IMG/VR virus record: IMGVR_UViG_3300042305_001773
Coordinates: 1-64,000 of that record
Direction: 5' to 3' (one strand)
DNA: 64,000 nucleotides
In this document: positions 1 through 64,000 of the stretch, one piece after another
Layout: every line of letters begins with the position of its first letter
Numbering within the stretch: position 1 is the stretch's first letter
Position numbers and translations under genes: made by a program
Notes under the pieces: model-generated
Told to the model about the DNA's origin: nothing
Seen by the model: the letters and a program-made list of their open reading frames with translations, nothing else
The model's database searches: none

Positions 1-371
1 ATCACGTAGGTACGCAGCTCGTCGACGTCCTTCACAGCGCGGGGCGACACGATCCGGTCAAACATGACGCGGTAGCGCGGGCCACGGATGTAGAAGTTAA
101 TCGGGAGCGTCGCAAACGGGAGCGACACAGCCGCCGGGGAATCGGGCTCCTTGTCCACCACCTTGACGGGCTTGTCAGTGTCAACCTGACGGTCAAGCTC
201 GTCGTTGGTGATGGTCAGCGGCGGCATAATCCGCCGGTAGAACCCGTCTTCACGCATCTTGGTGCGCGTGAAGTCATTAACCGCGTCGATGGCCTGCTTC
301 TGCATGCCGGGGGTATCGAGCTGCTCAAAAAGCGTTTCGTTGAGCAGTTGGATCTCTTGCTGAGTGGGCAT
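1..371 (-). CDS. Major capsid protein, N-terminal part (runs off window)
   Basis: Manual translation MPTQQEIQLLNETLFEQLDTPGMQKQAIDAVNDFTRTKMREDGFYRRIMPP...; GGAGG RBS at 380-384; follows protease, scaffold-like and decoration-like genes. Confidence 0.7.
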   Translation of the reverse strand, partial: MPTQQEIQLLNETLFEQLDTPGMQKQAIDAVNDFTRTKMREDGFYRRIMPPLTITNDELDRQVDTDKPVKVVDKEPDSPAAVSLPFATLPINFYIRGPRYRVMFDRIVSPRAVKDVDELRTYV

Positions 372-411
372 TTTGGGAACCTCCATGTTCCTTATTTAGT
401 TAGGGATTAGA

Positions 412-993
412 TCACGGATCGATTGTGGCCGCAGTACCGGCGGGCAGGTACACGCACCAGAAGGAAAGCGTGTCCACACCGTTGTGGTTCTTCGACGCGC
501 CACTCGAAACAACACCGCAAACCGGGTTTACGTACTGCACAGCGTTGGCCTTCGTCAGCACGCCCTCAACAGCAGCGCCGCCGCTGGTGGGAGCAGTCAG
601 AAGGTCACCCGGAGCATACGTTACCGCGCTACCGCCGGACGTCTTCACGTACTCGGTGGTGGCGATTTCATAACCACCGGTCGCAACAAGACCCGACAGC
701 TTGCCCGAAGGCGAAACCGCTTGGTGCATGAAGTTACCGGCCGCTGTGGTACCCGGATTGCTGACGTCAGCATCCGTCGAACCGTTCAGCAAGAAAATCG
801 CGACGCCCGTAGCGCTGACACCCGGAACGAACACGTCCTTGCCGCCCTCTTTCGAGAGATGCACGACGCGGCCGCGCGGAACGTCATAAGCGACTGTGCT
901 CAGCAGCTTGGCCGAGTAGTCGAGGGACGCCATATCGAACCAGCCCTTTTTAACGTCAAGGCCGTGTTCAAACATAAGATCAGGAGCAGGCAT
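412..993 (-). CDS. Putative capsid decoration/cement protein
   Basis: 193 aa, beta-rich, immediately upstream of the capsid gene; GGAGG RBS. Confidence 0.5.
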   Translation of the reverse strand: MPAPDLMFEHGLDVKKGWFDMASLDYSAKLLSTVAYDVPRGRVVHLSKEGGKDVFVPGVSATGVAIFLLNGSTDADVSNPGTTAAGNFMHQAVSPSGKLSGLVATGGYEIATTEYVKTSGGSAVTYAPGDLLTAPTSGGAAVEGVLTKANAVQYVNPVCGVVSSGASKNHNGVDTLSFWCVYLPAGTAATIDP

Positions 994-1048
994 TGTTAGA
1001 CCTCCGTGTCTTTCTCAATTGGAAACGTGTTCCGTAAGGGGGACGAAC

Positions 1049-1474
1049 TCAGGTAGTGGGCGGGTTAAGACCAAGGCCCGTAAACAGCTTTACGTCGGAA
1101 GCCTTGAGGCGACCATCGCGGGCACCCACATACCCGCTCGTCAGGCTGGCTCCCGGGTCGTAGCTGGCGGCCTTTGTGGTCACCGGCGTACCCAGACGAG
1201 CCATTTCAGCTGCGTTTTTATGTGCAGCTAATTTGATAACAAGTTCCATCGTGCGCACCGGATCTTGAAGAGCGGCGGCAAGCGCCTCCTTCTGGTGGGC
1301 CTCGATCCGCTCGTTCTCCACGCACGCCTTGACGGCTTCGGGGATCAGGTGAGCCAGCTTCTCGCTGGTTTCAACCTGCGCCTTTTCGGCGGCGGCGGCT
1401 TTGGTCATCGCGGCATCGGAGTAACCGATGTAGTCGATGATTTTCTGTACGAGCGCGTTATTTTCGGTAGACAT
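1049..1474 (-). CDS. Head assembly protein (hypothetical, KxA-rich)
   Basis: Helical 141 aa; GGAGG RBS; position in head operon. Confidence 0.45.
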   Translation of the reverse strand: MSTENNALVQKIIDYIGYSDAAMTKAAAAEKAQVETSEKLAHLIPEAVKACVENERIEAHQKEALAAALQDPVRTMELVIKLAAHKNAAEMARLGTPVTTKAASYDPGASLTSGYVGARDGRLKASDVKLFTGLGLNPPTT

Positions 1475-1490
1475 TAAAACCTCCGTGTGA

Positions 1491-2828
1491 TCAACGATTC
1501 ACGAGTTCGATGACGTGCTGCTTCATCATGTCCCGCAGCTGGCGCGAACGCTTTGTGCGAGCTTCTTTGACTTGGAACTTGCCAGCACGCTTAAAGTTTA
1601 CAACAGCACGACCGATGGCGTCTAAATCTTTAGCGGCCGCCATCTTCGGCTCTTCCATCGGCGGCATGGCGGCTTCAGGCGCAGCACCAGCTTCCGGCGG
1701 CATACCGCCTTCGGCGCCACCACCAGCACCGGACAGCGCCTGCAGTAAAGCTTCCGGCGGAATGCCCAGCTCTTCAAGCGCCATTGCCAGCTCTTGAACA
1801 GCTTCGTCTTCAGACGGCTCACCGGCAGCTTCGGGCGACGGTCCGCCTTCGGCACCCATCATGGCCTCAAGACCAGCGGGTGCGCCGCCAGCAGCAGCGT
1901 CATCAGCCGGAGCGTCGCTCATACCAGAAGCGGCGTCTTCAGGCGCAGAGTGATCCTCACCTTCGGTAGCTTCTTCTGTCGGATCAGCCGCGGCGGCCTT
2001 GGAGTTTACAAAGCCGATGAACAGGTCAGCCATCTCGTCAGCTTCGCGAATCGTGTTAGCGCACACGTCGCGAACAGACGCTTCAGCGGCTTCCTTGTCG
2101 AGACCAAGATGCGCGGCCAACTCGTAACCAGCTTTGAACGCGGCAGCCTTGTCGCTGCGAAGCGCGGCAAGATCAGAACCTTCGATCTTGCCATCGTTGT
2201 CGGTGTCGAGTTTGTGCTGGTCGCCCTTCAGCGCGCCGGTCGACTCGCTTTTTTCTTCAGACTTCTCTTCGGTCTTTTTCTTTAAAAAAGCCGGCATCTC
2301 AGCCGCCTTCTCATTGTTCAGCTTGCTGGCGCCGAAGTTGATGAGGTTAGCGAGAATGTCGTTACCGAGGGCGCCAGCGCGATCGCGGGCTTCCTTGAAC
2401 GTGACCGAGCTGTACTTCTCGCCGTCGTTAGCCTTGACCGGCGACGACGTGCCCGGGTCATCCTTATCGCCCTTGAAATCTTTTTCGTTGGAGGGGTCTT
2501 CGCCAGTGGCCTTGGCCGAGACGCCGATGTTCGTTTGAACTTCGTCTTGGCGGCCCTCTTGCGACATCTCCGGTGTGTTGTCTACAGCAAGAGCACCCTG
2601 CTGCTTCTTGACGTCAGCTTCATACTCGCTGGCGCGCGCACCGGTGCTGGCGTTTTGAACGCCGTTGTCAGCGCTAGTCGTCGGATGCGAAGAAGCACCT
2701 TGGTATCCACCCGGATCAGCGGGCACGGGACCGGCAGACTTCTCAGCCGCAGTCTTAACAGGGCTTTGCGCAATCTCGGCGGCGAGAGCGTTGAGTTGAT
2801 CGAACAGTGAACGTTGCATCCGTGCCAT
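1491..2828 (-). CDS. Putative scaffolding protein
   Basis: Acidic, Ala/Pro-rich, low complexity, many KxA motifs; lies between protease and capsid genes. Confidence 0.55.
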   Translation of the reverse strand: MARMQRSLFDQLNALAAEIAQSPVKTAAEKSAGPVPADPGGYQGASSHPTTSADNGVQNASTGARASEYEADVKKQQGALAVDNTPEMSQEGRQDEVQTNIGVSAKATGEDPSNEKDFKGDKDDPGTSSPVKANDGEKYSSVTFKEARDRAGALGNDILANLINFGASKLNNEKAAEMPAFLKKKTEEKSEEKSESTGALKGDQHKLDTDNDGKIEGSDLAALRSDKAAAFKAGYELAAHLGLDKEAAEASVRDVCANTIREADEMADLFIGFVNSKAAAADPTEEATEGEDHSAPEDAASGMSDAPADDAAAGGAPAGLEAMMGAEGGPSPEAAGEPSEDEAVQELAMALEELGIPPEALLQALSGAGGGAEGGMPPEAGAAPEAAMPPMEEPKMAAAKDLDAIGRAVVNFKRAGKFQVKEARTKRSRQLRDMMKQHVIELVNR

Positions 2829-2871
2829 GACTTTCTCCTTTGGGGTCTAACCGTTTCCGATTAGCTTCCGT

Positions 2872-4329
2872 TCATGTGACATAATTTTGCAATACACAGT
2901 GGTTTGCTGTCAACCAATTGTTTCCGTATTTCTCGCAGATGGCGGCGTAAGCAGCGATCTTATACAACGCGTAATGTTGCGCAAGAGCTGTTTCTGCTTT
3001 TCCACTCGCTTGCTTGTCGGACGGAAACTCAATTGCCCGGGCGTTACGAAGCGCAGCTAAGTATGCACGTTTCTCAACGCTGACGGGTAATACGCTATGT
3101 GTGTGGGCTACCTTTTCAGCCCACACGCGCACGCTTTGCGGCGCCGCATCAGCTGGAAAGTATACATTGTTTTCAAGCGTCGTGACGATATCTACGTCGT
3201 TAGCGAGCTTTGAAAACACGTTAGGCAGCGCATACGCAACTGCACTAACAAGTGTGGCGTTAGCTGACTTAACTGTCAACGCTAAAAAATCTCGCAGCGG
3301 CAAGATTACGCCAGCGTCGGCCAGTCCGCGTAACACCTCAGACATTTTAACAGAAGGGGTGTTATTTGTATCAATAGCCGGCTGTACTTCGCCGGAGCTG
3401 GCGAGCGCGGTCTGGGCCCAGTTACCGTTGGCGCCTGCATCCTTCTCCGCCTGCGCGAGCTGTGTTAACGCCTCTAACTGTGTCTGGACCCGCGCGGCGG
3501 GGGTACGGCCGAGGTCAAACCCAAGCGGCGCTGTAATACCCAGTTGCTCGGCTAACTCGGCGCCGGAAACGCAGCTACTTGAAGCGGCTTTTTGCAGTTG
3601 ACCAGATACATAGGCAATACGGTCGGCCGGGCGAAACACGTGGCTGATATCAAAAAACGTCGGATTCGGGTTATCGGCGTGTAGTACGTGGCCGTCTTCC
3701 AGCACCCGCCCCATGTTGTGCTTTAATCCGCCGGCCTTGCAGTGACCGCCGTTTTCAACCGAGTCGCAATATTCAGCGCGGGTCTTCGCCGTGTTGCCGC
3801 AAGATGAACACTTGTCGAACGGGATCTTGCAGGCCATCGACACGGCGATCTCTTTGTCGTTGGCCAGCTTTTCTAGTTCTTTGTCCGCGATCAACCCGCC
3901 GTTCCTGTCCGCGGCTTCTTTGGAGCCGTTTAGCGCCACGACTAACTCAATGCGTTTCATAGGTTCGTGATAGGCGCTGGCCTTTACGATACCGAAACTC
4001 TTAGCGGGGTTTTTGTTGGCGTGATCACGATAAAAGCGGGAGAATTTCTCAAACGTCTGGTGGTAGTTCCGGCAGCAGTCGCGCGTAAAACCGTCGCCGT
4101 TACGATTCGGGCCGTAGTCTTCCGTAGCGCCAATCGCGATCATGTGGACCGGTACTTCGTCTTTGGCAAACTTGATGTTTTCAAGCTTGTGCGCAAACTC
4201 GGCGCCGGCGCGTTTGACGAGGTCCTGCTTGTCGGCGCCGATAATACCGCGGCTAGATACTTTGATCAGCGCGGCAACGGGCTCGCTAAAATCCTGAGCG
4301 TGCGGCTGAATAACCTTGATCATGCTCAT
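2872..4329 (-). CDS. Putative prohead (capsid maturation) protease
   Basis: NRNGDGF, YRDHAN and VSMAC..DKCSSCG motifs (His/Ser catalytic candidates plus Zn ribbon); position upstream of scaffold and capsid. Confidence 0.65.
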   Translation of the reverse strand: MSMIKVIQPHAQDFSEPVAALIKVSSRGIIGADKQDLVKRAGAEFAHKLENIKFAKDEVPVHMIAIGATEDYGPNRNGDGFTRDCCRNYHQTFEKFSRFYRDHANKNPAKSFGIVKASAYHEPMKRIELVVALNGSKEAADRNGGLIADKELEKLANDKEIAVSMACKIPFDKCSSCGNTAKTRAEYCDSVENGGHCKAGGLKHNMGRVLEDGHVLHADNPNPTFFDISHVFRPADRIAYVSGQLQKAASSSCVSGAELAEQLGITAPLGFDLGRTPAARVQTQLEALTQLAQAEKDAGANGNWAQTALASSGEVQPAIDTNNTPSVKMSEVLRGLADAGVILPLRDFLALTVKSANATLVSAVAYALPNVFSKLANDVDIVTTLENNVYFPADAAPQSVRVWAEKVAHTHSVLPVSVEKRAYLAALRNARAIEFPSDKQASGKAETALAQHYALYKIAAYAAICEKYGNNWLTANHCVLQNYVT

Positions 4330-4331
4330 GT

Positions 4332-5315
4332 TTACTCTCCCGCGGACGAGCCGCCTAAACTGTTAAGAAGTGCCGGTACGCCAAGGGCGCCAAGAACTGG
4401 CAGGCCGATGCCAGCCAGCCGTCCACCAACTCGCGGCATACGACGAAAAGCCTGCTGTAGCTGCGCCGCTGTGAGCTTTTTGCCGGCGCCGCCAACGCCA
4501 GACTTACCCTCAGCCGCGATTGCGGCTAACACGTTAGCGACGTCATCAGCGTTGCGACCCAACGAGCCCCCGAGGAAATTACCGCGGGCCGCGCGTGTTG
4601 CTGTGTTGACGCGGCCGGGTACGGAAGCGGGCGTTGTCATACCAGCTGTTTCTAGCGGTAAACTGACGTCTCGCGGCACGTGGGCCGCCCCACGCAAACG
4701 ACGAATGCTGTTCAAAATTGTTTTTGTAAGCGACGGATCGTTTGTCGCTTCAGGCAGCTTGCCGATGTGTTTTGTCAGATTGTTTGTAATGCGCGTGGGA
4801 CCACTGTTTGCGCGCAACTGCTCAATAGTCGGCTTCAACTGTTTGGCAGTAGCGTCGCCGGAGTCAAGGAAACGGTCGAGTTTGCCGTACGCGTCTAGCG
4901 AGTTAGCGGCTTGGTGGCCGCCGTAAGCGCCAGCACCGGCACCAGCGAGATTTAACAGTGCGCCGGCGGACGAACCGTCTTGATTCTTAGCGGCAGCGAT
5001 AGCCGGCGGCGGTTCCGCGCCCGTCAGCAGCATGTTTTTTGCGGCTGTCGCGCCGAGACCGCCAATACCGCCCATCAGCGCATAATCAAGTATGGCGCGT
5101 CGTTTCTTCTTACCCTGTAGCGCACCGACGACGCCGCCAGCGCCAGCACCGATTGCAGCGTTCTGCAGATACGGGTTACTGAGAATCTGCGACAGGTCGG
5201 CCTGTTTGCCAAGAGCCGCCGCTACACTGGCCACCTTTTCGACCGCGGGGTCGGGTGTGCGGGTAGCAATTGCGGAAAGACCGCGAGCGAGTTCGTGTGT
5301 TTCGGTTGTTTTCAT
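4332..5315 (-). CDS. Gly-rich putative internal virion/ejection protein
   Basis: Glycine-zipper hydrophobic segments; EKVA and GKQA near N-terminus; no Cys seen. Confidence 0.45.
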   Translation of the reverse strand: MKTTETHELARGLSAIATRTPDPAVEKVASVAAALGKQADLSQILSNPYLQNAAIGAGAGGVVGALQGKKKRRAILDYALMGGIGGLGATAAKNMLLTGAEPPPAIAAAKNQDGSSAGALLNLAGAGAGAYGGHQAANSLDAYGKLDRFLDSGDATAKQLKPTIEQLRANSGPTRITNNLTKHIGKLPEATNDPSLTKTILNSIRRLRGAAHVPRDVSLPLETAGMTTPASVPGRVNTATRAARGNFLGGSLGRNADDVANVLAAIAAEGKSGVGGAGKKLTAAQLQQAFRRMPRVGGRLAGIGLPVLGALGVPALLNSLGGSSAGE

Positions 5316-5317
5316 AC

Positions 5318-6697
5318 TTACACCAAACCGCGCGTGTGTAATTGAGATTCGAGGTTATTTTTTAACGCCTCAGCGCGGATCTTCTCCATCTCGATCAGCT
5401 GTTTGACGTCAAAGTCGGCTAACTGTCCTGCTTCAAGTCGCTTCCGAAGCAGGGCCTGCATCGCCGCGCCAGAACCCGTGAAGTTCGGAGCGATCTCGGC
5501 GATTTGGTTGTAAGCCGAGGCGATCTCGTGCGGGTCATAACCGGAAATGACAGGATCGTTCAGGATCAGGTCGTTAAGGACGCCGCGCGATTTAATCTGC
5601 TGTAGTTTGTTTTCATGCTCAGCATCAGACATGCGCGTGAACGCTGTTTGTTTCTGACGCAGCGGATCGGTCGCTTTTGCTTCGTTGGCTTCTAGCTCGC
5701 CGGCCATCCCGGCCGGGCTCATAAGCTTACCGAGATGCCCCATCGTGCCGCTGTATGACGTCAGCGGTGGGGTTGAATCTTGTTTTTTTTTATCTTTAAC
5801 CGCAGCTACCTTGAGGGCGAGCGGGGCCGTCTTTGGGTCATGAAGAATCGAACCTGTGATCGGTTCCGGCGCGACTTTAGGTTCTGCAGCGGGCGGATTT
5901 AACGCAGCTAATTTACTGGCGGCGTTGTTATGTAGCTCAACCGCTTTGATCACATTTTCAACCAGTGTTACCACAGGGAGCGCACCAAAGAAGTTTTCGG
6001 CGGTGGCGGCTTGTTTTGTAAAGTGCGGATAAACAGCCGCAATTTTATTTAACGTAGAAACACCGAGGTCGCCGAGGCGCAGACCCACCTCACGGATCGC
6101 ATCCGGGAACGACATGTTGCCGGGTACGCGGAAATACTGCGCTAGCTCTTCCATCGCCGACGCGGCTTTGTGGTGCATCACCGTGGCGAGGCGACGAATC
6201 TCTTCAGCGTCGCGGCGCGCCGCTTGCTTTTCGCTGTAGGCTCGGCGGGCCGCCGAGTGGTCGTCGCGCGGCGGTGGTACGTATTGCGGCGCCGGAAGAA
6301 CGTTCTTTGCCGCGGCGGCCTTACTGAGACTGGCGTTACGCCGATTAATAAACCCCGTCGGCGATACCGCATACTCTGTCGAGATGATGCTGTTGTTTGT
6401 TAACTCAGCCGATGTTTTGACGTGCTTAGGATACAACGCGTCCATGACAACGTTTACATCAGCCAGTTGAAAGTCAGCCGCTTTCTCTAGTGTTGTTTCA
6501 CCCAGCTCGCGCTGCTTGTTGGTCCGACCGGTGTTATACGCGTGCACCATAAGATTAATGTGCCCGGCTGGAATACTGGCGTCACTCGCGCTTTTGATAA
6601 TCGCGTTGTTCGGGGTGGCGCCTTCGTTTACCAACGTGGCCGCACGCTCAATTGCGCTCAGCAATTTTTGCTCAGCTTCTTTACTTAATGCCCGCAT
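5318..6697 (-). CDS. Putative head core protein, KxA-rich
   Basis: 459 aa with about ten KxA motifs; no Cys seen. Confidence 0.45.
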   Translation of the reverse strand: MRALSKEAEQKLLSAIERAATLVNEGATPNNAIIKSASDASIPAGHINLMVHAYNTGRTNKQRELGETTLEKAADFQLADVNVVMDALYPKHVKTSAELTNNSIISTEYAVSPTGFINRRNASLSKAAAAKNVLPAPQYVPPPRDDHSAARRAYSEKQAARRDAEEIRRLATVMHHKAASAMEELAQYFRVPGNMSFPDAIREVGLRLGDLGVSTLNKIAAVYPHFTKQAATAENFFGALPVVTLVENVIKAVELHNNAASKLAALNPPAAEPKVAPEPITGSILHDPKTAPLALKVAAVKDKKKQDSTPPLTSYSGTMGHLGKLMSPAGMAGELEANEAKATDPLRQKQTAFTRMSDAEHENKLQQIKSRGVLNDLILNDPVISGYDPHEIASAYNQIAEIAPNFTGSGAAMQALLRKRLEAGQLADFDVKQLIEMEKIRAEALKNNLESQLHTRGLV

Positions 6698-7628
6698 TGG
6701 TTTTCTCCGGGTAATGCAGTTCTTGGATCAGACCTTGATTTTGTAAAGAACCGCCAGCCGCAATAATCATCATTTCATCGTTGCGTAATTCTGCAGCGCC
6801 GTCATCAAAGGGTAACATTTTTATAGCTGCGGAATCCAGTTTAGTCCCCACTTTGAACGGCAACGTAGCCAACATGGCGCCAATGTTTTCGACGATTGTG
6901 GCCTGCGATTTTGTGGCGTTGTCGCTGTTTTTCTCGATCTCTACATATTTTACAAAAGAATCGATCAGAGGTAACTGGGTGTGGCTGTTTACCGGCACTG
7001 TAAGACTTGCAATAGCGGCCTTGTACTTCATCGAGTGGATGGCAAAATCTTGGAAGAAAGCCGAAACACCGCCCGCTGAGTCCGGTTTGGGAATCTCTAG
7101 GCAGCGATTAATCGCGGCATCCAACACGTATTGCCCGCCCCGGAAACCAAGTAGCTTCCACAGTAGGTCGTAATGCCGCTCTTGAAGACCGCGCGTTACT
7201 GCGTCCGCCATCACAACGTTCACGACATAGTCTGTGTTTACAAGTTTATCACGCACGTCAAAGAACGTATTCGCGTATGCTTCGATCGTCTCGACCTCAG
7301 TGCCGAGCTTATGCGCAATCTCTTGATCAGATTCGCCGGCCAAAATACGCGCCTCGATGGCCCAGCGCGTCGGTTGCTTGTCGGCGGCCCAGAGCGAGTG
7401 CGCCCAGAACATCGCGCCGTCCCGCAGCATGGCGCCGTATGTAGCCGTCGGGTCGTTGTTTGCCTGCTCGAAATGGCGCTTGAGCCGTAAAGCGCGCCGG
7501 ATCCACACAAAGCCGTCAGCGCCATCCAGCGCGCGTGACGCCTTACGGCCGCCGCTGTCGATTTGGACAGCCCGCAGCCAGCGCCAGTTTGGCGGGCGCA
7601 ACGGGTTAGTACGGAACGCGTTTAACAT
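6681..7628 (-). CDS. Hypothetical protein
   Basis: 315 aa ORF overlapping both neighbours. Confidence 0.6.
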   Translation of the reverse strand: MLNAFRTNPLRPPNWRWLRAVQIDSGGRKASRALDGADGFVWIRRALRLKRHFEQANNDPTATYGAMLRDGAMFWAHSLWAADKQPTRWAIEARILAGESDQEIAHKLGTEVETIEAYANTFFDVRDKLVNTDYVVNVVMADAVTRGLQERHYDLLWKLLGFRGGQYVLDAAINRCLEIPKPDSAGGVSAFFQDFAIHSMKYKAAIASLTVPVNSHTQLPLIDSFVKYVEIEKNSDNATKSQATIVENIGAMLATLPFKVGTKLDSAAIKMLPFDDGAAELRNDEMMIIAAGGSLQNQGLIQELHYPEKTNAGIK

Positions 7629-8011
7629 TAGCGCAACGTCGGCGTATCGACGGTAACGGAGAAGACCAGCGTCTTGGTAGCCGACGGCGTGATCTTGAGG
7701 TAAAGATATCTTTGCGGGTTCGAGGGTGAACCGTCGCGATTAAGATACGACACGTTTAAATCGTTTTTGAACGGCGTCGTTTGGTCAAACGACAACACTT
7801 TAAACGTGTCTGCGGGCAGGTCGCTGTTGGGCGCCTTGTCTTGTTTGCTGGAGTACAGCGCAGCCGTAAAGTTACCGGTCGAGCCGCCGGCTGCTTCCAC
7901 AAGGCTGTAACCTTTCAAAACACCGCGGTGCGGCATGGGTACTGCGACAGTAGTCGCTTCGCCGCTGTTGGCTGTAAACGTGACGCTACCGGACCATACT
8001 GTGCTGGGCAT
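7628..8011 (-). CDS. Hypothetical beta-rich protein, possibly structural
   Basis: 127 aa, operonic. Confidence 0.5.
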   Translation of the reverse strand: MPSTVWSGSVTFTANSGEATTVAVPMPHRGVLKGYSLVEAAGGSTGNFTAALYSSKQDKAPNSDLPADTFKVLSFDQTTPFKNDLNVSYLNRDGSPSNPQRYLYLKITPSATKTLVFSVTVDTPTLR

Positions 8012-8020
8012 ATTTCACCT

Positions 8021-10402
8021 TTACGCGTTAGCGATAGCGCCAAGATCAATATCCTGCGCGGCTTCTTCGGGATACGGCTCGATGGTCTTCTGCTTCAGGA
8101 AGAGGATAACGTCGCCAAGCATTTCAAACGCGTTGCGCAGCGAGTCTTCCAGTTCCGGCATGTCGGCTTTGCCGTAACGTTCGGCAAACCGGTCACCGTG
8201 CCAGTAGAACATAAACAAAATGCGGCCTAACTTATCGAGGCCCTTGGTGAGTTCGCCCATGTAACGATCGACAAGCGAGTCGTCACGTACAGCGCGCAAC
8301 ATAGCTCCTACCATCGCCGTGTCGAACACCTCGCGCTGGCCGCTCTGGGCGGCGTCGATTACGGAGCGCACGTCCTTTTGATCGAGCAGCGTGTTCGGGT
8401 TGTAAACGCTGCGGTCGGTCTGGCTAGCGCTCATACCCGGCACCTGCATCGCGGTATCAATACCGAGTTGCGTGGGGACGTTGGTGCCCATAATGCTTTC
8501 GCCGCCCATCACCGGGCCCGGATCTGTCGGCGCAGATGGCGCGCCGTTGATCATCATCGGGCCGCCGTACGGGTCGGCGTACTTAACTCGGCACTCAAAC
8601 TTGCGCTTGGCGGCCGCCTGTTTCAGGATCTCGCGCGCAGCATCTTCGCGCAACCCGTGGTGTTCCACTAGCGTAACGAGCGCTTTGATCGGGCTCAGGT
8701 TGGCTTCTTTGTTAATCGTTACCGACGAGCCGTTGTGATAAACCGTCAGCGCGGCGGTCTTCTGCATAAGAGCCAGCTGCGCGTCAACGAGGTTACCGGG
8801 CATCAGGGCCGGCGGATCGCTCTCGCCACAGCCGCAGGCGCCTTGATCTTCGGCGTTTTCGGCGTCGTCCTCACCTTTGGTGACCTTGAGCAGCTTGAAA
8901 CCCTCTGGTACATAGATGTCGCCCATGCTCGCGCGGAGGCTGGCACCCTTTTTGCCGTTGAGGTGAATCCGCACGCCGTCACGCCACTTGTCGTAGTTCA
9001 GCGGATCGGTGTAGCAGCAGGCGCCGATAGAGCCCTTCGGCGGATACTTTGAGTGATCTTCGAGATGCGCTTCGTAAACAGTGCTGCCGTTGCTGTCGCC
9101 GTACTCTTTGATCACGCGGAACGGCGCAGTAGTATCGCCGCGCTTGCTGAGCGCAATGTAACGAGCATCCTTGCTGGGGACGCTGTTGGCTTCCGGCAGG
9201 CTGTCAAACCACTTGTCGAACTCTTCGCCTTCGATACGGGCGAGAGCAAAAACTTGGTCAGCACGAGTGTTTAACCAGTTACGCGCGCCATCAACACGCA
9301 CAACAGTGATGAAGTTTTCACGCTTAGCGGCGCCTTGCGGATGCACGGCAACGTAACAACGCTCGATGTTGCCCGGTTTGACCAGAATCTCGTACAGGCC
9401 GCTTTCGGTGGGGTTAAACAGCTTCTTCTCGACCTGAATGTGATACGGAACGGATACGTTGTCGCGGTCACGCTGGTCTTGGATGAGCACACCGTCGCGC
9501 AGCAGCTTTTCCTGATCTTCTTCGCTGTGGCCGACCGGAGCTTTGGTCTGAATCGTGACGTCGTACGTGATAACCGTTAGGCCCTTAACAGACGCCGGCT
9601 CCTTGGGCGCTTCGGACAGCACGCTGGCAATCTTGGTGCTGGCGGCAACTTCGCGGGCGGCGGCGTCAGCAATAGCTTGCTTCACGATATCTAAACCGTG
9701 AAATTCTTCGATTGCGGCGGCCATCTGCGGCGCGTGCTTGCAGGAGTTAATAAGCGCGCCGATCATTTCTCGCCCGGCCTGCTTCAGAAACGTCTTCAGG
9801 TTTAGCGCGTCGCCCATTTCTTTGAATGCCTGCGCTGTGTTTAACGTGGCACTCTTGGCGAGAGCAGGCATCGCAGCCGTCATCATCTCTTTGAGCGTTG
9901 GCTGGGCAGAGCCGAACTTAGCCGGGCTGCGCGAAAGCTGCGTGAAATCCGGCTGGCGCTGGCCGAGACCCGCTAGATTGCGTTGTACGCCGCTACCCAG
10001 AATGTTGGGTTTGCGGTTGATCAGATAGTTAATCCAGTTTTCCTTGAGCGGCACGAACATGTCCTGATTTTTGATATACAGGAGTTCGTGACCCTTGAGG
10101 TCGCCGTTCAGGAAGAATACCGGCGCATACAGCCAGTTCGAGCCCACCTTGAACGCAAACACGCCGACCGCCTTGGTGTTTTCTCGGTTGCGGTCGAGGA
10201 GCTGAAAGCCAATTTCGTGGTCAAGCAGCTTAGGCGCCGAATCGCGCAGATAGGCGTGCGCCAGATTGCTAAACGACTGCTCGAAAGAGGTGTCGTCGCC
10301 TTTGCCGCCTAAATCGGCGTATTTGGTCTGGGTGCGGTCATACGACTGCATCACCTTCAGCCAATGCTTAACAGACGACTCTTTCGCTTTTTTGTTATAC
10401 AC
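8021..10402 (-). CDS. Large putative virion protein
   Basis: GTG start at 10402 after GGAGG; KYA, KSA, KQA, KIA and KTA motifs. Confidence 0.55.
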   Translation of the reverse strand: MYNKKAKESSVKHWLKVMQSYDRTQTKYADLGGKGDDTSFEQSFSNLAHAYLRDSAPKLLDHEIGFQLLDRNRENTKAVGVFAFKVGSNWLYAPVFFLNGDLKGHELLYIKNQDMFVPLKENWINYLINRKPNILGSGVQRNLAGLGQRQPDFTQLSRSPAKFGSAQPTLKEMMTAAMPALAKSATLNTAQAFKEMGDALNLKTFLKQAGREMIGALINSCKHAPQMAAAIEEFHGLDIVKQAIADAAAREVAASTKIASVLSEAPKEPASVKGLTVITYDVTIQTKAPVGHSEEDQEKLLRDGVLIQDQRDRDNVSVPYHIQVEKKLFNPTESGLYEILVKPGNIERCYVAVHPQGAAKRENFITVVRVDGARNWLNTRADQVFALARIEGEEFDKWFDSLPEANSVPSKDARYIALSKRGDTTAPFRVIKEYGDSNGSTVYEAHLEDHSKYPPKGSIGACCYTDPLNYDKWRDGVRIHLNGKKGASLRASMGDIYVPEGFKLLKVTKGEDDAENAEDQGACGCGESDPPALMPGNLVDAQLALMQKTAALTVYHNGSSVTINKEANLSPIKALVTLVEHHGLREDAAREILKQAAAKRKFECRVKYADPYGGPMMINGAPSAPTDPGPVMGGESIMGTNVPTQLGIDTAMQVPGMSASQTDRSVYNPNTLLDQKDVRSVIDAAQSGQREVFDTAMVGAMLRAVRDDSLVDRYMGELTKGLDKLGRILFMFYWHGDRFAERYGKADMPELEDSLRNAFEMLGDVILFLKQKTIEPYPEEAAQDIDLGAIANA

Positions 10403-10483
10403 GGCCAGCCTCCATGCTGCGCTCAAAATTAGACACAGCATTAATTTACTGCGTCGAAGTCCCTATATCCTACAAAAACAGGC

Positions 10484-12364
10484 TCACGGCTTCCACCCGC
10501 TTGTTGCGCCTGTTACACCGAATTGCTCGCCTTGGGCTAAAGCAGGCACATAACTGCTGCCCGCGGTATCGCTGCTTAAACCGCGCTGTACGCTGTTCAT
10601 AAGCCCCTTTTCTTGATACGAACCCAGCATGCGGGTCATCCAATCCGGGTCGTTTGAGATGTTTGCCATGCCGCGCACCATTTCGGGCTGGAACGGCGGC
10701 GGTTCTTTGTGGGCCTGAATTGTTTTTACGCCGTATTTGTTTAAGTTTGTCAGCACGTTTTTACCGATCTTTGTGCCAATTGAATAGTGCAGTACCGGCT
10801 TTTCGAGGTAATGCCCTGTTAAAGTGCTGGGCGCGGCCGATACACTTCCTTCGCGCGGCGTCCAATTACGCTCAATAGTCGAATACGGCACCACGTCATC
10901 TGGTACGTAATCACCGTACTCGTCGGTAAGGCGTACGTGATTTACAAGACCGCGCGCTAACAGCTCGATGTTGCGGCGATGGGCCGTAATACCGCTGTTA
11001 CCCATGACTTGCCGCATGGCCTGCACGAAGTAACGACGGCCTTCGCCTACGCCCTTGTGCCTGACAATTTCTGCCGGATTTGGCATACCCTCTGATATAA
11101 CGTCACCAGCTTCAAGCTCATCGCCCTTTTTGACCGAAAGATTTCTCTCTGTCGGAACATAGTGGTCCTGACCGTTAATCTGCACATAGTGGCCGCCCTG
11201 CGGAGCCGGACGAACTTCCTGTACCCGGCCGTCGAGCTGCGCGTGCACGGCGCCGTCTGGATATTTTTTCGGGACCTGTACAAGCGCGTTGAGCGCTTTA
11301 AAACCAGAAATCGCTCCTGCGCCGCCGACACCGCCAGAATGCTTCGAGCTGATCTGGCTTTGCGTGACTGGTTCCGACAGCGCTTGTGCTGCCGCGATAC
11401 CCACATAATCTCCAATAGGCGGTAAACGCCCTTTTTCCCTGTAACCGACGTCTTTCGCATAAACTCCACCGTCTCCCGGACCGCCGACAATCGGGCTGCG
11501 GACTAAGATATCTTTGGCGCCGCTTTCTTTCAGATCCCGCAGAATCTTTGGCGTCAGCATCGTATTGCGCTTGTACGGCCCGACGGCTCGCGCAAGAAAC
11601 GCGCCTTCGTTATCGGGATCGTCTACGTCGGTCGGGTAGCCGCGCTCTTCTGCCGCCATACGCCGTTCTTCGTCCGTGTCGTCATCATCGTCAGCTGTCA
11701 CAAGCAGGCGGTGCGTCATCTGCGCCAGTTGTTTACCGTAGAAACCGGCGTCAGCTGTAGCCGTCTTGAGGTCGATAACGCCTTTGCGTGTACCGAACGC
11801 GCCGGCGAAATACTCCACCGGGCGCAAACCTTGACTGTAGCCGCGCAGCACCGGAATTGGAATCGGGTCGCCGCGGTGGTCGAGATACTGCATGTCGGCG
11901 CCGAGGATTGAATTCAGCTGAAACTTATTACCGACACCCGACCCGGCAATCTGATGCGCTAAAGGGTTATCTTGGCCCTCAGCTTCCTTGTATACCTTGT
12001 CGAGCAGTTCTTGTTGCGCCGTCTGCGCCAATTCAAGCAGTTTGATATTGCGCTGTTTTTCGTCAAGCCGTTTGTCAGCAAAGATGTCGCGCATCTGACT
12101 CTGTACGCGCAGCTGAACATGCCGCGCGGCCAAAGTCGGCCGAATATCTTTTAACCCAAAAGACAGGCCGTTCGTTGTATATCCGGCGTCACGACCGATA
12201 TCGTGAAGTCGTTTCATAACTTCGCGATATTTTTCTGGGTGATTCTTCGCCAGATCGGTGGCGACGTTTGACATAGTTTTTTTGGTCAATACGCGATCGT
12301 AATCGCGCATCTCTGGCGGCAACGCTTCGTTAATCAGAAGTTGTCCGAGCGTTGTCTTCAGCAT
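10484..12364 (-). CDS. rpoC: RNA polymerase beta' C-terminal subunit
   Basis: Bridge helix (GTRKGVIDLKTATADAGFYGKQL), trigger loop (GIAAAQALSEPVTQSQISSKHSGG), HRRNIELL. Confidence 0.92.
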   Translation of the reverse strand: MLKTTLGQLLINEALPPEMRDYDRVLTKKTMSNVATDLAKNHPEKYREVMKRLHDIGRDAGYTTNGLSFGLKDIRPTLAARHVQLRVQSQMRDIFADKRLDEKQRNIKLLELAQTAQQELLDKVYKEAEGQDNPLAHQIAGSGVGNKFQLNSILGADMQYLDHRGDPIPIPVLRGYSQGLRPVEYFAGAFGTRKGVIDLKTATADAGFYGKQLAQMTHRLLVTADDDDDTDEERRMAAEERGYPTDVDDPDNEGAFLARAVGPYKRNTMLTPKILRDLKESGAKDILVRSPIVGGPGDGGVYAKDVGYREKGRLPPIGDYVGIAAAQALSEPVTQSQISSKHSGGVGGAGAISGFKALNALVQVPKKYPDGAVHAQLDGRVQEVRPAPQGGHYVQINGQDHYVPTERNLSVKKGDELEAGDVISEGMPNPAEIVRHKGVGEGRRYFVQAMRQVMGNSGITAHRRNIELLARGLVNHVRLTDEYGDYVPDDVVPYSTIERNWTPREGSVSAAPSTLTGHYLEKPVLHYSIGTKIGKNVLTNLNKYGVKTIQAHKEPPPFQPEMVRGMANISNDPDWMTRMLGSYQEKGLMNSVQRGLSSDTAGSSYVPALAQGEQFGVTGATSGWKP

Positions 12365-12365
12365 G

Positions 12366-12605
12366 TCACGGCGTCCACATTATTTTTTGCATCGACTTCG
12401 GTTGAAACTCTGACACAACAACCGTTTTGTCGACACCCAGTGCGCGCAGCAGCGAGTGAAATTCTTTTTCGCCGACTGTTGAATAAACAATGGCTTCGTC
12501 AACCTGAATAGCGACAAACAGCGGATTGCCGAGATCGTCTTCGACAATCACGCTGTGTGCTTTTTTTTCAGTCGGCTGCAGACTGTGTTGCGTTTTAACC
12601 AGCAT
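12366..12605 (-). CDS. Hypothetical protein
   Basis: 79 aa, tightly packed. Confidence 0.55.
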   Translation of the reverse strand: MLVKTQHSLQPTEKKAHSVIVEDDLGNPLFVAIQVDEAIVYSTVGEKEFHSLLRALGVDKTVVVSEFQPKSMQKIMWTP

Positions 12606-13323
12606 TGTCCGCTATGCTCCGAATCATGGCGGCGATAGCGTTTGCTTTGATCTGCATTTGCGTCGGCGCATTCGGATTGGAGTAGCCGGGGCCAAAGGGG
12701 CGCCCTATCGAAGAAGCCGACTTTTCGGGGCGGTCCCACCACGCGGCTTTCGACGGGTCGCCTTCCGGCGGCGCGGCATTCGGCGGCATCGGTCCGCCCG
12801 GAGGCATCGGGCCGCCGGGTGGTTGCATGCCACCTTGCGCGTTCGGGTCCTGCGGCGGCGGGGCCATCGGGCCGCCCGGAAGAGCTGTTTCGGCCGGTGG
12901 GGCGCCCGTCGTACCCGGCGGTAGCACCAACGACTCTGGCGGTACCTGAACGCCCATCGCGTTCATGATGGCCGTAAGCTGCTGCTGCATGTTGTACAGC
13001 CGATAATCGAGCATTTGCATCATCTGCTCCGGCTTGAGCTTTTGCTGCGCGCCGGCAGGAGCTGCGCCCGGAGCGGCGGGTGCGGCGGGCGCTGCGGGAG
13101 GTGCAGCGGGAGGCGCCATTCCCATAGCCGCAGGATCCGCTGGCGGTGCGGCTGCTGCAGCAACAGCAGACGGATCGGCCGGCGGCACAGCCCCCATGGC
13201 GGCTGGGTCAACCGGCGGAGCACCACCAGCAGCAGCGGGATCCACCGCCGCTCCGGGCACTAATGCGGATTTCTCAAAACGCGCCTTCGCCAGCGCAATA
13301 AGCTCGGGGTTTACCGTAAACAT
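12595..13323 (-). CDS. Pro/Ala-rich putative virion protein
   Basis: PADPAAMG-like repeats; EKSA twice; GGAGG RBS. Confidence 0.55.
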   Translation of the reverse strand: MFTVNPELIALAKARFEKSALVPGAAVDPAAAGGAPPVDPAAMGAVPPADPSAVAAAAAPPADPAAMGMAPPAAPPAAPAAPAAPGAAPAGAQQKLKPEQMMQMLDYRLYNMQQQLTAIMNAMGVQVPPESLVLPPGTTGAPPAETALPGGPMAPPPQDPNAQGGMQPPGGPMPPGGPMPPNAAPPEGDPSKAAWWDRPEKSASSIGRPFGPGYSNPNAPTQMQIKANAIAAMIRSIADNAG

Positions 13324-13343
13324 ACAACCTCCATGTTTAACAC

Positions 13344-16300
13344 TTACGTATTATCTTCCACAATATGCACCGGGGTGTCCACCTCTATTTCGCCGCGTCG
13401 GTATGCCTGTACGGCATCCTGCTTGCTACGAAACACGCGGGGTTTGGCTTTTTTACTGATCCGACTGGACGCCAAGTATAACCCAGTCTGGTAGTCTTTG
13501 TTCGGAACGTAGTGCGCGCGAAAGGTAGACGCAGCAAACAAATTTTTGCTCGGCAGCATCTTTTCAACGGCTTCTTTCGCGGCGTCTTCTGTACTTGGGA
13601 CGTGATACTGCATCGCGTCTCCGTCGAAGTCGGCGCCAAACCCCTTGGTGATCACGGGGTTTACTTCCATAACTTTGTTCTTCGTCAGCTTAGGGTAAAA
13701 CGCCATCATGCCGTAACGGTGTAAAACAGGCGCGCGATTAATAACAATCGGTCGCGACGACATCTGACGGTCAAGCTCGGCGAACGCTTCTTTATTCTTA
13801 TCTTCAACCGCCTGCATCGCCTGCATGCGCGGGAGGCCCCGACGGACGAGGCCGCGGACGACAAACGGTTTGTAAATGTCCCACGCTTTCTCTTCCGGTA
13901 GCGCAACCTCGTCCATATCCAGATCGGGGTTTGGTGTGATGACAGCGCGGCCGACGAGATCTACCGTCGAGCTAAGCAGTTTGCGCTGAACGGTGCCGTA
14001 CTTTGGCGAGTTACCGAACACGTGCCGCAGGAAACCTTTGACATTACGCTCGACGTTCTTGGGCTGCTGCGGCTCGCCTAACCCGGTAACAGCCTTCATT
14101 GAGTCGTACACACTTAGCCGCTCGTCGCCGTAATCAGTTAGCGCGCCAGATGCTTCTTTCAGCGTGTCGTTGGCGTCGAGCAGTTCTTTGTACAAATAGT
14201 TAGCATCAGCTACGAGCGGGAGCTTTTTACTTCCCATTGTGCTCACGGGACGGAAGAGCGGCGGCAAGACTGGTACTTTACTGATCATCCAGTCTTTAGG
14301 GTGCACGCCGGTTGTTTCAGCACTCTTCAAAAAACCCAGCCGGCGCACGGCAGCGTCGCGTAGCGTCTTGCGCCCGGACTTGATATCTAAACGAGCCTGC
14401 TCAATTGCCTTCGGTAAGTTAATTCTTTCGAGCGCGGCTTTGATCGCTGTCGGGCCGGTTTTATCGCCCAGCTGCTCTCGGCCGGCCAGCACACCGCGGA
14501 ACTGCTTCTCGGTCAGGCCAAGCACACGGCGAATCGGGTCTTCCATGACGGGGTTAGGCAGCGGCTCGTGCAACGTGATCTTGCTCCACCGATTACCGCC
14601 GTGACCGCCTGTTAATGTCTCGTCAAACAGCCCGCCTGCAATAGGCTTGAGCCGCCCTTTCCAGTCCACGGTCTCGGAACTCTTTAGCTCGCGCGCGCCT
14701 GCCAGCTCGTCGACGTCTTTGTCGGTCATCGCCATCAAGTTTGAGCGCGTACCCTTGCGCACAACGTTGATACCCGACGCCTTGAGTTGGGTGACAAACT
14801 TCTCGTAAACGTGCGGTACTTTAGGCAGCGGCGGCGTATATCCGGCCATGAACTGCGACCAGTATTCGGGGTTAGCTTGGCCGCGCACCATCTTGGCATC
14901 GCGAATAACCTTGCCGGCACCGTGTGACAGTAACGCGCCCAGATCCAACATGCCGATGCGCTTGGCGCCTTCGCTGCCACCTTTTGCTGGTGTACCTTCG
15001 GCGGTATACGCGCCCATCGACCGGCCTTGCGCCTTTGACTCGCTGGTGTGGTGCAACTTCATGAAGAACCGGTTGCCAGTGAGGACGCCGCCGATTTTAC
15101 GTCCAGTTTCTGGATCGATAACGTCTTCGGTATCTGACAGGCCGTGCGCTGCTAATTCTTTCTGCGCAAACTCAATCAGGTCGCGTTTGTTATCAAAGTC
15201 CTTGAGCTTGTACGGTTTGCCAGTCTTTGCCGCAACTTTACCCAGCGCAGCCTCGATAACTTGCGTCGGGTTAATGCGGCTGATCAGACCCAGCGGCGAG
15301 ACAAGAACTTCAAACGGGTTACCATCGCGATCCTTGGGCATCTGGTCGTCAGGTACGATCTCGGCAACGACGCCCTTATCACCGAAGCGCCCCGTGAGCT
15401 TATCGCCGACGTCCATGGGTGCTTGGTTCTTCACTACAACGCTCACACCCTTCTTGGTGTGCATAACGTCGGTCACGATACCGGGGGCATGATGCTCCCA
15501 CGTGATTGTCTCGTTGGTGAAGTTACCGGCACGCCCACGATGCACTTTGCCGTACACCGTGTCTTTCTTCTTTGCCACAAGCACAAGTGGATCACCAAAC
15601 TTAACCTCAGTGCCCTTTTTGATGGCGCCGTCGTCGTCAAAGTTGTCGAGATACTTTTTGTCGTACTCAGTCGGGAACAAACTCACGAACGCCTTCTTGC
15701 CAACGTGAGTGTTGTCGTCCCACTCGGCTTCGTGCTGATACATGTGCTCAGACGTCAGCCGCTTGGATGCAGATTCAGAAATAACTACCGCGTCTTCGTA
15801 GTTCTTGCCGCGAAACGGCAGATACGCCGTACGTAGATTAAGCCCTAGCGCGGCGCTGCCGTTTTGGTCAGTAAAGTTTGACCGCGCCAGCAGCTGTCCG
15901 GGTTCGACTGTGTCACCCGGTTTCACAAGCGGCGTCTGGTGTAAAAACGTTTTACGGTTGTACGGCATTTCGTTGTACAGATCGATCGTCTTCTTGTTAC
16001 CATCTTTGTCGCGCAGCACGATACCGTCAGGTGTCACGTCCACTACTTGTGCCCGCTCAGTAGCCCGTGTGGCGCCCAGCTTCTCGCCCATCTCGTCTTC
16101 GTGCGACACGCTTTCGTCGTCAGCCTTGGCAGACTGCAACAGCGGCGCCTCGGCGTTTACGAGCGGAAGCGCCTGCGTAAACATTCGGCTACCCATGATC
16201 ACGCGATGACCTTTGATCATGGATTTAATCGGCACCATGTTTGTGAGCGCCGAAAACGTCGTGTCCATGTTGGGCAGACTGAACTGCGCTTCTTTTTTCG

Positions 16301-17747
16301 GCACGTATTTCAGCTTGCCGTTTACGAGCGCGGCTACAACAGGCAGGTTGTTATCTTCTTCGCCCGGAAATACTAGCGGTGTGTCGGCCAGCTCTTGTGG
16401 TGTCTTGTACACCTTCTCGCCGGTTTTCATATCTATAACCGGCGTATACACCTTGCCGTCGGAGCCCTTCATGGCGCCGCGAGCAAACCGCATGTCGACA
16501 CCCACTTTTCCAGACTCGGGCGTGCGAAGGTAGTCGATAAACCCAAGGTGGCTGGGCTGCACAGAACGCGACTCAGCGGGCACGGCGTCGAGCGAACCGA
16601 TGCCGCCCTCACCCATGCGCGTTACACGGGTCTGGTGGTCAAAGATCTCAGCCGGGTTGATTTCTTCAAGACTCGACCCCAAACCGCTGCCAATAAGCGC
16701 AGCTGAGATTGCCTTGTCGAATACACCCGACGGAATGTGATCAATTGACTTCTTCGCCGTGGCTTTCCAGAGTAGCTTGTTAAGAGACTGCCGGTCTTTG
16801 GTAAACCGCTCGGCAATGAGGTCTTCCGGGCCGACGACGGACTGATACACCATGTTGTCTCGGTCGTCGCTCTCGGCCTCGCGGCGATTCACTGCGATTA
16901 ATTTCTTAGTGATCGCCAGAATCGTCTCCGGCGTCATGTTCTTGTATTCAGAACCCAGTGTGCGCCGGGTGACTTCCGGGTCGAGTTCGGTCTTGGCAAA
17001 CTCGGCCGCGATCGCCTGCGCTTTGGCAATGGCGTCTGCGCCCGCGACTGGTTTATTTACAAGCCGGGCGTAAATTTTATCCAGCGTACCCGCATCGCCC
17101 TTCTCCATGTTGACCGCGGTGATCTCGTTGCCCCATGCTTTGCGAATGTCCTGATCCGACACGCCCATAGATTTGAGCAGCGGCATGAGCGGGATCTGCG
17201 CCTGCCCGATGCTGATCTTAAACACGCCAGTCTTGGGGTCGAGGAAGTACCGGTGCGAGCGACCCTTACCCGGAAGCGTGTTTACATGCGCCTCGATTTC
17301 GCCGTTGTCTTTTTCGCGGGTAAACACGCCGGGACGCAACCGCATTTGGTGCGCAAGGGTGTACTCCACACCGCCGTTCACAAACGTGCCAGAGTCGGTG
17401 AGGTACGGCACGTGAGCGATCGTGGCGCGGCGCTGGCCTACAGGCTGGCCGGTTTTGTTATCTGTAAGCGTCCACGTACCTTGCAATCGCCGGGCGAGTG
17501 TCCCTCTAGAAAGGACAGCTTTCTTTTGATCTGCCCTCGTGAAACGTTCAGGTCCTGTGTACCCGACGTCTTGAAGCTGCAGCGTATACAGGTCGTTCTG
17601 CAGCGGCTTGAGACTCTGCGCGCTGTTCAGCGCCTGATTGAAAATGTTATCGCGCATCATGCCAACATCGCCGAATGTGCGCATTGTGGGCGCAACGGGC
17701 GCGGGCATCATCGACGACTTTAGCTCGGGCAGCTCGGGGGCTGGCAT
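13344..17747 (-). CDS. rpoB: RNA polymerase beta fused to beta' N-terminal half
   Basis: beta motifs RTPESGKVG, NYEDAVVIS, GDKLTGRFGDKGVV, MKLHH; beta' motifs VPVLPPLFRP, NRAPVLHR and catalytic GADFDGDAM. Confidence 0.95.
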   Translation of the reverse strand: MPAPELPELKSSMMPAPVAPTMRTFGDVGMMRDNIFNQALNSAQSLKPLQNDLYTLQLQDVGYTGPERFTRADQKKAVLSRGTLARRLQGTWTLTDNKTGQPVGQRRATIAHVPYLTDSGTFVNGGVEYTLAHQMRLRPGVFTREKDNGEIEAHVNTLPGKGRSHRYFLDPKTGVFKISIGQAQIPLMPLLKSMGVSDQDIRKAWGNEITAVNMEKGDAGTLDKIYARLVNKPVAGADAIAKAQAIAAEFAKTELDPEVTRRTLGSEYKNMTPETILAITKKLIAVNRREAESDDRDNMVYQSVVGPEDLIAERFTKDRQSLNKLLWKATAKKSIDHIPSGVFDKAISAALIGSGLGSSLEEINPAEIFDHQTRVTRMGEGGIGSLDAVPAESRSVQPSHLGFIDYLRTPESGKVGVDMRFARGAMKGSDGKVYTPVIDMKTGEKVYKTPQELADTPLVFPGEEDNNLPVVAALVNGKLKYVPKKEAQFSLPNMDTTFSALTNMVPIKSMIKGHRVIMGSRMFTQALPLVNAEAPLLQSAKADDESVSHEDEMGEKLGATRATERAQVVDVTPDGIVLRDKDGNKKTIDLYNEMPYNRKTFLHQTPLVKPGDTVEPGQLLARSNFTDQNGSAALGLNLRTAYLPFRGKNYEDAVVISESASKRLTSEHMYQHEAEWDDNTHVGKKAFVSLFPTEYDKKYLDNFDDDGAIKKGTEVKFGDPLVLVAKKKDTVYGKVHRGRAGNFTNETITWEHHAPGIVTDVMHTKKGVSVVVKNQAPMDVGDKLTGRFGDKGVVAEIVPDDQMPKDRDGNPFEVLVSPLGLISRINPTQVIEAALGKVAAKTGKPYKLKDFDNKRDLIEFAQKELAAHGLSDTEDVIDPETGRKIGGVLTGNRFFMKLHHTSESKAQGRSMGAYTAEGTPAKGGSEGAKRIGMLDLGALLSHGAGKVIRDAKMVRGQANPEYWSQFMAGYTPPLPKVPHVYEKFVTQLKASGINVVRKGTRSNLMAMTDKDVDELAGARELKSSETVDWKGRLKPIAGGLFDETLTGGHGGNRWSKITLHEPLPNPVMEDPIRRVLGLTEKQFRGVLAGREQLGDKTGPTAIKAALERINLPKAIEQARLDIKSGRKTLRDAAVRRLGFLKSAETTGVHPKDWMISKVPVLPPLFRPVSTMGSKKLPLVADANYLYKELLDANDTLKEASGALTDYGDERLSVYDSMKAVTGLGEPQQPKNVERNVKGFLRHVFGNSPKYGTVQRKLLSSTVDLVGRAVITPNPDLDMDEVALPEEKAWDIYKPFVVRGLVRRGLPRMQAMQAVEDKNKEAFAELDRQMSSRPIVINRAPVLHRYGMMAFYPKLTKNKVMEVNPVITKGFGADFDGDAMQYHVPSTEDAAKEAVEKMLPSKNLFAASTFRAHYVPNKDYQTGLYLASSRISKKAKPRVFRSKQDAVQAYRRGEIEVDTPVHIVEDNT

Positions 17748-17750
17748 GGA

Positions 17751-18611
17751 TCACCCCGCCTGCGATTGCTCAACTTGCTTCTTCAACGCGATGATTTCGT
17801 CGGGGTCTACGTATGTCGGCAAAATACCGGAAATACGGGCCTTCGACTTCGCGGCCTCTTCGACTGCCTTTGCGCGAGAACGCTCGCGAGCGCGGTCATA
17901 CATGAGTTTTGCTGCCAACCCGCCCAAACCGAGCCCAGCTCCGACGTACGCGCCGCCAACAGTAGCCGGCACACGCTTTGCAACGTCGTACGCGCCGGTA
18001 ATCCAATCGAGCAGCGCTGTTTTTTCTGCCGCCGCTTTTTCACTGGCGGTATCGTAAACACTGTCGAGCTGCTTGGCGCCGCCGCCGGTCAGCGCGTCGT
18101 AATATTCTTTTTCGGCTTCGGCAATGGCTGCTTGCTGGTCGCGGCGTTTCTTCCGTTTGTGCATCGCGTCGATCAGTTTGTAACCGCCGTACAGTCCCAG
18201 CGCGCCAGCGCCAACAGTCGCGCCGGTTCCAAACGACGACCGAATCACGTTAGGGTCGTACGAGTTTGGTTTCTTCGGGGCCGCGTCGGGTGTAAACGGG
18301 CGCAAAAAGCTCAAGACAGAATCGGGCAGCGCTTTACCAACGCCTTCCGCCACGGTGTCGTACATCCCGGCGGCTTTCGTTTCAGTAACCTTTGGCAGCT
18401 CTTCCTCGTCTTCTTCTTTGTACTTTGGCTGGTTTAACGCCTGAGACAGCCCGCGGGCCAGATAATAAAGACTAGCGGCGCCAGCACCAAGACCAAGCCC
18501 GCCAAGGCCAGTACGCATAATACGATCGCCCCAAAAACGCTGGTAGTCTTGGGCGGTAGGTTTGCCAACAGGGGCAGCGGGTGGGATGGCATTGTTTGCT
18601 AGTTTTTCCAT
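17751..18611 (-). CDS. Gly-rich putative ejection/membrane protein
   Basis: Three Gly-rich hydrophobic segments; MEKLA, TKAA, EKAA and EKTA motifs. Confidence 0.5.
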   Translation of the reverse strand: MEKLANNAIPPAAPVGKPTAQDYQRFWGDRIMRTGLGGLGLGAGAASLYYLARGLSQALNQPKYKEEDEEELPKVTETKAAGMYDTVAEGVGKALPDSVLSFLRPFTPDAAPKKPNSYDPNVIRSSFGTGATVGAGALGLYGGYKLIDAMHKRKKRRDQQAAIAEAEKEYYDALTGGGAKQLDSVYDTASEKAAAEKTALLDWITGAYDVAKRVPATVGGAYVGAGLGLGGLAAKLMYDRARERSRAKAVEEAAKSKARISGILPTYVDPDEIIALKKQVEQSQAG

Positions 18612-18623
18612 TGGTCACGCTCA

Positions 18624-18971
18624 CTAGTGTTTGGGCGGGATCATGCCATAAACCTGTGCCCACTCAAGCCAGACACGAAAATGCTTATGCTCGTCGTCCC
18701 AGTTGTCGGTTCTTTTTAATAGCCGATACCAGCCGTTGACTATCTTATCATTTATGTCATCAAATTCTGATTTTTGCGCCGGATCCCACAGTTCAAACAT
18801 GTGCGATTTAAAGTCATACTGGATATCAATGTTTTCCAGTTCATCTTGCTTTAAATCTGGCCGTTGACCGCTTCCCAGCACCGGAAACCCGTCGAGTGTT
18901 CCGGGCCAGTTTAACTGGGCGTTGTTGTGCTGCGGACCGCCAATTTCGCCGTGATATTTTCGCAGGCTCAC
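18624..18971 (-). CDS. Hypothetical protein
   Basis: 115 aa operonic ORF. Confidence 0.55.
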   Translation of the reverse strand: MSLRKYHGEIGGPQHNNAQLNWPGTLDGFPVLGSGQRPDLKQDELENIDIQYDFKSHMFELWDPAQKSEFDDINDKIVNGWYRLLKRTDNWDDEHKHFRVWLEWAQVYGMIPPKH

Positions 18972-18974
18972 AGA

Positions 18975-19334
18975 TTACCTTTCTGGCCGGTAGAGACGTA
19001 ACTTCCTGTTTGTCTTGGCGCGGGCCGCGTACGCTTTGTAAGCAGCAGCCAATTCGCGGGCTTTCAGGTCTTCCTCGTCCACGTCGGGCTCCGTCATCTT
19101 GCCGGCAAGATGCCCGGCTAGGCCACCGCCAACCGTGGCTAGCATGAGCGGCGCGTACGCGACGTTACCGAGAGCCTGCCAAGAATCGGACATCGTTGGC
19201 AGCTGGAGCGCGGCGCCCTTTACAAAAGCCTCAGCCGCTTTGATGCGCGACTCCAGCGCAAGACCTGTCAATTGTTCTTCTGCGCAACGCTGAAGAAACC
19301 CCAGCTTGAACGCTTCTTTTTCCGTGACATCCAT
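18975..19334 (-). CDS. Small Gly-rich putative virion protein
   Basis: AFKLGF leader, VKGA, Gly-rich segment. Confidence 0.5.
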   Translation of the reverse strand: MDVTEKEAFKLGFLQRCAEEQLTGLALESRIKAAEAFVKGAALQLPTMSDSWQALGNVAYAPLMLATVGGGLAGHLAGKMTEPDVDEEDLKARELAAAYKAYAARAKTNRKLRLYRPER

Positions 19335-19335
19335 G

Positions 19336-19827
19336 TCAGAAATCTCCGGGCAAAATAAGTTTTTTGGTTGGCGCGCCGACGGCAAAGTCGGGTGTTACAT
19401 GCTTGCCGGTATCCTTACCAAGCGGTAACGCGCCCGGCAGCGCTGATGTAAAATTAGCGCCGCTGGCCAAAGATATCTTACTCTTTCTGCCCGGTCGGTG
19501 TCGCCTAAACCACTCGTCTACTACGGGGTCATTCCGGTCGCCCTGCTCTTTTGCTTCGTGCGTGACGGCAACCATGTTTTCAATCGCCTGCTGTAGCTCA
19601 GCCCTGTCGGCCGATAACCACGCGGCTTTTCCGGGGTTTTCCGCTGCCATGTGGCGCAGGCGCTTAGCCTCGTCACTAATGGCCTGCGCCCGCTGTAAAA
19701 ACTCTTTGCGGGTGAGCACAAAGAATTCGCCTGTCTGCTCGTCGTGCAGGCAGATGAAGCCGTTCTTTGCGTAAAACTTCAACCCCCGATACGAATAGCA
19801 TTTACCTGTTGAACCAGCGGCAGACAT
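19336..19827 (-). CDS. Hypothetical protein
   Basis: 163 aa operonic ORF. Confidence 0.55.
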   Translation of the reverse strand: MSAAGSTGKCYSYRGLKFYAKNGFICLHDEQTGEFFVLTRKEFLQRAQAISDEAKRLRHMAAENPGKAAWLSADRAELQQAIENMVAVTHEAKEQGDRNDPVVDEWFRRHRPGRKSKISLASGANFTSALPGALPLGKDTGKHVTPDFAVGAPTKKLILPGDF

Positions 19828-19835
19828 TCAACACC

Positions 19836-20195
19836 TTACTTACGTGGGAGCGGGCAGCCGTTTTCGTCGCAGTCGGTAGATTTTACTGGCGGCAGCGGAT
19901 GGGCCTGCAAACGCATCGACGGCTTGGGGCCGGTGTTTTTCATTTCGCCAGTCGCGGCGCCTGTCTTAGATTCACAGTCCGGGCAGTCAGTCCACGGGTG
20001 ATTACTGTCGCCCGTGGGAATCTTACCGGTACGATTACACCGCGCGCAATCTTTGGTGTCAATAAGAGGTTTTACTGCCGGCGTATCAGGAAGCAGAGCA
20101 GCGTAAGCAACCTCTGCAGCGACCACCCCGACAAAGTCTTTTTTGGGGGGTTCGACATGCGTCACCGGGGCTAGCGCTAAAAGCCATTCGAACAT
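19836..20195 (-). CDS. Zn-finger protein (CxxC..CxxC)
   Basis: CARCNRTGK...CPDC, DnaJ-like Zn repeat. Confidence 0.55.
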   Translation of the reverse strand: MFEWLLALAPVTHVEPPKKDFVGVVAAEVAYAALLPDTPAVKPLIDTKDCARCNRTGKIPTGDSNHPWTDCPDCESKTGAATGEMKNTGPKPSMRLQAHPLPPVKSTDCDENGCPLPRK

Positions 20196-20220
20196 GGGGT
20201 CACCTATTAAAGTTTACCAA

Positions 20221-21246
20221 TTAGATCCGACCGAGCGCGCCGTAACTGCGCAGCTTCTTCGGCGGCCAACCGTTCACGCCCGAAATCGCCACCATGTAGC
20301 GGTTTTTGATATCAGACCACTTAGCCCAGAATGCGCCGACAGGAATGTCTACTACAGTTCCAAAAATACGGCGACTTCCGGCATTCCACGCACCCCAGCT
20401 GTTTTGGACTAATATCAACGGCTCGCCATATAACTTTTTAATCTCGTCGCGATCGTCGACGCCGAGGTAAGCCATGGCGTGCGCCCAAGAGCCTTTACGC
20501 TTACTGACGCCGTTTAAATCGCGCTCTGATGAAAAACCTTCGCTCCCGCAGCTACTTACGCAGTAACCATTGGCAAGAAGATCTCGAAGCGCTTCAAACT
20601 CTTCGATCTCGGTGATCGTCTGTACAAGATGTGACTTTCCGATAGCGCGCCACGAGTCGGGCGGCGTACGCGAACCATATAGCCCGGCGTTGCGCGACGA
20701 GTATTGCGTAAAGTCGACATCAATCTCGTCATACTTTTTTCGGAGCCACAGGCCGCTGTCGTTAAGCAACACTTGCGCCGCGGCCGCACAGCTCCACCCG
20801 TCGCCGCCATGCCGGCGCCAATTGTAGATAGCTTCAGTCGAGAGCACGCCGTTGAGTCGCGCTGTGTCGCTGACGTCTGGCGCGCCCTCTAACCGGCCGC
20901 TATCGGGGTCAGGTACGCCGCTCGTGATCTCGCAGCACATCGTGCCGAGCGCAGCGTTTCGGCTCGACCAACTGACACAATCACCACGACCTTGTGCTCC
21001 ACCCGGCAGGCAATCCGGGTAGAGCTTCAAGATCTCCAGCACGGGAAGACTTAATTTTCCTTTGCCTGTTTCTTCCAGCGCATATGCCGAGCATGCCATG
21101 GCGCCGTCGGGGATACCACCAGCGGCTTTAATTTGATCGCGGAGCGCTTCAGCGGCCGTGGGATCGCCGTACGCGCCCACAAAGCCCTTTTCATACGCTG
21201 CCACAACGTCATAGACGTTTTCAAAAAACTGCTCGGTATCGGCCAT
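20221..21246 (-). CDS. Papain-like (C1) cysteine peptidase
   Basis: QGRGDCVSW, WAHAM and QNSWG catalytic motifs. Confidence 0.85.
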   Translation of the reverse strand: MADTEQFFENVYDVVAAYEKGFVGAYGDPTAAEALRDQIKAAGGIPDGAMACSAYALEETGKGKLSLPVLEILKLYPDCLPGGAQGRGDCVSWSSRNAALGTMCCEITSGVPDPDSGRLEGAPDVSDTARLNGVLSTEAIYNWRRHGGDGWSCAAAAQVLLNDSGLWLRKKYDEIDVDFTQYSSRNAGLYGSRTPPDSWRAIGKSHLVQTITEIEEFEALRDLLANGYCVSSCGSEGFSSERDLNGVSKRKGSWAHAMAYLGVDDRDEIKKLYGEPLILVQNSWGAWNAGSRRIFGTVVDIPVGAFWAKWSDIKNRYMVAISGVNGWPPKKLRSYGALGRI

Positions 21247-21266
21247 GGTTACTCTCCGGCTTTAAG

Positions 21267-21722
21267 TCACGCAGTCGGTTCTTCGCCCTTGGTTTCGGCA
21301 ACCAACGTCACACCCAACGAACCCGGCTGCGCAGGCGGGAGTGTGTCTTCCGCTACGAACGCCAGTACGGCCGGCTCCGAGCGATTACCCGCGTCGTCAA
21401 TATCAACAACACGCAACTCAACCGATGAACCCTGCTCGACCAGCACGTCACCAAGCTCTGTCACCGTCGGCTCGTACGCGCGGACCTCGCGGGCAACGTC
21501 GGCACCATTTACGTATACAGACAGCTCGCGCGTGACGACGTCCGCATCAACAACCGGCCCGACCGAAACACGATACGTCAGAATATCAGCCATGTTTGTA
21601 TTACTCCTGATTTGAACAACTCTTAACTTTGCGGGCGATAACGGCGCGGCTAAAAATTGCGCCATCACCACCAACAACCACACCACCAAGCACAGTAAAA
21701 CAGCGGCGAGGATAGCGCCCAT
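21267..21722 (-). CDS. Hypothetical protein with Fn3/Ig-like domain
   Basis: DDAGNRSEP motif; N-terminal hydrophobic segment; alternative start at 21593 with AGGAG. Confidence 0.5.
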   Translation of the reverse strand: MGAILAAVLLCLVVWLLVVMAQFLAAPLSPAKLRVVQIRSNTNMADILTYRVSVGPVVDADVVTRELSVYVNGADVAREVRAYEPTVTELGDVLVEQGSSVELRVVDIDDAGNRSEPAVLAFVAEDTLPPAQPGSLGVTLVAETKGEEPTA

Positions 21723-21723
21723 G

Positions 21724-22176
21724 TTATTTGGCCGTCACGACTGAACTCGCGATAATATCGCACGCCTCTCCTAGTTTTTTAAGCGTTTCCGGGGTGCCGG
21801 GCATGACGTCATCAGTGCCGATGGCTGTTTTGAATACGCGCTCGATCGCGGCGTCGAGCCCCGGATACTTGTTGACCTGCTCAATCGCCAGATCAAGTGT
21901 GTGCCCGTGCACTTCTTCCCACTTTTCTGTCGTTGTGATGCGAGCAGGCGCTGTCGGGCGCTGCAACACCTTTTTTAACGACGTATAAACATCGTAGATA
22001 CGCGCGCGGTCGGCCGCGTCGCTGCCCGTGAGCAGCTTCACGATTTCCGCGTCAACCGGAGCCGACGCCACGACCGGACGTACGACCGGCGGTTTGACTA
22101 CGGGTAACTGCGGCCCATTCGGAAAAACGAGCGACAGGAACAGTAGTAGACCAGCCGCAAGCACAAGCTTTTTCAT
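21724..22176 (-). CDS. Membrane-anchored/secreted protein
   Basis: Signal-like N-terminus. Confidence 0.55.
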   Translation of the reverse strand: MKKLVLAAGLLLFLSLVFPNGPQLPVVKPPVVRPVVASAPVDAEIVKLLTGSDAADRARIYDVYTSLKKVLQRPTAPARITTTEKWEEVHGHTLDLAIEQVNKYPGLDAAIERVFKTAIGTDDVMPGTPETLKKLGEACDIIASSVVTAK

Positions 22177-22457
22177 ACAACACCCTTCGACGGTTGTTCG
22201 TACTCCACAATAACACGAAGCAATGCGGTGCAGGCGTCAACACCTTCTTTGCATCCTTCGGCGGCCAGCTTGTCGCGCAGCTTAGTCACCGCCATGATGT
22301 CTTCAACAAGCGGGACCGCAATCGACGACTGCACGTTGGGTGTCGCGGCTACCAACGTGGGGCGCACCCACTTAAGCCGGGTGGCGATTTCTTTACGATA
22401 CGCCACAACTGCAAGCACAACAAACAGAGCAGCACTAAAAAGTTGAAACGATGTCAT
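22173..22457 (-). CDS. Membrane protein
   Basis: N-terminal TM segment; GGAGGAG RBS. Confidence 0.55.
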   Translation of the reverse strand: MTSFQLFSAALFVVLAVVAYRKEIATRLKWVRPTLVAATPNVQSSIAVPLVEDIMAVTKLRDKLAAEGCKEGVDACTALLRVIVEYEQPSKGVV

Positions 22458-22492
22458 AACTCCTCCAGTATGAATTCACTTTTGCTATTTTA

Positions 22493-23320
22493 TCACGTTT
22501 GCGGCACAAGCACATACGGACGGCCGTTAATTACTAACGTGCCGTTTATCTGCAGACCGGCGTCTTTAGTGATGGGATATGCCGTGGTGCGCTTACCATA
22601 TAATTTGATGATTTCAGCCGTGTCGCCGTCTTGTGGCTTTGTTACGTTGGGGTCGTAGTACGGCGCCATCAGGTTACCGTTAGCCAGATGCGGTAAACCG
22701 AGCGCGTGACCAAGTTCGTGGCAAATAACCGCCACAGCCATGTTGAACGACCAGTCTTCGGCTTCGTCAAACATCTGGTCGAGCTGTACGTTTTCTGCGA
22801 CGCCACACGGCAGCTCGCTCCACGCCAGCGTGCCGCCTTTGTTATCTAAACCGCTTTTCTTGCCGGTCCCAGAACGAGCGTAGATATTAGCTTTTTTGTG
22901 CGTGTCAACGCGCACGGGATCAATCGCGCACACCTCAGCCCACTGCGAAAACGCAATGTCGTAAGCCTCGGCCACCTGCGCCGTTGTTAATCCCGGTAAA
23001 TGAATCTCGTGGTAGTACGAGATGTTGGGCATCGGCCATTTGCACGGATCGCCGCCGGGCGCTGTGATGTTGAAATCCGGCAACCCGCAGCGCCGCCGAT
23101 TGATACGATGCGCGGTCTTCGGGCCAACGGTACCTGTCGGATTCAGCCCGTTGAATTCCTGAAACGCCCGAATCGCTTTCTGCAGCTCAGCGCCTTTGAG
23201 CTTTTTAACCTGCGTAAGCGTCTTGTCGCCAAAATACCCCAGCGCATGAAGCCGCCGTAAAATTTCACTAATCGGCAGAACGTGCGGCTCGGGGGTGTGG
23301 TGTGTTGGCTTCCGTGCCAT
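22493..23320 (-). CDS. Matrixin (M10) metallopeptidase with PG-binding-like prodomain
   Basis: AIRAFQEFNGLNPTG, cysteine switch RRCGLPD, HELGHALGLPH, Met-turn LMAPYY. Confidence 0.88.
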   Translation of the reverse strand: MARKPTHHTPEPHVLPISEILRRLHALGYFGDKTLTQVKKLKGAELQKAIRAFQEFNGLNPTGTVGPKTAHRINRRRCGLPDFNITAPGGDPCKWPMPNISYYHEIHLPGLTTAQVAEAYDIAFSQWAEVCAIDPVRVDTHKKANIYARSGTGKKSGLDNKGGTLAWSELPCGVAENVQLDQMFDEAEDWSFNMAVAVICHELGHALGLPHLANGNLMAPYYDPNVTKPQDGDTAEIIKLYGKRTTAYPITKDAGLQINGTLVINGRPYVLVPQT

Positions 23321-23340
23321 AATGCGCTTCCTTGCAGAGG

Positions 23341-23745
23341 TTATTGCGCGGCAGCCAACTCCATAAGCCCTGTTGCCGCGGCGTCATCGATTGTATCACT
23401 CAGCGTATAGACGGCGCCAACAACTGGGTTATCCCGCTGATATTCGACACCTGTTTTTGCGCAGTGTTCACGCCACACGTTATTTAAACGCCGACGTAAA
23501 CGCATCAGCTTGCGCGGGGGCAGGGTACGCAGCTCACGCATGCTCTGCTGAATAGCGTCATCCGTGTTCTGCTCTTTGCAGTGAATGATTACCTGCACAA
23601 TGATCGAGATGATCATGATGATGGTAATCGGATCAAACTGATACGAGTTGTTACCCTGAGCGACAAGCTCGTCCGTGAGCTTGTCTCTCAGGGCTGCCAG
23701 CGCAGGCGACTCGTTCACGCGGCGCTGCAGTTCTTCTGTAGTCAT
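23341..23745 (-). CDS. Membrane protein
   Basis: Ile-rich TM segment. Confidence 0.55.
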   Translation of the reverse strand: MTTEELQRRVNESPALAALRDKLTDELVAQGNNSYQFDPITIIMIISIIVQVIIHCKEQNTDDAIQQSMRELRTLPPRKLMRLRRRLNNVWREHCAKTGVEYQRDNPVVGAVYTLSDTIDDAAATGLMELAAAQ

Positions 23746-24116
23746 CAGTTGGCCGTCCGTTCGGCGCGCATCTTCTCGACGGCAACCGCTTCCATGTAGC
23801 GATACCGCGCGTCAATCATCTGGGCGCGGATCTCGGTCCGGCCGGCGATGTACTTCCAAATCAGCGCGCTGTTGAGCACGACAATCTGCGTAGCGCCGAT
23901 AATTGCGGTAATCGCCTTGGTCAGCGTCTCGGCTTGCGATTGATCCACCCAGCCAATGAGCACAGCTACCGCCACCAGATTCGTCAGCGCACCGACAGCC
24001 ATCGTCCAAAACTCGGGCGTCAACCAGTTACCGGAGTCAACGTTGGCGTCATCGGCGGCAGCGTTTAAAACACGAAGCTCTTCGCGAACAGTCTCAACAC
24101 TTTTTTTGGTAGCCAT
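23745..24116 (-). CDS. Holin-like membrane protein
   Basis: Two TM helices after TPEFW motif; AGGAG RBS. Confidence 0.5.
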   Translation of the reverse strand: MATKKSVETVREELRVLNAAADDANVDSGNWLTPEFWTMAVGALTNLVAVAVLIGWVDQSQAETLTKAITAIIGATQIVVLNSALIWKYIAGRTEIRAQMIDARYRYMEAVAVEKMRAERTAN

Positions 24117-24179
24117 AACTTCTCCTAGAAAAAAGACGTGGTCGTATTGTACCGAACCCAAAATAACATGCAACACAAG

Positions 24180-25220
24180 TTACCGGCCGAATAAACTAGG
24201 TACAATTGCGTGCATCATTCCGCCCCACAGGCCCATATCCTGTAATTTCGCCTGCCCGGCTGGTGTTAAGCCGGCCATGGCCGAAAGCGCTTTCCCGGCA
24301 ACCGTCGCCGTGGCCAGCCCGACACCGGCGGAGGCAATGCCGTTAATAACGTCTACGGGGCGGATAATGGGCGACCGCATATTTGTACTGATCCCGCTCA
24401 TCAGCCCGGTAGTGGCCGCAGCAAACTGCGGCGGCGTATGGTTTTGAAACCCGCGATACATGCCCATGTTTACGTCCTGCCACGCCGCGCTATTGAACTG
24501 CGGCACTGACACCGTCGGCGCAAACATCGGCTCGTTTGAAAACGCGCCCGTCTGCCCGCCAAGCGGTGAAAAAGATTTTTTCATCATCTCTTCTTCGTAC
24601 GGGTACGTGACGGGTGTTTTGTTATTTGTAAGCAATCCGCGCAACATGCTTGTGCGCAGCGCTTTGGCGTTGGCGTACGAGTTGAGCCCGGCCAACCCTA
24701 CGCCGCTCAACGCGCCCATCAACCCCAGCGTGCGGCGCAATTTCCCGCGCTCCAGATAGCGCTCCGGGAAAAATTGTTCAGCGAGGGTGCCGGCGCCGTA
24801 ACCCAACCCACCCGCCAGTAAACCAGTCATCAACCCGTTAGATAGCGGCGTCGGACCCCCGAGCAGCTTATTGCCGGTGTTCCAGACCGTAGATAAGCCC
24901 GGAATCATTGACCCGACTTTAATAATGATTTCTTCTGCCGGATCTGGCTGCGCCGGGCCGTACGTCACAACAGCAGAACTATAACCAGCGTCGCGCATCG
25001 AAGAGATGTAGTTCTCTGCCGCCTGTTTCGTCGTGCACTCGGGCGCGTACAGCGTCACAAGCCCGACATCTGGTTCCCACGTAGCAACCGTGGTGGCCAA
25101 AAGCCCGGTATTTAGTGCAGATCGTTCGTGCGCTGCTTTCAACTGCAAGGCGACCGGCAAGAGCGTTACAACGCGCTCTGGTACAGCCTGCCACTCGTAA
25201 ATCGTTGGCGTCACGTTCAT
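24180..25220 (-). CDS. Gly-rich putative virion protein
   Basis: Gly-rich hydrophobic segments; LKAA and TKQA motifs. Confidence 0.45.
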   Translation of the reverse strand: MNVTPTIYEWQAVPERVVTLLPVALQLKAAHERSALNTGLLATTVATWEPDVGLVTLYAPECTTKQAAENYISSMRDAGYSSAVVTYGPAQPDPAEEIIIKVGSMIPGLSTVWNTGNKLLGGPTPLSNGLMTGLLAGGLGYGAGTLAEQFFPERYLERGKLRRTLGLMGALSGVGLAGLNSYANAKALRTSMLRGLLTNNKTPVTYPYEEEMMKKSFSPLGGQTGAFSNEPMFAPTVSVPQFNSAAWQDVNMGMYRGFQNHTPPQFAAATTGLMSGISTNMRSPIIRPVDVINGIASAGVGLATATVAGKALSAMAGLTPAGQAKLQDMGLWGGMMHAIVPSLFGR

Positions 25221-25224
25221 TGCG

Positions 25225-25494
25225 TCAGCTTAAACCCATTAAAAACCGCACAAACACAAAAATCCACGCAAGCAAGCCGCTAATAGCAAAAAAAACCACA
25301 ACCGCGCTCAGGCTGACAACACGCCCGAGCTGCTGAATCGGAATTTCGCGCAACAACCGCCACGCTTTGAGGTAATCAATCGCGCCCGGTTGTTTAGGTG
25401 GCTCCGGCGTAGGTTCGGGGTTCGGTTCCGGCGTTACCGGATCTTTTTTACGCCCAAGGAGGTCACGTAATTTATCAAACAGCGCGTTAGCCAT
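25225..25494 (-). CDS. Membrane protein
   Basis: PE-rich linker, C-terminal TM segment. Confidence 0.5.
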   Translation of the reverse strand: MANALFDKLRDLLGRKKDPVTPEPNPEPTPEPPKQPGAIDYLKAWRLLREIPIQQLGRVVSLSAVVVFFAISGLLAWIFVFVRFLMGLS

Positions 25495-27325
25495 TCTTTT
25501 TACTCCAGCTTTGAATGGTGTCAAAGACGTCGTTGCCGTACAGCTGCGTCGCTTTGTCCAGCATGTTCATCTGCGGCAGTGTTCCAGTCGCGGCAGCCTG
25601 CGCCATTTGATATCTGTACTGCGGATCGAGCATCGAGCGATACAGGTGCGACTTCTGACGCGCGGCCAGAATGAAATCGCCGCGCTGCTTGGCCTTAAGC
25701 AGGTGATCGGTCACGTTTGCAAAGACCGGTTTGTTGTGGTCGTAGACAAACGGCGTCCGCAAATCGAGCAGGTTGCGGAACTGCTGCGCATATACGCTGC
25801 CTGTTGCTGCTTTCACGTGCGAACCTACGACTCCGGCCGGCGCATGAAACCGAAACTTCGTCGGTGTGTGCGTGATACCCTTGTATTTCGGCTTTGGATC
25901 GTCCACGTGCCAGTCTTGCGGTGATTGCGCAATTAATCGCCGCAAGATCTCGTGCTTTCGGTCATATTCGCGGCGATCAGAGTGCGTTTTCGCCGCACGT
26001 AACTCGTCCAGCGTGTTTGGTTTCTTTGTGCTGGGCTCTTCTTCTGCGCCCTTCTCTATTTCTTTGACTTTTTCGTAGTACAGGGGGTCTTCTTGCAGAT
26101 GATCCTTGGCAATTTCTTTGGCGACTTGATCGTTTCTTGTGTGCTCGTGCTCATGTTTAGCTCCTTCGGCTAAAGCTGGGGCAGAAAAATCCCGATCGGG
26201 TAAATTATCGGCTTCACCGCCCGGTAACAGGTCTTTTTGTCCCGAGCGGGAAAGTTCGGTGGCGGCTGTCTTAGCGACCACGGGCGCAAGCAGCTTTTTG
26301 ATGTCGGGGCCGATGTAGTCGTCGCCTTCGGGCAGGCCGGGCGCCAACGTGATGTAAGGATCGGAGCCGACTGTCGCTTTAAACACTCCCGGCTTGAGTT
26401 TGTGTTTTGCCAGCTCTAAGTAATGCTCATGCGTTTTTGACGGGTCGTTGCCCAGTGCGCGAAACGCGGTCGGTTTTACTTTGACGCCAAGTTCTTCGAA
26501 CAACTCGCGCGCCGCGGCTTGCTCCGGCGTCTCTCCTGTTTCCACGCCACCGCCGATAAAACGCCGTTTTCCGAGATTGTCGGGCCATTTTGGATTAGTA
26601 AGCGTTTCAAGCAAGTACTTATTTTCGTACGGTAACACAACGCGCACGCGAGGTTGTGGTGCGTCGGCAGCGGCTTTTAGCTCCCCCCTACTGATGGGGT
26701 TACTAAACCTATGCTCTTCCGTCGTTTCGGCAGGGGTTTCGTAACCCTTGGACTTACCGTTGTCGAGCAACACGCCTTTGCGGCGGGCGGCGACGGTAAT
26801 GTGGAACGGATGGTCGTCGTTGGGAAGTGCGGATAGGCCGTAACTCTTGCGCAGCGCCGAAAGCGCCGGACTGCTGACTTGCACGGCCCAGACTTTGCTT
26901 ACGCCATCTACGTTTTTGACGTCGATTTCTTTCAGGCCGCCCAGCGTGTAGCCGAACATGTGGCCGCGCTCATTGATCTTGTCAGCACCGATAGATGCTA
27001 CCTCATCCGCCGTCATCACCGATATATGCGCATTTACGAGATCGCCCTTAACGTTTGGAACGTTAAACACGCCCGCTGTCGGTAATTCAGCGCCGGGCTC
27101 GGTCAGGGCGTCGAACACACCGCGGACGAGCGCGTTCGGTACAGATAACAAAAGCCAGCCAGATTTGGCGAGATAGAGACGGCCGGCGAGCGGATAACTC
27201 GTGGCGGCCTGCTTGTTGCCGCTGCGATAGAGCCAGCCGAGCGCGTTACCGGCAATATAGGCAGGATGCTCGCGAAAGTAATGCGGTTCCCAAGCGAGCG
27301 GGTCGAGTGCTGAGAGGCTATCCAT
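25487..27325 (-). CDS. Multidomain protein: 2H phosphoesterase + Nudix hydrolase + DUF5661-like + unknown domains
   Basis: HISV/HITV pair; Nudix box GGVETGETPEQAAARELFEELG; EHEH...EIAKDHLQEDPLYY; domains separated by KQA, KAA, KTA, KGA, KAA. Confidence 0.8.
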   Translation of the reverse strand: MDSLSALDPLAWEPHYFREHPAYIAGNALGWLYRSGNKQAATSYPLAGRLYLAKSGWLLLSVPNALVRGVFDALTEPGAELPTAGVFNVPNVKGDLVNAHISVMTADEVASIGADKINERGHMFGYTLGGLKEIDVKNVDGVSKVWAVQVSSPALSALRKSYGLSALPNDDHPFHITVAARRKGVLLDNGKSKGYETPAETTEEHRFSNPISRGELKAAADAPQPRVRVVLPYENKYLLETLTNPKWPDNLGKRRFIGGGVETGETPEQAAARELFEELGVKVKPTAFRALGNDPSKTHEHYLELAKHKLKPGVFKATVGSDPYITLAPGLPEGDDYIGPDIKKLLAPVVAKTAATELSRSGQKDLLPGGEADNLPDRDFSAPALAEGAKHEHEHTRNDQVAKEIAKDHLQEDPLYYEKVKEIEKGAEEEPSTKKPNTLDELRAAKTHSDRREYDRKHEILRRLIAQSPQDWHVDDPKPKYKGITHTPTKFRFHAPAGVVGSHVKAATGSVYAQQFRNLLDLRTPFVYDHNKPVFANVTDHLLKAKQRGDFILAARQKSHLYRSMLDPQYRYQMAQAAATGTLPQMNMLDKATQLYGNDVFDTIQSWSKKNG

Positions 27326-27339
27326 AGCGCGCTTTCAAA

Positions 27340-27411
27340 CTGCCTGAGTAGGACTCGAACCTACAACCCCAGCATTAACAGTGCCGTGCACTACCATTGT
27401 GCTATCAGGCA
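27340..27411 (-). tRNA. tRNA-Asn(GUU)
   Basis: Cloverleaf; TGCCTGA/TCAGGCA acceptor; CTGTTAA anticodon loop; GTTCGAG T-loop; CCA not encoded. Confidence 0.92.
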
Positions 27412-27548
27412 ATGCGTGTCACGGGGTCGCGCTAATACTTGGTGTCGTCATACCCCTGACAGCGTGATGTGAAACTGCCGCGTAGGCCGACACTAGCAGC
27501 AAGAGGCAAAACACAGCGGAAGCGCCCCAAGCGGCTACGCTCAATTGT

Positions 27549-27905
27549 TTACGGACGGTCATTGTCATGCTCGTGCTCCAGTTCGCGGTCACGTTCGTGC
27601 ACAATGGTTACTTTAATTCCGGCTCCAGCTAACAAAGAGATAGCAAGATCAGTTAAAGTGGACCCGCCCATGCCCGCCAGCACGCAAATGCCGATCAGGC
27701 CGTAGACGTTTTCGGATTTCCGATAGTTTTGATACCAAATCAGAGCGATAGCCAAGCCGAGAAATCCGGCGTTTAGCATCGCGCTGACTATCGCTAGTTT
27801 AGACAGTTTCTTGGCAAACCGCAAAAGGGTTGCCAACCCGGCAAACGCAGCTGCGCCAAACGCGCTCAAAAGCACCGACAACGAATGTAATGTTTCGTCG
27901 CCCAT
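27549..27905 (-). CDS. Putative holin
   Basis: Three TM helices, GICVLAGMGG, charged C-terminal tail. Confidence 0.6.
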   Translation of the reverse strand: MGDETLHSLSVLLSAFGAAAFAGLATLLRFAKKLSKLAIVSAMLNAGFLGLAIALIWYQNYRKSENVYGLIGICVLAGMGGSTLTDLAISLLAGAGIKVTIVHERDRELEHEHDNDRP

Positions 27906-27939
27906 GGTTTTAACCGCCTGTAATTGTTAGTGTTGTAAA

Positions 27940-28163
27940 TTGTGTCAAAAGCCCCTGCGATCCCCTGTCCGCAGGACCTATCACGGCCGAAGCCGCGATT
28001 CTGCAGCAACTTTCAAGGACATAATTTCGTCCCGTGTGGCATTTGCTGCTCCTCCGCCCGTGAGCCCGACAAAATCTGACCACGGAACCTGTAACCCCCG
28101 CGGCATCCCTGCCTTAGAAGCTACGCCTAACCAGCCGACCACCACGGCTAACTTTTGACACAA
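27940..28163 (-). ncRNA. Structured ncRNA candidate
   Basis: 12-bp terminal stem TTGTGTCAAAAG/CTTTTGACACAA; UUCG hairpin; several internal stems. Confidence 0.55.
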
Positions 28164-28178
28164 CTCTAGTTTAACATG

Positions 28179-28211
28179 TTTTATCCGGCACAAGATAATG
28201 CCGGATAAAAC
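28179..28211. terminator. Perfect 13-bp hairpin, likely terminator
   Basis: GTTTTATCCGGCA-loop-TGCCGGATAAAAC. Confidence 0.5.
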
Positions 28212-28241
28212 TGCAGCGACAAATTGTCAAAGAGCGCGCTG

Positions 28242-28694
28242 CTAAATGTACCGTGCCGGAGAATTGCTGCACAGACCAGCTGGTTCAAACTGGTCGAGCC
28301 AGCCCGGGGCGTTTTCAGGAAGAAACGCAATCGCTCGCGGCGGCAATTCTCTTGGCGCCGGAGTCCAAATAAATTGCGCGCTAGTCAGCGTCGGCGTTTC
28401 GCTGTCGAAGAACGCGTGCGCGCCAACATTGCACAAAGCGTCGAGTGTGTCGCCGTCAAAGCACCGCGACCAGACGCGCTGCTTGGAGAAAAACCCGGGC
28501 GGGGCAATGTTAAACCCGCCGTCAAAAGGCAGCAGAAAACTACCCTGATGAAACACGACGTTTACGCACACATGCCAACCAGCGTTTAACGTCGCGGTAA
28601 CGTACGCCAGCCGATTTTCTTTTTCGGGCTGTGCGCCATGAATGTTGCCGAGATTGGCAATTAAAATACCATCAAACCGCGTGTTGCGCGCCAT
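28242..28694 (-). CDS. Degenerate glycerophosphodiester phosphodiesterase-like protein
   Basis: IANLGNIHG..EN..Y...LNAGWHVCVNV aligns with HRGN..EN..Y..AL..G.DVEID. Confidence 0.55.
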   Translation of the reverse strand: MARNTRFDGILIANLGNIHGAQPEKENRLAYVTATLNAGWHVCVNVVFHQGSFLLPFDGGFNIAPPGFFSKQRVWSRCFDGDTLDALCNVGAHAFFDSETPTLTSAQFIWTPAPRELPPRAIAFLPENAPGWLDQFEPAGLCSNSPARYI

Positions 28695-28781
28695 ACCGAC
28701 TTCCTTGACTTGTTAACAATTGCCACGTGTTTGTATGTGGCGTATCGTACCCGTGACCACGATCAGTGTCCACGAGTTGCG

Positions 28782-29816
28782 TCAAAGAATCTTGGCGGCG
28801 ATCAGGCAGCCCCGCGCGACAGCGTGCAGCGGATCTTTGGCGTGGCGAACTTCTTTCACCGGCAGCGGAAAACCATTCTCCGCAAGTTTCTTAGTGAACA
28901 TCTCCACGAAACCTTTGGCACGCGTTGTTCCGCCGGCTAGAGATATCAAAATCGGCTCTTTGAACTTGGGCAGCGCCTTGTGGTCACGGAGCGCAGAGGC
29001 GAGCTGCTTTGTCGTGTAATCGATTAAACGCTCGTAGTACACGCTCACGGCAGCAAGGATCGCGTTGTCTCCGCCGCCCTCACCAATCACAAACGTGCCG
29101 TGCTCTTTCTCCGCCTGAACTACCGAGTCCGGCTCGTTAGTTGCCACCGCGGTCATGCGGTCGATCCAGTCACCTGACTTGGTCGTCGAGAACAGCACCG
29201 TGGGCTCGCCGTTGAGCATCACGCACACGTTCACCATACCGGCGCCCCACGACAGGCCGATGCCGGTATAGTCGTCGTGCTCTAGCTCCGAGTAGCACAG
29301 CGCTTCGGCTTCGTTGATAGCCCGGGCGGCGTATCCCTGCTCAGCCAGCACCGTGCGCACCACGTCTTCGTGATACGCCACGTCGAAGTCGTCGTCTTCT
29401 TGGTCGACGGGCTGTGCCGGCACACAGAAGATCAGCTTTTCGTGGGGTGTGCTAGCCGTGCCGACCACTTCCTTGAGGATAAACGCCAGCACGCGCTTGG
29501 CTTCCTTTTCCTTGGGGCTGACGACACCACGGTACATGGGACGCTTGGCCGAGTCATTGCGCTCGACAGCTTTCTCGATGGCGTCTTGGCCGAGAATGAT
29601 AAAACTCCCGTCGGCGTCCTTTACGAAGACTTTGCCCTGCAGCCCCTTTTCGATCATCTTCGTGGCCACGGGCGTCGTCGGCTTGATGACGTAGAACGCA
29701 TCGCGAAAGTCTTTGTACTGCACGTTGCCGACCGTGTGCGGATCGGTCGTGGAGTTTGCGGTGGCGTCTTGGGCCAGCACGATAAACGATGTTCCGACGT
29801 CTAAACCTTTAGCCAT
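28782..29816 (-). CDS. Actin-like ATPase (MreB/MamK-related fold)
   Basis: Phosphate-1 GLDVGTS, connect INEAEA, phosphate-2 SWGAGMVN, adenosine LAGGTT. Confidence 0.85.
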   Translation of the reverse strand: MAKGLDVGTSFIVLAQDATANSTTDPHTVGNVQYKDFRDAFYVIKPTTPVATKMIEKGLQGKVFVKDADGSFIILGQDAIEKAVERNDSAKRPMYRGVVSPKEKEAKRVLAFILKEVVGTASTPHEKLIFCVPAQPVDQEDDDFDVAYHEDVVRTVLAEQGYAARAINEAEALCYSELEHDDYTGIGLSWGAGMVNVCVMLNGEPTVLFSTTKSGDWIDRMTAVATNEPDSVVQAEKEHGTFVIGEGGGDNAILAAVSVYYERLIDYTTKQLASALRDHKALPKFKEPILISLAGGTTRAKGFVEMFTKKLAENGFPLPVKEVRHAKDPLHAVARGCLIAAKIL

Positions 29817-29818
29817 GA

Positions 29819-29935
29819 TTACTTACCTTTTCGTTTAAGATTCTTCTCTAACTTTTTGATGTACTTCTCTTGCTCGTGCAATTTTTTACACTGCTGTTTG
29901 ACCTTCTTTTTCGTCCACTTGTCCCAGAAGCCCAT
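29819..29935 (-). CDS. Small basic protein, 38 aa
   Basis: MGFWDKWTKKKVKQQCKKLHEQEKYIKKLEKNLKRKGK; fills the gap with TGATG coupling. Confidence 0.5.
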   Translation of the reverse strand: MGFWDKWTKKKVKQQCKKLHEQEKYIKKLEKNLKRKGK

Positions 29936-30297
29936 CACTTTCCCTTTAGCTGCGCAAGCTTCGACACGGACGAACTAATATCATCCTGTGTCTGCGTTGT
30001 TTTGCCAAGTTCGAGTTGTTGCGTTTTTTGCAACGTCTCGGTGTTAATTGCGCCCACGTATTTACCAGTGTCGATTTCAATCTTACCTTTGCCGGACGCA
30101 CTTTCTTTCATGGCCGCGCGCAGAGTATTTGTCGCGGGAAGTACAGATGTTGTCGGCGCGTATGTCGGCACAATACCGGCCATGCGTGCCACGAGCCAGT
30201 CCAGCCGGCCGATTGCGTAACCCAGCGCCACGCTTCCGGCGACAATTAACGCGACAACAGAGTAAGGCAGAATTAACATGTTTCCGGCTTGCGCCAT
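29935..30297 (-). CDS. Membrane-anchored protein
   Basis: N-terminal TM segment; just upstream of the actin-like gene. Confidence 0.55.
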   Translation of the reverse strand: MAQAGNMLILPYSVVALIVAGSVALGYAIGRLDWLVARMAGIVPTYAPTTSVLPATNTLRAAMKESASGKGKIEIDTGKYVGAINTETLQKTQQLELGKTTQTQDDISSSVSKLAQLKGK

Positions 30298-30977
30298 CCC
30301 CGGTGTGATTTGATGCGCCCGGCGTTCACACTGCGCATATGACAGTCACTGAGTCCGTTATGGCGACAAAAGTCTTTCAGATTGTGAATGATAACGACGT
30401 CGCCGTCTGGGTTGAGAAAGTTGTAGGTCTTGGCGTACTTTTCGCGAATCACGTTGCGCCCGCGCTCACGCAACTCTTCCATGCGCTGTTCGGGAATGCC
30501 GTGCACACCCGTTTTCATTTCGACTGATTTGGTGCCGCCAATGCTCGCCCATTTTTGCCGGGTTTCTGCGTCCATGCCCGCAAACCCAGACCCGTTGTCG
30601 TGCGAGCGCTGAGTGGCTAGTTTGCGCTGCGCGGGCGTGAGCAGAAATCGCCCGGCCGCGTTGCGATTTAAACAGACCTCTGGGCCCAAATGATCGGTGT
30701 CGGCGTGCGCTGTTTTAATCAGTTCTGTTTCTGCTTTTGATAACTCCACCGCGGCTTTTTTCGACTCCCGACGATATTGCGCCTGTAGCACAACTTTCAC
30801 GGCGTCTGCCTGATATTCGGCGTGCTCGGGATCGTTGTAGTGCGCAAACGTAACCGGCGACCCAAAGTAATAATGGTCATCTTCGGGGCTGCGGTCGGTA
30901 ATGCGCGAGCCGTAATAGAACTTGTACCCCAGCGACGGGTACAGGATTACGTACAAATAGTACCAGCGTTTACGCAT
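30273..30977 (-). CDS. Free-standing GIY-YIG/Seg-like homing endonuclease
   Basis: YLY...YYGSR...YFGS, CLNRN, C-terminal NUMOD-like NLKDFCRHNGL...HRGW. Confidence 0.7.
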   Translation of the reverse strand: MRKRWYYLYVILYPSLGYKFYYGSRITDRSPEDDHYYFGSPVTFAHYNDPEHAEYQADAVKVVLQAQYRRESKKAAVELSKAETELIKTAHADTDHLGPEVCLNRNAAGRFLLTPAQRKLATQRSHDNGSGFAGMDAETRQKWASIGGTKSVEMKTGVHGIPEQRMEELRERGRNVIREKYAKTYNFLNPDGDVVIIHNLKDFCRHNGLSDCHMRSVNAGRIKSHRGWRKPETC

Positions 30978-31051
30978 ACACTGAATCCGTTCAGTGCTGG
31001 TTTTCAGCCAAATCCGTTTGGCTGCCGATAACTTACATCACCGGACTGCGG

Positions 31052-31264
31052 CTATTGTAACAATTTACGGACAATAAACGGAATTGTTGTATAGGTAAAC
31101 ACGCCGGCAAATAACCACAAAATAGAAAACACCGCGCGCCGAATACGCATATTTGTGTGCCAATAGCGCGCGCGAATCTCGTCAGGATCGTGGAGCTGCA
31201 TGCACCGCGCGTTATGCTCAATACGCTCTTCAACCGTTCGAAATACGGGCGGCTCCCAAGGCAT
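31052..31264 (-). CDS. Small membrane protein
   Basis: C-terminal TM segment. Confidence 0.45.
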   Translation of the reverse strand: MPWEPPVFRTVEERIEHNARCMQLHDPDEIRARYWHTNMRIRRAVFSILWLFAGVFTYTTIPFIVRKLLQ

Positions 31265-31267
31265 AAC

Positions 31268-31756
31268 TCACACTTCAATCTGCTGACCATCGCGCAACAC
31301 AAAGACGCCCAGCTTTTCTTCCAGCCGGCGATACACCACGCCCGCTTCGCGCAACATCTCGTCGCCGCGGTCGCAGCTCTCTTGCCACGGGCCGTGTGCG
31401 GGTGGATGCGCGAGCCCAATAACTTCGGTGATTCCGGCGCAGATAATCGCCCGCGCACAGTCGGCACAGGCAAACCACGGGCAGTACAGCGTGGCATGCT
31501 TCGTCGGCATACCCATCTTGGCGGCGCGATAAATAACGCTGCGCTCGGCATGCTCGATGTACGAATACTTGAGCGGGCGCTGGAGTCGGTCGGTGTTTTT
31601 GATGACGTCCAGCGGTAGGCGATTGGCCTCGGAGACAATTTCGCCGCGTGGCGTGACCAGCACAGCGCCGTTTTGCGTGTGAATGTCGTCCGATTGTGTC
31701 GTCGCGACGTGGCATGCAATGCGCAGATAAAACAGTGGATTAACGACGTTTGACAT
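31268..31756 (-). CDS. dCMP deaminase
   Basis: EHAER and PWFACADCARAII motifs. Confidence 0.88.
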   Translation of the reverse strand: MSNVVNPLFYLRIACHVATTQSDDIHTQNGAVLVTPRGEIVSEANRLPLDVIKNTDRLQRPLKYSYIEHAERSVIYRAAKMGMPTKHATLYCPWFACADCARAIICAGITEVIGLAHPPAHGPWQESCDRGDEMLREAGVVYRRLEEKLGVFVLRDGQQIEV

Positions 31757-31766
31757 AGATATAAAA

Positions 31767-32015
31767 ACGCGGGCTGGATACTGGCAGCAGAACCGCTCGT
31801 GTTCTGCTTGTGCTCGTGTGACGTTGGGGCGAAGGAGGCGCTTGGAAACGTTTGAAACCCAGCAACCAGTATCCGGCACCACGGCTAACCAAGTGTGGTG
31901 CGAACACCGGGAGGACGACCGGTGTTCTGCGGCGTCACGTCCGGGATGGCGCAGAACGGACGGGAGTGATCCGTTCGCAGCGCATTCCGACCACCATGCC
32001 GCAACTCTCCCGCAT
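31767..32015 (-). ncRNA. Structured ncRNA or leader candidate
   Basis: Closing stem plus stems GGATACTGGT/GCCAGTATCC and GAACACCGG/CCGGTGTTC; G-U pairs favour the minus strand. Confidence 0.5.
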
Positions 32016-32017
32016 GT

Positions 32018-32560
32018 TCAGCTCCGTGAGTCCATGTTGTTTAACTTCCGTGCTTGCCGCAGATCGACGTCGGCCAGAATGCGCTGGATGTGCCGAGCGT
32101 CTTCGTAGCTATCCTGCAACTGATCTTCGTAGAACACTTCGAGATACGCTGCGGCGACTTTGTCGTCGAGCGACTTGAGTTGTTCAAGCCGTTTGGCGTA
32201 GGTCACAACCACTTGGCGTTCCAGCGTGTGCGCCTCAATTAAGATATCTTCGACGCGCGTGTACGTCTGGAACGGATGGCCGCCGGCACAAGGCTGAACG
32301 AAGTTAAACCCGTACAAGCAGTCCAGAAACTGCTGCACGTGATTTAGCTCGCCTTTGGCTGCTTCTGTGAGGAATTCTTTGTACTCTTCAGCGTGCAGGC
32401 CAGTGACAGCGCTGGCGTGATACAGATAGAACTGCAGATGCGTCCACTCGTTCTGCAGGTCTTCATTAATTAGTGTGACGAACTGGCCAATTGTGTATAC
32501 GCCCGGCTCGCCTTCGGGTCCGGGTTCGCCACTGTGGTTCGTTACTCCTGCGTCGGACAT
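32018..32560 (-). CDS. Ferritin-like/bacterioferritin-like protein
   Basis: NEW...Y, ELNH, LE..Y and EDARH diiron pattern. Confidence 0.75.
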   Translation of the reverse strand: MSDAGVTNHSGEPGPEGEPGVYTIGQFVTLINEDLQNEWTHLQFYLYHASAVTGLHAEEYKEFLTEAAKGELNHVQQFLDCLYGFNFVQPCAGGHPFQTYTRVEDILIEAHTLERQVVVTYAKRLEQLKSLDDKVAAAYLEVFYEDQLQDSYEDARHIQRILADVDLRQARKLNNMDSRS

Positions 32561-33084
32561 AGCAACTGCTCCTTCAGGTAAGCCGCAAGGCGTTGGGCCT
32601 GCGGTGTTTCTTCACGAATGATTTGTTCGTAACAGACTGCGCCGTACTGCCGAAAGATCTGCACGTTATTGACGAACCAGCCCATATGGTAACCAGCACG
32701 CATAAAGTTGACCAGATGATTTGTGGCCTCTTCGTCATACACATAGTTCTGACAGCCGAACTTGTGCGCCCAGTACTCTTTGGGTTGGCAGTTAATGTGC
32801 CCGTGTCCGCCCTGCCCCGGAAGTGCCGCGCTAAAGATAATCGTGGGCGCCGTCTGCACTAACTTCTGCACAAACAGGTCCGCGAGTTCCGGGTTAATAT
32901 GCTCAGCAACTTCAAGGCATAGGCAGATATCATAACCCCGGCACATGTCGAACTGCGGGTCAAACACGCTGAACTTATCGTGCGGACAGGCTGGATCAGG
33001 GTCGACGCCGTCTACGATGAAACCAGCGGCGCGGAGTGCGTCGACGTAAATACCGGGACCGCAGCCGACATCAATAATTTCCAT
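32542..33084 (-). CDS. SAM-dependent methyltransferase
   Basis: DVGCGPG, CLEVAEHI, PGQGGHGHIN. Confidence 0.85.
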   Translation of the reverse strand: MEIIDVGCGPGIYVDALRAAGFIVDGVDPDPACPHDKFSVFDPQFDMCRGYDICLCLEVAEHINPELADLFVQKLVQTAPTIIFSAALPGQGGHGHINCQPKEYWAHKFGCQNYVYDEEATNHLVNFMRAGYHMGWFVNNVQIFRQYGAVCYEQIIREETPQAQRLAAYLKEQLLCPTQE

Positions 33085-33685
33085 GCGTGTACGTCTCCGG
33101 CAGCTGATGTAATCCGGGCAGATCAACAGGCGGCCGGATCACCTTAGACACCGGCACGTTCCAGCAGTCCCACTTGTACTTCCAGCCGTTGTGGCTCGTG
33201 GGGTCGACCTCGCCTTTGCGCCCGAACGTGGCGATATCAAAGAACGCTTTTTTAGGCATGAATCCCAGCAACCACGCGCGCTCGCAGTCTTTGTGAATGC
33301 GCGCAAAACAGTACCAGTCACAGAGCTGCCGGACATTCGCGTCGCAGACCGTGCAGTTGTAGAAGTCCCGCGGAACCTCGTCATAGTTCTGCAGCTTCGT
33401 TTTGACGTCAATACGCCCCAAGAGCGTGTCGCGCAGATCCCAGTGATATACATCGTCGCCAGTCGAGCGTTCCCACTGTTGCGCATAGAAGTCATGCACA
33501 ACTTCCTCGCCCAAGAGTCCCGTAAACACGCCGTAGCCAGCGCGAATCGAGTCGTTTAAATGCGCGCGGCCGTATTTTTTCAGCAGCCGCGCCTCCATCT
33601 CGTCCACCCGCGCCAGTGCCCGCTCTAGCTGCTCGGATGTAATAAACACTTCAATAACATGCTGCGTTAATACAGCAGAAGTCAT
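33071..33685 (-). CDS. Hypothetical protein, PD-(D/E)xK-like
   Basis: GLLGE...D...IDVKT pattern. Confidence 0.5.
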   Translation of the reverse strand: MTSAVLTQHVIEVFITSEQLERALARVDEMEARLLKKYGRAHLNDSIRAGYGVFTGLLGEEVVHDFYAQQWERSTGDDVYHWDLRDTLLGRIDVKTKLQNYDEVPRDFYNCTVCDANVRQLCDWYCFARIHKDCERAWLLGFMPKKAFFDIATFGRKGEVDPTSHNGWKYKWDCWNVPVSKVIRPPVDLPGLHQLPETYTHGNY

Positions 33686-33749
33686 ACGCGTCCTTTCACT
33701 TCGGGGTGGGCGAAGTGTAGCGCGTATATTCACCGCGTGCAATACGCCG

Positions 33750-34457
33750 CTACAGCTTTTTAAGCATGGCAGCGACAAGCGGATGACGCACGACGTCACT
33801 GTGGGCAAACTGCACAACATCAATGCCCGCGATGCCCTTGAGTTTCGTCACCACTTCATTCATCGGCGGCGGTGAGATTGGTAAGTCCGTCTGCTGCGGA
33901 TCACCGGTCACGATAATCTTCGAGTTCTGCCCGAAGCGCGACAGAAACAGCTTGAACTGCGTATACGTGGCGTTTTGGGCCTCGTCAAATACGCAGATTG
34001 AATCATTGAATGTCCGGCCGCGTAGATAACATAACGGCGCGAGCACCACCGCCCGATTTACAAACTCACGCTTGGGGCCGAACTTGCCGAGTAGCGTGTC
34101 CATGGCGTCGTACAGCGGTTGCATGTACGGATTGACCTTCTCACCAAACGAGCCCGGAAGATAGCCGAGCTTTTCGCCGGCGTCCACGATTGGCCGGGTG
34201 AGCACGATTGAGGTGGCACGTCTGGCCAGCACCTCATTGATAGCAAAAGCCATCGCCAGAAACGTCTTGCCAGAACCAGCCGAGCCGAGCAAGAACGTGA
34301 TGTCGTTTTCGTTTAATGTTTTCCACGCGCGGCGCTGTGTTTCCGTGCGCCATTCAATATCACACGGCGTCAGCGCAGCTTTAACTTTTTCTTGCTGGTC
34401 TTGGCGTTTCTTCTCTTTTTTCTCGGCGCGGCGGGTAGGCCGTGATTTGGGCGCCAT
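33750..34457 (-). CDS. phoH: PhoH-family ATPase
   Basis: GSAGSGKT, LGYLPG, RGRTF, DEAQN, TGDPQQTD, RHPLV. Confidence 0.95.
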   Translation of the reverse strand: MAPKSRPTRRAEKKEKKRQDQQEKVKAALTPCDIEWRTETQRRAWKTLNENDITFLLGSAGSGKTFLAMAFAINEVLARRATSIVLTRPIVDAGEKLGYLPGSFGEKVNPYMQPLYDAMDTLLGKFGPKREFVNRAVVLAPLCYLRGRTFNDSICVFDEAQNATYTQFKLFLSRFGQNSKIIVTGDPQQTDLPISPPPMNEVVTKLKGIAGIDVVQFAHSDVVRHPLVAAMLKKL

Positions 34458-34516
34458 AGAGTAGTGCCTTCCTTGGTGTAGTGCGTGTAGAACTGCGGCG
34501 TGAAGACTCCTCTAGA

Positions 34517-36781
34517 TTACAGGTCGGCGAGATCGCTCACGCGGCCGGACTGAAGCGGTTCAACACCGCCGGCCGGAGCTTGATTCGGCTGCGGCGATTG
34601 CGGGCCGTAGTAGAACGGGTTTCGTACGTTGGGCACGTATGACCGCGCTGTTTGAGCGGCATTCGTCACGCCACGACGGACGTCATTGGCTGTATTTACT
34701 ACAGTGTTTCGCGCCGTGCCGTAGGCTGTACCGACCGCGTCGCCCATCGCAGATCCGGCGTCGTGAACGCCTTGGCCGATAGCGCGCGGAACAGCCATCG
34801 CGGCTTGTCCGGCCTGCTGTAAACCAGCGCCGGCGCGGTTGGCCATGTCCGAACCAAACTGCTGCGCAGAGCTAACATAAGGATCCACGGCCGGCGCTGT
34901 GGCACGATATGCGCCGTAGGTAGCTCCAGCCGCAATCGGCATGGCCACGGCTGTGCGAGCGGCGTTCATGGCTGTGCTGCCCGGAACCTGTGTGCCGGCC
35001 CAGCGCGCGACGTTTCCAGCGCCGCGAGCGACTTGCCCAGCGCCGTACATACCAGCGCCAGTCGCCGCACGAATACCGCCGCCGACAGCGTTACCCACAC
35101 CGCCGCGCATCATTTGTTGTGCGCCGCCGGTCGCCATCTGAGCGCCGCGATTTACAGCCGCATTACCAAGTTCGCCGGCCGCCGCGCCGGTAGCGCGACT
35201 TACTGTGCGAGCGCCGCCAGCAACGGCACGACCGCCGCCACGAGCCATCGCGCCGAGCCCTTTGGCGCCAGCGCCGATTAAACCACTCACGAGCCCAGCA
35301 GCTTCTTTTTCGCCGTGCGGCTGTTGCGCGTTCGCTGCGTCTGTCGGTACGGGGTTGGGCGCCGAGCGTTGCTTGTCGTCGATGATCTTGTTACTGCCGC
35401 GCGCACTCGGTGTGCAGCTCATCTCGGTCTTGCCGCGAGGCGCACTGGAGACAGCTTTCTTTTCTTTCTTGTCTTTCTTGTCTTTCTTTTTCTTGCTGCC
35501 GCCCGGTCGGCACGAATCGTTGCTGTACGGCTTCTTGCCCGGCACCGGTTCATAACCAGTCCAGCACCGGCCCGCTGCTTTACCGAACTCCAGCGCCGAG
35601 CCCTGCTTCATACCGTTCGTGCTCGCATTCTGCAGCTGCGGCATAAGCTGTTCAATGATATTTCTATTGTGGGTCAAAAAGTCATACATCTGCCGCCCCT
35701 GTCCGCTGCTCATGTTAGGATCGCGCCCCATGAGCATTGTCGTGCCAAACTCAGGGCTCAACTGGCTCAGCGCGTTGATCTGATCCATCGGGTTCCCGCC
35801 ACCACCGCCAAGCATGCTGTACAACCCGTTGGCGCCCTGACCGACCATGCGCCGGGGCCCGTCACCAAACATGCCGGCACCCGCGGCGCCAAGACCAGCG
35901 GCGCCGAGACCCAGTGCGCCCATACCGGCACCCAAACCAGTGTTGCCGCGCCCGCCCATGAACGCACCAGCTAGCGCCAGCGGAACACCGGCGCCGATAG
36001 CGTAGCGGGCTTCGATCGGCAGGCTGTTCCACATGCCCATCAAGCCGCCGTTGTTGGGATTTGCTTCAGCGTGCTGCGCCATAGACATCTGCGTATTCAT
36101 CTGCTGCGCATCGACGTTTTCCGGCGTCGGTTCGCTGCCAATGCCCATGGCTTTTCCGGCGTAGTGCATGCCAGCAGCACCGGTACCAGCACCCACAGCG
36201 AGATTTAGCGGATTGCGCGCATTCGTCATCGCCGACGAACCGCCGCCCATCCACTCGGGCAGATTCTTCGCCGCAGCCTGTGTCCGGCCGATTGTCTGAT
36301 CGCCGAAACGCTGGCCGGCAGCACGCGGATCTAACCCGCGCACGCCCTGCACCATGTCGTCAGCCTTGTTAAGCCCGCGACGCATGACATTCATTGTGCC
36401 GCGGCCGAGCCCGCCGACAGCGTCTACAGCTTGGCCTGCGAGTCGGCCGGGTGCGCCGTGATACAAAGAAGCGGCCTGACCTTGCGCAGCGCGGGCAGCA
36501 GCATCGAGCCGGCTGGGCCCTGTCGGTTTTGCCGTGAGCGGCACTGCTTTGTAACGATCCTTGAGCGGAATAGTCAGCGGATCAACAACGTTTTGTTGCA
36601 TGCCGCGCTGATAGCCGCGCGTGGCGCTCGTGCCGCGATTGACGAGCTGTTTTCCGCCGCGCACCGCATCATCGGCAAGACCTTTTACGGCTTTAGTACC
36701 CGCGCCAAGCAAGCCGCTGAGTAATTTATTGGCTTCTTTTTCGTGGCCGCCGATGTGCTGACCAAACTCATATGCGTTCAT
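34517..36781 (-). CDS. Gly-rich putative virion polyprotein
   Basis: MNAYEFG..EKEA leader; repeated KEA-xxL.SGL.GAG modules; CWTGY..C micro-domain. Confidence 0.6.
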   Translation of the reverse strand: MNAYEFGQHIGGHEKEANKLLSGLLGAGTKAVKGLADDAVRGGKQLVNRGTSATRGYQRGMQQNVVDPLTIPLKDRYKAVPLTAKPTGPSRLDAAARAAQGQAASLYHGAPGRLAGQAVDAVGGLGRGTMNVMRRGLNKADDMVQGVRGLDPRAAGQRFGDQTIGRTQAAAKNLPEWMGGGSSAMTNARNPLNLAVGAGTGAAGMHYAGKAMGIGSEPTPENVDAQQMNTQMSMAQHAEANPNNGGLMGMWNSLPIEARYAIGAGVPLALAGAFMGGRGNTGLGAGMGALGLGAAGLGAAGAGMFGDGPRRMVGQGANGLYSMLGGGGGNPMDQINALSQLSPEFGTTMLMGRDPNMSSGQGRQMYDFLTHNRNIIEQLMPQLQNASTNGMKQGSALEFGKAAGRCWTGYEPVPGKKPYSNDSCRPGGSKKKKDKKDKKEKKAVSSAPRGKTEMSCTPSARGSNKIIDDKQRSAPNPVPTDAANAQQPHGEKEAAGLVSGLIGAGAKGLGAMARGGGRAVAGGARTVSRATGAAAGELGNAAVNRGAQMATGGAQQMMRGGVGNAVGGGIRAATGAGMYGAGQVARGAGNVARWAGTQVPGSTAMNAARTAVAMPIAAGATYGAYRATAPAVDPYVSSAQQFGSDMANRAGAGLQQAGQAAMAVPRAIGQGVHDAGSAMGDAVGTAYGTARNTVVNTANDVRRGVTNAAQTARSYVPNVRNPFYYGPQSPQPNQAPAGGVEPLQSGRVSDLADL

Positions 36782-36928
36782 GAGTGTTCTCTTCCTGTTT
36801 TGTTATTTGTGTCGGCGCTGGGTAATCACACCGGCCGCCTTCGCAACATGTTTCCAGAATAATGCGGCAAAACGGACAAACTAGCTTGCCGCGAATCTCA
36901 ATTCCCGGGCTTTCGCACTGCGGGCACA

Positions 36929-37561
36929 TTACCACTCAAACTCCACTGGCTTGCGCGTCTTGTAGCTGAAGTCGACATCGAGCGGCGACTGAAACCGTAC
37001 GTTGGGAAGCGGCAGCTTGGGGGCTACCGCCGCTGTACCGCCAAGTAACCCAGCAGCTGCAAGTGTCGGTACGCCAAGCGGCGCGTCGCCTACCGCGCGC
37101 ACGCCCTTGCCAACAGCCTGCAGCCCTTCGCCGGCCAAGTTCACGGCATGACCAGCGCCGCGCACAGCCGACCCGCCGAGTCGCATGCCGTGGCCAAGCA
37201 CGCCGCGAATGTCTCGCGTGGTGCGTGTGCTGCCGCTGCCAATATTGTTAATCATGCTCTTGCCGGTCGTCTGCATGCCGCGGCCGGTACCCAACAGCAG
37301 GCCGCCAAGTCCAGTCGAGTTCCCAAGGCTGGTGCCGTCTTTAGGGCTAAATGTGGGCCGCGCCTTGGAGCCAATGATCTCGCCAGCGCCCTGCAAACCG
37401 CGCCCGAAACCCTTGACGATATGCTGCGAGCCGCGATTGATCGTCTGCGCGCCGCGACCAATACCAGACGCCGCGTTGGCAAGCCGCGCGACAATCTTTT
37501 CAAAGCCGGCGCCCTGCTTTTCTAGCTGGCCGACGTTGTATCCAAACTCATACGCGTTCAT
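36929..37561 (-). CDS. Gly-rich putative virion protein
   Basis: MNAYEFGYNVGQLEKQG leader. Confidence 0.6.
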   Translation of the reverse strand: MNAYEFGYNVGQLEKQGAGFEKIVARLANAASGIGRGAQTINRGSQHIVKGFGRGLQGAGEIIGSKARPTFSPKDGTSLGNSTGLGGLLLGTGRGMQTTGKSMINNIGSGSTRTTRDIRGVLGHGMRLGGSAVRGAGHAVNLAGEGLQAVGKGVRAVGDAPLGVPTLAAAGLLGGTAAVAPKLPLPNVRFQSPLDVDFSYKTRKPVEFEW

Positions 37562-37581
37562 ACTTCCTGCTCCTTTTGATA

Positions 37582-38268
37582 TTAAAAGCTGGCCAGCGGG
37601 GTGTTGGCCTGTCCGCCGCCGTAGATGCCGGGGCCGCTAGGCTGGAACTGTTGTGCCGGCTGCCCGCCGCCAATGCCCATCGCGCTCATGCCCAAACTTC
37701 CGGCTGCGCCGGCAATCGGCAGAGCAATCGGGGCAGACTGCAGCGGATTTTTAATTCCGGCGTTATACATTTTGCCCATCATGCCCGGGTTTTGAACTGT
37801 CGGCATTACCTTCTGAATACCACCGCTGAGCGCGCGATTGGCGTTCGTGACCGCGGTGGTGCCCTTGGTCAAAAACTGCTGCGAACCGCGGGTAAGCGCT
37901 TTGCCTGTGTTCGTAAAACCGGCGCGGGCTAGCTGCTTACCGCCGCCAGCAATCGCGCGGCCGACGCCCTTGGCAGCAAAACCCCATCCGGGAATGAAAC
38001 TCAGCGCGCCGCTCAAGCCAGACATACCTGCGTCCATAAGTCGGCCGTTATACAGATGGCGCGATACGTCATTAATCGCTGTGGGTACGCCCGTAAACGG
38101 ATTCGAATACAGCGCCGTGTCAGCAACCAACCCGCGCTGCGTCGGGTCGCCTAGCGGGTTGATTTGACCCATTGCTGACCCCGTACCAAGTACTGCATCG
38201 CCAAGGGCGTTCTGCGCACGCTTCTCTGTCGCCAGCCCGACGCGATATCCAAACTCATACGGCTGCAT
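37582..38268 (-). CDS. Gly-rich putative virion protein
   Basis: MQPYEFGYRVGLATEKRA leader. Confidence 0.6.
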   Translation of the reverse strand: MQPYEFGYRVGLATEKRAQNALGDAVLGTGSAMGQINPLGDPTQRGLVADTALYSNPFTGVPTAINDVSRHLYNGRLMDAGMSGLSGALSFIPGWGFAAKGVGRAIAGGGKQLARAGFTNTGKALTRGSQQFLTKGTTAVTNANRALSGGIQKVMPTVQNPGMMGKMYNAGIKNPLQSAPIALPIAGAAGSLGMSAMGIGGGQPAQQFQPSGPGIYGGGQANTPLASF

Positions 38269-38298
38269 ATTAAAACTCCGCGCCAACGCGATGACGGA

Positions 38299-38835
38299 TT
38301 ATTTGTTTGAGCATTCCCGACTGCACCGAAATACCAGCGAATAGCGTGTATCCGCGACTGGGAGTATTTCATGGTTCCAATTGTAGCGAATTTCGTCGCG
38401 CAGTTGTACAAGACTTCGGGGCGGCAGTTCTACGGAAAACGCACGCTTCTGTAACGTAAATACCATCGTGGCCGGCGTAAGTAAGCTTAATACTGTGATT
38501 ACCGCGCCGCCTTCCGGTAAATCCACGTGCGGTTTGATCACCTGTTTTTCCAAATATTGATTCAGCGTAATGGAGTCCGGGCGCTGTTCTACAAGGTTCT
38601 GCGCCACAAGCCTGTCCAGCACAAACTGAAAATGTTCTGGAATCGTGTCCGACAAAATATCATTGGGATACGGAACTGGCGAACCCCAACGCTGAATCAC
38701 ATTTCGTGTACGGACGTGTCGGCGTGTGTGCCCTGTTGGAATACCGGCCTCGATGTGCGCGAGTAATACCTGCTCCTCAGCCGGAGACAAAAACTCGTTT
38801 ATTAGCGTGAGCGTGCTGACGTCGGATGGAAGCAT
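38299..38835 (-). CDS. AlkB-family 2OG-Fe(II) oxygenase
   Basis: NQY, HVD, WNHEI and RYSLVFR motifs. Confidence 0.88.
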   Translation of the reverse strand: MLPSDVSTLTLINEFLSPAEEQVLLAHIEAGIPTGHTRRHVRTRNVIQRWGSPVPYPNDILSDTIPEHFQFVLDRLVAQNLVEQRPDSITLNQYLEKQVIKPHVDLPEGGAVITVLSLLTPATMVFTLQKRAFSVELPPRSLVQLRDEIRYNWNHEILPVADTRYSLVFRCSRECSNK

Positions 38836-38850
38836 GGCTGGCGCTGACGT

Positions 38851-39225
38851 TTATTTGTTTGGCTTGACCGGGCAGCGACGATTGTTAAGCATTTCTCGGC
38901 GAAACGCTGCCGCCGTTTTGCGTACGTTCTTGTTGTAGCAATGATAGTTAAAAAAGTGCCCAAACATAAAGTGACACGGCGACTCACACAACGTCATGAG
39001 ATTGCTTTCAGTCAATTCCAACTCCGGCGCAACACTCACCGGAAAAACATGGTGCACGGCAAGGTTTTTTGTCCGCCCGCAAACTTCACACGCCGGATGT
39101 TTTTTTAAATGTTCGGCTCTGACTCGCCGCCACTCGCCTGCTCGCTGCCGCAGATCGAGGATGTATTTGGGGCGCAACCAGAGCGGCAGGCCGCGGTAGA
39201 AATAGCCGAAAAGTTTTGCAAACAT
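38851..39225 (-). CDS. HNH endonuclease
   Basis: CEVCG..VHH...NLMTLC..CH..GH. Confidence 0.85.
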   Translation of the reverse strand: MFAKLFGYFYRGLPLWLRPKYILDLRQRAGEWRRVRAEHLKKHPACEVCGRTKNLAVHHVFPVSVAPELELTESNLMTLCESPCHFMFGHFFNYHCYNKNVRKTAAAFRREMLNNRRCPVKPNK

Positions 39226-39347
39226 GGCCGGACTTTCGTGCTGCCGCGAACATACGGCGGATCATAGGGGCAGTTTTTACATTTTTTGCCGCAGCACATA
39301 CGCTGCGCCAGAAGGATGTCGCGAGACAAGGGCTGATACTTACTCAC
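39105..39347 (-). CDS. Small Cys-rich protein (CCG..C..CPY)
   Basis: MCCGKKCKNCPY; tail overlaps the HNH gene. Confidence 0.5.
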   Translation of the reverse strand: MSKYQPLSRDILLAQRMCCGKKCKNCPYDPPYVRGSTKVRPCLQNFSAISTAACRSGCAPNTSSICGSEQASGGESEPNI

Positions 39348-39603
39348 ACTCGTTGTACTTCACGACAAGATACGTCCCGAGAAATGCGCCCAACGCCAAC
39401 GGAACCACATAGAGCGGATTCTTGGAGTACGAGATCACGCCGTATGCGCCGAGGCTATACAAAAAAGAACTCACCACGGCGGCATTGATTGGTTGCCGCT
39501 TGCTGACGCAGATCACGTACATGGCATACAAGATATCAATGACCACATAGGTCACGAAGATTACGCCGGCCGTGCCCCAGTGAAAGTCTTGCCACATGTT
39601 CAC
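39340..39603 (-). CDS. Membrane protein
   Basis: Three TM segments. Confidence 0.6.
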   Translation of the reverse strand: MNMWQDFHWGTAGVIFVTYVVIDILYAMYVICVSKRQPINAAVVSSFLYSLGAYGVISYSKNPLYVVPLALGAFLGTYLVVKYNECE

Positions 39604-39604
39604 C

Positions 39605-39958
39605 TCACTTCACTGTTGCGGCGTGAGTGAACTTCTTCTCGTAGTGGGAGTAAATTTCCGCAAACGCAACGCCCCACGCAGCGTCATGGGCTAACTTATT
39701 AAACGCTTCGTCCGTCGTGGCTTCGTCAAGCCGATGGTTCCACGCCCGCGCATGTGCCCACTCGTGGATCAAGACGTCCATGGCGCGGGATTCATCCAGA
39801 CTCTTGTCGATCTGGATGTGGAACTTCTTGCCCTGTTTCCAGCAGCGGCCCTCTAATTTAGATAGCTTTACCCGGCGTACGCTCACGGGAAAAGCCGCGG
39901 GACACTCGTTTTTGAGCATCCGCAGGAGGGCTTGATAATATTTAAAACGAGCCGCCAT
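39605..39958 (-). CDS. SprT-like HExxH metallopeptidase
   Basis: LIHEWAH...HDAAW. Confidence 0.65.
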   Translation of the reverse strand: MAARFKYYQALLRMLKNECPAAFPVSVRRVKLSKLEGRCWKQGKKFHIQIDKSLDESRAMDVLIHEWAHARAWNHRLDEATTDEAFNKLAHDAAWGVAFAEIYSHYEKKFTHAATVK

Positions 39959-40033
39959 GCTCTATCCTCCTGAAGGGCGTCCTTGCCACAACGGAGTGAT
40001 TATACTTGAGCCGGCGGAGTTTGGCGGCAGCGA

Positions 40034-41218
40034 TTATTTCGCGTTATTTTGCAGCTGCGCTAACACAGCCGCGGCGCTTTCTTTAACTTCCTCGTCACCC
40101 GAGTCTTCCGACTTTTCCTCGGACTTTTCTTCTTTTTCGTCGCTCTCGGGCTTTTTCTTTTTCTTACCGATACTGGAGCCGATGTTACTGCCCAGATGCG
40201 CGCCGGCACCCAGACCAGCAGCGCCGCCGGCTAACAGGCCAATACCGGCACCCGGACCGCCGCCCAGCGCGCCGCCAGCGAGAGCGCCCATGATGCCACC
40301 GCCAGCGCCGCCAGCCAGCCCACCAATACCACCGCCCGCGACACCCCCCAACGTAGAAAGCAGCGACGATTGTTTTTGCGCGCCACGAAGCCGCATGGGC
40401 TCGGGTGTGCCGCTCAAAAATCGCAGCGCCGGGGCCATCATCTGTTCAAACGACGACGAGCCGTCGCGGTCGAGACCGGTGAAAACGGTTGGTCCAAGTT
40501 TTGGTTTTTGCAGCGGCGTTTTATTTACAGGCGCGGCGGGTGTTGCCTTTGGTTTGTTAAGCGATCGGTAGGCTTCGCTCGCGGCCAGCGCCCCGCTGGC
40601 CCCAATAGTGCCGCCAATAGCCGGATAAAACACGTCATCACTGGCTAACGTTTTTGCCGCAGTGCCCAATCCTTTGCGGATGCTATTTAAAACTGACGAG
40701 GCGGCCCCGGCTTCTTTATTTTCCCACGACGGCTTGCCAATGGCAGCGCTGGCGCCGGCATAGCCCAGCCCGGCACCACCGACCGCGCCTGTCGTACCGC
40801 CGCGCACAATCGCGTTGCGCAGATACGCGTCGGTGTACGGCGACAGCGAGCCCGGGCTGCGAATCGGGACCTTCTTGCCGCCGCGTGACATCGTCCGACC
40901 ACCGCGCTGTACAAACCGCTTGAGCGCGTCGGCTAATTGCGCTGCGCTCGGGCCAAAGAGTGTTTTGCCGATACGAGGACTTGCCGCCGCGAGCGCAAGA
41001 GCCCCCAGCGCTCCGCCTACACCACCGCCAATCATGCCAGCACCTGTGCCAGTGCCTTTGACAGCCCCACGGCCCAGTCCTTCCATGCGGTGTCCAGACG
41101 GCGACGTGACTGCGCCCAGACCAGCGCCCACACCCGCTGTGATCGGCAGCGTCACGAACGCCTGCTTGCCGACCTGTTTCCCAACCTGCATGCCAAATTG
41201 TTCGGGCGTAACACTCAT
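40034..41218 (-). CDS. Glycine-zipper putative virion polyprotein (alternative start 41344)
   Basis: PEQFGMQVGKQVGKQA leader; long GxxxG tracts; KEA and KQS sites. Confidence 0.55.
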   Translation of the reverse strand: MSVTPEQFGMQVGKQVGKQAFVTLPITAGVGAGLGAVTSPSGHRMEGLGRGAVKGTGTGAGMIGGGVGGALGALALAAASPRIGKTLFGPSAAQLADALKRFVQRGGRTMSRGGKKVPIRSPGSLSPYTDAYLRNAIVRGGTTGAVGGAGLGYAGASAAIGKPSWENKEAGAASSVLNSIRKGLGTAAKTLASDDVFYPAIGGTIGASGALAASEAYRSLNKPKATPAAPVNKTPLQKPKLGPTVFTGLDRDGSSSFEQMMAPALRFLSGTPEPMRLRGAQKQSSLLSTLGGVAGGGIGGLAGGAGGGIMGALAGGALGGGPGAGIGLLAGGAAGLGAGAHLGSNIGSSIGKKKKKPESDEKEEKSEEKSEDSGDEEVKESAAAVLAQLQNNAK

Positions 41219-41321
41219 GCGAGCACCTGTGGCTTGAATATGGTTTTGAAGTTTGCGCGTAGTCACGTGCTGCATGATCTTTTCAAACAGCTTGCGCCGC
41301 GACAGCGCCAACTCCGTTAGT

Positions 41322-43511
41322 TTACTTACTGGAATCGGCGGCATCGTCGTCGTCCAGAATGCTTTTGCTGGCTTGGGGTTTGGCGTCTGGATATTTTAAC
41401 AGCCGCCGCTTCTTCTTTGAAAGCGGGCGTTTGGGCGGCGTTAATTTGAGCGTTTGAAACACAGCGCTCGCCTTTTCTTGCACTTCTTTGTCTTCTGTTA
41501 ACTCTCCTCGCCGCCGCTTGAGATACTTCTTTAATTCCTGCTCCTGATAGGCTTGGAGCATAGTTTTTACTTTGTCAGACCGGGTGCGCGCAACTAACTT
41601 CGCGGGGTCAATCGCCCAGTGCTGCAGCGCCCAGCCTCGTCTTGGCGTAGGATTAGTCATAAACGGCCCGCCATGACGCGCTTTGAAGCTCGCCCAGCGC
41701 TTGATCTGGCGCGCATCTTCGTCGGGAAGCCTGCGGCCCGAATTGTAGTTCTGGTACCACTCCAGCCAGCCCTTCGGGTCATGTTCTGTCACCCATTCCG
41801 GCTTCCATTCGCCTAAACTCGCGAGCCGTGGGCCCTCTTTTTCGTATAACGACTTGTACACACCCATGCGATGCAGCTGGCCGGGCGTGAAGTCAGGCTG
41901 AAACTCAGGAAGATCCGCGCTCTGCTTCTCCTGCTCTCTTTGCTTGCGGTATTTATCGCCCTCGTCTTGCAGGATCTTGCGGAAGATCTCGTTGAGCTGT
42001 TCTTTCTCGGCGGTAAGGTGTTCAAGTACTTCGTCACCTGTGCGCTCGCGCTTGTACCCCATGAGCTTGCCGATGAAGCTCGGGTCTTGGCTGGCACTTA
42101 GATATCTTTGCACTTGGACGTTCTTGAGTTCTTCAGGGAGATCTCGATGCGAGTCAAAGCGCAGACCACGACCACGAGCTTGCTGGCTGCGCGACTCATG
42201 CCAGTGCGGATCTAAAAGCTGAATGAGACTGGTGCCCTTGGTAGACAAACCCTCGGCGCCAGCAGGGCCAATTAAGAGCGCCCGGAGCTTGCCTTGGTTG
42301 TATGCGTCCACAGCGGCTTGGCGCGCCTTTGAGCTAACGCCGCCATGGAAAAACGCATGCGGGATCTTGGCTTTCTCTAGACCAGCTGCGTAGGGCGCCA
42401 AGCCAGAGTCAATGAAGTTGGAATAGATAATCGCCTTCTTGCGCTTGTCTTCACCCAGTGTCTTCTGCAGGTTCTGAAACGCGGCTTGTAATTTGGCGCT
42501 CTGCTGAAACGCCTTGGCCGGATCTTTGTCGGCGCGGAACGGCTGCGTGGATAAGCTCACTTGGCGCAGGCCCGTGAGAAAGCTATTTAACTTGGCCAGC
42601 TCGTCGCGGGACAACGGAAACTCTTGATCCAGCTTCCACAAAAACCCCGGCGGAATCTTCGTGCGAATAGCTTTTTGAATCTTGTCCTGCGCGTTGGACA
42701 ACGGTACGCGCACGACCTCTTCTTTAACATTTACACCTTCGGGCGTTTTGCTGGGCTGGTAATCTACTTTGCCTGCAAGCAACTGCCGCAGTTCTTTTTC
42801 GTTCTTGACGACTGGCTTGACGCCGGGCTTCACGCCACGCAGCCAACCAAACAAACCCGGCCGCACGGTTTTGTAGTCGATATACCGCTTCTCGAATTCT
42901 TCCGGCGTAATCTCTTTGTTATGGAGCATCGAGAGCAGATTGGCGAGATCCGTAGGCGAATTCGTGATCGGCGAACCAGTAAGTAACATTAAACGCTTCG
43001 CCTGCGCGGCGGCTTCAGCAGCTCCGGCCGAACTCGCGCTCCCCGGATTACGGAGCCTGTGCGCCTCGTCCATGATCAGCGTGCTGGGCGGCTTTTGAAA
43101 CTTCTTGCCCAGCGCCAGCCCCGTGTAGCTCATGATCTCGGGGTTAGAGTTCTGCGTGAACTTCTTGATTTCTTTGTCGAAATTACCCCTGAGACTAGCC
43201 GGGACTACCACGCCATACTCTTCGCCGTCTTGCTTCTTCGCTTCTTCAGCGGCGGCCAGTGAAGACAGCGATTTACCAGAACCTAAGCCGTGATAGACCA
43301 GTAAGCGCGGATCAGTGGTAGAAATACGGTCGGCGATTCTCTGCTGATGTTCCTGCAGCTGGATCTCGGGAAGAAGTTCAGCTTGTTTTTCGCTGCCGTT
43401 TTGGCGCTCGGAATTCCCGGCTGCCAAATTGGCCACTTTGTGCCATACGCTATCGGGCAGTGCGGATGGCTTGGGAGTGCTGCCGAGAATGCTATTTATT
43501 TCTGCGCTCAT
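41322..43511 (-). CDS. SF2/SNF2-like helicase of D6/D11 type with C-terminal W-rich domain
   Basis: LLVYHGLGSGKS, DEAH, TGSP, GAEGLS, DPHW..SR..QARGRGLR.DSH..LP. Confidence 0.88.
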   Translation of the reverse strand: MSAEINSILGSTPKPSALPDSVWHKVANLAAGNSERQNGSEKQAELLPEIQLQEHQQRIADRISTTDPRLLVYHGLGSGKSLSSLAAAEEAKKQDGEEYGVVVPASLRGNFDKEIKKFTQNSNPEIMSYTGLALGKKFQKPPSTLIMDEAHRLRNPGSASSAGAAEAAAQAKRLMLLTGSPITNSPTDLANLLSMLHNKEITPEEFEKRYIDYKTVRPGLFGWLRGVKPGVKPVVKNEKELRQLLAGKVDYQPSKTPEGVNVKEEVVRVPLSNAQDKIQKAIRTKIPPGFLWKLDQEFPLSRDELAKLNSFLTGLRQVSLSTQPFRADKDPAKAFQQSAKLQAAFQNLQKTLGEDKRKKAIIYSNFIDSGLAPYAAGLEKAKIPHAFFHGGVSSKARQAAVDAYNQGKLRALLIGPAGAEGLSTKGTSLIQLLDPHWHESRSQQARGRGLRFDSHRDLPEELKNVQVQRYLSASQDPSFIGKLMGYKRERTGDEVLEHLTAEKEQLNEIFRKILQDEGDKYRKQREQEKQSADLPEFQPDFTPGQLHRMGVYKSLYEKEGPRLASLGEWKPEWVTEHDPKGWLEWYQNYNSGRRLPDEDARQIKRWASFKARHGGPFMTNPTPRRGWALQHWAIDPAKLVARTRSDKVKTMLQAYQEQELKKYLKRRRGELTEDKEVQEKASAVFQTLKLTPPKRPLSKKKRRLLKYPDAKPQASKSILDDDDAADSSK

Positions 43512-43513
43512 GC

Positions 43514-43759
43514 TCAGTTCACCATGAGATTGCGCGCAGTTTGATACATCGCCCACAGCCCCAAGCCGGCGGACACCAAGCCCAGATATTTAAACGACGT
43601 GTACACCGTGACAAAGAAGTAAATGCCGAGCCAACACGCCAACGCACCCGTCACAACTGCGGCGATTATCCATTTTTTCACCGCAAACAATGCGGCGATT
43701 GGCCCGCACAGCAGCACGGCGCACACGATGAAAAAGACCAGTAACGCCAGACTTTCCAT
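43514..43759 (-). CDS. Membrane protein
   Basis: Three TM segments. Confidence 0.6.
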   Translation of the reverse strand: MESLALLVFFIVCAVLLCGPIAALFAVKKWIIAAVVTGALACWLGIYFFVTVYTSFKYLGLVSAGLGLWAMYQTARNLMVN

Positions 43760-43766
43760 GTCGTGC

Positions 43767-44615
43767 CTATTCCGCAGGAGTGCTGTTTACGCTGGCTTTC
43801 GGCTCTGGCCCTAATGTAGCCTGACCGACCAGCGCGTGCTCGTGTTGTCGGATCTGCAATTCTACCCAATCCCGGTACATACTCACACGCGTAAATGCGC
43901 TGTCGTCGCCATAGGTCCCGTCTGGTTTTCCGTCGGCGTGCGCCAAAAAAGAGTTAATCCCGGCCAGTTCGTTGCCGATAAACATGCCGCCCCCTGAATC
44001 TCCGGGCGCAATCATGAACTCCAGCGGAAACCGCCCATCTCGCCGTGGTGAGCAGGCCACCACCGAGAGAAACGCTGACGAAAGTTTGTTTTGCCCCGCG
44101 CGCCGTTTGTTGTCGGACGTGGTAGCGCCTGTAGTAAAATTCCCCGTTGAACCCCAGCCCGCAATGGTGACCGACTTCCCGTTTTCATCTGCTTTGCTGT
44201 ACAGCGGCACGTAAAAGTCCAGTTTGAAATCTTCTTCCACGTAGCACAGCGCGATGTCGTGCAGGCCCACTTTGTCTTCGTTGTAATCTTTGTGCCGAAC
44301 TTTGTATGCCACCGGGTGTTTCTTCTCGCCAACGTAAATCACATCGTGTTTTGATTCGTTAATAACATGCGCCGCGGTCAATGCCCAATGCGGTCGAATA
44401 ATCACCGCCGACGCTAGTTGCTCGTGGGTTTTCTCGCACTTCTTGCAGTCCACAATGTTCGTGATGCGGACGACAAAGGGAAACTGCTTGCCAAATTCGA
44501 CGTACTTGGCGTCCGGCGTGTTGGGGTCGATCGTGCCAGCCATCGCTACCCGAGAGGCAGCGATCAGAATAATCACGTAGCGTAGCAGGCGGGCGAATAG
44601 TTCTTGCGCGTTCAT
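43767..44615 (-). CDS. Secreted trypsin-like (S1) serine protease
   Basis: Signal peptide, LTAAH, DIAL, GDSGG. Confidence 0.9.
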   Translation of the reverse strand: MNAQELFARLLRYVIILIAASRVAMAGTIDPNTPDAKYVEFGKQFPFVVRITNIVDCKKCEKTHEQLASAVIIRPHWALTAAHVINESKHDVIYVGEKKHPVAYKVRHKDYNEDKVGLHDIALCYVEEDFKLDFYVPLYSKADENGKSVTIAGWGSTGNFTTGATTSDNKRRAGQNKLSSAFLSVVACSPRRDGRFPLEFMIAPGDSGGGMFIGNELAGINSFLAHADGKPDGTYGDDSAFTRVSMYRDWVELQIRQHEHALVGQATLGPEPKASVNSTPAE

Positions 44616-44653
44616 GGCAAGCCCCCAGTCTTTGATATGTAAGTGTTGCTATC

Positions 44654-46669
44654 TCATGCTTGTGGTTGTTGTGGTTTCAAGAGTGTCATGGCCTTGGCAA
44701 ACATGTGCGGATCGAGCTTGGGCCGCGGCGGAAGCTTGGGCGAGCGCCACAGGCTCTGATTAAACCCAGTCAAACCGTAACCAGCGGCGCCCATCAGGCC
44801 CATGGCGCCAATCCCGGCGCCCACGCGGCCTCGGAAGCCCTTGGCGAGGTCTTTCATCGCTTGGCCTTTGTGCGTGACTAGCACCGGCTCGAAGATATCG
44901 CTGAGCGCCACGCGATTGGGCAGCCACGCATTGGGATCGCCTTTGAATTTGCCGCCAATCAGGCGTTCATACAAGCTCGCTGGGCCGCCGCCGCAATGTG
45001 TACCATAGCAGTTGGTGCGGCCAAACATGCGGCGGAATGTATTTAATCCAGCAACTTCGCCCACCGCGGTCTGACCAGCAGCGACGCCAGCGTAGGGATC
45101 AACACCCATACGCTTGGCGGCCTGTAAAAACTCTGCCTCGTTGTTAATCTTGGCGCGATACGGCTCTTTGACGCGCATCCATAACGTCGGCTTGTGTCCG
45201 ACTGGCTCTTTCTTGCCGCGATAGTATCCACGCGGATTCTGGCTGGAACCCTCAGTCACCGTGTGCTTGTACACCGTGTCGGCGCCGTGCGGGACCAGTC
45301 TTTGCGGGCGCTCTTCTAATTGGCGCTCCACGGTTTTGATCCAGCCGTCGTCATGTAACCCGGTGTTGTCGCGAAAGCCGTCCAGCCAGTCACGCACAGC
45401 ATCGCGCGCGCCGCCCAGACCCTTTTGCCACCAGCCCTTGATGGCGTCTTTGGGTAAGTCAGCGCCGTGCGCAGCGATGTAATCAGCCGGCGTGCGCCCA
45501 GCATTCGTGGCGCTCATGCCGCCGTGAAGCAAGCTCGGCACGAACGTCTCAAACTGCTTGGGTTTAAATAGCTTTGACTTGGGGAGCGCAGCAGGATTAC
45601 CACCGGCGGCTTCTAAGAGCGCTTCCACCGTGCGCTTCTGCGTCGGCGTCTGTGGGCCGCGTGCTTCCATGCTGCGCGCCAGATTATCCCACCGCTCTGG
45701 AGCTGTACGCCTGAGATCCTGTGCGATCTGCTTGAACTTGGGATTCTTCGCAGCCATCTCATCGAAGCGCTTCGCCAGTGCTTCTTGACGGTCTGCGCTG
45801 CCTGTTAACTGTGTTAATTCACGCTCAAAGTTCTGCGCTTTTGTATCTGGCCCGTCAAAGAAGCCGCCTTCAAACGTCGGCGACCATGTCTCGCGTAAGC
45901 CACCACGCGGGCCAGTTTTTAACTCGCCGGTCTGTGTCTTACTGGCATCTTCTGAGACCCGTGCAAGAAAACGCTTGAAGCCTTTGACAGCTTTTGTCTT
46001 GGCGCCGACAGCTTTGTTTACTTCGGCGAGATCAGGGCGCGGGACTTTTGGCGGCGTGGCAGATTTCCCAGCACTGACCGCTGCGTCATAGGCGTCCCAC
46101 GCTTTCTGTCGGGCTTGGAGCTGCGCTAACTGTTTTGTTCGGCCCCGCAAGCGTTCCTTTGCGTTGCCGTAGGACTCTGTGCCCTGCATGTTCTCTTTGG
46201 CATCAGCAGCGACAGACTTGCGCCACGCTTCCGGGTCACGCATCTGGGGAGAATACAGCTCGCCGCGGTCGTTGATTAAGTAGGGCAGTGGCGCGCCTAA
46301 CTCACCCTTGGGTACGCCCGTGACGCTCCAATGTGGACGCACGTAGGGCCCGGCGACTTGGCCGTGGGCGCCCGGGCCGCCAGATGCTGCATGCGACCCA
46401 CGCACCAGCGTGTTCGTAAATAAATCGCCGCCGCCCTGTAAGCCAGACAGGCCAAAGTCGCCCGGCTGGACTTCTTTCATGACCTTTTTGAGGTCCACGA
46501 GGCCGTTGGCGAGCGTAGCATCTGGGGCTGATTCGAGAATCTTGCGGTACTGCGGGTACTCGCGAAAGATGTATTCCAGCAGGCTCACGCCGGGCGGAAG
46601 GGCGGCGATACCGGCGCCAACGGGGCGGTAGTCAAACGGCGCTTTGGAGGAAGACTCTTGTGCGGGCAT
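44654..46669 (-). CDS. Large hypothetical protein, possibly permuted papain-like amidase with insertion
   Basis: PGD...H near the N-terminus and Y...HCGG...LP near the C-terminus; Gly-rich tail. Confidence 0.4.
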   Translation of the reverse strand: MPAQESSSKAPFDYRPVGAGIAALPPGVSLLEYIFREYPQYRKILESAPDATLANGLVDLKKVMKEVQPGDFGLSGLQGGGDLFTNTLVRGSHAASGGPGAHGQVAGPYVRPHWSVTGVPKGELGAPLPYLINDRGELYSPQMRDPEAWRKSVAADAKENMQGTESYGNAKERLRGRTKQLAQLQARQKAWDAYDAAVSAGKSATPPKVPRPDLAEVNKAVGAKTKAVKGFKRFLARVSEDASKTQTGELKTGPRGGLRETWSPTFEGGFFDGPDTKAQNFERELTQLTGSADRQEALAKRFDEMAAKNPKFKQIAQDLRRTAPERWDNLARSMEARGPQTPTQKRTVEALLEAAGGNPAALPKSKLFKPKQFETFVPSLLHGGMSATNAGRTPADYIAAHGADLPKDAIKGWWQKGLGGARDAVRDWLDGFRDNTGLHDDGWIKTVERQLEERPQRLVPHGADTVYKHTVTEGSSQNPRGYYRGKKEPVGHKPTLWMRVKEPYRAKINNEAEFLQAAKRMGVDPYAGVAAGQTAVGEVAGLNTFRRMFGRTNCYGTHCGGGPASLYERLIGGKFKGDPNAWLPNRVALSDIFEPVLVTHKGQAMKDLAKGFRGRVGAGIGAMGLMGAAGYGLTGFNQSLWRSPKLPPRPKLDPHMFAKAMTLLKPQQPQA

Positions 46670-46764
46670 AGTGCGGCCGTCGCGTTGCTAACAATATTCC
46701 GCCATTCTACTGCGCTTTATTCTATTACAAAAGCTGCGTTGGGCTGAAAACTCATTACGGCGCT

Positions 46765-46802
46765 GTAAAAACAGTTACCAGAGGTAAAAACAGTTACCAG
46801 AG
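46765..46802. repeat. 19-bp tandem direct repeat, 2 copies
   Basis: GTAAAAACAGTTACCAGAG twice. Confidence 0.9.
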
Positions 46803-46855
46803 CGCTGATAGCTAAAAAAACGCTTAGCAGCCGGGAGTGGTTAGCTCCCGGCTGC
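46802..46855 (-). terminator. Hairpin plus T-tract fused to boundary motif
   Basis: GCAGCCGGGAG/CTCCCGGCTGC stem, then TTTTTTTAGCTATCAGC on the minus strand. Confidence 0.7.
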
Positions 46856-46870
46856 GTCTGCGTTCTTCGC

Positions 46871-47485
46871 TCACACTTCGGCGTCGTCGGGAAACAGGTC
46901 GTGTTCCGACCGTTCCCAATCGTTGTCGAAGCAGTTATCCTCGATCAGCTGCTCGAACTCGGCCTCGGCATCGTCTTCGTCTGCGGCGCCGTACAACTCT
47001 TCTTCGAGTTCACGGCGGGCGCGGGCGAAGCGAGCCTTGACCTTTTCCAGACCCTCGGCGTCGGTTTCCTGCACACCGTTGTTGGGGTACAGGCCGCCGT
47101 ACTGGGCCGCGCGGTCTTCGATCCGCCGGAGGTAGACCACAGCGGCACGGTAACTGGTGAACGTTGCGTCCCAGTCGCCATAGCCGTCGTAGTTCGTGCC
47201 TTCGGAGATGTAGAAGAAACCAGCGCGGTCCTCGACGTCGAGCGCAGCTTCGTAGCTGCTGGCCTCGCCATCGGACTTGGCGAGGCAGTCATCGCAGTAG
47301 TAGACGGGCTCCCATCCGAAGGAGTCCGTTTCACCTTTTACGATGACAGTCGCGTCGTTTGTGCACAGGCAGTTGTAGCCCTCGCACTTTTCGGTGGCGA
47401 CGACGAAAGTACCACCGGGGCCGGCTCCGAACTGCAAGGTTTTGCCATTGTCAGCGGGGATGCGGGCCTTAATCGTCAGTGCCAT
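46871..47485 (-). CDS. Acidic putative early protein
   Basis: AGGAG RBS; own promoter and terminator. Confidence 0.7.
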   Translation of the reverse strand: MALTIKARIPADNGKTLQFGAGPGGTFVVATEKCEGYNCLCTNDATVIVKGETDSFGWEPVYYCDDCLAKSDGEASSYEAALDVEDRAGFFYISEGTNYDGYGDWDATFTSYRAAVVYLRRIEDRAAQYGGLYPNNGVQETDAEGLEKVKARFARARRELEEELYGAADEDDAEAEFEQLIEDNCFDNDWERSEHDLFPDDAEV

Positions 47486-47565
47486 GGTTATCTCCTTTGG
47501 AGGTTATGGCGATGAAACGGCTGGAGACACAACACGTGGCTTACCAGCAAAGAGCTAGGCTCCTT

Positions 47566-47598
47566 ACTAGATATACCCGGTTTTGGCCGTTTATTTAG
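47566..47598 (-). promoter_or_regulatory. Phage promoter P1
   Basis: CTAAATAAA-N14-TATATCTAGT. Confidence 0.75.
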
Positions 47599-47601
47599 AT
47601 A

Positions 47602-50199
47602 TCAGCGCCCGGGCTTGCCGGCCGGCTGTTGTCTGGCCGCGGCGTCAGCTTTAAAGCCGCCCAGTGTCTTCTTGCCATAGTGCGCGAGCAGAGGCGCAGA
47701 AGACGCCAGCATGTACGTGGGCAGGCCAATGAACGCCGACCGGCCGCCCTTGAGCTTCATCTGGCGCATGAGCTTGGCGCCCCGACGAGACGCATCAAAC
47801 TCAGACGCTAACATCGGCATAGAACCGACTGTGCCCGCAATCGCCGAGTTCCGAGAGTTGTCCTCGTTGTTTGAAAGCAGCGCGCCGGCCGTACCTAATC
47901 CAAGCGCGGGCCGGCCGATTTGATTACCGCGCATGAGCCACTTGCCGCCCATGTGGTGTCCCAGCTCGTGCGCCAAAACACCCGGATTTTTCATTCGCCA
48001 GATGTGCCCAATCGTGGGTTTTGATATCCCGATTCCCGGATTCGCTGGTGTATAAAACGCTGGAGAATTACGCACAATATCAGCAGCTGACCGGCGCATT
48101 CTGTACTTGATGTTATTCATGAGATCGCCAATCCAGTTGCCCGTTGTTTTAGGCGCTATTTTCGGGTCAATCTTGCTGGCGACGGTCAAATTATCTACGA
48201 CATCTACGCCCTGACTCTTCGCGTAGTCACTGATTTGCTGCCACGCTCTGTTCCTTTCCATCGTTACCGGGGTGTCAAACAATTCAGGGCGCGCCACACG
48301 GTTCATGTACGCAGTTAATGGCAAGCCAATCGCAGCATTTGTCGCGGGCATGCCACCGAGATACCAGCCCATCGAGTGCCCTAGACCGGGCTTAGCGGGT
48401 TCTTTTTTTTTAACTTCGGCTGCGCTTTTTTTACCAAAGCGCGCGGCAAAATCTGCGGGCGAGACCGGGCGCAATTGAAACGGCGCGGCGGGTGTAGCGG
48501 GTGCTGGGGTTGCTGCGGGCGGGGCTGGTGGTGCAGTAACCGGAGCTGCCGGGCGCTGAACAACCGGCGCAGGTTTAGCCTGCGGCGCAACAACCGGGGC
48601 CTGACGAACTGCTTGAACTGGCGCTGGTTTCGGCTGGGTTACGGCGGGGGCAGCAGGGCGTGGCGTCGGGGCTTGTGACGGCAAGCTCGTCGCGGCACCG
48701 CGTTGACTCATGTAAACGTCGCGCATTTTTTGATAAGTTTGCATTTTTTGCCATTCCGGCACGCCGTTGTTTACGTTTACCACATTCTTCATGTAGTTAG
48801 TGAGGTCTGCGGACGTGGGTCTGGCGGGCATCTTGAACGCTGTCTGCGCGGCGGCGGCCACCGGCTTTTTCGCAACCCCGCTGACCGCTTTACCGGCCAT
48901 GCGACCAATTGAGCCGAGTAAACCGGCCAGCTTCTCGCCGCCGACAGAATTAGCCGTCCCAAACGCTGCGTTACCTGTAATATCACCCGTCGAAGACAAC
49001 GCGCCGTATGAATTAATGGGATTGGCGTTGGGAGACGATCCGCCGCCAACAGGGGGTAGTTGGCCAGACGGGGCCGGGGAGCCCATGTTTGCTGGCTGGG
49101 CGGCGGGAGCCTGTGGTTGGGCCTGTGGCGCCTGTGCCTGCATGCCCATAGGCAGCGGCGTACCCATCGCAGGCATGGCGTAACGTTTAATTCCGGCGTT
49201 TGCAGGCATGCGGGCAGCCTCTCGGGCCTCAATTTCAGCCCTTTCATTCTCTATCGCCTGCATAATGGGCTGCGACAAAACCGCTGAGATCTTCGCTAAC
49301 AAGGGATTTATTACGTTATTTGGCTTTGTTTCCGAGTTACACCTTTCGCCCTTGGTTTTGACGACCTTGGGTGGATTTTCGCCTGCAACTGTTGGCTTAT
49401 CACTGGCCGGCTGCTCGATATAGACCTCTTTAGTATCCGCTTGCTTGGATAATTTCCTGTAAATATCGAGGGCTACAGAGTTTACAGCCGATTGTTTATA
49501 AGTTGTCATATTGGGTTTATTTGCAAAGGCTGCGTTAATGGGGGATTGGCTTGCGGTACCGGTGACATGGGGCAAAAACCCGACAACTCCACCAACACCA
49601 AGGTTCATGACACCGTTTGCGACCCCGATACCCTTCTCTAATGTCTCGGTGGGGAGTTCGCCGTACTGTGTGACATAGCGCTGGGTCTGATTCTGAAGCT
49701 GCTGGACGTCATTGAAGGCTTTAGTGGCCTTGTTGACGGTACTTTTATTAACGCCAGCGATTGTTTTAGGTAGTTTCGCGTTTACGAGCTTATCGGAGAG
49801 TTCTAATTGGCGCGCAGACAGAACAGCGGCGTTTGGGAGGCGCTTGAGTAGCCTGTACGAGCGCATGGGGTTAAAGAACAGCACGCTTTCCCTTGCCGCG
49901 TTGTTAAATAACTGCTGCAACATCGGCGAGCCAACCCGTTTTGATAGCATTCCGGCAGCTGCAAGGCCGGCGGTTGTGCCCAGAGTGCTTAATCCGGCGG
50001 CAGCGGCAGTGTCTCGGGCTGCGGCACCGGGAGAAAAGTCGGCTTTTTTGCTATCTGTATCTGACTCGGGCTCTTTTTTACTGTCAGACGCGTACATGGG
50101 GAGTTTCTTTTTGGTCGGATACTCATGCGCCCAGCGTTTAGCGATCTCTGGATGCTCGGCCCACAGAAACCTACGCTGTTTTTCAGACTTAAACGGCAT
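47602..50199 (-). CDS. Putative virion polyprotein with C-terminal Zn-metallopeptidase
   Basis: MPFKSEKQRRFLWA N-module; KKA, KQSA, KQA, KLA and KSA sites; LAHELGHH...EFDAS. Confidence 0.65.
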   Translation of the reverse strand: MPFKSEKQRRFLWAEHPEIAKRWAHEYPTKKKLPMYASDSKKEPESDTDSKKADFSPGAAARDTAAAAGLSTLGTTAGLAAAGMLSKRVGSPMLQQLFNNAARESVLFFNPMRSYRLLKRLPNAAVLSARQLELSDKLVNAKLPKTIAGVNKSTVNKATKAFNDVQQLQNQTQRYVTQYGELPTETLEKGIGVANGVMNLGVGGVVGFLPHVTGTASQSPINAAFANKPNMTTYKQSAVNSVALDIYRKLSKQADTKEVYIEQPASDKPTVAGENPPKVVKTKGERCNSETKPNNVINPLLAKISAVLSQPIMQAIENERAEIEAREAARMPANAGIKRYAMPAMGTPLPMGMQAQAPQAQPQAPAAQPANMGSPAPSGQLPPVGGGSSPNANPINSYGALSSTGDITGNAAFGTANSVGGEKLAGLLGSIGRMAGKAVSGVAKKPVAAAAQTAFKMPARPTSADLTNYMKNVVNVNNGVPEWQKMQTYQKMRDVYMSQRGAATSLPSQAPTPRPAAPAVTQPKPAPVQAVRQAPVVAPQAKPAPVVQRPAAPVTAPPAPPAATPAPATPAAPFQLRPVSPADFAARFGKKSAAEVKKKEPAKPGLGHSMGWYLGGMPATNAAIGLPLTAYMNRVARPELFDTPVTMERNRAWQQISDYAKSQGVDVVDNLTVASKIDPKIAPKTTGNWIGDLMNNIKYRMRRSAADIVRNSPAFYTPANPGIGISKPTIGHIWRMKNPGVLAHELGHHMGGKWLMRGNQIGRPALGLGTAGALLSNNEDNSRNSAIAGTVGSMPMLASEFDASRRGAKLMRQMKLKGGRSAFIGLPTYMLASSAPLLAHYGKKTLGGFKADAAARQQPAGKPGR

Positions 50200-50416
50200 G
50201 GCGTAGCTCAAACGATAGTGAACTCAGAGGAATTCCCGGATAGTTGGAGTTCGAACTAGTCGGAAAAACCTACGAGTTGGGCGGCGCGGCTGTTCCCAAG
50301 CTGAATACGCCCCATTTTGGCATACAAGGGCTGAGAAGAAAAGGGCGCTCGACGCGTCTGATACACTAGAGGGTGGCTTGGGGAATGCAATCAGGCGTTT
50401 CGACAAGGAGGTCGCC

Positions 50417-50746
50417 ATGAAAGTTCTAAGAATTATGTTATTTAGCCTGCTGTGCGTGCTGAATACGGGACTAGCCTGCGCCGATACCGTGTTAATGTTC
50501 TCCGCAGAATGGTGCAAATACTGCCAGATCGCCAAAAGGGATCTCTTGGAGAACAAAGACGAGGTGGCAGAGTGGAATGTTGAGGTGGTCGATGCTGATG
50601 CGAGCCGAGAAATGGTGCAGCAGTATGGCGTGAAAACGCTCCCGACGTTTATCTATCTAAATGACGCCGGGGAAGAAGTCGACCGGGTGGCTGGCTATAA
50701 GGGCTACAACCGGCTGAAGCGCTGGGTCGAGCGAAATAAGCGCTGA
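50417..50746 (+). CDS. Secreted thioredoxin-family protein
   Basis: Signal peptide, WCKYC, LPTF; AAGGAGG RBS; only convincing plus-strand gene. Confidence 0.9.
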   Translation: MKVLRIMLFSLLCVLNTGLACADTVLMFSAEWCKYCQIAKRDLLENKDEVAEWNVEVVDADASREMVQQYGVKTLPTFIYLNDAGEEVDRVAGYKGYNRLKRWVERNKR

Positions 50747-50844
50747 TATCTAAAGAAAGCGCTCGCAGCCCCGGGGCTTAGGCGGCACCCGGGGCTGCAA
50801 TACGCTTCCGCGCAGCAGTTAAGTTATTAACTACTGCGCACACA

Positions 50845-51501
50845 TCAGGTCGTCGCCGTGGCGAGGGCGGTGGCGGCCTTCACGGCCCGCCGGCCCTTGC
50901 TGTTCTTGATCGCCGTGGCGCGGGCCTTGGCGATCTCCTCTTTGTCCACACCCGCTGTGAAGAGGGTGTAGCAGGTCTCGGCGAGGACGCCGGCGGTGAC
51001 CGCGCAGGTGAGCACGCTCACCAGCTTGGCCGTGCCGACCGTCGCGCCAGCAGCGACCGCGAGGCCGCCGATGGTCGAGCCGACGATCACACCGCCGGTC
51101 ACGGCAACGCCGATGGCCGCGGCGCCGCACAGGATCTTGATGGCGTAGGTGTTCACCTTCAGCCAGTCCACGCTCTTCGTCGAGACGAGGTTGCGGACAT
51201 AGGCCAACGCCAACTTGGCATCCCCGGCGGCGCGCTTCATCTGGGTACCGATCCACGAGACGACCGAAGCCGCCCATTCGTAGATGGTGCTGAAGATGCG
51301 CCCCATGAACTCCCAGACCGACCGCCCGACCGCCAGCAGCGAGTCGAGCAGATTGTCGAGGGAGGAACCGAGACCCTTGCCGGCCGTCTCGCAGAAGCCC
51401 GGCTCGCGCCGCGGTGCTCGGGTGATCTTGCCAGTCTTGGACTTGGCTTTCACACCAGCGTGACCACCGACAGCGGGAGCAGCAGAAACTTGAACCGTCA
51501 T
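50845..51501 (-). CDS. Putative early membrane protein
   Basis: Hydrophobic Gly/Ala segments; own promoter and terminator. Confidence 0.65.
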   Translation of the reverse strand: MTVQVSAAPAVGGHAGVKAKSKTGKITRAPRREPGFCETAGKGLGSSLDNLLDSLLAVGRSVWEFMGRIFSTIYEWAASVVSWIGTQMKRAAGDAKLALAYVRNLVSTKSVDWLKVNTYAIKILCGAAAIGVAVTGGVIVGSTIGGLAVAAGATVGTAKLVSVLTCAVTAGVLAETCYTLFTAGVDKEEIAKARATAIKNSKGRRAVKAATALATATT

Positions 51502-51594
51502 CGCAACCTCTTCTTTCTATGGAGAGGAGTAAAGCTACACCTTACCCGGGTAACATGCGGGAGTATCGACAACACGCCGATACCAGAGAGGGTC

Positions 51595-51627
51595 ACTAGA
51601 TATACCCGGTTTTTCGGGTTTATTTAG
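51595..51627 (-). promoter_or_regulatory. Phage promoter P2
   Basis: CTAAATAAA-N14-TATATCTAGT. Confidence 0.75.
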
Positions 51628-51630
51628 TTA

Positions 51631-52140
51631 TCAGCCGTCCACGGTCTCCAGCGCGGGGGTGTTCTTGCTTCCCACGCGCATGTAGACCGCTTCCACCTGC
51701 AGTTCCGCTGCAGCCCGGACGTCGGCGACTTCCCTGCGGAGGTCACTGACGTTCTGCTGGATGGCAACCAGCATCTTGGCGATGTCCGACAGGCTCAGCT
51801 GATTGTTATCAGCCGGCGCTTGCGGATTGATCACCGAGAGCGTGTCCACCACCGACTCCAGCGCAGTCGTCACGGTCTCCGTCATCTCGGCGCGGGCGCG
51901 CTGTTCCCACGTCGCGATCATCTGCTTGGTCTCGGCCGCGTGAATGAACACGGCGCCGATACCCGCCTCGCTCGCCCGGCGAATCAGCTTGTACGCCGAC
52001 AGCTTGCCTCTTCGCTGCGCCGTCGACAGGTACTGCAGAATCGTCGACCGCTTGGGGTAATCCGCCGGGACCGCGTCGGCCAGCCGGATATACCCTGCGG
52101 GGACAGCATCAACACTCGTCACGATCTGTGCGCCATTCAT
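51631..52140 (-). CDS. Hypothetical protein, possible DNA-binding plus coiled coil
   Basis: AAGGAG RBS. Confidence 0.6.
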   Translation of the reverse strand: MNGAQIVTSVDAVPAGYIRLADAVPADYPKRSTILQYLSTAQRRGKLSAYKLIRRASEAGIGAVFIHAAETKQMIATWEQRARAEMTETVTTALESVVDTLSVINPQAPADNNQLSLSDIAKMLVAIQQNVSDLRREVADVRAAAELQVEAVYMRVGSKNTPALETVDG

Positions 52141-52219
52141 GCGCTCGTTCTCCTTAACAGAAAGATCCAGACCACACCCTGAAAACACATCAGGGCGTTC
52201 CCGGCGGCTGATTTAGATA

Positions 52220-53362
52220 TCAACCTAGAGACCGGGTCTTTAGCACCAGCTTTTCCTGCGCGGGCCATAACAGCATCTGCTGCATGGTGTCCGTGCTGGT
52301 GACATCCTTGAGCAGCTTGAGGGCTGCCTGCGGATTCGCCTGTATTACCTCGGGAGCTGGCTTCTCTTCTTTGCACGCCCGAGATAAGTCTTCATACCGC
52401 GTATACGTATCCCACACCCAATCCTCGCCGTTCTCGGGGTTGTGTTTTTTCAGCTCCCCGGTCACGTAATGATTGGTTTGCACAAGGCCGTGTTTCCTTG
52501 TGCGAATGTAGGTATGTTCCCCGGTATGTGTTACGACCGCGTGTTCTTTACTCTCGGTACCGACCACGTGCGCGAAGAATGGCACCATGGTTTGCTGCGT
52601 ACGGAGATGAAAGACAAGCTTCTCGTAACTTGGCATCTTGTCGCAGACTGCTCGGACCCGGTGTAACGCAGGCCACGCTTGGAGCAGGTCTTTAACAGAT
52701 GCCGCGGTGTTTGTCACGTAGGCAAACGCCGAAGTTAACGAACGCCACCAGCTCGTGTCTGTGTCGTCTTCGTCTTCTTCTTCGACGAGCGACTTCACAA
52801 TCGGAGCTTGGTTGACCACCAGCCCCCACTGGTCTGACATCGCGCTGACGACGCCCACCATGCCCGCTACGCCCACCGAAGTGTAGCTTTTGCGGCCACG
52901 ATGAAAGCGAATCAGCTTGGTGTGCTTCCCAGTGGAGGGAGGCGTCACCCAGTCCATGTTGCGCACAATGACTGGGCTAGAATTCACATCGAAGCTGGCG
53001 GAACTGCAGCCACAACCATACATCTCTGCGAGAGACGTAAAGTCGTAGATTAAGTTTCCCAGCAGGAGCTTGCCGACAGGAACTTCGGCGTGCCGCGCAA
53101 TGCACTGAAGTTCCTGCGGATACTCAAGGTCTGTACCCGTAAGGATCCAGCCCCCGAGTCGTCCGCCGCCGCTTGTCACGCTCTTTACGACACTTTTCAT
53201 GGTGTCAGAAAGGTGTGGCAGGATTTCCTCGTCGACATGGGTTTCCACGTCTTCAAGGATGGCCTGAATCGCGTCGCCGTTCTGACGCGCGAATCCAGCC
53301 CAGCGTTCGTCTGGAGGAGCATCCAGATCGATGTCGTGAATCTTCCCGGTGTAAAGTTTCAT
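52220..53362 (-). CDS. Acid ceramidase/NAAA-like Ntn hydrolase
   Basis: IDLDAPPDERW, nucleophile GCSS, RNMDW, VQTNH. Confidence 0.8.
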   Translation of the reverse strand: MKLYTGKIHDIDLDAPPDERWAGFARQNGDAIQAILEDVETHVDEEILPHLSDTMKSVVKSVTSGGGRLGGWILTGTDLEYPQELQCIARHAEVPVGKLLLGNLIYDFTSLAEMYGCGCSSASFDVNSSPVIVRNMDWVTPPSTGKHTKLIRFHRGRKSYTSVGVAGMVGVVSAMSDQWGLVVNQAPIVKSLVEEEDEDDTDTSWWRSLTSAFAYVTNTAASVKDLLQAWPALHRVRAVCDKMPSYEKLVFHLRTQQTMVPFFAHVVGTESKEHAVVTHTGEHTYIRTRKHGLVQTNHYVTGELKKHNPENGEDWVWDTYTRYEDLSRACKEEKPAPEVIQANPQAALKLLKDVTSTDTMQQMLLWPAQEKLVLKTRSLG

Positions 53363-53757
53363 GACTCGGCCTGCTCTTTCTTGGGCTTGGGCGACAGACC
53401 GAAGTCGTCGTCTTGGCCCGGAAAGGGGACAGGGATGTCGAGCTTGGCACAGCACTGCGCGACCAGATTTTCCAGCCGCTCGATGTACGCCAAGTGCAAC
53501 GCAGCCCGAGCGTCCACGATTTTTTGGAAGCGTTCTTCCAGCAGCCGTCGTGCGACCATCAGCTCTTCCGCTGACACGAGACTCAGCCGCAACCGATTAG
53601 TCGCTTCTTCGGCTTGCTCGATCCGCTCGAAGGCTTTGTTCAGCGTGACGGTTAGAAAACCGACCACTCTGCCCAACTCTTCGACCCTGTCCTCTGCCGG
53701 CTTCGACGGGTCTTCCGGCAACCACTTGTTGATGTCCGTCTCAAATGTCTGGCTCAT
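53359..53757 (-). CDS. Coiled-coil hypothetical protein
   Basis: AAGGAG RBS; ATGA coupling to the next gene. Confidence 0.65.
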   Translation of the reverse strand: MSQTFETDINKWLPEDPSKPAEDRVEELGRVVGFLTVTLNKAFERIEQAEEATNRLRLSLVSAEELMVARRLLEERFQKIVDARAALHLAYIERLENLVAQCCAKLDIPVPFPGQDDDFGLSPKPKKEQAES

Positions 53758-53826
53758 CGGTCATTCTCCTTGGCCGCGCAAAGCGGCGAAAAGACACAGA
53801 ACACCCCGACACACTACCGGGGTACC

Positions 53827-53859
53827 AGTAAATATGACGCGAATTACGCGTTTATTTAG
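53827..53859 (-). promoter_or_regulatory. Phage promoter P3
   Basis: CTAAATAAA-N14-CATATTTACT. Confidence 0.7.
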
Positions 53860-53919
53860 CTGCCGCTGATAGCTAAAAAAAGCGCCCGCAAGCGGCGGTC
53901 AAACCTGCGGGCGCTCTGC

Positions 53920-54144
53920 CTACTGGGCCGAGAGGGTAGTCCACTCGCCGCTGTAGGTCTCTTCCAGCGGATTGATGATCCGCGGCTTGGCTGCGTGGGA
54001 GACAGGCTTGGCGACAGAACGAGGCGCCGTGAGCGGAGCCGTCATTCTGTGCTGCATGTCGCGCCACGCCGGCGAGGGTTGGAGCTTGTCAGAGATCCAG
54101 CCGATCGCCGCAAGACCGCCAAAGATCATGAGGGCCGTGGTCAT
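53920..54144 (-). CDS. Small membrane protein
   Basis: N-terminal TM segment; own promoter and terminator. Confidence 0.6.
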   Translation of the reverse strand: MTTALMIFGGLAAIGWISDKLQPSPAWRDMQHRMTAPLTAPRSVAKPVSHAAKPRIINPLEETYSGEWTTLSAQ

Positions 54145-54208
54145 GGCTATTTCCTTTCCTATTAAGCACGACGGGCAAAGCGTAATTTTTGGCTTACGCC
54201 TATCCGTC

Positions 54209-54241
54209 ACTTAATATGACCGGAAATAGCATGTTATTTAG
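54209..54241 (-). promoter_or_regulatory. Phage promoter P4
   Basis: CTAAATAAC-N14-CATATTAAGT. Confidence 0.65.
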
Positions 54242-54329
54242 TGCGCATCCAGATGATGATATCTAAACCCGTATCTTCTTCTTCGTCGTCGTATTCGGTG
54301 GTCAGGATGTTGGGGCCGGCGTAATTCAT
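54234..54329 (-). CDS. Small acidic ORF, 31 aa
   Basis: MNYAGPNILTTEYDDEEEDTGLDIIIWMRTK; AGGAGG RBS. Confidence 0.4.
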   Translation of the reverse strand: MNYAGPNILTTEYDDEEEDTGLDIIIWMRTK

Positions 54330-54435
54330 CTGTACCTCCTGACGACATAAACGCAGAACGTGGCGCAATTATACGATTTTGATAACACGTCCCCTATTCT
54401 GTAAGAAAAAGCGATCAAATTTCTTACAACTAATT

Positions 54436-54520
54436 GACGTAACATATTGATACATAAGGACTTAGAGTATCTAAGCTTTTCTTGGTTGTTCTAAGTCCTT
54501 ATTTGACAGGTAGTTACGTC
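54436..54520. repeat. Pair of inverted 31-bp sites in an AT-rich gap
   Basis: GACGTAAC-N10-ATAAGGACTTAGA at 54436-54466 and its reverse complement at 54490-54520. Confidence 0.75.
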
Positions 54521-54764
54521 TAATAGCTAAAAAAAGGAGCGGCTGGCTTGTGCCGTGCGCGCTCCTGAGAACCGCTCATTACTGAACGGCTCTTGTTTGG
54601 AGGGCGCATGGCCCACCTCCTTTCTGCTGAAAGGTAAAAAACCTCGCCGGGAATTGCACCCGGCCTGCCACAAGCTTTTAAGGCTCGCTGTCGCGCACCG
54701 AACGTGGGCGACTGGCAGTGTCTCTAGTGAGATTCAGCCGCGTGGCCACGCAGCTTGACTAGCT

Positions 54765-54992
54765 CTAGACGGACTCGAACTCGGCGTCGATGACAGTGCA
54801 GTGCTCGAACTCGTCATCGTTGAGAATCGCGCGCTCGGCCGGAATGCACTCGCACACTCCGATCTCGCGGTGGCAGTGACAGCAGCGCTCTGTGTCGGTG
54901 TCGGGCACCGGCATTGCAAGCGCCACCATCCAATCCCGGTAGTCGTCCACGTTGACTTTGACCTTCGGGTTATTGCGCAACTGAGCCATCAT
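54765..54992 (-). CDS. Small Cys-containing hypothetical protein
   Basis: AAGGAGG RBS; CCHC..CEC. Confidence 0.6.
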   Translation of the reverse strand: MMAQLRNNPKVKVNVDDYRDWMVALAMPVPDTDTERCCHCHREIGVCECIPAERAILNDDEFEHCTVIDAEFESV

Positions 54993-55161
54993 CTCGTCCT
55001 CCTTGAGGAGATAAAACGCCACCGTTCTCGTTGGTGGCCTACGCTTGCAGGTCGTCTGCAAGACCGCCCTGTTAGACCCGAACAGGAGACAGGTAGGGAT
55101 TGCTTAGCGAGTACGTAAAGCACGTGGCTATACCACGGCCGCGGCACCGCTATAGGTCCCT

Positions 55162-55194
55162 ACTAGATATGCCCGCTTTTTTGGGTTTATTTAG
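55162..55194 (-). promoter_or_regulatory. Phage promoter P5
   Basis: CTAAATAAA-N14-CATATCTAGT. Confidence 0.75.
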
Positions 55195-55306
55195 CTGGGC
55201 CGGGATAGCTAAAAAAAAGCCGGCAGGGGAGCGCACCCCTGCCGACTCTTGGCGAATTAACGAGTCGCCACCCGTGCCGAAGCGACCAACCGGTCGCCAA
55301 AAGAAT

Positions 55307-55657
55307 CGTTAGCACATGTCATGCCTGTAAGGACAGGTATCACTACCCGCCTACGGTCTGCAGCCGTTTGTTAGGTCACAGACAAACAGGTGGTGTACGG
55401 CCACTTGTTTTTGTTATTTAAAACTAGTCTGGCAGGTCTTTCACCTGCACCGCTCGCTCCCCTAGCCATAATGTTAGCGTAGTCGAACGGAGTCGCTTGT
55501 AGTAGCCACGAGGCCCGGGCGGGGCTGCCCGCTACTACGTAATCTACCCTAACGGTTCCTGCAAAACATTTCACCGCGCCTGCTCGTTACAAACGCGTAC
55601 GTGCACCTAGAGATAGGTTCATACACACGCTTCTTACAGGCATGACATGTGCCAACG
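55307..55657 (-). ncRNA. Large structured ncRNA candidate, about 350 nt
   Basis: 27-bp terminal inverted repeat with 2 mismatches; internal stems GTAGTAGC/GCTACTAC and GCAGGT-GAAAG-ACCTGC. Confidence 0.6.
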
Positions 55658-55681
55658 TCTGGATTCTAGCATCCATGTTGG

Positions 55682-55966
55682 CTACGTCAACGTGTCAATA
55701 TAGTGCTGTAGGGCACAGGCATGACGCGTGACGATATCCTCGGCTTCGCTTCCGGGGCACTTCTGATCCAGCTCTTGGACCAGACTGACAACTGAACGCC
55801 GAATGTTTAACAACGCCCGGCGCAGTTGTTTCACTTCCACCTCGGTGTCAGTTTTGTATCTATTCCCTTCCTTCGTCGTCACCATCGGTTCTAGCGCCTC
55901 CTTCTTGTGTACAACCTCGTCCCACCACTGATTGTTCCACTTCACTGCTGCCGGTCTCGCTGGCAT
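55682..55966 (-). CDS. Hypothetical protein
   Basis: ORF track; AAGGA RBS. Confidence 0.55.
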   Translation of the reverse strand: MPARPAAVKWNNQWWDEVVHKKEALEPMVTTKEGNRYKTDTEVEVKQLRRALLNIRRSVVSLVQELDQKCPGSEAEDIVTRHACALQHYIDTLT

Positions 55967-56135
55967 TGGTTTCCTTTTTTAACTCTTCAAACGTTAGCTC
56001 TGTGACACGATCGACAAGATCGTTCGCAAGCCCGTCAACCCTGCGGCGAAGATAGTTGATCTTTGATTCCATCTCCGCTAGCTCGTCTCTGGTTTTAATC
56101 AGACTTCTGACCAAGTCAAGCATGTAGCTGCTCAT
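55860..56135 (-). CDS. Coiled-coil hypothetical protein
   Basis: ATGA coupling; AAGGAG RBS. Confidence 0.55.
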   Translation of the reverse strand: MSSYMLDLVRSLIKTRDELAEMESKINYLRRRVDGLANDLVDRVTELTFEELKKETNASETGSSEVEQSVVGRGCTQEGGARTDGDDEGRE

Positions 56136-56428
56136 GTCGGCTCCTTCAGGTCGTCGAGCGTTGTCTTCAAACCAAAACCACGATCGGTCAGATATCGCCC
56201 GACCAGATCGCCGACATCCATGACGCTCAGGTTTTCATACACCCGCTGCGACTCCGTCGGGCTGTATGCGCCAAAGCACGTCACCTTCAGCATGATGGGT
56301 GATCCATTGTCAGTCACTTCGATATCCTCGATGTGCCCCAGCTGGTCGCCCACCATGCCGTCTTCCAGCGCGTGATTGCAGGCGTCACGCAGCGCCTCCA
56401 CGAACCAACGAACTGTGTGCTTGCTCAC
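56132..56428 (-). CDS. Hypothetical protein
   Basis: GTGA-coupled start VSKHTVRWF. Confidence 0.55.
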   Translation of the reverse strand: MSKHTVRWFVEALRDACNHALEDGMVGDQLGHIEDIEVTDNGSPIMLKVTCFGAYSPTESQRVYENLSVMDVGDLVGRYLTDRGFGLKTTLDDLKEPT

Positions 56429-56712
56429 AGCGCCGCCTCTTTGGGTTTGGGATTCGCCTCGTTCTCCAGCTGCTGCCGGATCTGGTACATCCGGTCGATC
56501 AGCAACTCGGCCACGCCGCCGTGAGTTGAACACATTTGCAGGAAGTCCATCACCTCGGGCATGAGCGCCGTGAACGCCAGCACCGCCTCGTTGACCGTGG
56601 CGTGGTTGTGGAACTCCAGCAAGGTATTGCCGGTCTTGGGGTCTTCCACCCAGCCGCGTAGATGGGCCGGCGTGGCCTGACTTCCGAGCGGTTTGAGCCG
56701 AATATTGAGCAT
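56425..56712 (-). CDS. Hypothetical protein
   Basis: ORF track; operonic. Confidence 0.6.
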   Translation of the reverse strand: MLNIRLKPLGSQATPAHLRGWVEDPKTGNTLLEFHNHATVNEAVLAFTALMPEVMDFLQMCSTHGGVAELLIDRMYQIRQQLENEANPKPKEAAL

Positions 56713-56730
56713 AATTATTCCTCTTTAAAA

Positions 56731-57390
56731 TCACCCGATCGGTCCAATTGCCTGCTGCACGCGAGCAGGCAACACGACGTACTTCAGCATATTGATAGCT
56801 TTGTAGTCGTAACCTTCGACCTTCGGTTCTTCGTAGTTCAGCAGCCACAAAAACGGCTGATGAAACCAGTTGGCCAGAAAATGCCCGTGCTCGCGCAACT
56901 GCTTGAGATGCGTGAGTAGTCCTTCCCGGCCGTCGTAATATCCGGCCCACACCATCGTGCCGTCGGCCATCTCTTCGTATTCGCCAGATGACGTGTACTG
57001 ATACGCGCCATCCAGACTGGTCGGCACCCAGTTGTAATACACCTGAATTTTGTTAACAACAAATCTGTGGTTCATCTCAAACGATTCAGACGTTAACAAT
57101 AAGCCGGCTGGGTGCCACCAAATTTCGAACACATCTTCCGCGTAGTTGTGCGTCTCGTGGTATACCTTGTCAAACCCGTTGCGCTCAAACAGCTGCTGCG
57201 CGCCGGCGTAGCTCATGCTGAAGTGCGTGTCGCCCAACACAGAAAGCGCGTCTTCTTTTTCCTGCGCCAGCTGCTGCATCATGACAATGCCCAGCTTCGT
57301 GGCGTCATCACCGGGGCCGACGATCTTTTCTGCCTCGTCAAGCGTATCGCGCTTCAGCAGCTCCAGCGCATGTGTTTCCAATGCGTTCAA
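56731..57390 (-). CDS. Hypothetical protein
   Basis: 219 aa; AAGGAG RBS. Confidence 0.65.
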   Translation of the reverse strand: MNALETHALELLKRDTLDEAEKIVGPGDDATKLGIVMMQQLAQEKEDALSVLGDTHFSMSYAGAQQLFERNGFDKVYHETHNYAEDVFEIWWHPAGLLLTSESFEMNHRFVVNKIQVYYNWVPTSLDGAYQYTSSGEYEEMADGTMVWAGYYDGREGLLTHLKQLREHGHFLANWFHQPFLWLLNYEEPKVEGYDYKAINMLKYVVLPARVQQAIGPIG

Positions 57391-57393
57391 TTT

Positions 57394-57612
57394 CTACTCC
57401 TTTGTGAAAAGAAACGTATCGTTCACCAATTCAATCTTTGACGGCATGTTTGTATTGTTAACAAGCCGTACACTTGGGTCGTCCACCATCTGACCGTTGA
57501 TCTTGCACCGACCCGTCACAATCTCGCGCCGAATCAACGACTCCGGCATGTCTGTCTTTGTCGCCAGCCAGTCCACGAGCGACACCCCGACAATCGGCTC
57601 TGCTTCGCTCAT
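57394..57612 (-). CDS. S4-like RNA-binding small protein
   Basis: IRREIVTGRCKINGQMVDDP resembles an S4 motif. Confidence 0.5.
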   Translation of the reverse strand: MSEAEPIVGVSLVDWLATKTDMPESLIRREIVTGRCKINGQMVDDPSVRLVNNTNMPSKIELVNDTFLFTKE

Positions 57613-58226
57613 TAGTCCCACAACCCCTGATAGTACTTACCGAACAGAGTCGTCCCGCGGCGGATACGCTCCTCGTGGGCTTTCAAACCTTCGATATCGA
57701 CCTTCAAATTGCTGTAGTGCTTTTCAAAGTTATCAATATCGGCCAGCTCCTCGCGGCCAGTGTAAAACGGGTCGTCGTGGTCTGGGTCATTGAGCTGTTC
57801 AAACGCCCAGATCATTTCGCCTAAAATCCAGTTCCACCGCGCCTCGTGGTTAGCGTCGGTGGGGTCGTAGCGCTGCTCTTTCGCTGTACGAGGCGTGGCA
57901 GCTGTTGACCGAAGCTCTTCAGGCACATCGTCGTCGTCCGTAAACGGGCTGCCATGCTGGGTATCCCGCAGCTGCTTGAGCAGCGGCAGGATAATTGGCG
58001 CCAGCGTGGCATCGACACTCCACGTGTCGTAGTAGTGGAGTTTTATGACTTTCTTCTGCTCGCGGAACCGACCATGAAACCACTCGCAGAACGGGCCGAA
58101 CCACGTTTTGTTCAAGCGTTCGCCGAGCTTGTCGCAGCGGTCTTCCGAAAAGCCGACGTACTGCAGCAAGTTTGCCAGCTGATATGGACCCCACCATTTC
58201 TTGGGCGGGCCGATGTAAACTTTCAC
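57612..58226 (-). CDS. Phage hypothetical protein
   Basis: YDTWSVDATLAPII..., LFGKYYQGLWD. Confidence 0.7.
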   Translation of the reverse strand: MKVYIGPPKKWWGPYQLANLLQYVGFSEDRCDKLGERLNKTWFGPFCEWFHGRFREQKKVIKLHYYDTWSVDATLAPIILPLLKQLRDTQHGSPFTDDDDVPEELRSTAATPRTAKEQRYDPTDANHEARWNWILGEMIWAFEQLNDPDHDDPFYTGREELADIDNFEKHYSNLKVDIEGLKAHEERIRRGTTLFGKYYQGLWD

Positions 58227-58525
58227 GATGCACTCCTTGCGGGTTTACTAAATCTTGGAAACGCGTGCTTACAGTCCGGGCACATCCAGTACGAAACACC
58301 GTCGTAGTGATCTGGATGGTCGTAGGGCAACTCGACGCCAATGATGCGCGAGAATTTGTGCGGCGGCGGATAGCACTCTTGAATGTACGCCCGCAACTCG
58401 TCGTCACTCTTGTCCTTGCACCAGTCCTGCGGGCGCAACACGTCAAAGATATCTCCGGCGCACCAGTTAGCGCCGCACTCGGGACACCGACCGTGGTGAT
58501 CAAGTTTTAGAGGTTCAACTGACAT
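58223..58525 (-). CDS. Zn-ribbon hypothetical protein
   Basis: CPECG...YDGVSYWMCPDC. Confidence 0.65.
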   Translation of the reverse strand: MSVEPLKLDHHGRCPECGANWCAGDIFDVLRPQDWCKDKSDDELRAYIQECYPPPHKFSRIIGVELPYDHPDHYDGVSYWMCPDCKHAFPRFSKPARSAS

Positions 58526-58784
58526 TTGCAGCTCCTTCTTCTTTGGGAAGCACTACGTAGTTATCGACTCCCGGCAGCAGCATCAGCCGTCTGCCGTTAT
58601 CCCACGCGACACCAATCTGATGCCACTCTTTTGGCCCGTCCATATTGACAAGCGTTATCGTGCCCTCCAATCCCGCAGACATGCCCTCTTCTTCAGGCAT
58701 CCACGTCGAGTTGGCATTAATCATTTTGCTTAGCAGTCTTATCCGCCGGCCTACTAACGGATGATCTTGTCCGTCCAGAATCAT
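58515..58784 (-). CDS. DUF4314-like protein
   Basis: GRRIRLLSM-like start, GLEGTI, QIGVAWDNGRRLMLLPGVD. Confidence 0.6.
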   Translation of the reverse strand: MILDGQDHPLVGRRIRLLSKMINANSTWMPEEEGMSAGLEGTITLVNMDGPKEWHQIGVAWDNGRRLMLLPGVDNYVVLPKEEGAANVS

Positions 58785-58794
58785 GACGCGCTCC

Positions 58795-59097
58795 TCACTC
58801 GGTTTCGCCAAAATCACACAGATCTTCCAGCGGCACGCGCGCGCCGTACCCGGTTTCTTTTGTCAGATCCTCAGTGATACCCACGTCGCCAAAGCGCGAA
58901 ACCATCACAATTTTGACGCGGGTACCGGCTGGGCACATGACCTTATCAAACTGCGGTTCGTTGCCAACCCACCTCTGTTTGTAGTTCCACATCTCCACGG
59001 GTTTGCGGAGCGTGGCAAACTTGTACTGCCACGTGTCGGGCTTGTGCGGCACCCAACCCTGATCCATCGCGTGTCCTTCCAGCGTTTCAGCAGGCAT
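58795..59097 (-). CDS. Hypothetical protein
   Basis: AAGGAG RBS. Confidence 0.6.
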   Translation of the reverse strand: MPAETLEGHAMDQGWVPHKPDTWQYKFATLRKPVEMWNYKQRWVGNEPQFDKVMCPAGTRVKIVMVSRFGDVGITEDLTKETGYGARVPLEDLCDFGETE

Positions 59098-59133
59098 TGC
59101 GCCCTCCTTGGTTACAGCCAATAGAAAAAAAGA

Positions 59134-59265
59134 AACCGGGCTGGGCCATTTACGCCCCGGCCCATTATCTAAGCCCAGCTGCAGCTGTTCTTAGTACTCC
59201 CCCACGTCGGCAGCACGCCACGAGATTCCCCGCAGCGGTATCCGAAGGCAAGGAGTCACCCGGTT
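59134..59265 (-). ncRNA. Structured ncRNA candidate (multi-way junction)
   Basis: AACCGGG/CCCGGTT closing stem, three internal stems, followed by a T-tract. Confidence 0.5.
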
Positions 59266-59466
59266 AAACAACGTTGTGCTCAGGTATGCTAGCTGGCACG
59301 GGATATCGGTCTTGGGGCTCGGGCATACCATACCACCCTAGTTTCCTAATCCGCTACGTTGTGTGTTCTAAATGCCGATGCTGGGCACTACTCCAGCAGT
59401 TTTAATCGCGTGCTCGGCATTCACACACACGACGATAAAGGGCAACGCTAGCTAGTCGTGCCCTCA

Positions 59467-59807
59467 TGGAGGCGGCGGGAATCGAACCCGCGTCCAGAAT
59501 GGTTTCCACGTAAACGTCTACATCGTTAGCGCGTTGTTCTCACACTACGCGCAAAGCCAGCCGATTATCGGCGTCAGGTGGGCTACCACCATCTTTGGCT
59601 GTCTCTCCAGCCTGTCCGCCGTCTTCCCGGCTTCCAGCGTGATGGGCGATAACGTCACGCGCGTTACCCGGTCACTGCTCAGGCAGCGAGAGCGGGGACA
59701 CTGTTGAAAGTGCCAATTAACATGTAATCGATTTTTATGCTGGCCCTTCGATCAACCAGCCGATGCAATCTACGCTTCTCTCCATCTGTCGATACCAGTA
59801 CGCCCCC
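59467..59807 (-). ncRNA. ssrA: tmRNA; tag (A)GTFNSVPALAA*
   Basis: GGGGGCG/CGCCTCCA acceptor with G3-U70; GGACGCGGGTTCGATTCCCGC T-arm; tag ORF ending ALAA-TGA. Confidence 0.93.
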
Positions 59808-60031
59808 TTAAGTTGTTGGCTGTATTCCCATTGTGAGCTTACGGCGGGTAGACCCGCCTTCATTTACCGCTGGCTCTTTTGTACGTAATTTATCCAGCAG
59901 CACCAACAACTAAATCGAAAAAGCCTCGCCGCAGGGCTGTGGTCATATCGAGTATGTTGTACCCTCCCACAATTTAAGGTAGTTAACTTTCCCCTGCATT
60001 TCGCAGCGCTGTACACACGCTGCCGAGACAA

Positions 60032-60105
60032 TAACCCGGGTGGGAGTCGAACCCACAACAAGTAGATCCTAAGTCTACCGCCTCTGCCAGTTGGGCTACC
60101 GAGTT
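60032..60105 (-). tRNA. tRNA-Leu(UAG), short variable loop
   Basis: Cloverleaf; GTAGA-CTTAGGA-TCTAC. Confidence 0.88.
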
Positions 60106-60109
60106 ATAT

Positions 60110-60182
60110 TGACCCCACGGGGATTCGAACCCCGGTAAACGGAACGAAAATCCGTTGTCCTAGGCCACTAGACGATGGGGCC
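60110..60182 (-). tRNA. tRNA-Glu(UUC)
   Basis: Cloverleaf; ACGGA-TTTTCGT-TCCGT. Confidence 0.9.
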
Positions 60183-60190
60183 GCGTGCGC

Positions 60191-60331
60191 CTAAGTATTG
60201 TCCGCGCACTCTTTCTTTTCAAGCAGCCGCTCTGTTTTCCAGAACAGACGCTTTCCGAACTTCTTCATGTGCTTGTTCCAGCCCATAATTTTTGGGCGCA
60301 CATGCAGCAGTCCGCGCTTTTTTGTGGTCAT
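60191..60331 (-). CDS. Small basic protein, 46 aa
   Basis: MTTKKRGLLHVRPKIMGWNKHMKKFGKRLFWKTER...; AAGGA RBS. Confidence 0.5.
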   Translation of the reverse strand: MTTKKRGLLHVRPKIMGWNKHMKKFGKRLFWKTERLLEKKECADNT

Positions 60332-60357
60332 GCTGTTCCTTTGATAACAAAACCCAG

Positions 60358-60428
60358 TAGCCCGCCGAGGAGTCGAACCCCGCGTTGCGAGTTAATAAGA
60401 CTCGCTTGCCAACCGGTTTCCGCGGGCC
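60358..60428 (-). tRNA. Atypical tRNA-like RNA, anticodon UAU (Ile?)
   Basis: Good acceptor stem and T-arm; 6-bp anticodon stem; U37; degenerate D-arm. Confidence 0.55.
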
Positions 60429-60491
60429 GCGTGGGTGGGGCGCCAGAGGCTTGGGCTACCTCCAGCGCCCCACCGTCAGCGAGTCTAACGC

Positions 60492-60854
60492 TTACCGGTA
60501 GCGCTTGCACGCATACCAGCGGCCATCCCTGCCACGCGCGACCCCTTGGTCAACGACCGCTCTGCCGCTATTGCTGTAGCAGCAGTTTCCCAGCGCCTGC
60601 TCGGGTGTTGAGCCCATGCCGACGCCCTCCATTCCAGAGTTTCCCCCGTAATGTCCCATGCGGCCATTGCTGGCCTGCAGCTCGGCTACGCCCTGCGCCG
60701 AACCGGTGTGCCCGGCATAAGACGTAGCGTACGAGTAGGACTTTGCAGGAGCCTGAACCTGAGACGGTGTGTAGGAACGACGGTGTCGCGGGGCAGCATG
60801 CGCAACGCTGACCAGCGAAAGAACGACGGCTACACACATGAGAAAACGGAACAT
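60492..60854 (-). CDS. Secreted protein with minimal CAP/SCP-like domain
   Basis: Signal peptide; MGH...EGVG...CCY...WYACKRY. Confidence 0.6.
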   Translation of the reverse strand: MFRFLMCVAVVLSLVSVAHAAPRHRRSYTPSQVQAPAKSYSYATSYAGHTGSAQGVAELQASNGRMGHYGGNSGMEGVGMGSTPEQALGNCCYSNSGRAVVDQGVARGRDGRWYACKRYR

Positions 60855-60921
60855 AACGATCCTCCGTGACCCCGCTGCGGGTGTGCGCAGCGTGAAAAGA
60901 AACAGGCCCCACACCGGGCAG

Positions 60922-60995
60922 TAGGCGCAAAGGGACTCGAACCCCTAACCCCCTGCGTGTAAAGCAGGTGCTCTGACCAATTGAGCTATGCGCCT
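60922..60995 (-). tRNA. tRNA-Val(UAC)
   Basis: Cloverleaf; CCTGC-TTTACAC-GCAGG. Confidence 0.92.
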
Positions 60996-61001
60996 ACAGG
61001 T

Positions 61002-61388
61002 CTAGCTGTACTTGCCACGCCATTTGTCAAAGCGCAGCATGTACCAGTTCCACCGGTCACGAACGCGCCGACCCTGTCGTCGGAGGCCACGGCAAAACCG
61101 CAGCCACGGCGTGTTCAAGCCGTTTTCGGTGAGGTACTTTCGGTACGACCATTGAACAGCCTCGTCTGATCCGGCATCAGTTATCGCCAGATCACACGCG
61201 TCGCAACGCAGGCACGGCACAGCATACACCGGTACCTGATGTATCTTACCGTCAATGCGCATGTCGTACACGTCTTTGAACGTATACGCTCTCATGGTCT
61301 CGCCGCACTGGTAACAGCAAACCGGCCTGTATACACAGGTGGACTGCTTTAACAAGTTGGGCGACAGAATGTTTTGATCCACTGACAA
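61002..61388 (-). CDS. MqsA/YgiT-type Zn-ribbon protein
   Basis: CYQCG...VPCLRCDAC. Confidence 0.55.
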   Translation of the reverse strand: MSVDQNILSPNLLKQSTCVYRPVCCYQCGETMRAYTFKDVYDMRIDGKIHQVPVYAVPCLRCDACDLAITDAGSDEAVQWSYRKYLTENGLNTPWLRFCRGLRRQGRRVRDRWNWYMLRFDKWRGKYS

Positions 61389-61404
61389 CTCCTTTCTATC
61401 AGAT

Positions 61405-61477
61405 TAGGATCGGTGGGACTCGAACCCACACTGGGAGGATTTTAAGTCCTCTGCCTCTGCCATTGGGCTACGATCCC
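61405..61477 (-). tRNA. tRNA-Leu(UAA), short variable loop
   Basis: Cloverleaf; GAGGA-CTTAAAA-TCCTC. Confidence 0.9.
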
Positions 61478-61487
61478 CCGCCGCTGT

Positions 61488-61775
61488 TCACACCAGCGTG
61501 GTTTCTTCGGGCGCCGGGTACTGCTCAGGATGAGCGATGTGCCGGAACAACGCACGCCCAGTGTCGCTGTGCGTGCCGAACATATCCCGGCGGTGCATCG
61601 TCTGCTCAACCATCTCGAACGCCTGCCGCAGGTGCAGGTATTGCGAGTAGGTTAACGGCATCCCGTTATCCAGCAGCGGCTCCAGCGCGTCGCGCAGTTT
61701 GCGCAGCTCGACGGGCAGGCGGTCGTTGTAATAGCTCGCCGTTCGTTCAAATTCATCGCGTTCGTGTGTCACCAT
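61488..61775 (-). CDS. Hypothetical protein
   Basis: ORF track. Confidence 0.5.
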   Translation of the reverse strand: MVTHERDEFERTASYYNDRLPVELRKLRDALEPLLDNGMPLTYSQYLHLRQAFEMVEQTMHRRDMFGTHSDTGRALFRHIAHPEQYPAPEETTLV

Positions 61776-61986
61776 TCCAGACGTACCTCTTGTCGCCAAT
61801 CTGGCACCACCACCGCTGCCCGTCGTTCCAGTAGACGGGAGTCACAGACGGCGATGGGGGTTGCAGCGTTGTCGGCGCGGGATGCGCCTTCTGATACTCT
61901 TCATAGCTCTGCCACGCGATTCCCGCAAGCATCAGCAACGCCGTCACCAAACCAATCACATTGCCCTTGATTTCAATACCCTTCAT
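61753..61986 (-). CDS. Small membrane protein
   Basis: AAGGAGG RBS; TM segment. Confidence 0.6.
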   Translation of the reverse strand: MKGIEIKGNVIGLVTALLMLAGIAWQSYEEYQKAHPAPTTLQPPSPSVTPVYWNDGQRWWCQIGDKRYVWNGDTRTR

Positions 61987-62031
61987 TTCAAAACCTCCTT
62001 GTTTGGAAATGACCTTCAAACAACAAAACAT

Positions 62032-62102
62032 TGGGACCGCTGGGAATCGAACCCAGACCGAGGGATTAAAAGTCCCCTGCTCGACCTTCGAGCTACGGTC
62101 CC
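62032..62102 (-). tRNA. tRNA-Lys(UUU)
   Basis: Cloverleaf; GGGGA-CTTTTAA-TCCCT. Confidence 0.9.
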
Positions 62103-62108
62103 CCGCGT

Positions 62109-62693
62109 TTAACGCACGCGTGCGTTCGTGAGTCGGCACGACCCGTCCGCGCAGTCACGGCCTTCCGATTGCGCCTGCAAAGCTTCACGCGTCACTTCTT
62201 GCGGCATGCTACCCATTTCGTGGATGCGCCACTTACCGCGGACCTTGTGCATGATCAGTTTGAACTCGCACAACTCCCACGGCGGCAGCATAGCGCTCCG
62301 CTCCCGAAACTCCGAGTACGGCAGTTCTTCGCCGTCTTTGCCGGCCATTGTTTCTTGGACGACATTGACGACCACAACCTGACCGCGATCATCAGCCTCG
62401 ACGAAATCGACGCGCACGACGCGCATGTAGCAGTCGACTTCGTCAAAGAACTGCTTCAGCTCGTCGGTGAACTGTTCCTGATTCGGAAAGTTCGGAGTCA
62501 TCGTACCAATCACACCCTCAACACTTTCCATGTTGCTGGCGTGAAAGTTCTCCTGCACGACGGTCTCGATCAACTGCATTTCTTTGCGGCCGCGGGCGTT
62601 CAGCTCGCCACCGAAAGAGATGCCTGACCACATCATGAAAACCGCGAACGTCAACAAAACCACAGAACCCATGAGCTTGAACAACTTAATCAT
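62109..62693 (-). CDS. Membrane-anchored NTF2-like protein
   Basis: N-terminal TM segment; ..HKVRGKWRI end motif. Confidence 0.55.
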   Translation of the reverse strand: MIKLFKLMGSVVLLTFAVFMMWSGISFGGELNARGRKEMQLIETVVQENFHASNMESVEGVIGTMTPNFPNQEQFTDELKQFFDEVDCYMRVVRVDFVEADDRGQVVVVNVVQETMAGKDGEELPYSEFRERSAMLPPWELCEFKLIMHKVRGKWRIHEMGSMPQEVTREALQAQSEGRDCADGSCRLTNARVR

Positions 62694-62874
62694 CTCGCTG
62701 ACTCCTTGTTAAGCACATCTCAGCAAAACCGCCTAAAGCGGCCCAACCAAGAAATGCACCTGTTAGGTCTACTGCGTCTCCCATTTGGAAGGACCGCGCC
62801 GCAAATAGCCCAAGTACGGCGCCGGCCACAGTACACGTAACAATCAAGATCTCACGCATAATCGGGTATGGCAT
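62686..62874 (-). CDS. Small membrane protein
   Basis: Two TM segments; GAGGAGG RBS. Confidence 0.55.
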   Translation of the reverse strand: MPYPIMREILIVTCTVAGAVLGLFAARSFQMGDAVDLTGAFLGWAALGGFAEMCLTRSQRDD

Positions 62875-62975
62875 GGCATCCTCCTCGCATAGCCCGAATG
62901 TGTGTGCTCAATCCCGCAAACACGTATTTGCGGGGCACAAAGAATATGCCTTGATATTGCCAGATATTTAGGCAA

Positions 62976-64000
62976 TCAGGCGGGGGCGCAAACAGGCCCG
63001 TCACAGCGTTTTTGCTCAACCCAATTGGGCGGCAACGTATACCAGCCTTTGTCGTAAAGCTGGTAGATCTTTTGAAACGCTTCGTCATACATAGCGCCGC
63101 ATGCTTCAAGACTGTAGGTGCTGCGGGCGGCTTTTGCAATTGCAGCGCGGTCAAGGTCGCGTACTTTGGTGAGGGCCTGCATCCAGTCAGCCAACGTCTT
63201 GCAGCGAAATCCGTTGACGCCGTTTTGTACCGTTTCAGTGAACGCGCCGTAATCTGTTGCGATGAGCGGCGTACCGCACAGCAGACCCTCGACACCAGAG
63301 CCGCCAAACGGCTCAATAAAGTTAGTGGGCATGAGCGAGCAAATAGCGTTGCGCATAAAATCACTGCGCTCGCGACCAGCCAGCGGACCCTTGTACACGA
63401 TGTTCGGGTGCGCCCAACGTGTGTGATCGCCCTGCCCGCACAGCACGATCTTGGCGCTGCGATCTATGTTGGGTAAAAACTTGGCAATTTCATATAGCGT
63501 GTCGAGCCCTTTGCAAGCGTCAATACGACCGAGAAACGCGTAATACGAGCCGGGCTTGAAGCTGGGCTGCCAGTCTTCGATATCAAAATAGTTCGGGATC
63601 ACGAACTCGTAGTGCGCACCTTGCCGCCCATCTTTACCGGCGTGATAGTGCCGCCACGCGTAGCTCTCAAATATCTTAATCGTGCCGTCAACCAGTGTGG
63701 GGTAGCCAATGCCAGTTTCAACGTGAGTGTTGTCAGGGAAGTCTTGCAGCAGCCGTGAGTGCGCGTGGCCGAACGGGTGGCAGATGATGTCGCGCGGTTT
63801 GACCCGTTGCTTCATCGCCGGAACAAGGCGTTCTTCAAACAACCGATGATGCGGCGCGCCGACTGTGGCGTTGTCTCCATGAAACGCTTTCTTGTCACGA
63901 TTGCCCAGCATGTTTTCAAATTCGTCATGCGTGAGCATTTCTACTTTCTCGTCAGCCAGACTTTCACTGCCGGCGTTCGCGTACTCAATGACGCGATACC
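62976..64000 (-). CDS. GT4-family glycosyltransferase (starts outside window)
   Basis: FLGRIDACKG; EPFGGSGVEGLLCGTPLIATDYGAFTETV. Confidence 0.9.
   Translation of the reverse strand, partial: YRVIEYANAGSESLADEKVEMLTHDEFENMLGNRDKKAFHGDNATVGAPHHRLFEERLVPAMKQRVKPRDIICHPFGHAHSRLLQDFPDNTHVETGIGYPTLVDGTIKIFESYAWRHYHAGKDGRQGAHYEFVIPNYFDIEDWQPSFKPGSYYAFLGRIDACKGLDTLYEIAKFLPNIDRSAKIVLCGQGDHTRWAHPNIVYKGPLAGRERSDFMRNAICSLMPTNFIEPFGGSGVEGLLCGTPLIATDYGAFTETVQNGVNGFRCKTLADWMQALTKVRDLDRAAIAKAARSTYSLEACGAMYDEAFQKIYQLYDKGWYTLPPNWVEQKRCDGPVCAPA

What the first reader, a model, noticed from the sequence alone, without database searches (positions are those of the whole stretch)
1..50199. Pervasive K-x-A punctuation: candidate prohead-protease cleavage code defining a virion cargo set
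Seen: K-x-A (often EKxA, followed by A/S/G) is dense in the scaffold-like protein, the protease, the 459-aa and ~790-aa proteins and the capsid N-terminus (MQKQA). It falls at domain boundaries in multidomain ORFs (25487, 34517, 40034, 41322, 47602). Most of these multidomain proteins are also Cys-free or Cys-poor. Established: T4 gp21 and phiKZ gp175 process head proteins at short Glu-ending motifs. Inference: this protease cuts after K-x-A, releasing packaged effectors from polyproteins.
Basis: partly seen in the sequence, partly recalled or inferred. Interest (0 to 1): 0.85.

Follow-up and report, generated by a model that had tools for sequence, protein, structure and literature searches.

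The report
Capsid-protease cut-site motif K-x-A

Summary
K-x-A enrichment is real but local, not pervasive. Five head-module proteins in 1049-10441 carry 53 sites against 23 expected (z 6.9). The other 68 ORFs carry 88 against 99. Reversed or re-spaced patterns, R-x-A, K-x-S/G and the Glu-ending T4/phiKZ motifs are all flat. The DNA pattern occurs only in the codon frame.

The enrichment holds in 25-36 orthologues per protein. It is the top-ranked of about 1,580 residue pairs in 24 of 26 distant metagenomic relatives, and in the cultured phages Arash (Salmonella) and D69 (Vibrio).

The extended consensus is [FLMI]-[EV]-K-[QE]-A then [SA]-D. Two sites that bracket the catalytic domain of the 485-aa protease are invariant out to Bacillus phage G. 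One site about 27 residues into the capsid protein is present in all 10 lineages aligned.

The protease model matches predicted prohead serine proteases and has invariant His103 and Ser164.

Best reading: a prohead protease cutting after K-x-A (P3-x-P1), dismantling scaffold, propeptides and itself. Cleavage is inferred, not shown.

The "polyprotein cargo" part is not supported. The multidomain ORFs are an RNA polymerase, a helicase and a NUDIX enzyme, with no enrichment and at most a few plausible single sites.

This is a new variant of a known kind.

The parts
2872..4329 (-). 485-aa capsid maturation (prohead) serine protease candidate. Predicted layout: N-propeptide 1-41, catalytic domain about 42-249 (invariant His103 and Ser164, plus a Cys cluster C174/C177/C188), and a helical C-terminal domain 250-485. 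It carries 12 K-x-A sites.
   Evidence: tblastn matches residues 22-266 to Arash gp222, phage G gp19 and Gordonia phage Stormageddon 'capsid maturation protease'. The AF2 model of residues 1-270 has pLDDT 79 and pTM 0.79. Foldseek against BFVD gives 37 hits at E<=1e-3, and the named ones are almost all prohead proteases.
4207..4215 (-). K39-R-A41, a predicted N-terminal autoprocessing site just before the catalytic domain.
   Evidence: K and A are invariant in alignment A2 across the window clade, L037, Arash, D69 and phage G. K39 is also invariant in the 34-sequence A3.
3583..3591 (-). K247-A-A249, a predicted release site at the C-terminal end of the catalytic domain.
   Evidence: Invariant in A2, including phage G. 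Kept in 35 of 35 orthologues although local identity is only 0.42. It lies in the only disordered stretch of the model (residues 232-252, pLDDT<50).
1491..2828 (-). Scaffold-like 445-aa acidic, low-complexity protein with 10 K-x-A sites. It is predicted to be cut into pieces of about 118 aa or less.
   Evidence: 10 vs 5.8 expected. 36 orthologues average 10.0 vs 5.5, and eight sites are kept in 35-36 of 36. Motif density is maintained in lineages of about 32% identity.
1049..1474 (-). 141-aa head-module protein with 6 K-x-A sites (a predicted core or scaffold component that is degraded).
   Evidence: 6 vs 2.0 expected. The orthologue ratio is 3.3, and five sites are kept in 33 of 33.
5318..6697 (-). 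459-aa Cys-free protein. It has 12 K-x-A sites in residues 1-298 and none in 299-459, suggesting a long multi-cut N-terminal propeptide and a retained C-terminal domain.
   Evidence: 12 vs 4.8 expected. In 13 lineages of about 29% identity there are about 2 sites per 50 aa through residue 300 and about 0 from residue 351 on. Only 3 columns are positionally conserved.
8021..10441 (-). 806-aa head-module protein (like the Arash gp218 structural protein; portal identity unproven). Its 13 K-x-A sites cluster at residues 1-50, 151-300 and 551-650. The rest of the protein is nearly motif-free.
   Evidence: 13 vs 6.0 expected. Cluster pattern across 12 deep lineages. Weak BLASTP matches to Arash gp218 and its D69 counterpart. 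No portal family or structure match.
4332..5315 (-). 327-aa Gly-rich, Cys-free protein with two N-terminal sites (K27, K37), suggesting a short propeptide.
   Evidence: Site 27 is kept in 10 of 10 orthologues and site 37 in 8 of 10. The flank score of site 27 is 3.9.
1..386 (-). 5' part of the major capsid protein gene, cut by the contig end. The K-Q-A at 291-299 predicts removal of about 27 N-terminal residues.
   Evidence: Full-length orthologues are 308-316 aa. In the 10-lineage capsid alignment A5 (23-97% identity, including Arash and D69), K25 is nearly invariant and A27 invariant. The protein is about 30% identical by BLASTP to the Arash major capsid protein (28% by tblastn).
412..993 (-). 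193-aa head-module protein without K-x-A (predicted uncleaved virion component).
   Evidence: 0 sites vs 1.1 expected. Orthologues average 0.4 vs 0.9.
6681..8011 (-). 315-aa and 127-aa head-module proteins that essentially lack the motif (predicted not to be substrates).
   Evidence: 1 vs 2.1 and 0 vs 0.5 expected. About 0.1 site per 50 aa across 14 deep lineages for the 315-aa protein.
13264..13272 (-). E-K18-S-A in the 242-aa Cys-free protein 12595-13323: a candidate short-propeptide site outside the head module proper.
   Evidence: Kept in 27 of 27 orthologues at local identity 0.57. Flank score 2.8.
43380..43388 (-). S-E-K57-Q-A in the SNF2 helicase 41322-43556: the best-scoring candidate site outside the head module, at the start of the helicase core.
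   Evidence: Top flank score of the 88 non-head sites, 3.8. Kept in 80% of orthologues at local identity 0.49. Arash helicase gp217 aligns from its residue 1 to window residue 62.

Best explanation
The window carries the head-assembly module of an uncultured ~200-kb phage. The 485-aa protein at 2872-4329 is a prohead serine protease of a family not yet in Pfam.

It most likely recognises the extended motif [F/L/M/I]-[E/V]-K-x-A followed by S/A and then D, and cuts after the Ala. That makes K the P3 residue and A the P1 residue.

Predicted sequence of events inside the assembled prohead:
- The protease frees its own catalytic domain at K39-x-A41 and K247-x-A249.
- It removes about 27 residues from the capsid protein.
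- It chops the scaffold-like 445-aa and 141-aa proteins into small pieces.
- It chops the first ~300 residues of the 459-aa protein and three segments of the 806-aa protein.
- It also chops itself, so that these pieces can leave and make room for DNA.

Shown: the motif's enrichment, specificity, conservation and placement, and the protease-like fold. Inferred: that the motif is cleaved, by this enzyme, and at which bond.
For: Statistics.
- 53 vs 23.4 sites in five proteins (z 6.9). A-x-K, K-A, K-x-x-A, R-x-A, K-x-S, K-x-G, [LI]-x-E and [ASG]-x-E are all flat.
- The DNA pattern occurs only in codon frame 0, with unbiased codons.
- The K and A of the motif are more conserved than other K and A residues (0.89 vs 0.76; 0.87 vs 0.69). 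The middle residue is less conserved (0.65 vs 0.75).

Replication.
- Orthologue families show ratios of 1.8-3.3.
- K-x-A ranks first of about 1,580 pairs in 24 of 26 distant head modules, z 5-9.
- Arash gives 46 vs 21 and D69 gives 51 vs 22, both rank 1.
- Genome-wide in Arash, the head module has 48 vs 23.5 and all other ORFs have 188 vs 222.

Context. 576 sites from 10 lineages give preferences confined to P5-P2'. A flank matrix trained only on distant lineages scores window head sites at 0.80, against -1.8 for control tripeptides.

Placement.
- Invariant sites bracket the catalytic domain out to phage G.
- The K247 site lies in the only disordered segment of the model.
- The capsid-protein site is conserved in all 10 lineages.
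- Motif density is maintained while positions turn over in the 459-aa and 806-aa families.

Enzyme. Foldseek hits are to predicted prohead proteases. His103 and Ser164 are invariant.

Precedent.
- SPN3US gp245 cuts after A-x-E with Ser at P1'. It removes long multi-cut propeptides and its own C-terminal propeptide (PMC10052503).
- Herpesvirus protease precursors have a release site after the protease domain and internal destabilising sites (PMC4498786).
- Herpesvirus assemblin cutting V/L-x-A before S is from my own knowledge.
Against: - No experimental cleavage data exist for any member. The Arash virion proteomics paper gives no peptide-level data and does not mention a protease.
- The protease has no Pfam or NCBIfam hit, no PDB sequence match and no PDB fold match.
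- hhalign against HK97 gp4 finds nothing.
- BFVD matches have modest TM-scores (0.3-0.57).
- Several conserved sites lie in predicted helices of the folded catalytic domain (residues 137-139 and 154-156), where cutting would require unfolding.
- The signal is weaker in phage G (rank 4) and Mycobacterium phage Kamryn (rank 15), and not significant in Stormageddon.
- The scissile bond (after A or after K) cannot be read from sequence.
Confidence: 0.75

Rival explanations
1. K-x-A is a docking or targeting motif that is not cut. It would bind the capsid interior, the scaffold or the protease to recruit proteins into the prohead.
For: Enrichment, conservation and context show a recognised linear motif, not hydrolysis. 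The motif also occurs inside helices of the folded protease domain.
Against: - The two family-wide invariant sites sit exactly at the borders of the catalytic domain, one of them in a disordered linker.
- One site lies a fixed distance into the capsid protein N-arm.
- The dense, positionally drifting copies in scaffold and propeptide regions match how SPN3US propeptides are cut at many motif copies (PMC10052503).
- The P3-x-P1 spacing with a small P1' residue is the pattern of known head proteases.
Confidence: 0.1
2. The motif is cut, but after the Lys, by a Lys-directed enzyme such as the phage's own trypsin-like protease (43767-44615) or a host protease. The prohead protease would not be responsible.
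For: A trypsin-family protease is encoded in the window (PF00089, 2e-20). Lys is the most constrained residue of the motif.
Against: - The trypsin-like gene has no tblastn match in any of 50,697 phage records, including Arash and D69, which both carry the motif.
- R-x-A is not enriched (12 vs 14.7).
- The invariant sites flank the prohead protease domain in every family member.
- Enrichment is confined to the head module.
Confidence: 0.05
3. The enrichment is a by-product of Lys/Ala-rich helical or low-complexity composition in scaffold-type proteins, with no specific function.
For: The enriched proteins are Ala-rich, and Ala is also over-represented just after the motif.
Against: - A-x-K, K-A, A-K, K-x-x-A and A-x-x-K are not enriched in the same proteins.
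- The motif residues are selectively conserved while the middle residue varies.
- The flanking preferences (Phe/Leu at P5, Glu at P4, Ser at P1', Asp at P2') are not those of an Ala-rich helix.
- The signal is the top-ranked pair in lineages of very different composition.
Confidence: 0.03
4. One reading: the large Cys-free multidomain proteins (25487, 34517, 40034, 41322, 47602) are packaged cargo or polyproteins, and the head protease processes them at K-x-A.
For: - Non-head K-x-A sites are retained slightly more than other residue pairs (mean percentile 0.578, p 0.018; controls about 0.5).
- Their flanks are more motif-like than control tripeptides (-0.84 vs -1.8, p 3e-6).
- Individual sites are conserved in variable surroundings: 25487 site 217, 34517 site 15, 40034 sites 60 and 210, 41322 site 57, 47602 sites 256 and 427.
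- The Arash homologues of the RNA polymerase and the helicase were abundant in virion preparations (PMC10585845).
- Cys-poverty is conserved.
Against: - There is no enrichment in any of these ORFs or their orthologues.
- They are recognisable single enzymes, not polyproteins.
- The Arash preparation listed 116 proteins, including many metabolic enzymes, so virion location is uncertain.
- The statistical signals are weak and uncorrected for multiple testing.
- Arash gp217 lacks the N-terminal extension altogether.
Confidence: 0.15

Closest known systems
T4 gp21 and the phiKZ gp175 / SPN3US gp245 prohead proteases (cleavage after L/I-x-E, or after S/A/G-x-E)
   Same: - Two specific residues separated by one free residue (P3-x-P1), with a small P1' residue.
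- Many motif copies in scaffold, core proteins and long N-terminal propeptides.
- A short propeptide on the capsid protein.
- Self-processing of the protease next to its catalytic domain (PMC10052503).
   Different: - The specificity residues are Lys and Ala instead of hydrophobic or small residues plus Glu.
- The Glu-ending motifs are not enriched here.
- There is no detectable sequence relation to those families.
- The substrate set here is predicted, not measured.
Herpesvirus assemblin (pUL26-type protease-scaffold precursor)
   Same: - Ser/His protease domain, then a release site, then a C-terminal scaffold-like part.
- Internal sites that destabilise the protease (PMC4498786).
- Ala at P1 and Ser at P1' (own knowledge).
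- The window protease has the same domain order, with K247-x-A249 at the junction.
   Different: - P3 is Lys here, whereas it is Val/Leu in herpesviruses.
- Foldseek found no PDB assemblin match.
- The catalytic third residue is unknown here.
HK97 gp4 (Peptidase S78) type head maturation proteases
   Same: Gene position upstream of the scaffold and capsid genes. His-then-Ser order of the invariant residues. BFVD fold hits include COG3740 head maturation proteases.
   Different: No Pfam S78 hit and no hhalign match to gp4. This protein is twice as long, with a Cys-cluster insertion and a large helical C-terminal domain.
Uncharacterised protease homologues: Salmonella phage Arash gp222, Vibrio phage D69 VPHD69_0270, Bacillus phage G gp19
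   Same: Homologous catalytic domain (30-38% identity). Both flanking K-x-A sites are conserved. The head modules show the same enrichment.
   Different: Arash gp222 is annotated only as 'structural protein' and the D69 protein as hypothetical. G gp19 is called a head maturation protease (PMC12484599). No cleavage motif was reported for any of them in the papers I could read.

Membership tests
Prohead (capsid maturation) serine proteases with the herpesvirus-assemblin-like fold | Assemblin-like fold | tested here: inconclusive
   The AF2 model (pLDDT 79, pTM 0.79) matches 37 BFVD predicted structures at E<=1e-3. The named ones are nearly all prohead proteases of T4 type, COG3740/HK97 type or haloarchaeal virus type. 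No solved structure matches (best PDB hit E 0.36), and TM-scores are 0.3-0.57.
Prohead (capsid maturation) serine proteases with the herpesvirus-assemblin-like fold | Conserved catalytic His followed by a Ser nucleophile | tested here: met
   His103 and Ser164 (in the S-M-A/G-C motif) are invariant across the window clade, L037, Arash, D69 and phage G. Catalysis itself was not tested.
Prohead (capsid maturation) serine proteases with the herpesvirus-assemblin-like fold | Gene lies in the head module, upstream of the scaffold and major capsid genes | tested here: met
   The gene order is protease, scaffold-like protein, 141-aa protein, 193-aa protein, capsid protein. The same order is seen in Arash, where gp226 is the annotated major capsid protein.
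Prohead (capsid maturation) serine proteases with the herpesvirus-assemblin-like fold | Processes capsid and scaffold proteins and itself during maturation | not testable with these tools
   Only inferred from motif placement.
Pfam Peptidase_S78 (HK97 gp4) / Peptidase_S77 (T4 gp21) | Significant match to the family profile | tested here: not met
   No Pfam hit at E<=0.01, or even E<=5, for the window protein or four homologues. hhalign of A3 against HK97 gp4 gives probability 0.1%. The only PHROG hit is the unannotated phrog_2774.
Glu-directed head-protease cleavage codes (T4 L/I-x-E; phiKZ/SPN3US S/A/G-x-E) | Enrichment of x-E motifs in head and scaffold proteins | tested here: not met
   [LI]-x-E 19 vs 19.9, A-x-E 28 vs 24.5, S-x-E 14 vs 10.1, G-x-E 10 vs 11.7 in the five K-x-A-rich proteins.
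Portal protein (for the 806-aa protein 8021-10441) | Sequence or profile similarity to a known portal | tested here: not met
   No Pfam or PHROG portal hit. No tblastn hit in the phage collection. No PDB match with a 16-sequence profile. hhalign against phage G portal gp14 is negative. The gene annotated as portal in Arash (gp204) is a different gene with no homologue in the window.

The most novel reading that the evidence does not exclude
The K-x-A code reaches beyond the head module. Under this reading, a conserved Cys-free set of enzymes is loaded into the prohead, trimmed once or twice at conserved K-x-A sites, and delivered to the host with the DNA. The set would include the fused beta/beta' RNA polymerase, the SNF2 helicase, the 2H-NUDIX protein and several proteins of unknown function. 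Cys-poverty together with a conserved consensus-like site would then predict the ejected cargo of a whole clade of ~200-kb phages.
Probability: 0.2. Interest if true: 0.7.

Novelty: new variant of a known kind. Interest (0 to 1): 0.55.

Why it matters
Head-protease cleavage codes are known experimentally for only a few phages (T4, phiKZ/SPN3US, HK97). Here a code can be read from genomes alone, for a large and almost uncultured clade. That clade comprises 397 IMG/VR relatives and more than 1,100 protein clusters.

The residues (Lys at P3, Ala at P1) differ from the Glu-directed phage codes. The P1/P1' pair resembles that of herpesvirus assemblin.

The motif gives concrete predictions of mature protein ends for annotation, cryo-EM model building and virion proteomics. 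It also identifies an unannotated protease family. Two cultured members on laboratory-tractable hosts (Arash, D69) make it directly testable.

Protease specificity also matters for phage-host conflict, because some CBASS sensors are triggered when a prohead protease cuts a bait loop (PMC12991175).

Tried and rejected
- Megablast of 20 kb against the phage collection found no match.
- Pfam, NCBIfam and PHROGs gave no named family for the protease or for any K-x-A-rich protein.
- A PDB sequence search with a protease profile found nothing.
- The first AF2 run, on the full-length protease with 22 close sequences, failed for the catalytic domain (pLDDT<50). A second run on residues 1-270 with 34 more diverse sequences worked.
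- Foldseek against PDB gave nothing significant. hhalign against HK97 gp4 was negative.
- Portal identity of 8021-10441 could not be shown. The annotated Arash portal gp204 has no homologue in the window and no Pfam portal hit either.
- The Arash paper and its supplements hold no peptide-level data to check neo-N-termini.
- The phage G structure paper and Cheng et al. 2004 are not held.
- A literature search for K-x-A together with prohead terms found nothing.
- A DNA-level motif was considered and rejected, because the pattern is codon-frame-specific and codon-neutral.
- Composition or helix bias was rejected, because the control patterns are flat.
- The phage's trypsin-like protease was rejected as the responsible enzyme, because it is absent from Arash and D69.
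- The excess in the HNH endonuclease 30273-30977 (6 vs 1.3) is treated as chance. Its sites are no better conserved than their surroundings, and p 0.0005 across 77 ORFs is borderline.

Full report
WHAT THE WINDOW IS. All long ORFs are on the minus strand. The window is positions 1-64000 of a 205-kb IMG/VR contig. It has no near DNA match among 50,697 deposited phages. The only cultured relatives by capsid protein are Salmonella phage Arash and three Vibrio phages (D69, D148, D181), at about 28% identity.

In transcription order, the low-coordinate end reads as follows:
- A 1,467-aa fusion of RNA polymerase beta with the N-part of beta' (13344-17747).
- A 242-aa protein.
- The C-part of beta' (10484-12364).
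- The head module: an 806-aa protein (8021-10441), 127-aa and 315-aa proteins, a 459-aa protein (5318-6697) and a 327-aa protein.
- The 485-aa protease (2872-4329), a 445-aa acidic scaffold-like protein (1491-2828), and 141-aa and 193-aa proteins.
- The major capsid gene, which the contig end cuts.

Arash has the same order around its annotated major capsid protein gp226.

CHECKING THE OBSERVATION. Per-ORF shuffles show an excess of K-x-A in five proteins only: the 141-, 445-, 485-, 459- and 806-aa proteins. Pooled, they hold 53 sites against 23.4 expected (z 6.9), and K-x-A followed by A/S/G gives 30 against 6.5 (z 9.6).

The controls are flat: A-x-K, K-A, A-K, K-x-x-A, R-x-A, K-x-S, K-x-G and the Glu-ending T4 and phiKZ motifs. 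The underlying DNA pattern occurs 53 times in the codon frame and 2-10 times in each other frame, with ordinary codon usage.

Over the whole head module, K-x-A has the second-highest z of 1,600 residue pairs tested (z 4.7), behind a low-count pair (NW, 6 vs 1.0). In the other 68 ORFs it is at 88 against 99 expected.

So the motif is real but local, not pervasive. MQKQA is not the capsid N-terminus: the ORF starts 22-27 codons upstream.

REPLICATION.
- Thirty-six related IMG/VR loci (protease 65-97% identical) keep the excess in every orthologue of the five proteins, with ratios of 1.8-3.3.
- Many sites are kept in all sequences even where the surroundings vary.
- The K and A of the motif are more conserved than other K and A residues, and the middle residue less so.
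- In 26 more distant head modules (protease domain 30-61% identical), K-x-A is the top-ranked pair in 24, with z 5-9.
- It is also top-ranked in Arash (46 vs 21) and D69 (51 vs 22).
- Across the whole Arash genome, the head module has 48 vs 23.5 and everything else 188 vs 222. The three most enriched ORFs all lie in the head module.
- The signal fades with distance: rank 4 in phage G, rank 15 in a cluster C mycobacteriophage, and not significant in a Gordonia phage.

THE MOTIF. Pooling 576 sites from ten lineages gives preferences confined to seven positions:
- P5: Phe/Leu/Met/Ile.
- P4: Glu (3.8-fold) or Val.
- P3: Lys.
- P2: Gln/Glu, with Asp, Gly and Pro excluded.
- P1: Ala.
- P1': Ser (3.3-fold) or Ala.
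- P2': Asp.

A flank matrix trained only on distant lineages scores window head sites far above control tripeptides.

PLACEMENT.
- Two sites are invariant in an alignment of protease homologues that reaches phage G at 30% identity. K39-x-A41 lies just before the catalytic domain and K247-x-A249 just after it. The second falls in the only disordered stretch of the structure model.
- The capsid protein has one site, present in all ten lineages aligned (23-97% identity), a fixed seven residues before a conserved Phe.
- In the 459-aa family, lineages of about 29% identity keep about two sites per 50 residues through residue 300 and none after 350, while only three columns are positionally conserved.
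- In the 806-aa family, sites cluster in three segments and the rest is nearly empty.
- The 315-aa protein has essentially none.

Maintained density with drifting positions argues for continuing selection, not inheritance alone.

THE ENZYME. The protein has no Pfam, NCBIfam or PDB sequence match.

With a more diverse alignment, the N-terminal 270 residues fold confidently (pLDDT 79, pTM 0.79). Foldseek finds no solved structure. It does find 37 predicted viral structures at E<=1e-3, and the named ones are almost all prohead proteases. His103 and Ser164 are invariant.

One Gordonia homologue is annotated as a capsid maturation protease. Phage G gp19 is called a head maturation protease in PMC12484599.

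MECHANISM. I conclude that this is a prohead serine protease cutting after K-x-A. The P3-x-P1 spacing with a small P1' residue is that of SPN3US gp245 (A-x-E, Ser at P1'). That enzyme also removes long propeptides by multiple cuts and trims its own C-terminus (PMC10052503). The order protease, release site, scaffold-like tail, together with internal self-destabilising sites, parallels herpesvirus protease precursors (PMC4498786). Ala at P1 and Ser at P1' is the assemblin pattern (own knowledge). Cleavage, the responsible enzyme and the scissile bond are all inferred.

RIVALS. Composition bias and a DNA-level motif are excluded by the controls. The window also encodes a trypsin-like protease, but that gene has no match in any deposited phage, including Arash and D69, and Arg does not substitute for Lys. 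A non-cleaved docking motif cannot be excluded by sequence alone, but it fits the placement less well.

THE WIDER CLAIM. The multidomain ORFs are enzymes: a 2H phosphoesterase-NUDIX-DUF5661 protein, an SNF2 helicase, and three proteins without family matches. None is enriched.

There is a weak signal that some single sites are genuine. Non-head K-x-A sites are retained slightly more than other pairs (p 0.018), and their flanks are more consensus-like than controls (p 3e-6). The best case is site 57 of the helicase, at the point where the Arash homologue begins.

The Arash homologues of the polymerase and helicase were abundant in a virion preparation, though that preparation listed 116 proteins (PMC10585845). 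I rate packaging plus limited processing of these enzymes as possible (about 0.15-0.2) and polyprotein release of effectors as unsupported.

VERDICT. This is a new variant of a known kind: a head-protease cleavage code with an unreported specificity, defined computationally for a large, mostly uncultured clade, and testable in two cultured members.

Noticed in passing
28782-29816 (-): A Volactin-family actin-like protein (PF25216, E 8e-62, full-length match) encoded by the phage. It is conserved in 15 relatives.
   Followed up: no
13344-17747 (-) and 10484-12364 (-): The multisubunit RNA polymerase is arranged as one 1,467-aa beta + beta'-N fusion plus a separate beta'-C protein. Both have no Cys at all (P 4e-8 for the fusion), and they sit directly beside the head module. 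Their homologues, Arash gp206 and gp216, were among the most abundant proteins in the Arash virion preparation.
   Followed up: partly
44654-46669 (-): A 671-aa protein with no family match is strongly depleted of K-x-A in 10 orthologues of only about 37% identity (0.7 observed vs 5.1 expected). This could mean it is exposed to the protease and selected to resist it.
   Followed up: partly
43767-44615 (-): A trypsin-family serine protease (PF00089, 2e-20) with no tblastn match in any of 50,697 deposited phage genomes.
   Followed up: partly
22493-23320 (-): A peptidoglycan-binding domain fused to a matrixin-type (M10) metallopeptidase, possibly a lysis or cell-wall enzyme.
   Followed up: no
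59467-59807 (-), and 27339-27412 and 60031-62102 (-): A phage-encoded tmRNA (tag ending PALAA) and six tRNA genes (Asn, two Leu, Glu, Val, Lys).
   Followed up: no
41322-43556 (-); L052/L053 and L050 orthologues: Helicase orthologues share a short N-terminal peptide (NSILDD). Some carry an inserted P-loop-kinase-like domain between it and the helicase core. The window ORF probably starts at Met16, not at the GTG.
   Followed up: no
30273-30977 (-): An HNH homing endonuclease with 6 K-x-A vs 1.3 expected. The sites are no better conserved than their surroundings, so this is probably chance.
   Followed up: yes
52220-53455 (-) and 62976-63938 (-): An AAT/NAAA-like Ntn hydrolase and a group-1 glycosyltransferase lie among the non-structural genes.
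   Followed up: no
L167:28120-29859 (Arash gp204): The gene annotated as portal in Arash has no Pfam portal match and no homologue in the window. Which protein is the portal in this clade is therefore open.
   Followed up: partly

What the first reader, a model, noticed from the sequence alone, without database searches (positions are those of the whole stretch)
10484..17747. Cysteine-free, zinc-less multisubunit RNA polymerase inside the virion gene block: candidate injected RNAP
Seen: by manual scan neither subunit (1467 + 626 aa) contains a Cys. The beta' N-terminal Zn finger is deleted (GGLFDETLTGGHGGNRWSKITL where bacteria have GLFC...CxC...CxxC...RMGHIEL). The second Zn site is substituted (VRSPIVGGPGDGGVYAKDVG versus RS...C......C..CYG). 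The conserved beta C of GR(I/V)CPIETPE is D (GFIDYLRTPE). The genes lie among head proteins. Established: the N4 virion RNAP, which is injected across the envelope, lacks Cys. Inference: this enzyme is packaged and threaded through the periplasm, which selects against Cys and Zn sites.
Basis: partly seen in the sequence, partly recalled or inferred. Interest (0 to 1): 0.9.

Follow-up and report, generated by a model that had tools for sequence, protein, structure and literature searches.

The report
Cysteine-free phage RNA polymerase in head module
A ~205 kb uncultured phage encodes a bacterial-type two-gene RNA polymerase with no cysteine and neither of the usual zinc sites. It lies among head genes, and its closest cultured relative carries the same enzyme inside the virus particle, so it is most likely delivered into the host with the DNA.

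Summary
The genes at 13344-17747 (beta fused to the N-terminal half of beta', 1467 aa) and 10484-12364 (C-terminal half of beta', 626 aa) contain no Cys. About 29 are expected at the window's own rate (P ~2e-13). The beta' N-terminal zinc ribbon is deleted and all four ligands of the second zinc site are gone, while the catalytic motifs are intact.

This is a lineage trait. Across 150 homologues at 44-60% identity, mature polymerase sequence has 0.06% Cys. Inteins inserted in the same genes have 2.2%, so the cause is selection on the mature protein, not mutation bias. More distant relatives keep exactly four Cys, the second zinc site. Its loss is a single derived event in this window's clade.

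Packaging is supported indirectly:
- In Salmonella phage Arash (32% identical, same architecture), published virion mass spectrometry finds both subunits, a sigma factor and an SNF2 helicase abundantly.
- The window's genes lie about 10 kb upstream of the major capsid gene.
- The window's SNF2 helicase is also purged of Cys.

The "periplasm" cause is plausible and already published for N4-like phages. "Selection against zinc sites" is only partly right, because virion-proven Arash keeps one.

Verdict: a new variant of a known kind. Interest 0.6.

The parts
13344..17747 (-). RNAP large subunit, 1467 aa: full beta (aa ~1-1000) fused to the N-terminal half of beta' (aa ~1030-1467). It has 0 Cys.
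   Evidence: Pfam Rpb2_6 at 172.5 bits (aa 584-915) and Rpb1_2 at 87 bits. BLASTP to E. coli RpoB 420-1337 and RpoC 160-540. Cys count.
10484..12364 (-). RNAP small subunit, 626 aa: the C-terminal half of beta' with bridge helix and trigger loop. It has 0 Cys.
   Evidence: Pfam Rpb1_5 at 85.6 bits. Alignment to E. coli RpoC 723-1286. Cys count.
14571..14636 (-). Site of the deleted beta' N-terminal zinc ribbon (GGLFDETLTGGHGGNRWSKITL, fusion aa 1038-1059).
   Evidence: The same deletion is present in Arash gp206.
11444..11503 (-). Substituted second zinc site (VRSPIVGGPGDGGVYAKDVG, beta'C aa 288-307). The fourth ligand, about 55 aa upstream, is replaced by an acidic DDDDD run.
   Evidence: The Cys-less version is conserved in all 65 relatives of at least 48% identity.
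16515..16544 (-). Beta motif GFIDYLRTPE, where E. coli has GRVCPIETPE (C559 becomes D). This is also the commonest intein insertion point in relatives.
13617..13637 (-). Catalytic Mg-binding motif GADFDGD (fusion aa 1371-1377), intact.
12595..13323 (-). 242-aa Ala/Pro-rich low-complexity protein lying between the two RNAP genes. It has 0 Cys and its role is unknown.
   Evidence: Sequence and composition. Present in 51 related loci with 0.10% Cys.
12366..12605 (-). 79-aa protein between the RNAP genes. It has 0 Cys and its role is unknown.
   Evidence: No Pfam hit.
17751..18611 (-). 286-aa Cys-free protein with Gly-rich hydrophobic segments, immediately upstream of the RNAP gene. Candidate internal or ejection protein (inference).
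   Evidence: (35 loci, 0.05% Cys).
18624..18971 (-). 115-aa Cys-free protein upstream of the RNAP block. Role unknown.
8021..10441 (-). 806-aa protein directly downstream of beta'C, a distant homologue of Arash virion protein gp218. It contains 8 Cys, so it is not purged.
   Evidence: tblastn to Arash gp218. Adjacent to beta'C in 31-37 divergent loci. Arash MS gives 36 unique peptides. The AF2 model has pTM 0.35 and no fold match.
2872..4329 (-). 485-aa homologue of Arash virion protein gp222, with 10 Cys.
   Evidence: 35% identity, E = 4e-30. Detected in the Arash virion MS.
6..383 (-). N-terminal ~126 aa of the major capsid protein. The gene runs off the contig and window start.
   Evidence: tblastn with Arash gp226 (annotated major capsid protein): 42% identity, E = 1e-20. 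Translation.
41322..43556 (-). 744-aa SNF2-family helicase, homologue of the virion-detected Arash gp217. It is Cys-purged and is the probable transcription partner of the RNAP.
   Evidence: Pfam SNF2-rel_dom and Helicase_C. 33% identity to Arash gp217, E = 2e-69. 12 of 14 homologues have 0 Cys. Arash MS gives 38 unique peptides.

Best explanation
The two genes encode the catalytic core of a phage bacterial-type multisubunit RNA polymerase. Beta is fused to the N-terminal half of beta', and the C-terminal half of beta' is a separate chain.

The enzyme belongs to a large, mostly uncultured superfamily. Its cultured members are Salmonella phage Arash and Vibrio phages D69, D148 and D181.

Proposed mechanism:
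- Shown for Arash, inferred here: the enzyme is expressed late from the head-gene block and built into the capsid, probably together with an SNF2 helicase and a phage sigma-like factor.
- Inferred: it is expelled into the cell with the DNA and transcribes the first phage genes without host RNA polymerase.

The protein has been purged of cysteine by long-term selection on the mature polypeptide. The whole superfamily retains Cys only at the four ligands of the second zinc site. In this window's clade even that site was replaced once, by a conserved GGPxDGG(V/L)(Y/F) loop plus an acidic run. The result is an RNAP with no cysteine and no canonical zinc site that keeps all catalytic motifs.

Why Cys is selected against is not shown. 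Candidate causes are disulfide-forming enzymes in the periplasm, oxidation during extracellular storage, and a need to unfold and refold without metal during ejection.
For: Identity as RNAP:
- Pfam domains far above threshold.
- 25-30% identity to E. coli RpoB/RpoC over most of the length.
- Intact GADFDGD, the beta Lys motif GDKLTGRFGDKGV, bridge helix and trigger-loop bases.

Cys purge is real and selected:
- 0/2093 aa, P ~2e-13.
- 109 of 120 close homologues have 0 Cys.
- In 150 representatives at 44-60% identity, exteins have 0.059% Cys (129/218,332). The 253 insertions of 80 aa or more in the same ORFs have 2.2% (1894/86,081). Pfam intein domains were confirmed in two sampled proteins, and a Cys-start, Asn-end, Ser +1 junction was read directly in a third.
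- The residue after the insertion is Ser or Thr in 156 cases and Cys in 1.
- 63 Zn2-retaining relatives have 42 non-Zn2 Cys in 112,412 aligned residues (0.037%). Neighbouring ORFs have 1.08%.
- The Zn2-less sequences form one clade of 52 with 100% SH-aLRT support. Its neighbours keep Zn2.

Packaging:
- Arash virion MS gives unique-peptide counts of 128 (gp206), 40 (gp216), 38 (helicase gp217), 36 (gp218), 24 (sigma gp10) and 32 (portal) (PMC10585845).
- The capsid gene lies about 10 kb downstream in the same orientation, with homologues of Arash virion proteins in between.
- A portal homologue lies within 9 kb of beta'C in 23 divergent loci.
- The window's SNF2 helicase is also Cys-purged.

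Parallels:
- N4 gp50/gp51/gp52 have 0 Cys.
- Schitoviridae ejection proteins show the same purge (PMC11445570).
- phiKZ virion RNAP has half the Cys density of its non-virion paralogue and, unlike it, lacks the Zn ribbon (PMC7824862).
Against: - There is no virion proteome or infection data for the window's own clade. Arash is only 24-33% identical.
- The Arash preparation (sucrose gradient) yielded 116 proteins, including ribonucleotide reductase and primase. Detection alone is therefore weak, although those proteins had only 2-11 unique peptides.
- No portal, terminase or sigma factor was recognised in the 64 kb window.
- The conserved neighbours homologous to Arash virion proteins (806 aa and 485 aa) are not Cys-depleted.
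- In Arash the capsid and tail-tube proteins are also Cys-free. Cys content therefore does not cleanly separate ejected proteins from shell proteins.
- phiKZ virion RNAP has 16 Cys, so Cys-freeness is not required for injection.
Confidence: 0.7

Rival explanations
1. The polymerase is made and used only inside the infected cell, like the phiKZ non-virion enzyme. Its Cys- and Zn-free state serves something else, for example insensitivity to oxidative stress or zinc starvation during infection, or escape from a host factor that targets the zinc domains.
For: There is no direct virion evidence for this clade. Arash appears to have only one msRNAP set (one place per record, and the annotation). 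The same enzyme must therefore also work in the cytoplasm later in infection. The Arash MS list also contains evident cytoplasmic enzymes.
Against: - Arash gp206 and gp216 rank among the five most-detected virion proteins by spectrum count, and gp206 has 128 unique peptides. The cytoplasmic carry-over proteins have only 2-11.
- The genes are embedded in the head module and co-oriented with it across the superfamily.
- Replication and metabolic proteins of the same window have normal or high Cys.
- The non-virion RNAP of phiKZ keeps its zinc ribbon and has 1.16% Cys.
Confidence: 0.15
2. The enzyme is packaged and ejected, but periplasmic disulfide enzymes do not drive the Cys purge. The drivers would be long extracellular storage at high protein and DNA density, where thiols oxidise or cross-link, or the need to pass unfolded through the tail and refold without cofactors.
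For: In Arash the non-ejected capsid (gp226) and tail-tube (gp227) proteins are also Cys-free. The N4 capsid protein has 0 Cys. The purge is therefore wider than the ejected set. One zinc site survives in virion-proven Arash, which fits poorly with a strict thiol-in-periplasm rule.
Against: - Other virion proteins keep Cys: the window's 806-aa and 485-aa proteins, the Arash portal (4 Cys) and gp8 (9 Cys), and the N4 sheath (11 Cys).
- The tightest purge is in proteins known or suspected to leave the capsid (N4 gp50-52).
Confidence: 0.3
3. The lack of Cys is a by-product of base composition, codon usage or chance, not of selection on the protein.
For: None was found. This was considered because the window is 55-60% G+C and several neighbouring proteins are also Cys-free.
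Against: - TGY triplets are common out of frame in the same genes.
- Inteins within homologous ORFs carry 2.2% Cys against 0.06% in the exteins.
- Neighbouring genes reach 5-7% Cys.
- The pattern holds over sequences as little as 23-30% identical.
Confidence: 0.01

Closest known systems
Salmonella phage Arash gp206 + gp216 (OQ632216), and Vibrio phages D69, D148 and D181
   Same: The architecture is the same: beta fused to beta'N (1525-1527 aa) plus a separate beta'C (606-609 aa). Identity is 32% over 96% of the fusion. The N-terminal zinc ribbon is deleted in the same way. Outside the zinc site they are almost Cys-free, with 1-2 Cys in the fusion. The genes sit in the head module next to gp218-like, gp222-like and capsid genes, and an SNF2 helicase partner is present.
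   Different: Arash and D69 keep all four ligands of the second zinc site, while the window's clade has none. In Arash the portal gene sits just upstream of the fusion and the helicase just downstream of beta'C. In the window no portal was recognised and the helicase is 30 kb away. The genomes differ in size, about 181-187 kb against 205 kb.
phiKZ-type (Chimalliviridae) virion RNAP: gp178, gp149, gp180, gp80
   Same: It is a multisubunit, bacterial-type RNAP whose genes are annotated as head proteins. It lacks the beta' N-terminal zinc ribbon that the non-virion paralogue keeps, and it has a lower Cys density than that paralogue (0.61% against 1.16%; PMC7824862). An SNF2-type helicase co-occurs with the RNAP genes.
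   Different: The phiKZ enzyme is split into at least four chains rather than a beta-beta'N fusion, still has 16 Cys, and is paired with a second, non-virion RNAP. It is far more divergent from bacterial RpoB/RpoC. No Chimalliviridae appear among the 30 hits listed, out of 62 matching records.
N4 gp50 and the Schitoviridae ejection operon
   Same: It is a virion-packaged RNAP ejected into a Gram-negative host, has zero Cys in 3500 aa and is flanked by Cys-free ejection proteins. The link between Cys suppression and the periplasm is already published (PMC11445570).
   Different: N4 gp50 is a single-subunit, T7-like polymerase that is unrelated in sequence and fold, and it comes from a podovirus. 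This is an analogy of life-style, not homology.
Bacterial RpoB/RpoC (E. coli K-12)
   Same: All Pfam core domains are present, along with the catalytic Asp triad, the beta Lys motif, the bridge helix and the trigger loop.
   Different: Both beta' zinc sites are absent, there is no Cys at all (E. coli has 22), and beta is fused to half of beta'. No alpha or omega genes were recognised nearby. Several rifampicin-pocket residues differ: Q513S, F514S, D516E, S531T and L533M by alignment.
mReC phages (Weinheimer & Aylward 2020, PMC7481178)
   Same: They are uncultured large tailed phages from aquatic metagenomes that encode bacterial-like beta and beta' subunits.
   Different: In the supplementary table rows sampled, most mReC contigs have unfused beta (roughly 1050-1270 aa) and full-length beta' (roughly 1290-1430 aa) genes lying tens of kb apart, and their capsids match PF07068. 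The window has a beta-beta'N fusion plus beta'C. Whether the two sets overlap was not resolved.

Membership tests
Two-barrel multisubunit RNA polymerase (bacterial beta/beta' type) | Beta catalytic barrel with the conserved Lys motif | tested here: met
   Pfam Rpb2_6 at 172.5 bits. GDKLTGRFGDKGV aligns to E. coli GDKMAGRHGNKGV.
Two-barrel multisubunit RNA polymerase (bacterial beta/beta' type) | Beta' catalytic barrel with the (N)ADFDGD Mg site | tested here: met
   GADFDGD at fusion aa 1371-1377. Pfam Rpb1_2 at 87 bits.
Two-barrel multisubunit RNA polymerase (bacterial beta/beta' type) | Bridge helix and trigger loop region of beta' | tested here: met
   Pfam Rpb1_5 at 85.6 bits. Alignment to E. 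coli beta' 763-945.
Two-barrel multisubunit RNA polymerase (bacterial beta/beta' type) | Two structural zinc sites in beta' (N-terminal ribbon and the C814/C888/C895/C898 site) | tested here: not met
   The ribbon is deleted and all four ligands of the second site are absent. There is no Cys in either chain. Metal content was not measured.
Two-barrel multisubunit RNA polymerase (bacterial beta/beta' type) | Alpha dimer and omega assembly subunits | tested here: inconclusive
   No Pfam or PHROG hit to alpha or omega among the neighbours scanned. The small Cys-free ORFs (79, 115 and 242 aa) remain unassigned.
Virion-packaged (injected) phage RNA polymerases | Protein present in purified virions | not testable with these tools
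   Shown only for the homologues in Arash (128 and 40 unique peptides; PMC10585845).
Virion-packaged (injected) phage RNA polymerases | Gene located in, and co-oriented with, the structural (late) module | tested here: met
   The capsid gene N-terminus is at 6-353(-). gp218- and gp222-like genes lie between it and the RNAP genes. Portal and gp218 linkage holds in divergent loci.
Virion-packaged (injected) phage RNA polymerases | Early transcription independent of host RNAP and of new protein synthesis | not testable with these tools
   This needs infection experiments.
Virion-packaged (injected) phage RNA polymerases | Cys suppression, as described for Schitoviridae ejection proteins | tested here: met
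   0/2093 aa here and 0.04-0.06% across the superfamily.
Arash-like beta-beta'N fusion RNAP superfamily (not formally named) | Beta fused to beta'N, with beta'C separate or fused as well; full-length homology to Arash gp206 and gp216 | tested here: met
   (96% coverage), and the tree.
Chimalliviridae (phiKZ-like) virion RNAP | Beta and beta' each split into separate small chains, paired with a non-virion RNAP | tested here: not met
   The subunit architecture differs. No second RNAP is present in the window, and Arash shows one RNAP locus.
mReC lineage | Separate full-length beta and beta' genes; gp23-type capsid (PF07068) | tested here: not met
   The architecture differs from most rows sampled in the mReC supplementary table. 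The capsid family was not tested, because only 126 aa of the gene lie in the window.

The most novel reading that the evidence does not exclude
This clade has a fully cysteine-free, zinc-independent bacterial-type RNA polymerase. It is packaged as a ready holoenzyme (core, sigma-like factor and SNF2 helicase) and is the phage's only RNAP, serving both as the injected early enzyme and as the later enzyme. If so, the two 'universal' beta' zinc sites are dispensable for folding and catalysis. It would also mean that 'Cys only where chemically indispensable' is a sequence-only signature for proteins that phages inject. In this window that signature would also flag the SNF2 helicase, a 612-aa NUDIX-domain protein and several glycine-zipper proteins.
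Probability: 0.35. Interest if true: 0.8.

Novelty: new variant of a known kind. Interest (0 to 1): 0.6.

Why it matters
Multisubunit RNA polymerases are generally described as having structural zinc sites in the largest subunit. Here a large natural clade has replaced both and removed every cysteine while keeping the catalytic core. That gives a natural test of what the zinc sites are for, and a possible redox-insensitive, metal-independent RNAP scaffold.

The contrast between inteins and exteins within the same genes is an unusually clean demonstration that selection acts on the mature protein. It extends the "ejected proteins avoid cysteine" rule from the single-subunit N4 enzyme to a bacterial-type enzyme of more than 2000 residues. 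It also suggests a cheap sequence criterion for predicting virion-delivered proteins in uncultured jumbo phages.

The finding also defines a widespread phage lineage, with hundreds of metagenomic contigs, whose early transcription is probably independent of the host. That bears on host takeover and on resistance to defences that act before phage genes are expressed.

Tried and rejected
- **HMM annotation of neighbours.** PHROGs and Pfam scans of about 45 window proteins gave almost nothing for the genes around the RNAP. The head-module context had to come from tblastn against Arash.
- **DNA search.** Megablast of 22 kb against the phage collection found no match.
- **The 806-aa conserved neighbour.** A profile search against PDB sequences gave no hit. 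The AlphaFold2 model from a 37-sequence alignment was mediocre (pLDDT 65.7, pTM 0.35), and Foldseek against PDB gave nothing below E = 0.2. Its function stays unknown.
- **'Moraphage' paper (PMC12619734).** This is a different lineage without RNAP. PaBG-type phages are also irrelevant, because they have a sigma factor only.
- **mReC membership.** Rejected as the default label, because the subunit architecture differs.
- **Composition or mutational bias.** Rejected as the cause of Cys loss.
- **AR9 comparison.** I started comparing AR9 virion and non-virion RNAP, which would test a Gram-positive host with no periplasm. I stopped because the virion subunit genes are interrupted by introns and the table gives only their outer coordinates. 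It is listed as a next step.
- **Rifampicin sensitivity.** It cannot be predicted. H526 and R529 are conserved, while Q513, F514, D516, S531 and L533 are substituted.
- **Promoter and terminator scan of 1-20 kb.** Sigma-70-like promoters were below random expectation (4 against 7.9 +/- 2.7) and terminators were at chance level. This is compatible with a long late operon read from non-host promoters, but it proves nothing.

Full report
**1. What is at the coordinates**

The span 10484-17747 holds four minus-strand ORFs:
- 13344-17747, 1467 aa
- 12595-13323, 242 aa
- 12366-12605, 79 aa
- 10484-12364, 626 aa

Pfam places RNA_pol_Rpb2_6 (172.5 bits), Rpb2_3 and Rpb2_2 in residues 143-915 of the large protein. 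Rpb1_1 and Rpb1_2 (87 bits) fall in residues 1127-1395. The 626-aa protein has Rpb1_5 (85.6 bits).

BLASTP to E. coli K-12 gives these correspondences:
- RpoB 420-1337 matches fusion residues 271-995.
- RpoC 160-540 matches fusion residues 1078-1452.
- RpoC 723-1286 matches the small protein.

The enzyme is therefore beta fused to the N-terminal half of beta', plus a separate C-terminal half of beta'. The catalytic elements are intact:
- GADFDGD at aa 1371-1377
- the beta lysine motif GDKLTGRFGDKGV
- the bridge helix and the trigger-loop bases

**2. The observation**

Both chains have zero Cys. The other ORFs of the window hold 1.38% Cys, so 28.9 would be expected (P = 2.4e-13). At the E. coli RpoB+RpoC rate 16.8 would be expected (P = 5e-8).

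TGY triplets are absent in frame but number 74+57 and 29+19 in the other two frames of the two genes. The DNA does not avoid them; the protein does.

All three quoted motifs are present exactly where stated. In alignment:
- The beta' N-terminal zinc ribbon is replaced by about ten residues.
- The second zinc site (E. coli C814, C888, C895, C898) becomes deletion/G/Y/D.
- Beta C559 is Asp.

"Zinc-less" is an inference from the missing ligands.

**3. It is a lineage trait, and selection is on the mature protein**

The word-indexed search found 1449 homologues. Of the best 120 (76-100% identical), 109 have no Cys. The ~1800-aa versions carry 11-15 Cys, nearly all inside one ~350-aa insertion.

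The exhaustive representative search returned 150 cluster representatives at 44-60% identity, and 126 of them carry one to six large insertions. The evidence that these are inteins:
- Intein_splicing, LAGLIDADG, Hint or homing-endonuclease domains were confirmed in the two sampled proteins that gave Pfam hits.
- Two other sampled proteins gave no intein hit in Pfam. In one of them the junction was read directly as RTPE|C...GN|S.

After global alignment, exteins hold 129 Cys in 218,332 residues (0.059%). The 253 insertions hold 1894 Cys in 86,081 residues (2.2%). Insertions mostly begin with Cys and end with Asn. The following residue is Ser (109) or Thr (47), and Cys only once. The spliced product therefore stays Cys-free.

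The same genes thus carry a 37-fold Cys contrast between the part that is removed and the part that functions. This rules out mutational or compositional explanations.

**4. The zinc story across the superfamily**

Arash gp216 and Vibrio phage D69 0264 each have exactly four Cys (232, 284, 291, 294). These align with the E. coli second zinc site. Their fusion proteins have only 1-2 Cys and lack the N-terminal ribbon.

A profile-guided scan of IMG/VR returned 80 loci at 23-99% identity to Arash. Findings from those loci:
- In 63 loci that keep the site, there are 252 zinc-site Cys. Only 42 other Cys occur in 112,412 aligned polymerase residues (0.037%). Other ORFs of 200 aa or more in the same loci have 1.08%.
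- Some lineages encode beta plus the whole of beta' as one ~2000-2100-aa chain with four Cys in total.
- All 65 relatives of the window at 48% identity or more have the Cys-less VRSPxVGGPxDGG(V/L)(Y/F) version, with an acidic run where the first ligand was.

In a maximum-likelihood tree of 115 beta'C sequences, the zinc-site-less sequences form one clade of 52 (SH-aLRT 100). Its nearest neighbours (L073, L114, L117, L111) keep the site.

The order of events is as follows. The N-terminal ribbon and all non-ligand Cys were lost early in the superfamily. The last zinc site was lost once, in the window's clade.

**5. Is it a virion enzyme?**

Direct evidence exists only for Arash. In sucrose-gradient-purified particles (PMC10585845):

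| Protein | Unique peptides | Spectra |
|---|---|---|
| gp206 (fusion) | 128 | 3516 |
| gp216 (beta'C) | 40 | 1210 |
| gp217 (SNF2 helicase) | 38 | 1148 |
| gp218 | 36 | 1149 |
| gp10 (sigma factor) | 24 | 467 |
| portal | 32 | 877 |

gp206 is the most-detected protein. Obviously cytoplasmic enzymes in the same list have 2-11 unique peptides. The second sigma factor, gp196, is not listed.

Dividing the published spectra by protein length gives 1.9-2.4 for gp206, gp216, gp217, gp218 and gp10, and 1.5 for the portal. This is my arithmetic on the published numbers. It hints at a roughly equimolar packaged complex.

In the window:
- The capsid protein N-terminus (42% identical to Arash gp226, E = 1e-20) lies at 6-353(-).
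- Between it and beta'C lie homologues of Arash virion proteins gp218 (806 aa) and gp222 (485 aa). This mirrors the Arash order gp216-gp218-gp222-gp226.
- Gene spacing in the block is tight and all genes run the same way.
- Sigma-70-like promoters are not enriched.

A portal homologue lies within 9 kb of beta'C in 23 divergent loci, and a gp218-like gene is adjacent in 31-37.

The window's SNF2 helicase (41322-43556; Pfam; 33% identical to gp217) is also Cys-purged. Of 14 homologues, 12 have none.

Immediately around the polymerase genes are further conserved Cys-free proteins. Among them are Gly-rich hydrophobic proteins and a 242-aa Ala/Pro-rich protein. These are plausible internal or ejection proteins. 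That is inference only.

**6. Comparators for the causal claim**

- N4 gp50 (3500 aa), gp51 and gp52 have no Cys. N4 replication proteins have 1.1-1.4%.
- The DEV paper reports the same for 191 Schitoviridae and cites the periplasm hypothesis (PMC11445570).
- In phiKZ the virion enzyme has 16 Cys in 2614 aa (0.61%) and no CxC...CxxC in gp180. The non-virion enzyme has 33 in 2850 aa (1.16%) and keeps that motif in gp55. This agrees with Iyer et al. (PMC7824862).

The direction of the effect is therefore reproducible in three independent virion polymerases, but several observations limit the conclusion:
- Complete Cys loss is not obligatory for injection.
- One zinc site is compatible with packaging.
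- Some non-ejected virion proteins are Cys-free too (Arash gp226 and gp227).
- Some virion proteins are not, such as the window's 806-aa and 485-aa proteins.

The data do not separate periplasmic disulfide formation from oxidation in storage or from unfolding and refolding.

**7. Comparison with the known**

The enzyme is a member of the two-barrel RNAP family by every catalytic criterion, but fails the zinc-site criterion. It belongs with Arash, D69 and hundreds of metagenomic contigs in an unnamed superfamily.

It is not the phiKZ type, which has a different split, a second RNAP and much greater divergence. It does not match the architecture listed for mReC contigs. It works like N4 gp50 without being related to it.

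The literature searches found no description of a Cys-free or zinc-site-free multisubunit RNAP, nor of the superfamily-wide purge. The Arash paper notes the virion detection and suggests early transcription.

**8. Verdict**

Packaging is likely (about 0.7). The stated cause is unproven, and the claim about zinc sites is overstated. This is a new variant of a known kind, with moderate to high interest.

Noticed in passing
Relatives P0121-P0270; insertion points correspond to window fusion aa ~411, 599, 784, 825, 903-925, 1245-1250 and 1375-1380: The polymerase gene is an intein hotspot in relatives: 253 large insertions in 150 representatives, up to six per protein. Several sit inside catalytic motifs (after RTPE, inside GDKL, inside ADFDGD). 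The window's own allele has none. Representatives may over-sample long alleles.
   Followed up: partly
L110, L112, L113, L115, L116, L118, L120, L124 and others: Distant relatives encode beta plus the complete beta' as a single ~2000-2100-aa polypeptide containing only four Cys, the second zinc site.
   Followed up: partly
window 46807, 47594(-), 50745, 52212(-), 53868, 54258, 55204; also 9686 and 14382 inside genes: The motif GATAKCTAAA occurs 9 times against 0.07 expected. The intergenic copies share cGCTGATAKCTAAAaaa followed within ~10 nt by a GC-rich hairpin. It is a candidate phage-specific promoter or terminator element, possibly read by this RNAP.
   Followed up: partly
window 59467-62102 and 27339-27412: Five tRNA genes (two Leu, Glu, Val, Lys) cluster with a phage-encoded tmRNA (tag GTFNSVPALAA). 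A lone tRNA-Asn lies at 27339.
   Followed up: no
window 40034-41344, 4332-5315, 17751-18611, 36929-38286: Several Cys-free proteins carry glycine-zipper (GxxxG) runs. The 436-aa protein has an uninterrupted zipper over aa ~333-385. They are possible membrane-inserting ejection proteins.
   Followed up: partly
window 25487-27325: A 612-aa Cys-free protein with a NUDIX domain (PHROG MutT/NUDIX, E = 1.5e-9). By the Cys criterion it is another candidate packaged enzyme.
   Followed up: no
window 12595-13323: The ORF between the two polymerase genes is 43% Ala+Pro, with short tandem GGPMPP-type repeats (direct repeat family D17). It is conserved in 51 loci.
   Followed up: partly
Arash virion MS table (PMC10585845): Length-normalised spectral counts of gp206, gp216, SNF2 helicase gp217, gp218 and sigma gp10 all fall at 1.9-2.4 per residue, suggesting a stoichiometric packaged complex. 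The packaged sigma gp10 has 0 Cys. The undetected sigma gp196 has 3.
   Followed up: partly
window 43767-44615: A trypsin-family serine protease (Pfam Trypsin, E = 2e-20) with an N-terminal hydrophobic segment lies next to the SNF2 helicase. Its role (prohead processing or a secreted function) is unknown.
   Followed up: no
window 31033-33823, 36768-36935, 60185-61388: Several small proteins are very Cys-rich (5-13% Cys). They lie near ferritin-like, methyltransferase and 2OG-Fe(II) oxygenase genes and show that the phage does not lack Cys in general.
   Followed up: no
window 1: The window is the first 64 kb of IMG/VR contig IMGVR_UViG_3300042305_001773 (205,044 bp). The capsid gene is cut by the contig end, which suggests a circularly permuted or terminally redundant genome.
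   Followed up: partly

What the first reader, a model, noticed from the sequence alone, without database searches (positions are those of the whole stretch)
12364..14800. Re-partitioned RNAP: beta fused to the beta' N-half, split shortly after the catalytic loop
Seen: the beta C-terminus (QLKASGINV) runs straight into the beta' N-terminus (MAMTDKDVDEL..ELKSSETVDW) near 14750. Both double-psi barrels and the catalytic motif (GADFDGD, not NADFDGD, at 13617-13637) are therefore in one chain. The bridge helix and trigger loop are in a separate gene, two ORFs downstream. The split position resembles cyanobacterial rpoC1/rpoC2 and the fusion resembles Helicobacter rpoBC, but the combination is unusual. 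No alpha or sigma gene is recognisable in the window. The two intervening ORFs (79 and 242 aa) are candidate accessory subunits.
Basis: partly seen in the sequence, partly recalled or inferred. Interest (0 to 1): 0.7.

Follow-up and report, generated by a model that had tools for sequence, protein, structure and literature searches.

The report
Phage RNA polymerase with fused beta–beta' chain
A 205-kb lake-water phage builds a bacterial-type RNA polymerase from two unusually partitioned chains (whole beta fused to the first 40% of beta', and the rest of beta' separately); the layout is real and conserved across a large phage group that includes the cultured Salmonella phage Arash, but I found no paper that describes it.

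Summary
One 1467-aa ORF (window 13344-17747, minus) holds a complete beta followed in frame by beta' up to about E. coli residue 568. A 626-aa ORF (10484-12364) holds the rest of beta', with the bridge helix and trigger loop. It is not an assembly artefact. 49 IMG/VR contigs, at least 150 protein clusters at 50% identity and an independent lake metagenome carry the same fusion. Salmonella phage Arash and Vibrio phages D69/D148/D181 share the fusion, the same split site and the same loss of the beta' zinc ribbon.

The split lies about 50-60 residues upstream of the cyanobacterial rpoC1/rpoC2 split, so it only resembles it. The genome has no alpha, omega or second RNAP. It does encode a sigma-70-family protein at 183.5 kb, outside the window; this protein is conserved with the enzyme and predicted to dock on its clamp helices.

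The two intervening ORFs are conserved only in the close clade and show no link to RNAP.

In Arash the homologues are abundant virion proteins. The best reading is therefore a capsid-packaged, sigma-dependent, two-chain RNAP for host-independent transcription. It is a new variant of a known kind and of moderate interest.

The parts
13344..17747 (-). Fused RNAP large subunit (1467 aa, P0001). It holds a complete beta homologue (aa 1 to about 996), a linker of about 8 aa, and then beta' from about E. coli residue 20 to about 568.
   Evidence: Pfam Rpb2_2/3/6, Rpb1_1/2. (best PDB matches are bacterial beta, 5e-68, and beta', 5e-48). (alignments).
14760..17747 (-). Beta portion. It includes the beta double-psi barrel with the Lys pair (GDKLTGRFGDKGV). 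The gammaproteobacterial insert at E. coli 938-1040 is absent. The beta portion aligns to the last residues of E. coli beta.
   Evidence: MAFFT against Salmonella beta; coordinates.
14736..14762 (-). Beta/beta' junction: a short linker (VRKGTRSN) between the beta C-terminus (..QLKASGINV) and the beta' N-terminus (..MTDKDVDEL). The Met residues here are not conserved in relatives, so a conserved internal start is unlikely.
   Evidence: an independent contig bridges the junction with 0 differences.
13347..14735 (-). Beta' N portion. The zinc ribbon (E. coli C70-C88) is deleted. The lid, clamp helices and rudder (aa 1166-1231) are present, as is the beta' double-psi barrel. The chain ends at about E. 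coli beta' 568.
14100..14219 (-). Clamp helices (aa 1177-1216), the predicted docking site of the phage sigma-like protein.
   Evidence: interface residues 1168-1231. (aligned to E. coli beta' about 260-310).
13617..13637 (-). Catalytic Mg loop GADFDGD (aa 1371-1377). All three Asp are kept. The first position varies across the family (G, N, A, T, S).
12595..13323 (-). 242-aa Pro/Ala-rich ORF (P0003). It has a conserved core (QKLKPEQMMQM.DYRLYNMQQQLTAIMNAMGVQ..). Its role is unknown and it is probably not an RNAP subunit.
12366..12605 (-). 79-aa ORF (P0004), a small beta-meander plus helix. Its stop lies 1 nt before the beta'C start. Its role is unknown.
   Evidence: pLDDT 87. (no fold match). 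(no similarity to the D69 ORF in the same place).
10484..12364 (-). Beta' C subunit (626 aa, P0002). It runs from about E. coli beta' 569 onward and carries the bridge helix (aa 178-223, window 11696-11833) and the trigger loop N-arm (aa 322-345, window 11330-11401). The four Cys of the second Zn site are lost.
8021..10441 (-). 806-aa protein (P0005), a weak homologue of Arash gp218, which is a virion protein. It places the RNAP genes inside the head and structural module.
41322..43556 (-). SNF2-family helicase (744 aa), homologue of Arash gp217. In Arash, gp217 is encoded next to beta'C and is found in virions. It is a candidate transcription partner.
   Evidence: 31% identity, 4.5e-54.
47570..62971 (-). 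Six copies of a promoter-like motif, CTAAATA-N16-YATATY, all on the coding strand, at 47570, 51599, 53831, 54213, 55166 and 62943. They are candidate phage promoters. Which polymerase reads them was not shown.

Best explanation
The window is the first 64 kb of a complete 205-kb genome of a tailed phage from lake water.

**What the enzyme is.** The phage encodes one bacterial-type multisubunit RNA polymerase whose catalytic core has two polypeptides.
- Chain 1 is a full beta joined by a linker of about 8 residues to beta' residues from about 20 to about 568 (E. coli numbering). It therefore holds both double-psi barrels, the Mg loop and the clamp helices.
- Chain 2 is the rest of beta', with the bridge helix, the trigger loop and the C-terminal modules.

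The beta' zinc ribbon has been deleted. There is no alpha, omega or second polymerase.

**Promoter specificity (inferred).** This most likely comes from a phage sigma-70-family protein with regions 2, 3 and 4. It is encoded 170 kb away and predicted to dock on the clamp helices of chain 1.

**Packaging (inferred from homology and gene context).** The enzyme is made late, packaged in the capsid together with the sigma and probably an SNF2 helicase, and ejected with the DNA. This would allow early phage genes to be transcribed without the host polymerase. New copies of the same enzyme would then serve later phases, because the genome has no other polymerase.

**Role of the fusion (inferred).** Tying beta to beta'N covalently may replace the alpha-dimer assembly platform.

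**Shown:** the architecture, its conservation, and the presence of the sigma. **Inferred:** packaging, sigma dependence, and the assembly role of the fusion.
For: **Architecture.**

**Not an artefact; wide conservation.**
- 49 IMG/VR loci at 71-97% identity all carry the fused gene and the same six-gene order.
- The best 150 representatives at 50% identity (E below 1e-253) join beta C and beta' N in one chain.
- 1461 clusters at 90% identity were found, mostly on contigs of about 200 kb.
- A contig from another lake sample bridges the junction with no difference.

**Single origin.** Arash, D69 and the window share the fusion, the split at E. coli beta' 564-569 and the zinc-ribbon deletion. Unfused phage beta' proteins (Rhizobium Y65, Va2, Carin-5) keep the ribbon and are unsplit.

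**Other subunits.**
- No alpha (PF01000, PF01193) and no omega (PF01192) in the 205-kb genome; the controls rang.
- Only one RNAP set.

**Sigma.**
- The 284-aa protein has Sigma70_r3 at 1.6e-9 and a weak r4 helix-turn-helix. A region-2-like FDPxKG..TH motif is visible in its alignment.
- It is homologous to Arash gp10.
- It is present in 4 of 4 complete relatives and in Vibrio phage D69.
- The complex prediction with P0001:1000-1467 scored 0.74 against a best control of 0.00. That mark was reached by 58 of 80 solved complexes and 2 of 110 mismatched pairs. The interface lies on the clamp helices and sigma region 2.

**Packaging.**
- In Arash virion mass spectrometry, gp206 (the fused chain) is the most detected protein (3516 spectra, 100% coverage). 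gp216 (beta'C), gp10 (sigma), gp217 (SNF2) and gp218 are also detected (PMC10585845).
- In the window the RNAP genes sit between homologues of Arash structural proteins and the major capsid gene.

**Phage-specific promoters.** A conserved promoter-like motif occurs on the coding strand only, in all five related genomes searched.
Against: - Packaging is inferred from one relative at 33% identity. The Arash authors themselves allow that abundant enzymes may co-purify with particles.
- The sigma complex prediction can score high from memory of solved sigma/beta' complexes. It shows likeness, not binding.
- The motif has sigma-70-like spacing and could be read by the host holoenzyme. Only 1-6 copies occur per genome.
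- No experiment shows that the 1467-aa chain stays uncleaved.
- The search for a T7-type RNAP was uninformative, because the control was silent.
- The window's enzyme has lost a second Zn site that Arash and D69 keep, so details may differ among members.
Confidence: 0.7

Rival explanations
1. The enzyme is a non-virion polymerase only. Host RNAP would read the early promoters, and the phage enzyme would take over middle or late genes inside the cell, without being packaged.
For: The CTAAATA-N16-YATATY motif has the 16-17 bp spacing of sigma-70 promoters. The Arash authors note that abundant enzymes might contaminate virion preparations.
Against: The RNAP genes lie inside the conserved head module, next to homologues of Arash virion proteins. 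In Arash the fused chain, beta'C, the sigma and the SNF2 helicase are all detected in particles, and the fused chain gives the most spectra.
Confidence: 0.15
2. The fused polypeptide is a precursor that is cut at or near the junction, for example by the prohead protease. The working enzyme would then have separate beta, beta'N and beta'C chains, as in phiKZ-type enzymes.
For: Head proteins of large phages are often processed (general knowledge). The linker region is the least conserved part of the junction.
Against: No cleavage motif was identified. The linker is short (about 8-10 aa). The fusion is conserved across more than 150 divergent clusters, which suggests selection for the covalent link. 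This was not tested directly.
Confidence: 0.1
3. The 79-aa and 242-aa ORFs between the two RNAP genes are accessory subunits, functional stand-ins for omega or alpha.
For: They are strictly syntenic in 43-44 related loci. The 79-aa ORF ends 1 nt before the beta'C start, which suggests co-translation.
Against: They have no counterpart in Arash, where nine unrelated genes fill the gap, some on the other strand. They have none in D69 either, where two unrelated small ORFs fill it. They evolve faster than the RNAP. They have no Pfam, PHROG or fold match. The 242-aa protein is largely Pro/Ala-rich low-complexity sequence.
Confidence: 0.12
4. The fusion or the split is an assembly or gene-calling artefact, or the gene is decaying.
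For: None was found.
Against: There is one open frame with all catalytic residues. The same architecture occurs in 49 independent contigs, in four cultured phages and in an independent lake assembly. The Arash product has 100% peptide coverage.
Confidence: 0.01

Closest known systems
Salmonella phage Arash gp206 + gp216 (with sigma gp10 and SNF2 helicase gp217); Vibrio phages D69, D148 and D181
   Same: They share the beta-beta'N fusion, the same beta' split site (E. coli about 564-569) and the same loss of the beta' zinc ribbon. They share a sigma homologue, an SNF2 helicase homologue, and the gene order beta'C ... gp218-like ... gp222-like ... capsid gene.
   Different: Identity is only 31-33%. 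Their Mg loop is AADYDGD. They keep the second Zn site that the window has lost. Different genes lie between the two RNAP genes. Arash has a second sigma (gp196) with no homologue found here. The Arash paper labels the proteins beta and beta' without noting the fusion.
Helicobacter/Wolbachia-type rpoBC fusion (own knowledge)
   Same: The beta C-terminus is joined in frame to the beta' N-terminus through a short linker.
   Different: In those bacteria the whole beta' follows in the same chain, and alpha and omega are present. Here beta' is cut at about residue 568, and alpha and omega are absent.
Cyanobacterial/plastid rpoC1-rpoC2 (gamma/beta') split
   Same: Beta' is divided after its double-psi barrel and before the bridge helix.
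   Different: The site differs. The phage chain ends at about gamma residue 563 of 625, which is 50-60 residues upstream. In cyanobacteria beta is a separate chain.
phiKZ/AR9-type jumbo-phage virion and non-virion RNAPs (PMC7598289, PMC7824862)
   Same: Both are phage-encoded multisubunit RNAPs without alpha or omega. Both have beta' split after the barrel. Both are linked to an SNF2-type helicase. Virion packaging is shown there and inferred here.
   Different: Those enzymes have 4-5 fragments, with beta also split, and come as two paralogous sets. They have no sigma-family protein and are far more diverged. Here beta is whole and fused, there is one set, a sigma-70-family protein is present, and similarity to bacterial beta and beta' is strong (5e-68 and 5e-48).
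mReC phages (Weinheimer and Aylward 2020, PMC7481178) and unfused phage RNAPs (Rhizobium phage RHph_Y65, Vibrio phage Va2, Cobetia phage Carin-5)
   Same: These are tailed phages with beta and beta' that standard models still recognise. Carin-5 has a sigma gene next to the RNAP genes.
   Different: Those have separate beta and unsplit beta' chains of 1083-1192 aa that keep the zinc ribbon. The mReC capsid and terminase families (PF07068, PF03237) were not found here; the terminase here is GpA-type, PF05876. That paper does not mention any fusion or split.
Single-chain two-barrel RNAPs (crAss-like phage RNAP, YonO, P23-45 tape-measure RNAP)
   Same: Both catalytic barrels are in one polypeptide. 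Some of these enzymes are virion-delivered.
   Different: Those are highly reduced and diverged and are not recognised by the beta and beta' models. Here both parts are full-length and bacterial-like, and the bridge helix and trigger loop are on a second chain.

Membership tests
Bacterial-type multisubunit RNAP (beta/beta') | Beta double-psi barrel with the conserved Lys pair; Pfam Rpb2_6 above its cut-off | tested here: met
   Rpb2_6 scored 172.5 bits against a cut-off of 23.4. GDKLTGRFGDKGV aligns to E. coli K1065/K1073.
Bacterial-type multisubunit RNAP (beta/beta') | Beta' double-psi barrel with the DxDGD Mg loop | tested here: met
   Rpb1_2 scored 87 bits against a cut-off of 25.3. GADFDGD is at aa 1371-1377.
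Bacterial-type multisubunit RNAP (beta/beta') | Bridge helix and trigger loop | tested here: met
   P0002 aa 178-223 and 322-345 align to E. coli beta' 765-810 and 905-935. Rpb1_5 scored 85.6 bits.
Bacterial-type multisubunit RNAP (beta/beta') | Alpha dimer and omega in the core | tested here: not met
   PF01000, PF01193 and PF01192 found nothing in the 205-kb genome, while the controls rang in 14 of 14.
Bacterial-type multisubunit RNAP (beta/beta') | Beta' N-terminal zinc ribbon (C70, C72, C85, C88) | tested here: not met
   It is deleted in the window, Arash and D69. None of the 150 representatives has a Cys cluster there.
Bacterial-type multisubunit RNAP (beta/beta') | Sigma-70-family initiation factor | tested here: inconclusive
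   A sigma-family protein is encoded (Sigma70_r3 at 38.2 bits against a cut-off of 25.3) and is predicted to bind the clamp helices (0.74 against a control of 0.00). Function was not tested.
rpoBC fusion (Helicobacter type) | Beta and beta' joined in one reading frame | tested here: met
rpoBC fusion (Helicobacter type) | The complete beta' lies in the fused chain | tested here: not met
   The fused chain ends at about E. coli beta' 568. The rest is P0002.
rpoC1/rpoC2 split (cyanobacteria, plastids) | Split at the gamma/beta' boundary (gamma of about 625 aa) | tested here: not met
   P0001 ends opposite gamma residue about 563 of 624-625 (8h3v_E, 8syi_D).
phiKZ/AR9-type phage RNAP | Beta split into two or more polypeptides; two paralogous sets; no sigma-family factor | tested here: not met
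   Beta is whole. There is one set. A sigma-family gene is present.
phiKZ/AR9-type phage RNAP | Enzyme packaged in the virion | not testable with these tools
   Only indirect evidence is available: the Arash virion proteome and the gene context.
Arash-type fused phage RNAP (unnamed family) | Beta-beta'N fusion, split at about beta' 565-569, no zinc ribbon, and co-occurring gp10-like sigma and gp217-like SNF2 helicase | tested here: met
mReC lineage (Weinheimer and Aylward 2020) | T4-type capsid (PF07068) and terminase PF03237/VOG01069 | tested here: not met
   The capsid halves give no PF07068 hit. The terminase is GpA_ATPase, PF05876. A search for six related metagenome ids (not the window's own record) in the paper's tables turned up other contigs with separate beta and beta' proteins, none clearly from this clade.

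The most novel reading that the evidence does not exclude
This family is a minimal, self-assembling bacterial-type holoenzyme made of two core chains and a sigma. In it, the covalent beta-beta'N link replaces the universal alpha-dimer and omega assembly platform. The whole holoenzyme, with an SNF2 helicase, travels in the capsid. It would be the first sigma-dependent virion RNAP and a natural experiment in how far the cellular RNAP core can be re-partitioned.
Probability: 0.35. Interest if true: 0.75.

Novelty: new variant of a known kind. Interest (0 to 1): 0.55.

Why it matters
Phage multisubunit RNAPs are used to ask what the minimal working form of the cellular enzyme is. The known phiKZ and AR9 enzymes are fragmented, lack sigma and are very diverged.

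This family goes the other way. It stays close enough to bacterial beta and beta' to align residue by residue. Even so, it has dropped alpha, omega and the zinc ribbon, fused the two largest subunits, cut beta' at a new place and kept a sigma-family factor.

The family is abundant in lakes and has a cultured member on Salmonella (Arash). Its biochemistry, its structure and the question of how a core assembles without alpha are therefore directly testable. Its many inteins and a gene cut by a homing endonuclease also show how such re-partitioning can arise.

Tried and rejected
**Function of the two small ORFs.**
- Pfam and PHROGs gave no hits for either.
- A confident model of the 79-aa protein (pLDDT 87) matched nothing in the PDB or BFVD (best E 0.83 and 0.12).
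- A profile comparison with the D69 ORF in the same position found nothing.

**Searches that did not help.**
- The T7-type RNAP search (PF00940) was uninformative because the control was silent.
- Sigma70_r2 (PF04542) was not found by the genome search. Region 2 is only visible in the alignment.
- Simple k-mer enrichment in intergenic DNA gave no genome-wide promoter, only the six-copy CTAAATA motif.
- The scan of bacterial genomes for host clues found only two short contigs in one unclassified MAG. The host remains unknown. One NCBI copy is binned with a betaproteobacterial MAG, which is weak evidence.

**Literature.**
- The 'moraphage' paper on large aquatic phages was checked. That lineage has no RNAP.
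- The mReC paper was checked for fusion or split and mentions neither.

**Not possible with these tools.**
- Folding the whole core (2093 aa), with or without the small ORFs, exceeds the size limits and was not attempted.
- No deep phylogeny was built, because only one bacterial beta' was at hand. Common origin of the fused forms rests on shared derived characters.

Full report
**1. What is in the sequence.**

All genes in this part of the window run on the minus strand.

- ORF 13344-17747 gives a 1467-aa protein, P0001, without stops.
- Pfam finds the beta domains Rpb2_2, Rpb2_3 and Rpb2_6 (1.9e-50) in residues 143-915. It finds the beta' domains Rpb1_1 and Rpb1_2 (2.2e-24) in residues 1127-1395 of the same chain.
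- The 626-aa ORF 10484-12364 (P0002) carries Rpb1_5.
QLKASGINV is at aa 987-995, MAMTDKD at 1005, and GADFDGD at aa 1371-1377, which is window 13617-13637.
- The best matches among solved structures are bacterial beta (5e-68) and beta' (5e-48 for P0001; 1.7e-36 for P0002). None is archaeal or eukaryotic.

**2. Exact anatomy.**

I aligned the proteins to Salmonella beta and beta', which share E. coli numbering.

- The beta part is complete to the last residues of beta. It lacks only the gammaproteobacterial insert at 938-1040.
- A linker of about 8 residues follows. Beta' then starts at about residue 20.
- The Met residues at the junction are not conserved among relatives, so a conserved internal start is unlikely.
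- The beta' zinc ribbon (C70-C88) is cleanly deleted.
- The lid, clamp helices, rudder and Mg loop are present.
- P0001 ends and P0002 begins at E. coli beta' 568/569.
- Against cyanobacterial gamma (624-625 aa), P0001 ends at about residue 563. The split is therefore 50-60 residues upstream of the rpoC1/rpoC2 site.
- P0002 has the bridge helix (aa 178-223) and the first arm of the trigger loop (aa 322-345). It has lost the four Cys of the second zinc site.

**3. It is not an artefact, and it is not rare.**

- The window is the first 64 kb of a 205,044-bp viral record rated complete. The capsid gene runs across the record's ends.
- 49 IMG/VR loci at 71-97% identity all hold the fused gene and the same order of six genes.
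- I searched 1.8 billion representatives with residues 560-1467. The best 150 (45-62% identity, E below 1e-253) almost all join the beta C part and the beta' N part in one chain.
- At 90% identity there are 1461 clusters, mostly on contigs of about 200 kb.
- The phage occurs in many lake-water metagenomes. A 3905-nt contig from another sample and study bridges the junction with no difference and no indel.

**4. Cultured relatives.**

- Salmonella phage Arash (gp206, 1525 aa; gp216, 606 aa) and Vibrio phages D69, D148 and D181 have the same layout at 31-33% identity.
- They share the split site (E. coli 564-568) and the zinc-ribbon deletion.
- Phage beta' proteins that are not fused (Rhizobium RHph_Y65, Vibrio Va2, Cobetia Carin-5) are unsplit and keep the ribbon.
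- Three shared derived characters point to one origin of the fused form.

**5. Other subunits.**

- The whole genome has no alpha, no omega and no second beta or beta' set.
- It does have a 284-aa sigma-70-family protein at 183566-184420.
  - It has Sigma70_r3 at 1.6e-9 and a weak region-4 helix-turn-helix.
  - A region-2-like motif is seen in its alignment.
  - It is the homologue of Arash gp10.
  - It is present in four of four complete relatives and in D69.
- A complex prediction with P0001:1000-1467 supports binding.
  - The score was 0.74 against a best control of 0.00. That mark was reached by 58 of 80 solved complexes and 2 of 110 mismatched pairs.
  - The interface lies on residues 1168-1231, the clamp helices, and on sigma residues 59-98 and 129-136.
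  - Sigma/beta' complexes are solved, so this shows likeness rather than proof.
- An SNF2 helicase in the window (41322-43556) is the homologue of Arash gp217, which is encoded next to beta'C in that phage.

**6. The two ORFs in between.**

- Both are kept in order in 43-44 related loci. They diverge faster than the RNAP: 42-65% identity against 72-80%.
- Arash has nine unrelated genes in that gap, some on the other strand. D69 has two unrelated small ORFs.
- Neither ORF has a family match.
- The 79-aa protein folds confidently (pLDDT 87) into a small beta-meander plus helix with no known counterpart.
- I do not regard either as a supported accessory subunit.

**7. Likely mode of action.**

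- In the Arash virion proteome the fused chain gives the most spectra (3516, with 100% coverage). Beta'C, the sigma gp10, the SNF2 helicase gp217 and gp218 are also found (PMC10585845).
- In the window the RNAP genes lie in the same head-module order as in Arash. That order is beta'C, then a gp218-like gene, then a gp222-like gene, then the capsid gene.
- I therefore infer a capsid-packaged enzyme that is ejected with the DNA and starts transcription with its own sigma.
- A motif, CTAAATA-N16-YATATY, occurs six times in the window (47570-62971). It is always on the coding strand, against 0.25 expected by chance.
- The motif recurs on the coding strand only in four related genomes, and the reversed-pattern control found none.
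- It may be a promoter class. Which polymerase reads it is open.

**8. Relation to the literature.**

- The reviews of jumbo-phage RNAPs describe only the phiKZ and AR9 kind: beta and beta' in 4-5 pieces, two sets, no sigma (PMC7598289, PMC7824862, PMC13282480).
- Weinheimer and Aylward described metagenomic phages with beta and beta' (mReC) but mention no fusion or split. Their capsid and terminase families differ from those here.
- The Arash paper calls the two proteins beta and beta'.
- In the library I could search, I found no description of this partition.

**9. Verdict.**

- It is a new variant of a known kind. It is widespread and has a cultured representative, which makes it experimentally tractable.

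Noticed in passing
window 47570-47598, 51599-51627, 53831-53859, 54213-54241, 55166-55194, 62943-62971 (minus strand): A promoter-like motif, CTAAATA-N16-YATATY, often with a small inverted repeat in the spacer. There are six copies against 0.25 expected. It is conserved on the coding strand only in four related genomes, and the reversed-pattern control found none.
   Followed up: partly
window 28782-29816 (-): A 344-aa actin-fold protein matches Pfam Volactin over its full length (8e-62). This family was named from an archaeal actin. A cytoskeletal protein in a phage of about 200 kb.
   Followed up: no
window 59467-59807 (-), plus tRNAs at 27339, 60031, 60110, 60921, 61405 and 62032: The phage carries a tmRNA gene (tag peptide GTFNSVPALAA) and six tRNA genes.
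   Followed up: no
L032:10001-15424; L034-L036; L050; L009:15300-18400; proteins P0008, P0052, P0036: Many homologues of the fused gene and of beta'C carry in-frame inteins with LAGLIDADG or other homing-endonuclease domains. Some have up to 4-5 insertions and reach 3350 aa. One intein sits right at the catalytic loop. The window's own genes have none.
   Followed up: partly
L072 (Vibrio phage D181) 2923-8437: In D181 and D148 the fused gene is annotated as two CDS (514 + 1006 aa). They are separated by about 950 bp holding a homing-endonuclease gene, whereas D69 has it intact. This may show how such genes get re-partitioned.
   Followed up: partly
window 10484-12364 (P0002 aa about 225-300): The four Cys of the second beta' zinc site (E. 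coli C814, C888, C895, C898) are replaced in the window's enzyme. An acidic insert (DDDDDTDEERR) sits there. Arash and D69 keep the Cys.
   Followed up: no
window 25487-27325 (-) and 52220-53455 (-): A 612-aa protein combines a 2H phosphoesterase, NUDIX and DUF5661. A 411-aa protein resembles Ntn-hydrolases of the AAT/NAAA type.
   Followed up: no
whole genome G000 (205,044 bp): By a simple ORF call, 199 of 236 called ORFs are on one strand. The capsid gene is split across the record's ends (window 3-386 and 204358-205041), so the record is a permuted complete genome.
   Followed up: partly
window 12887-13328: A freshwater metatranscriptome run holds a 447-nt contig of a close relative of the 242-aa ORF, with 11 differences. 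The tool warns that this does not show transcription.
   Followed up: no
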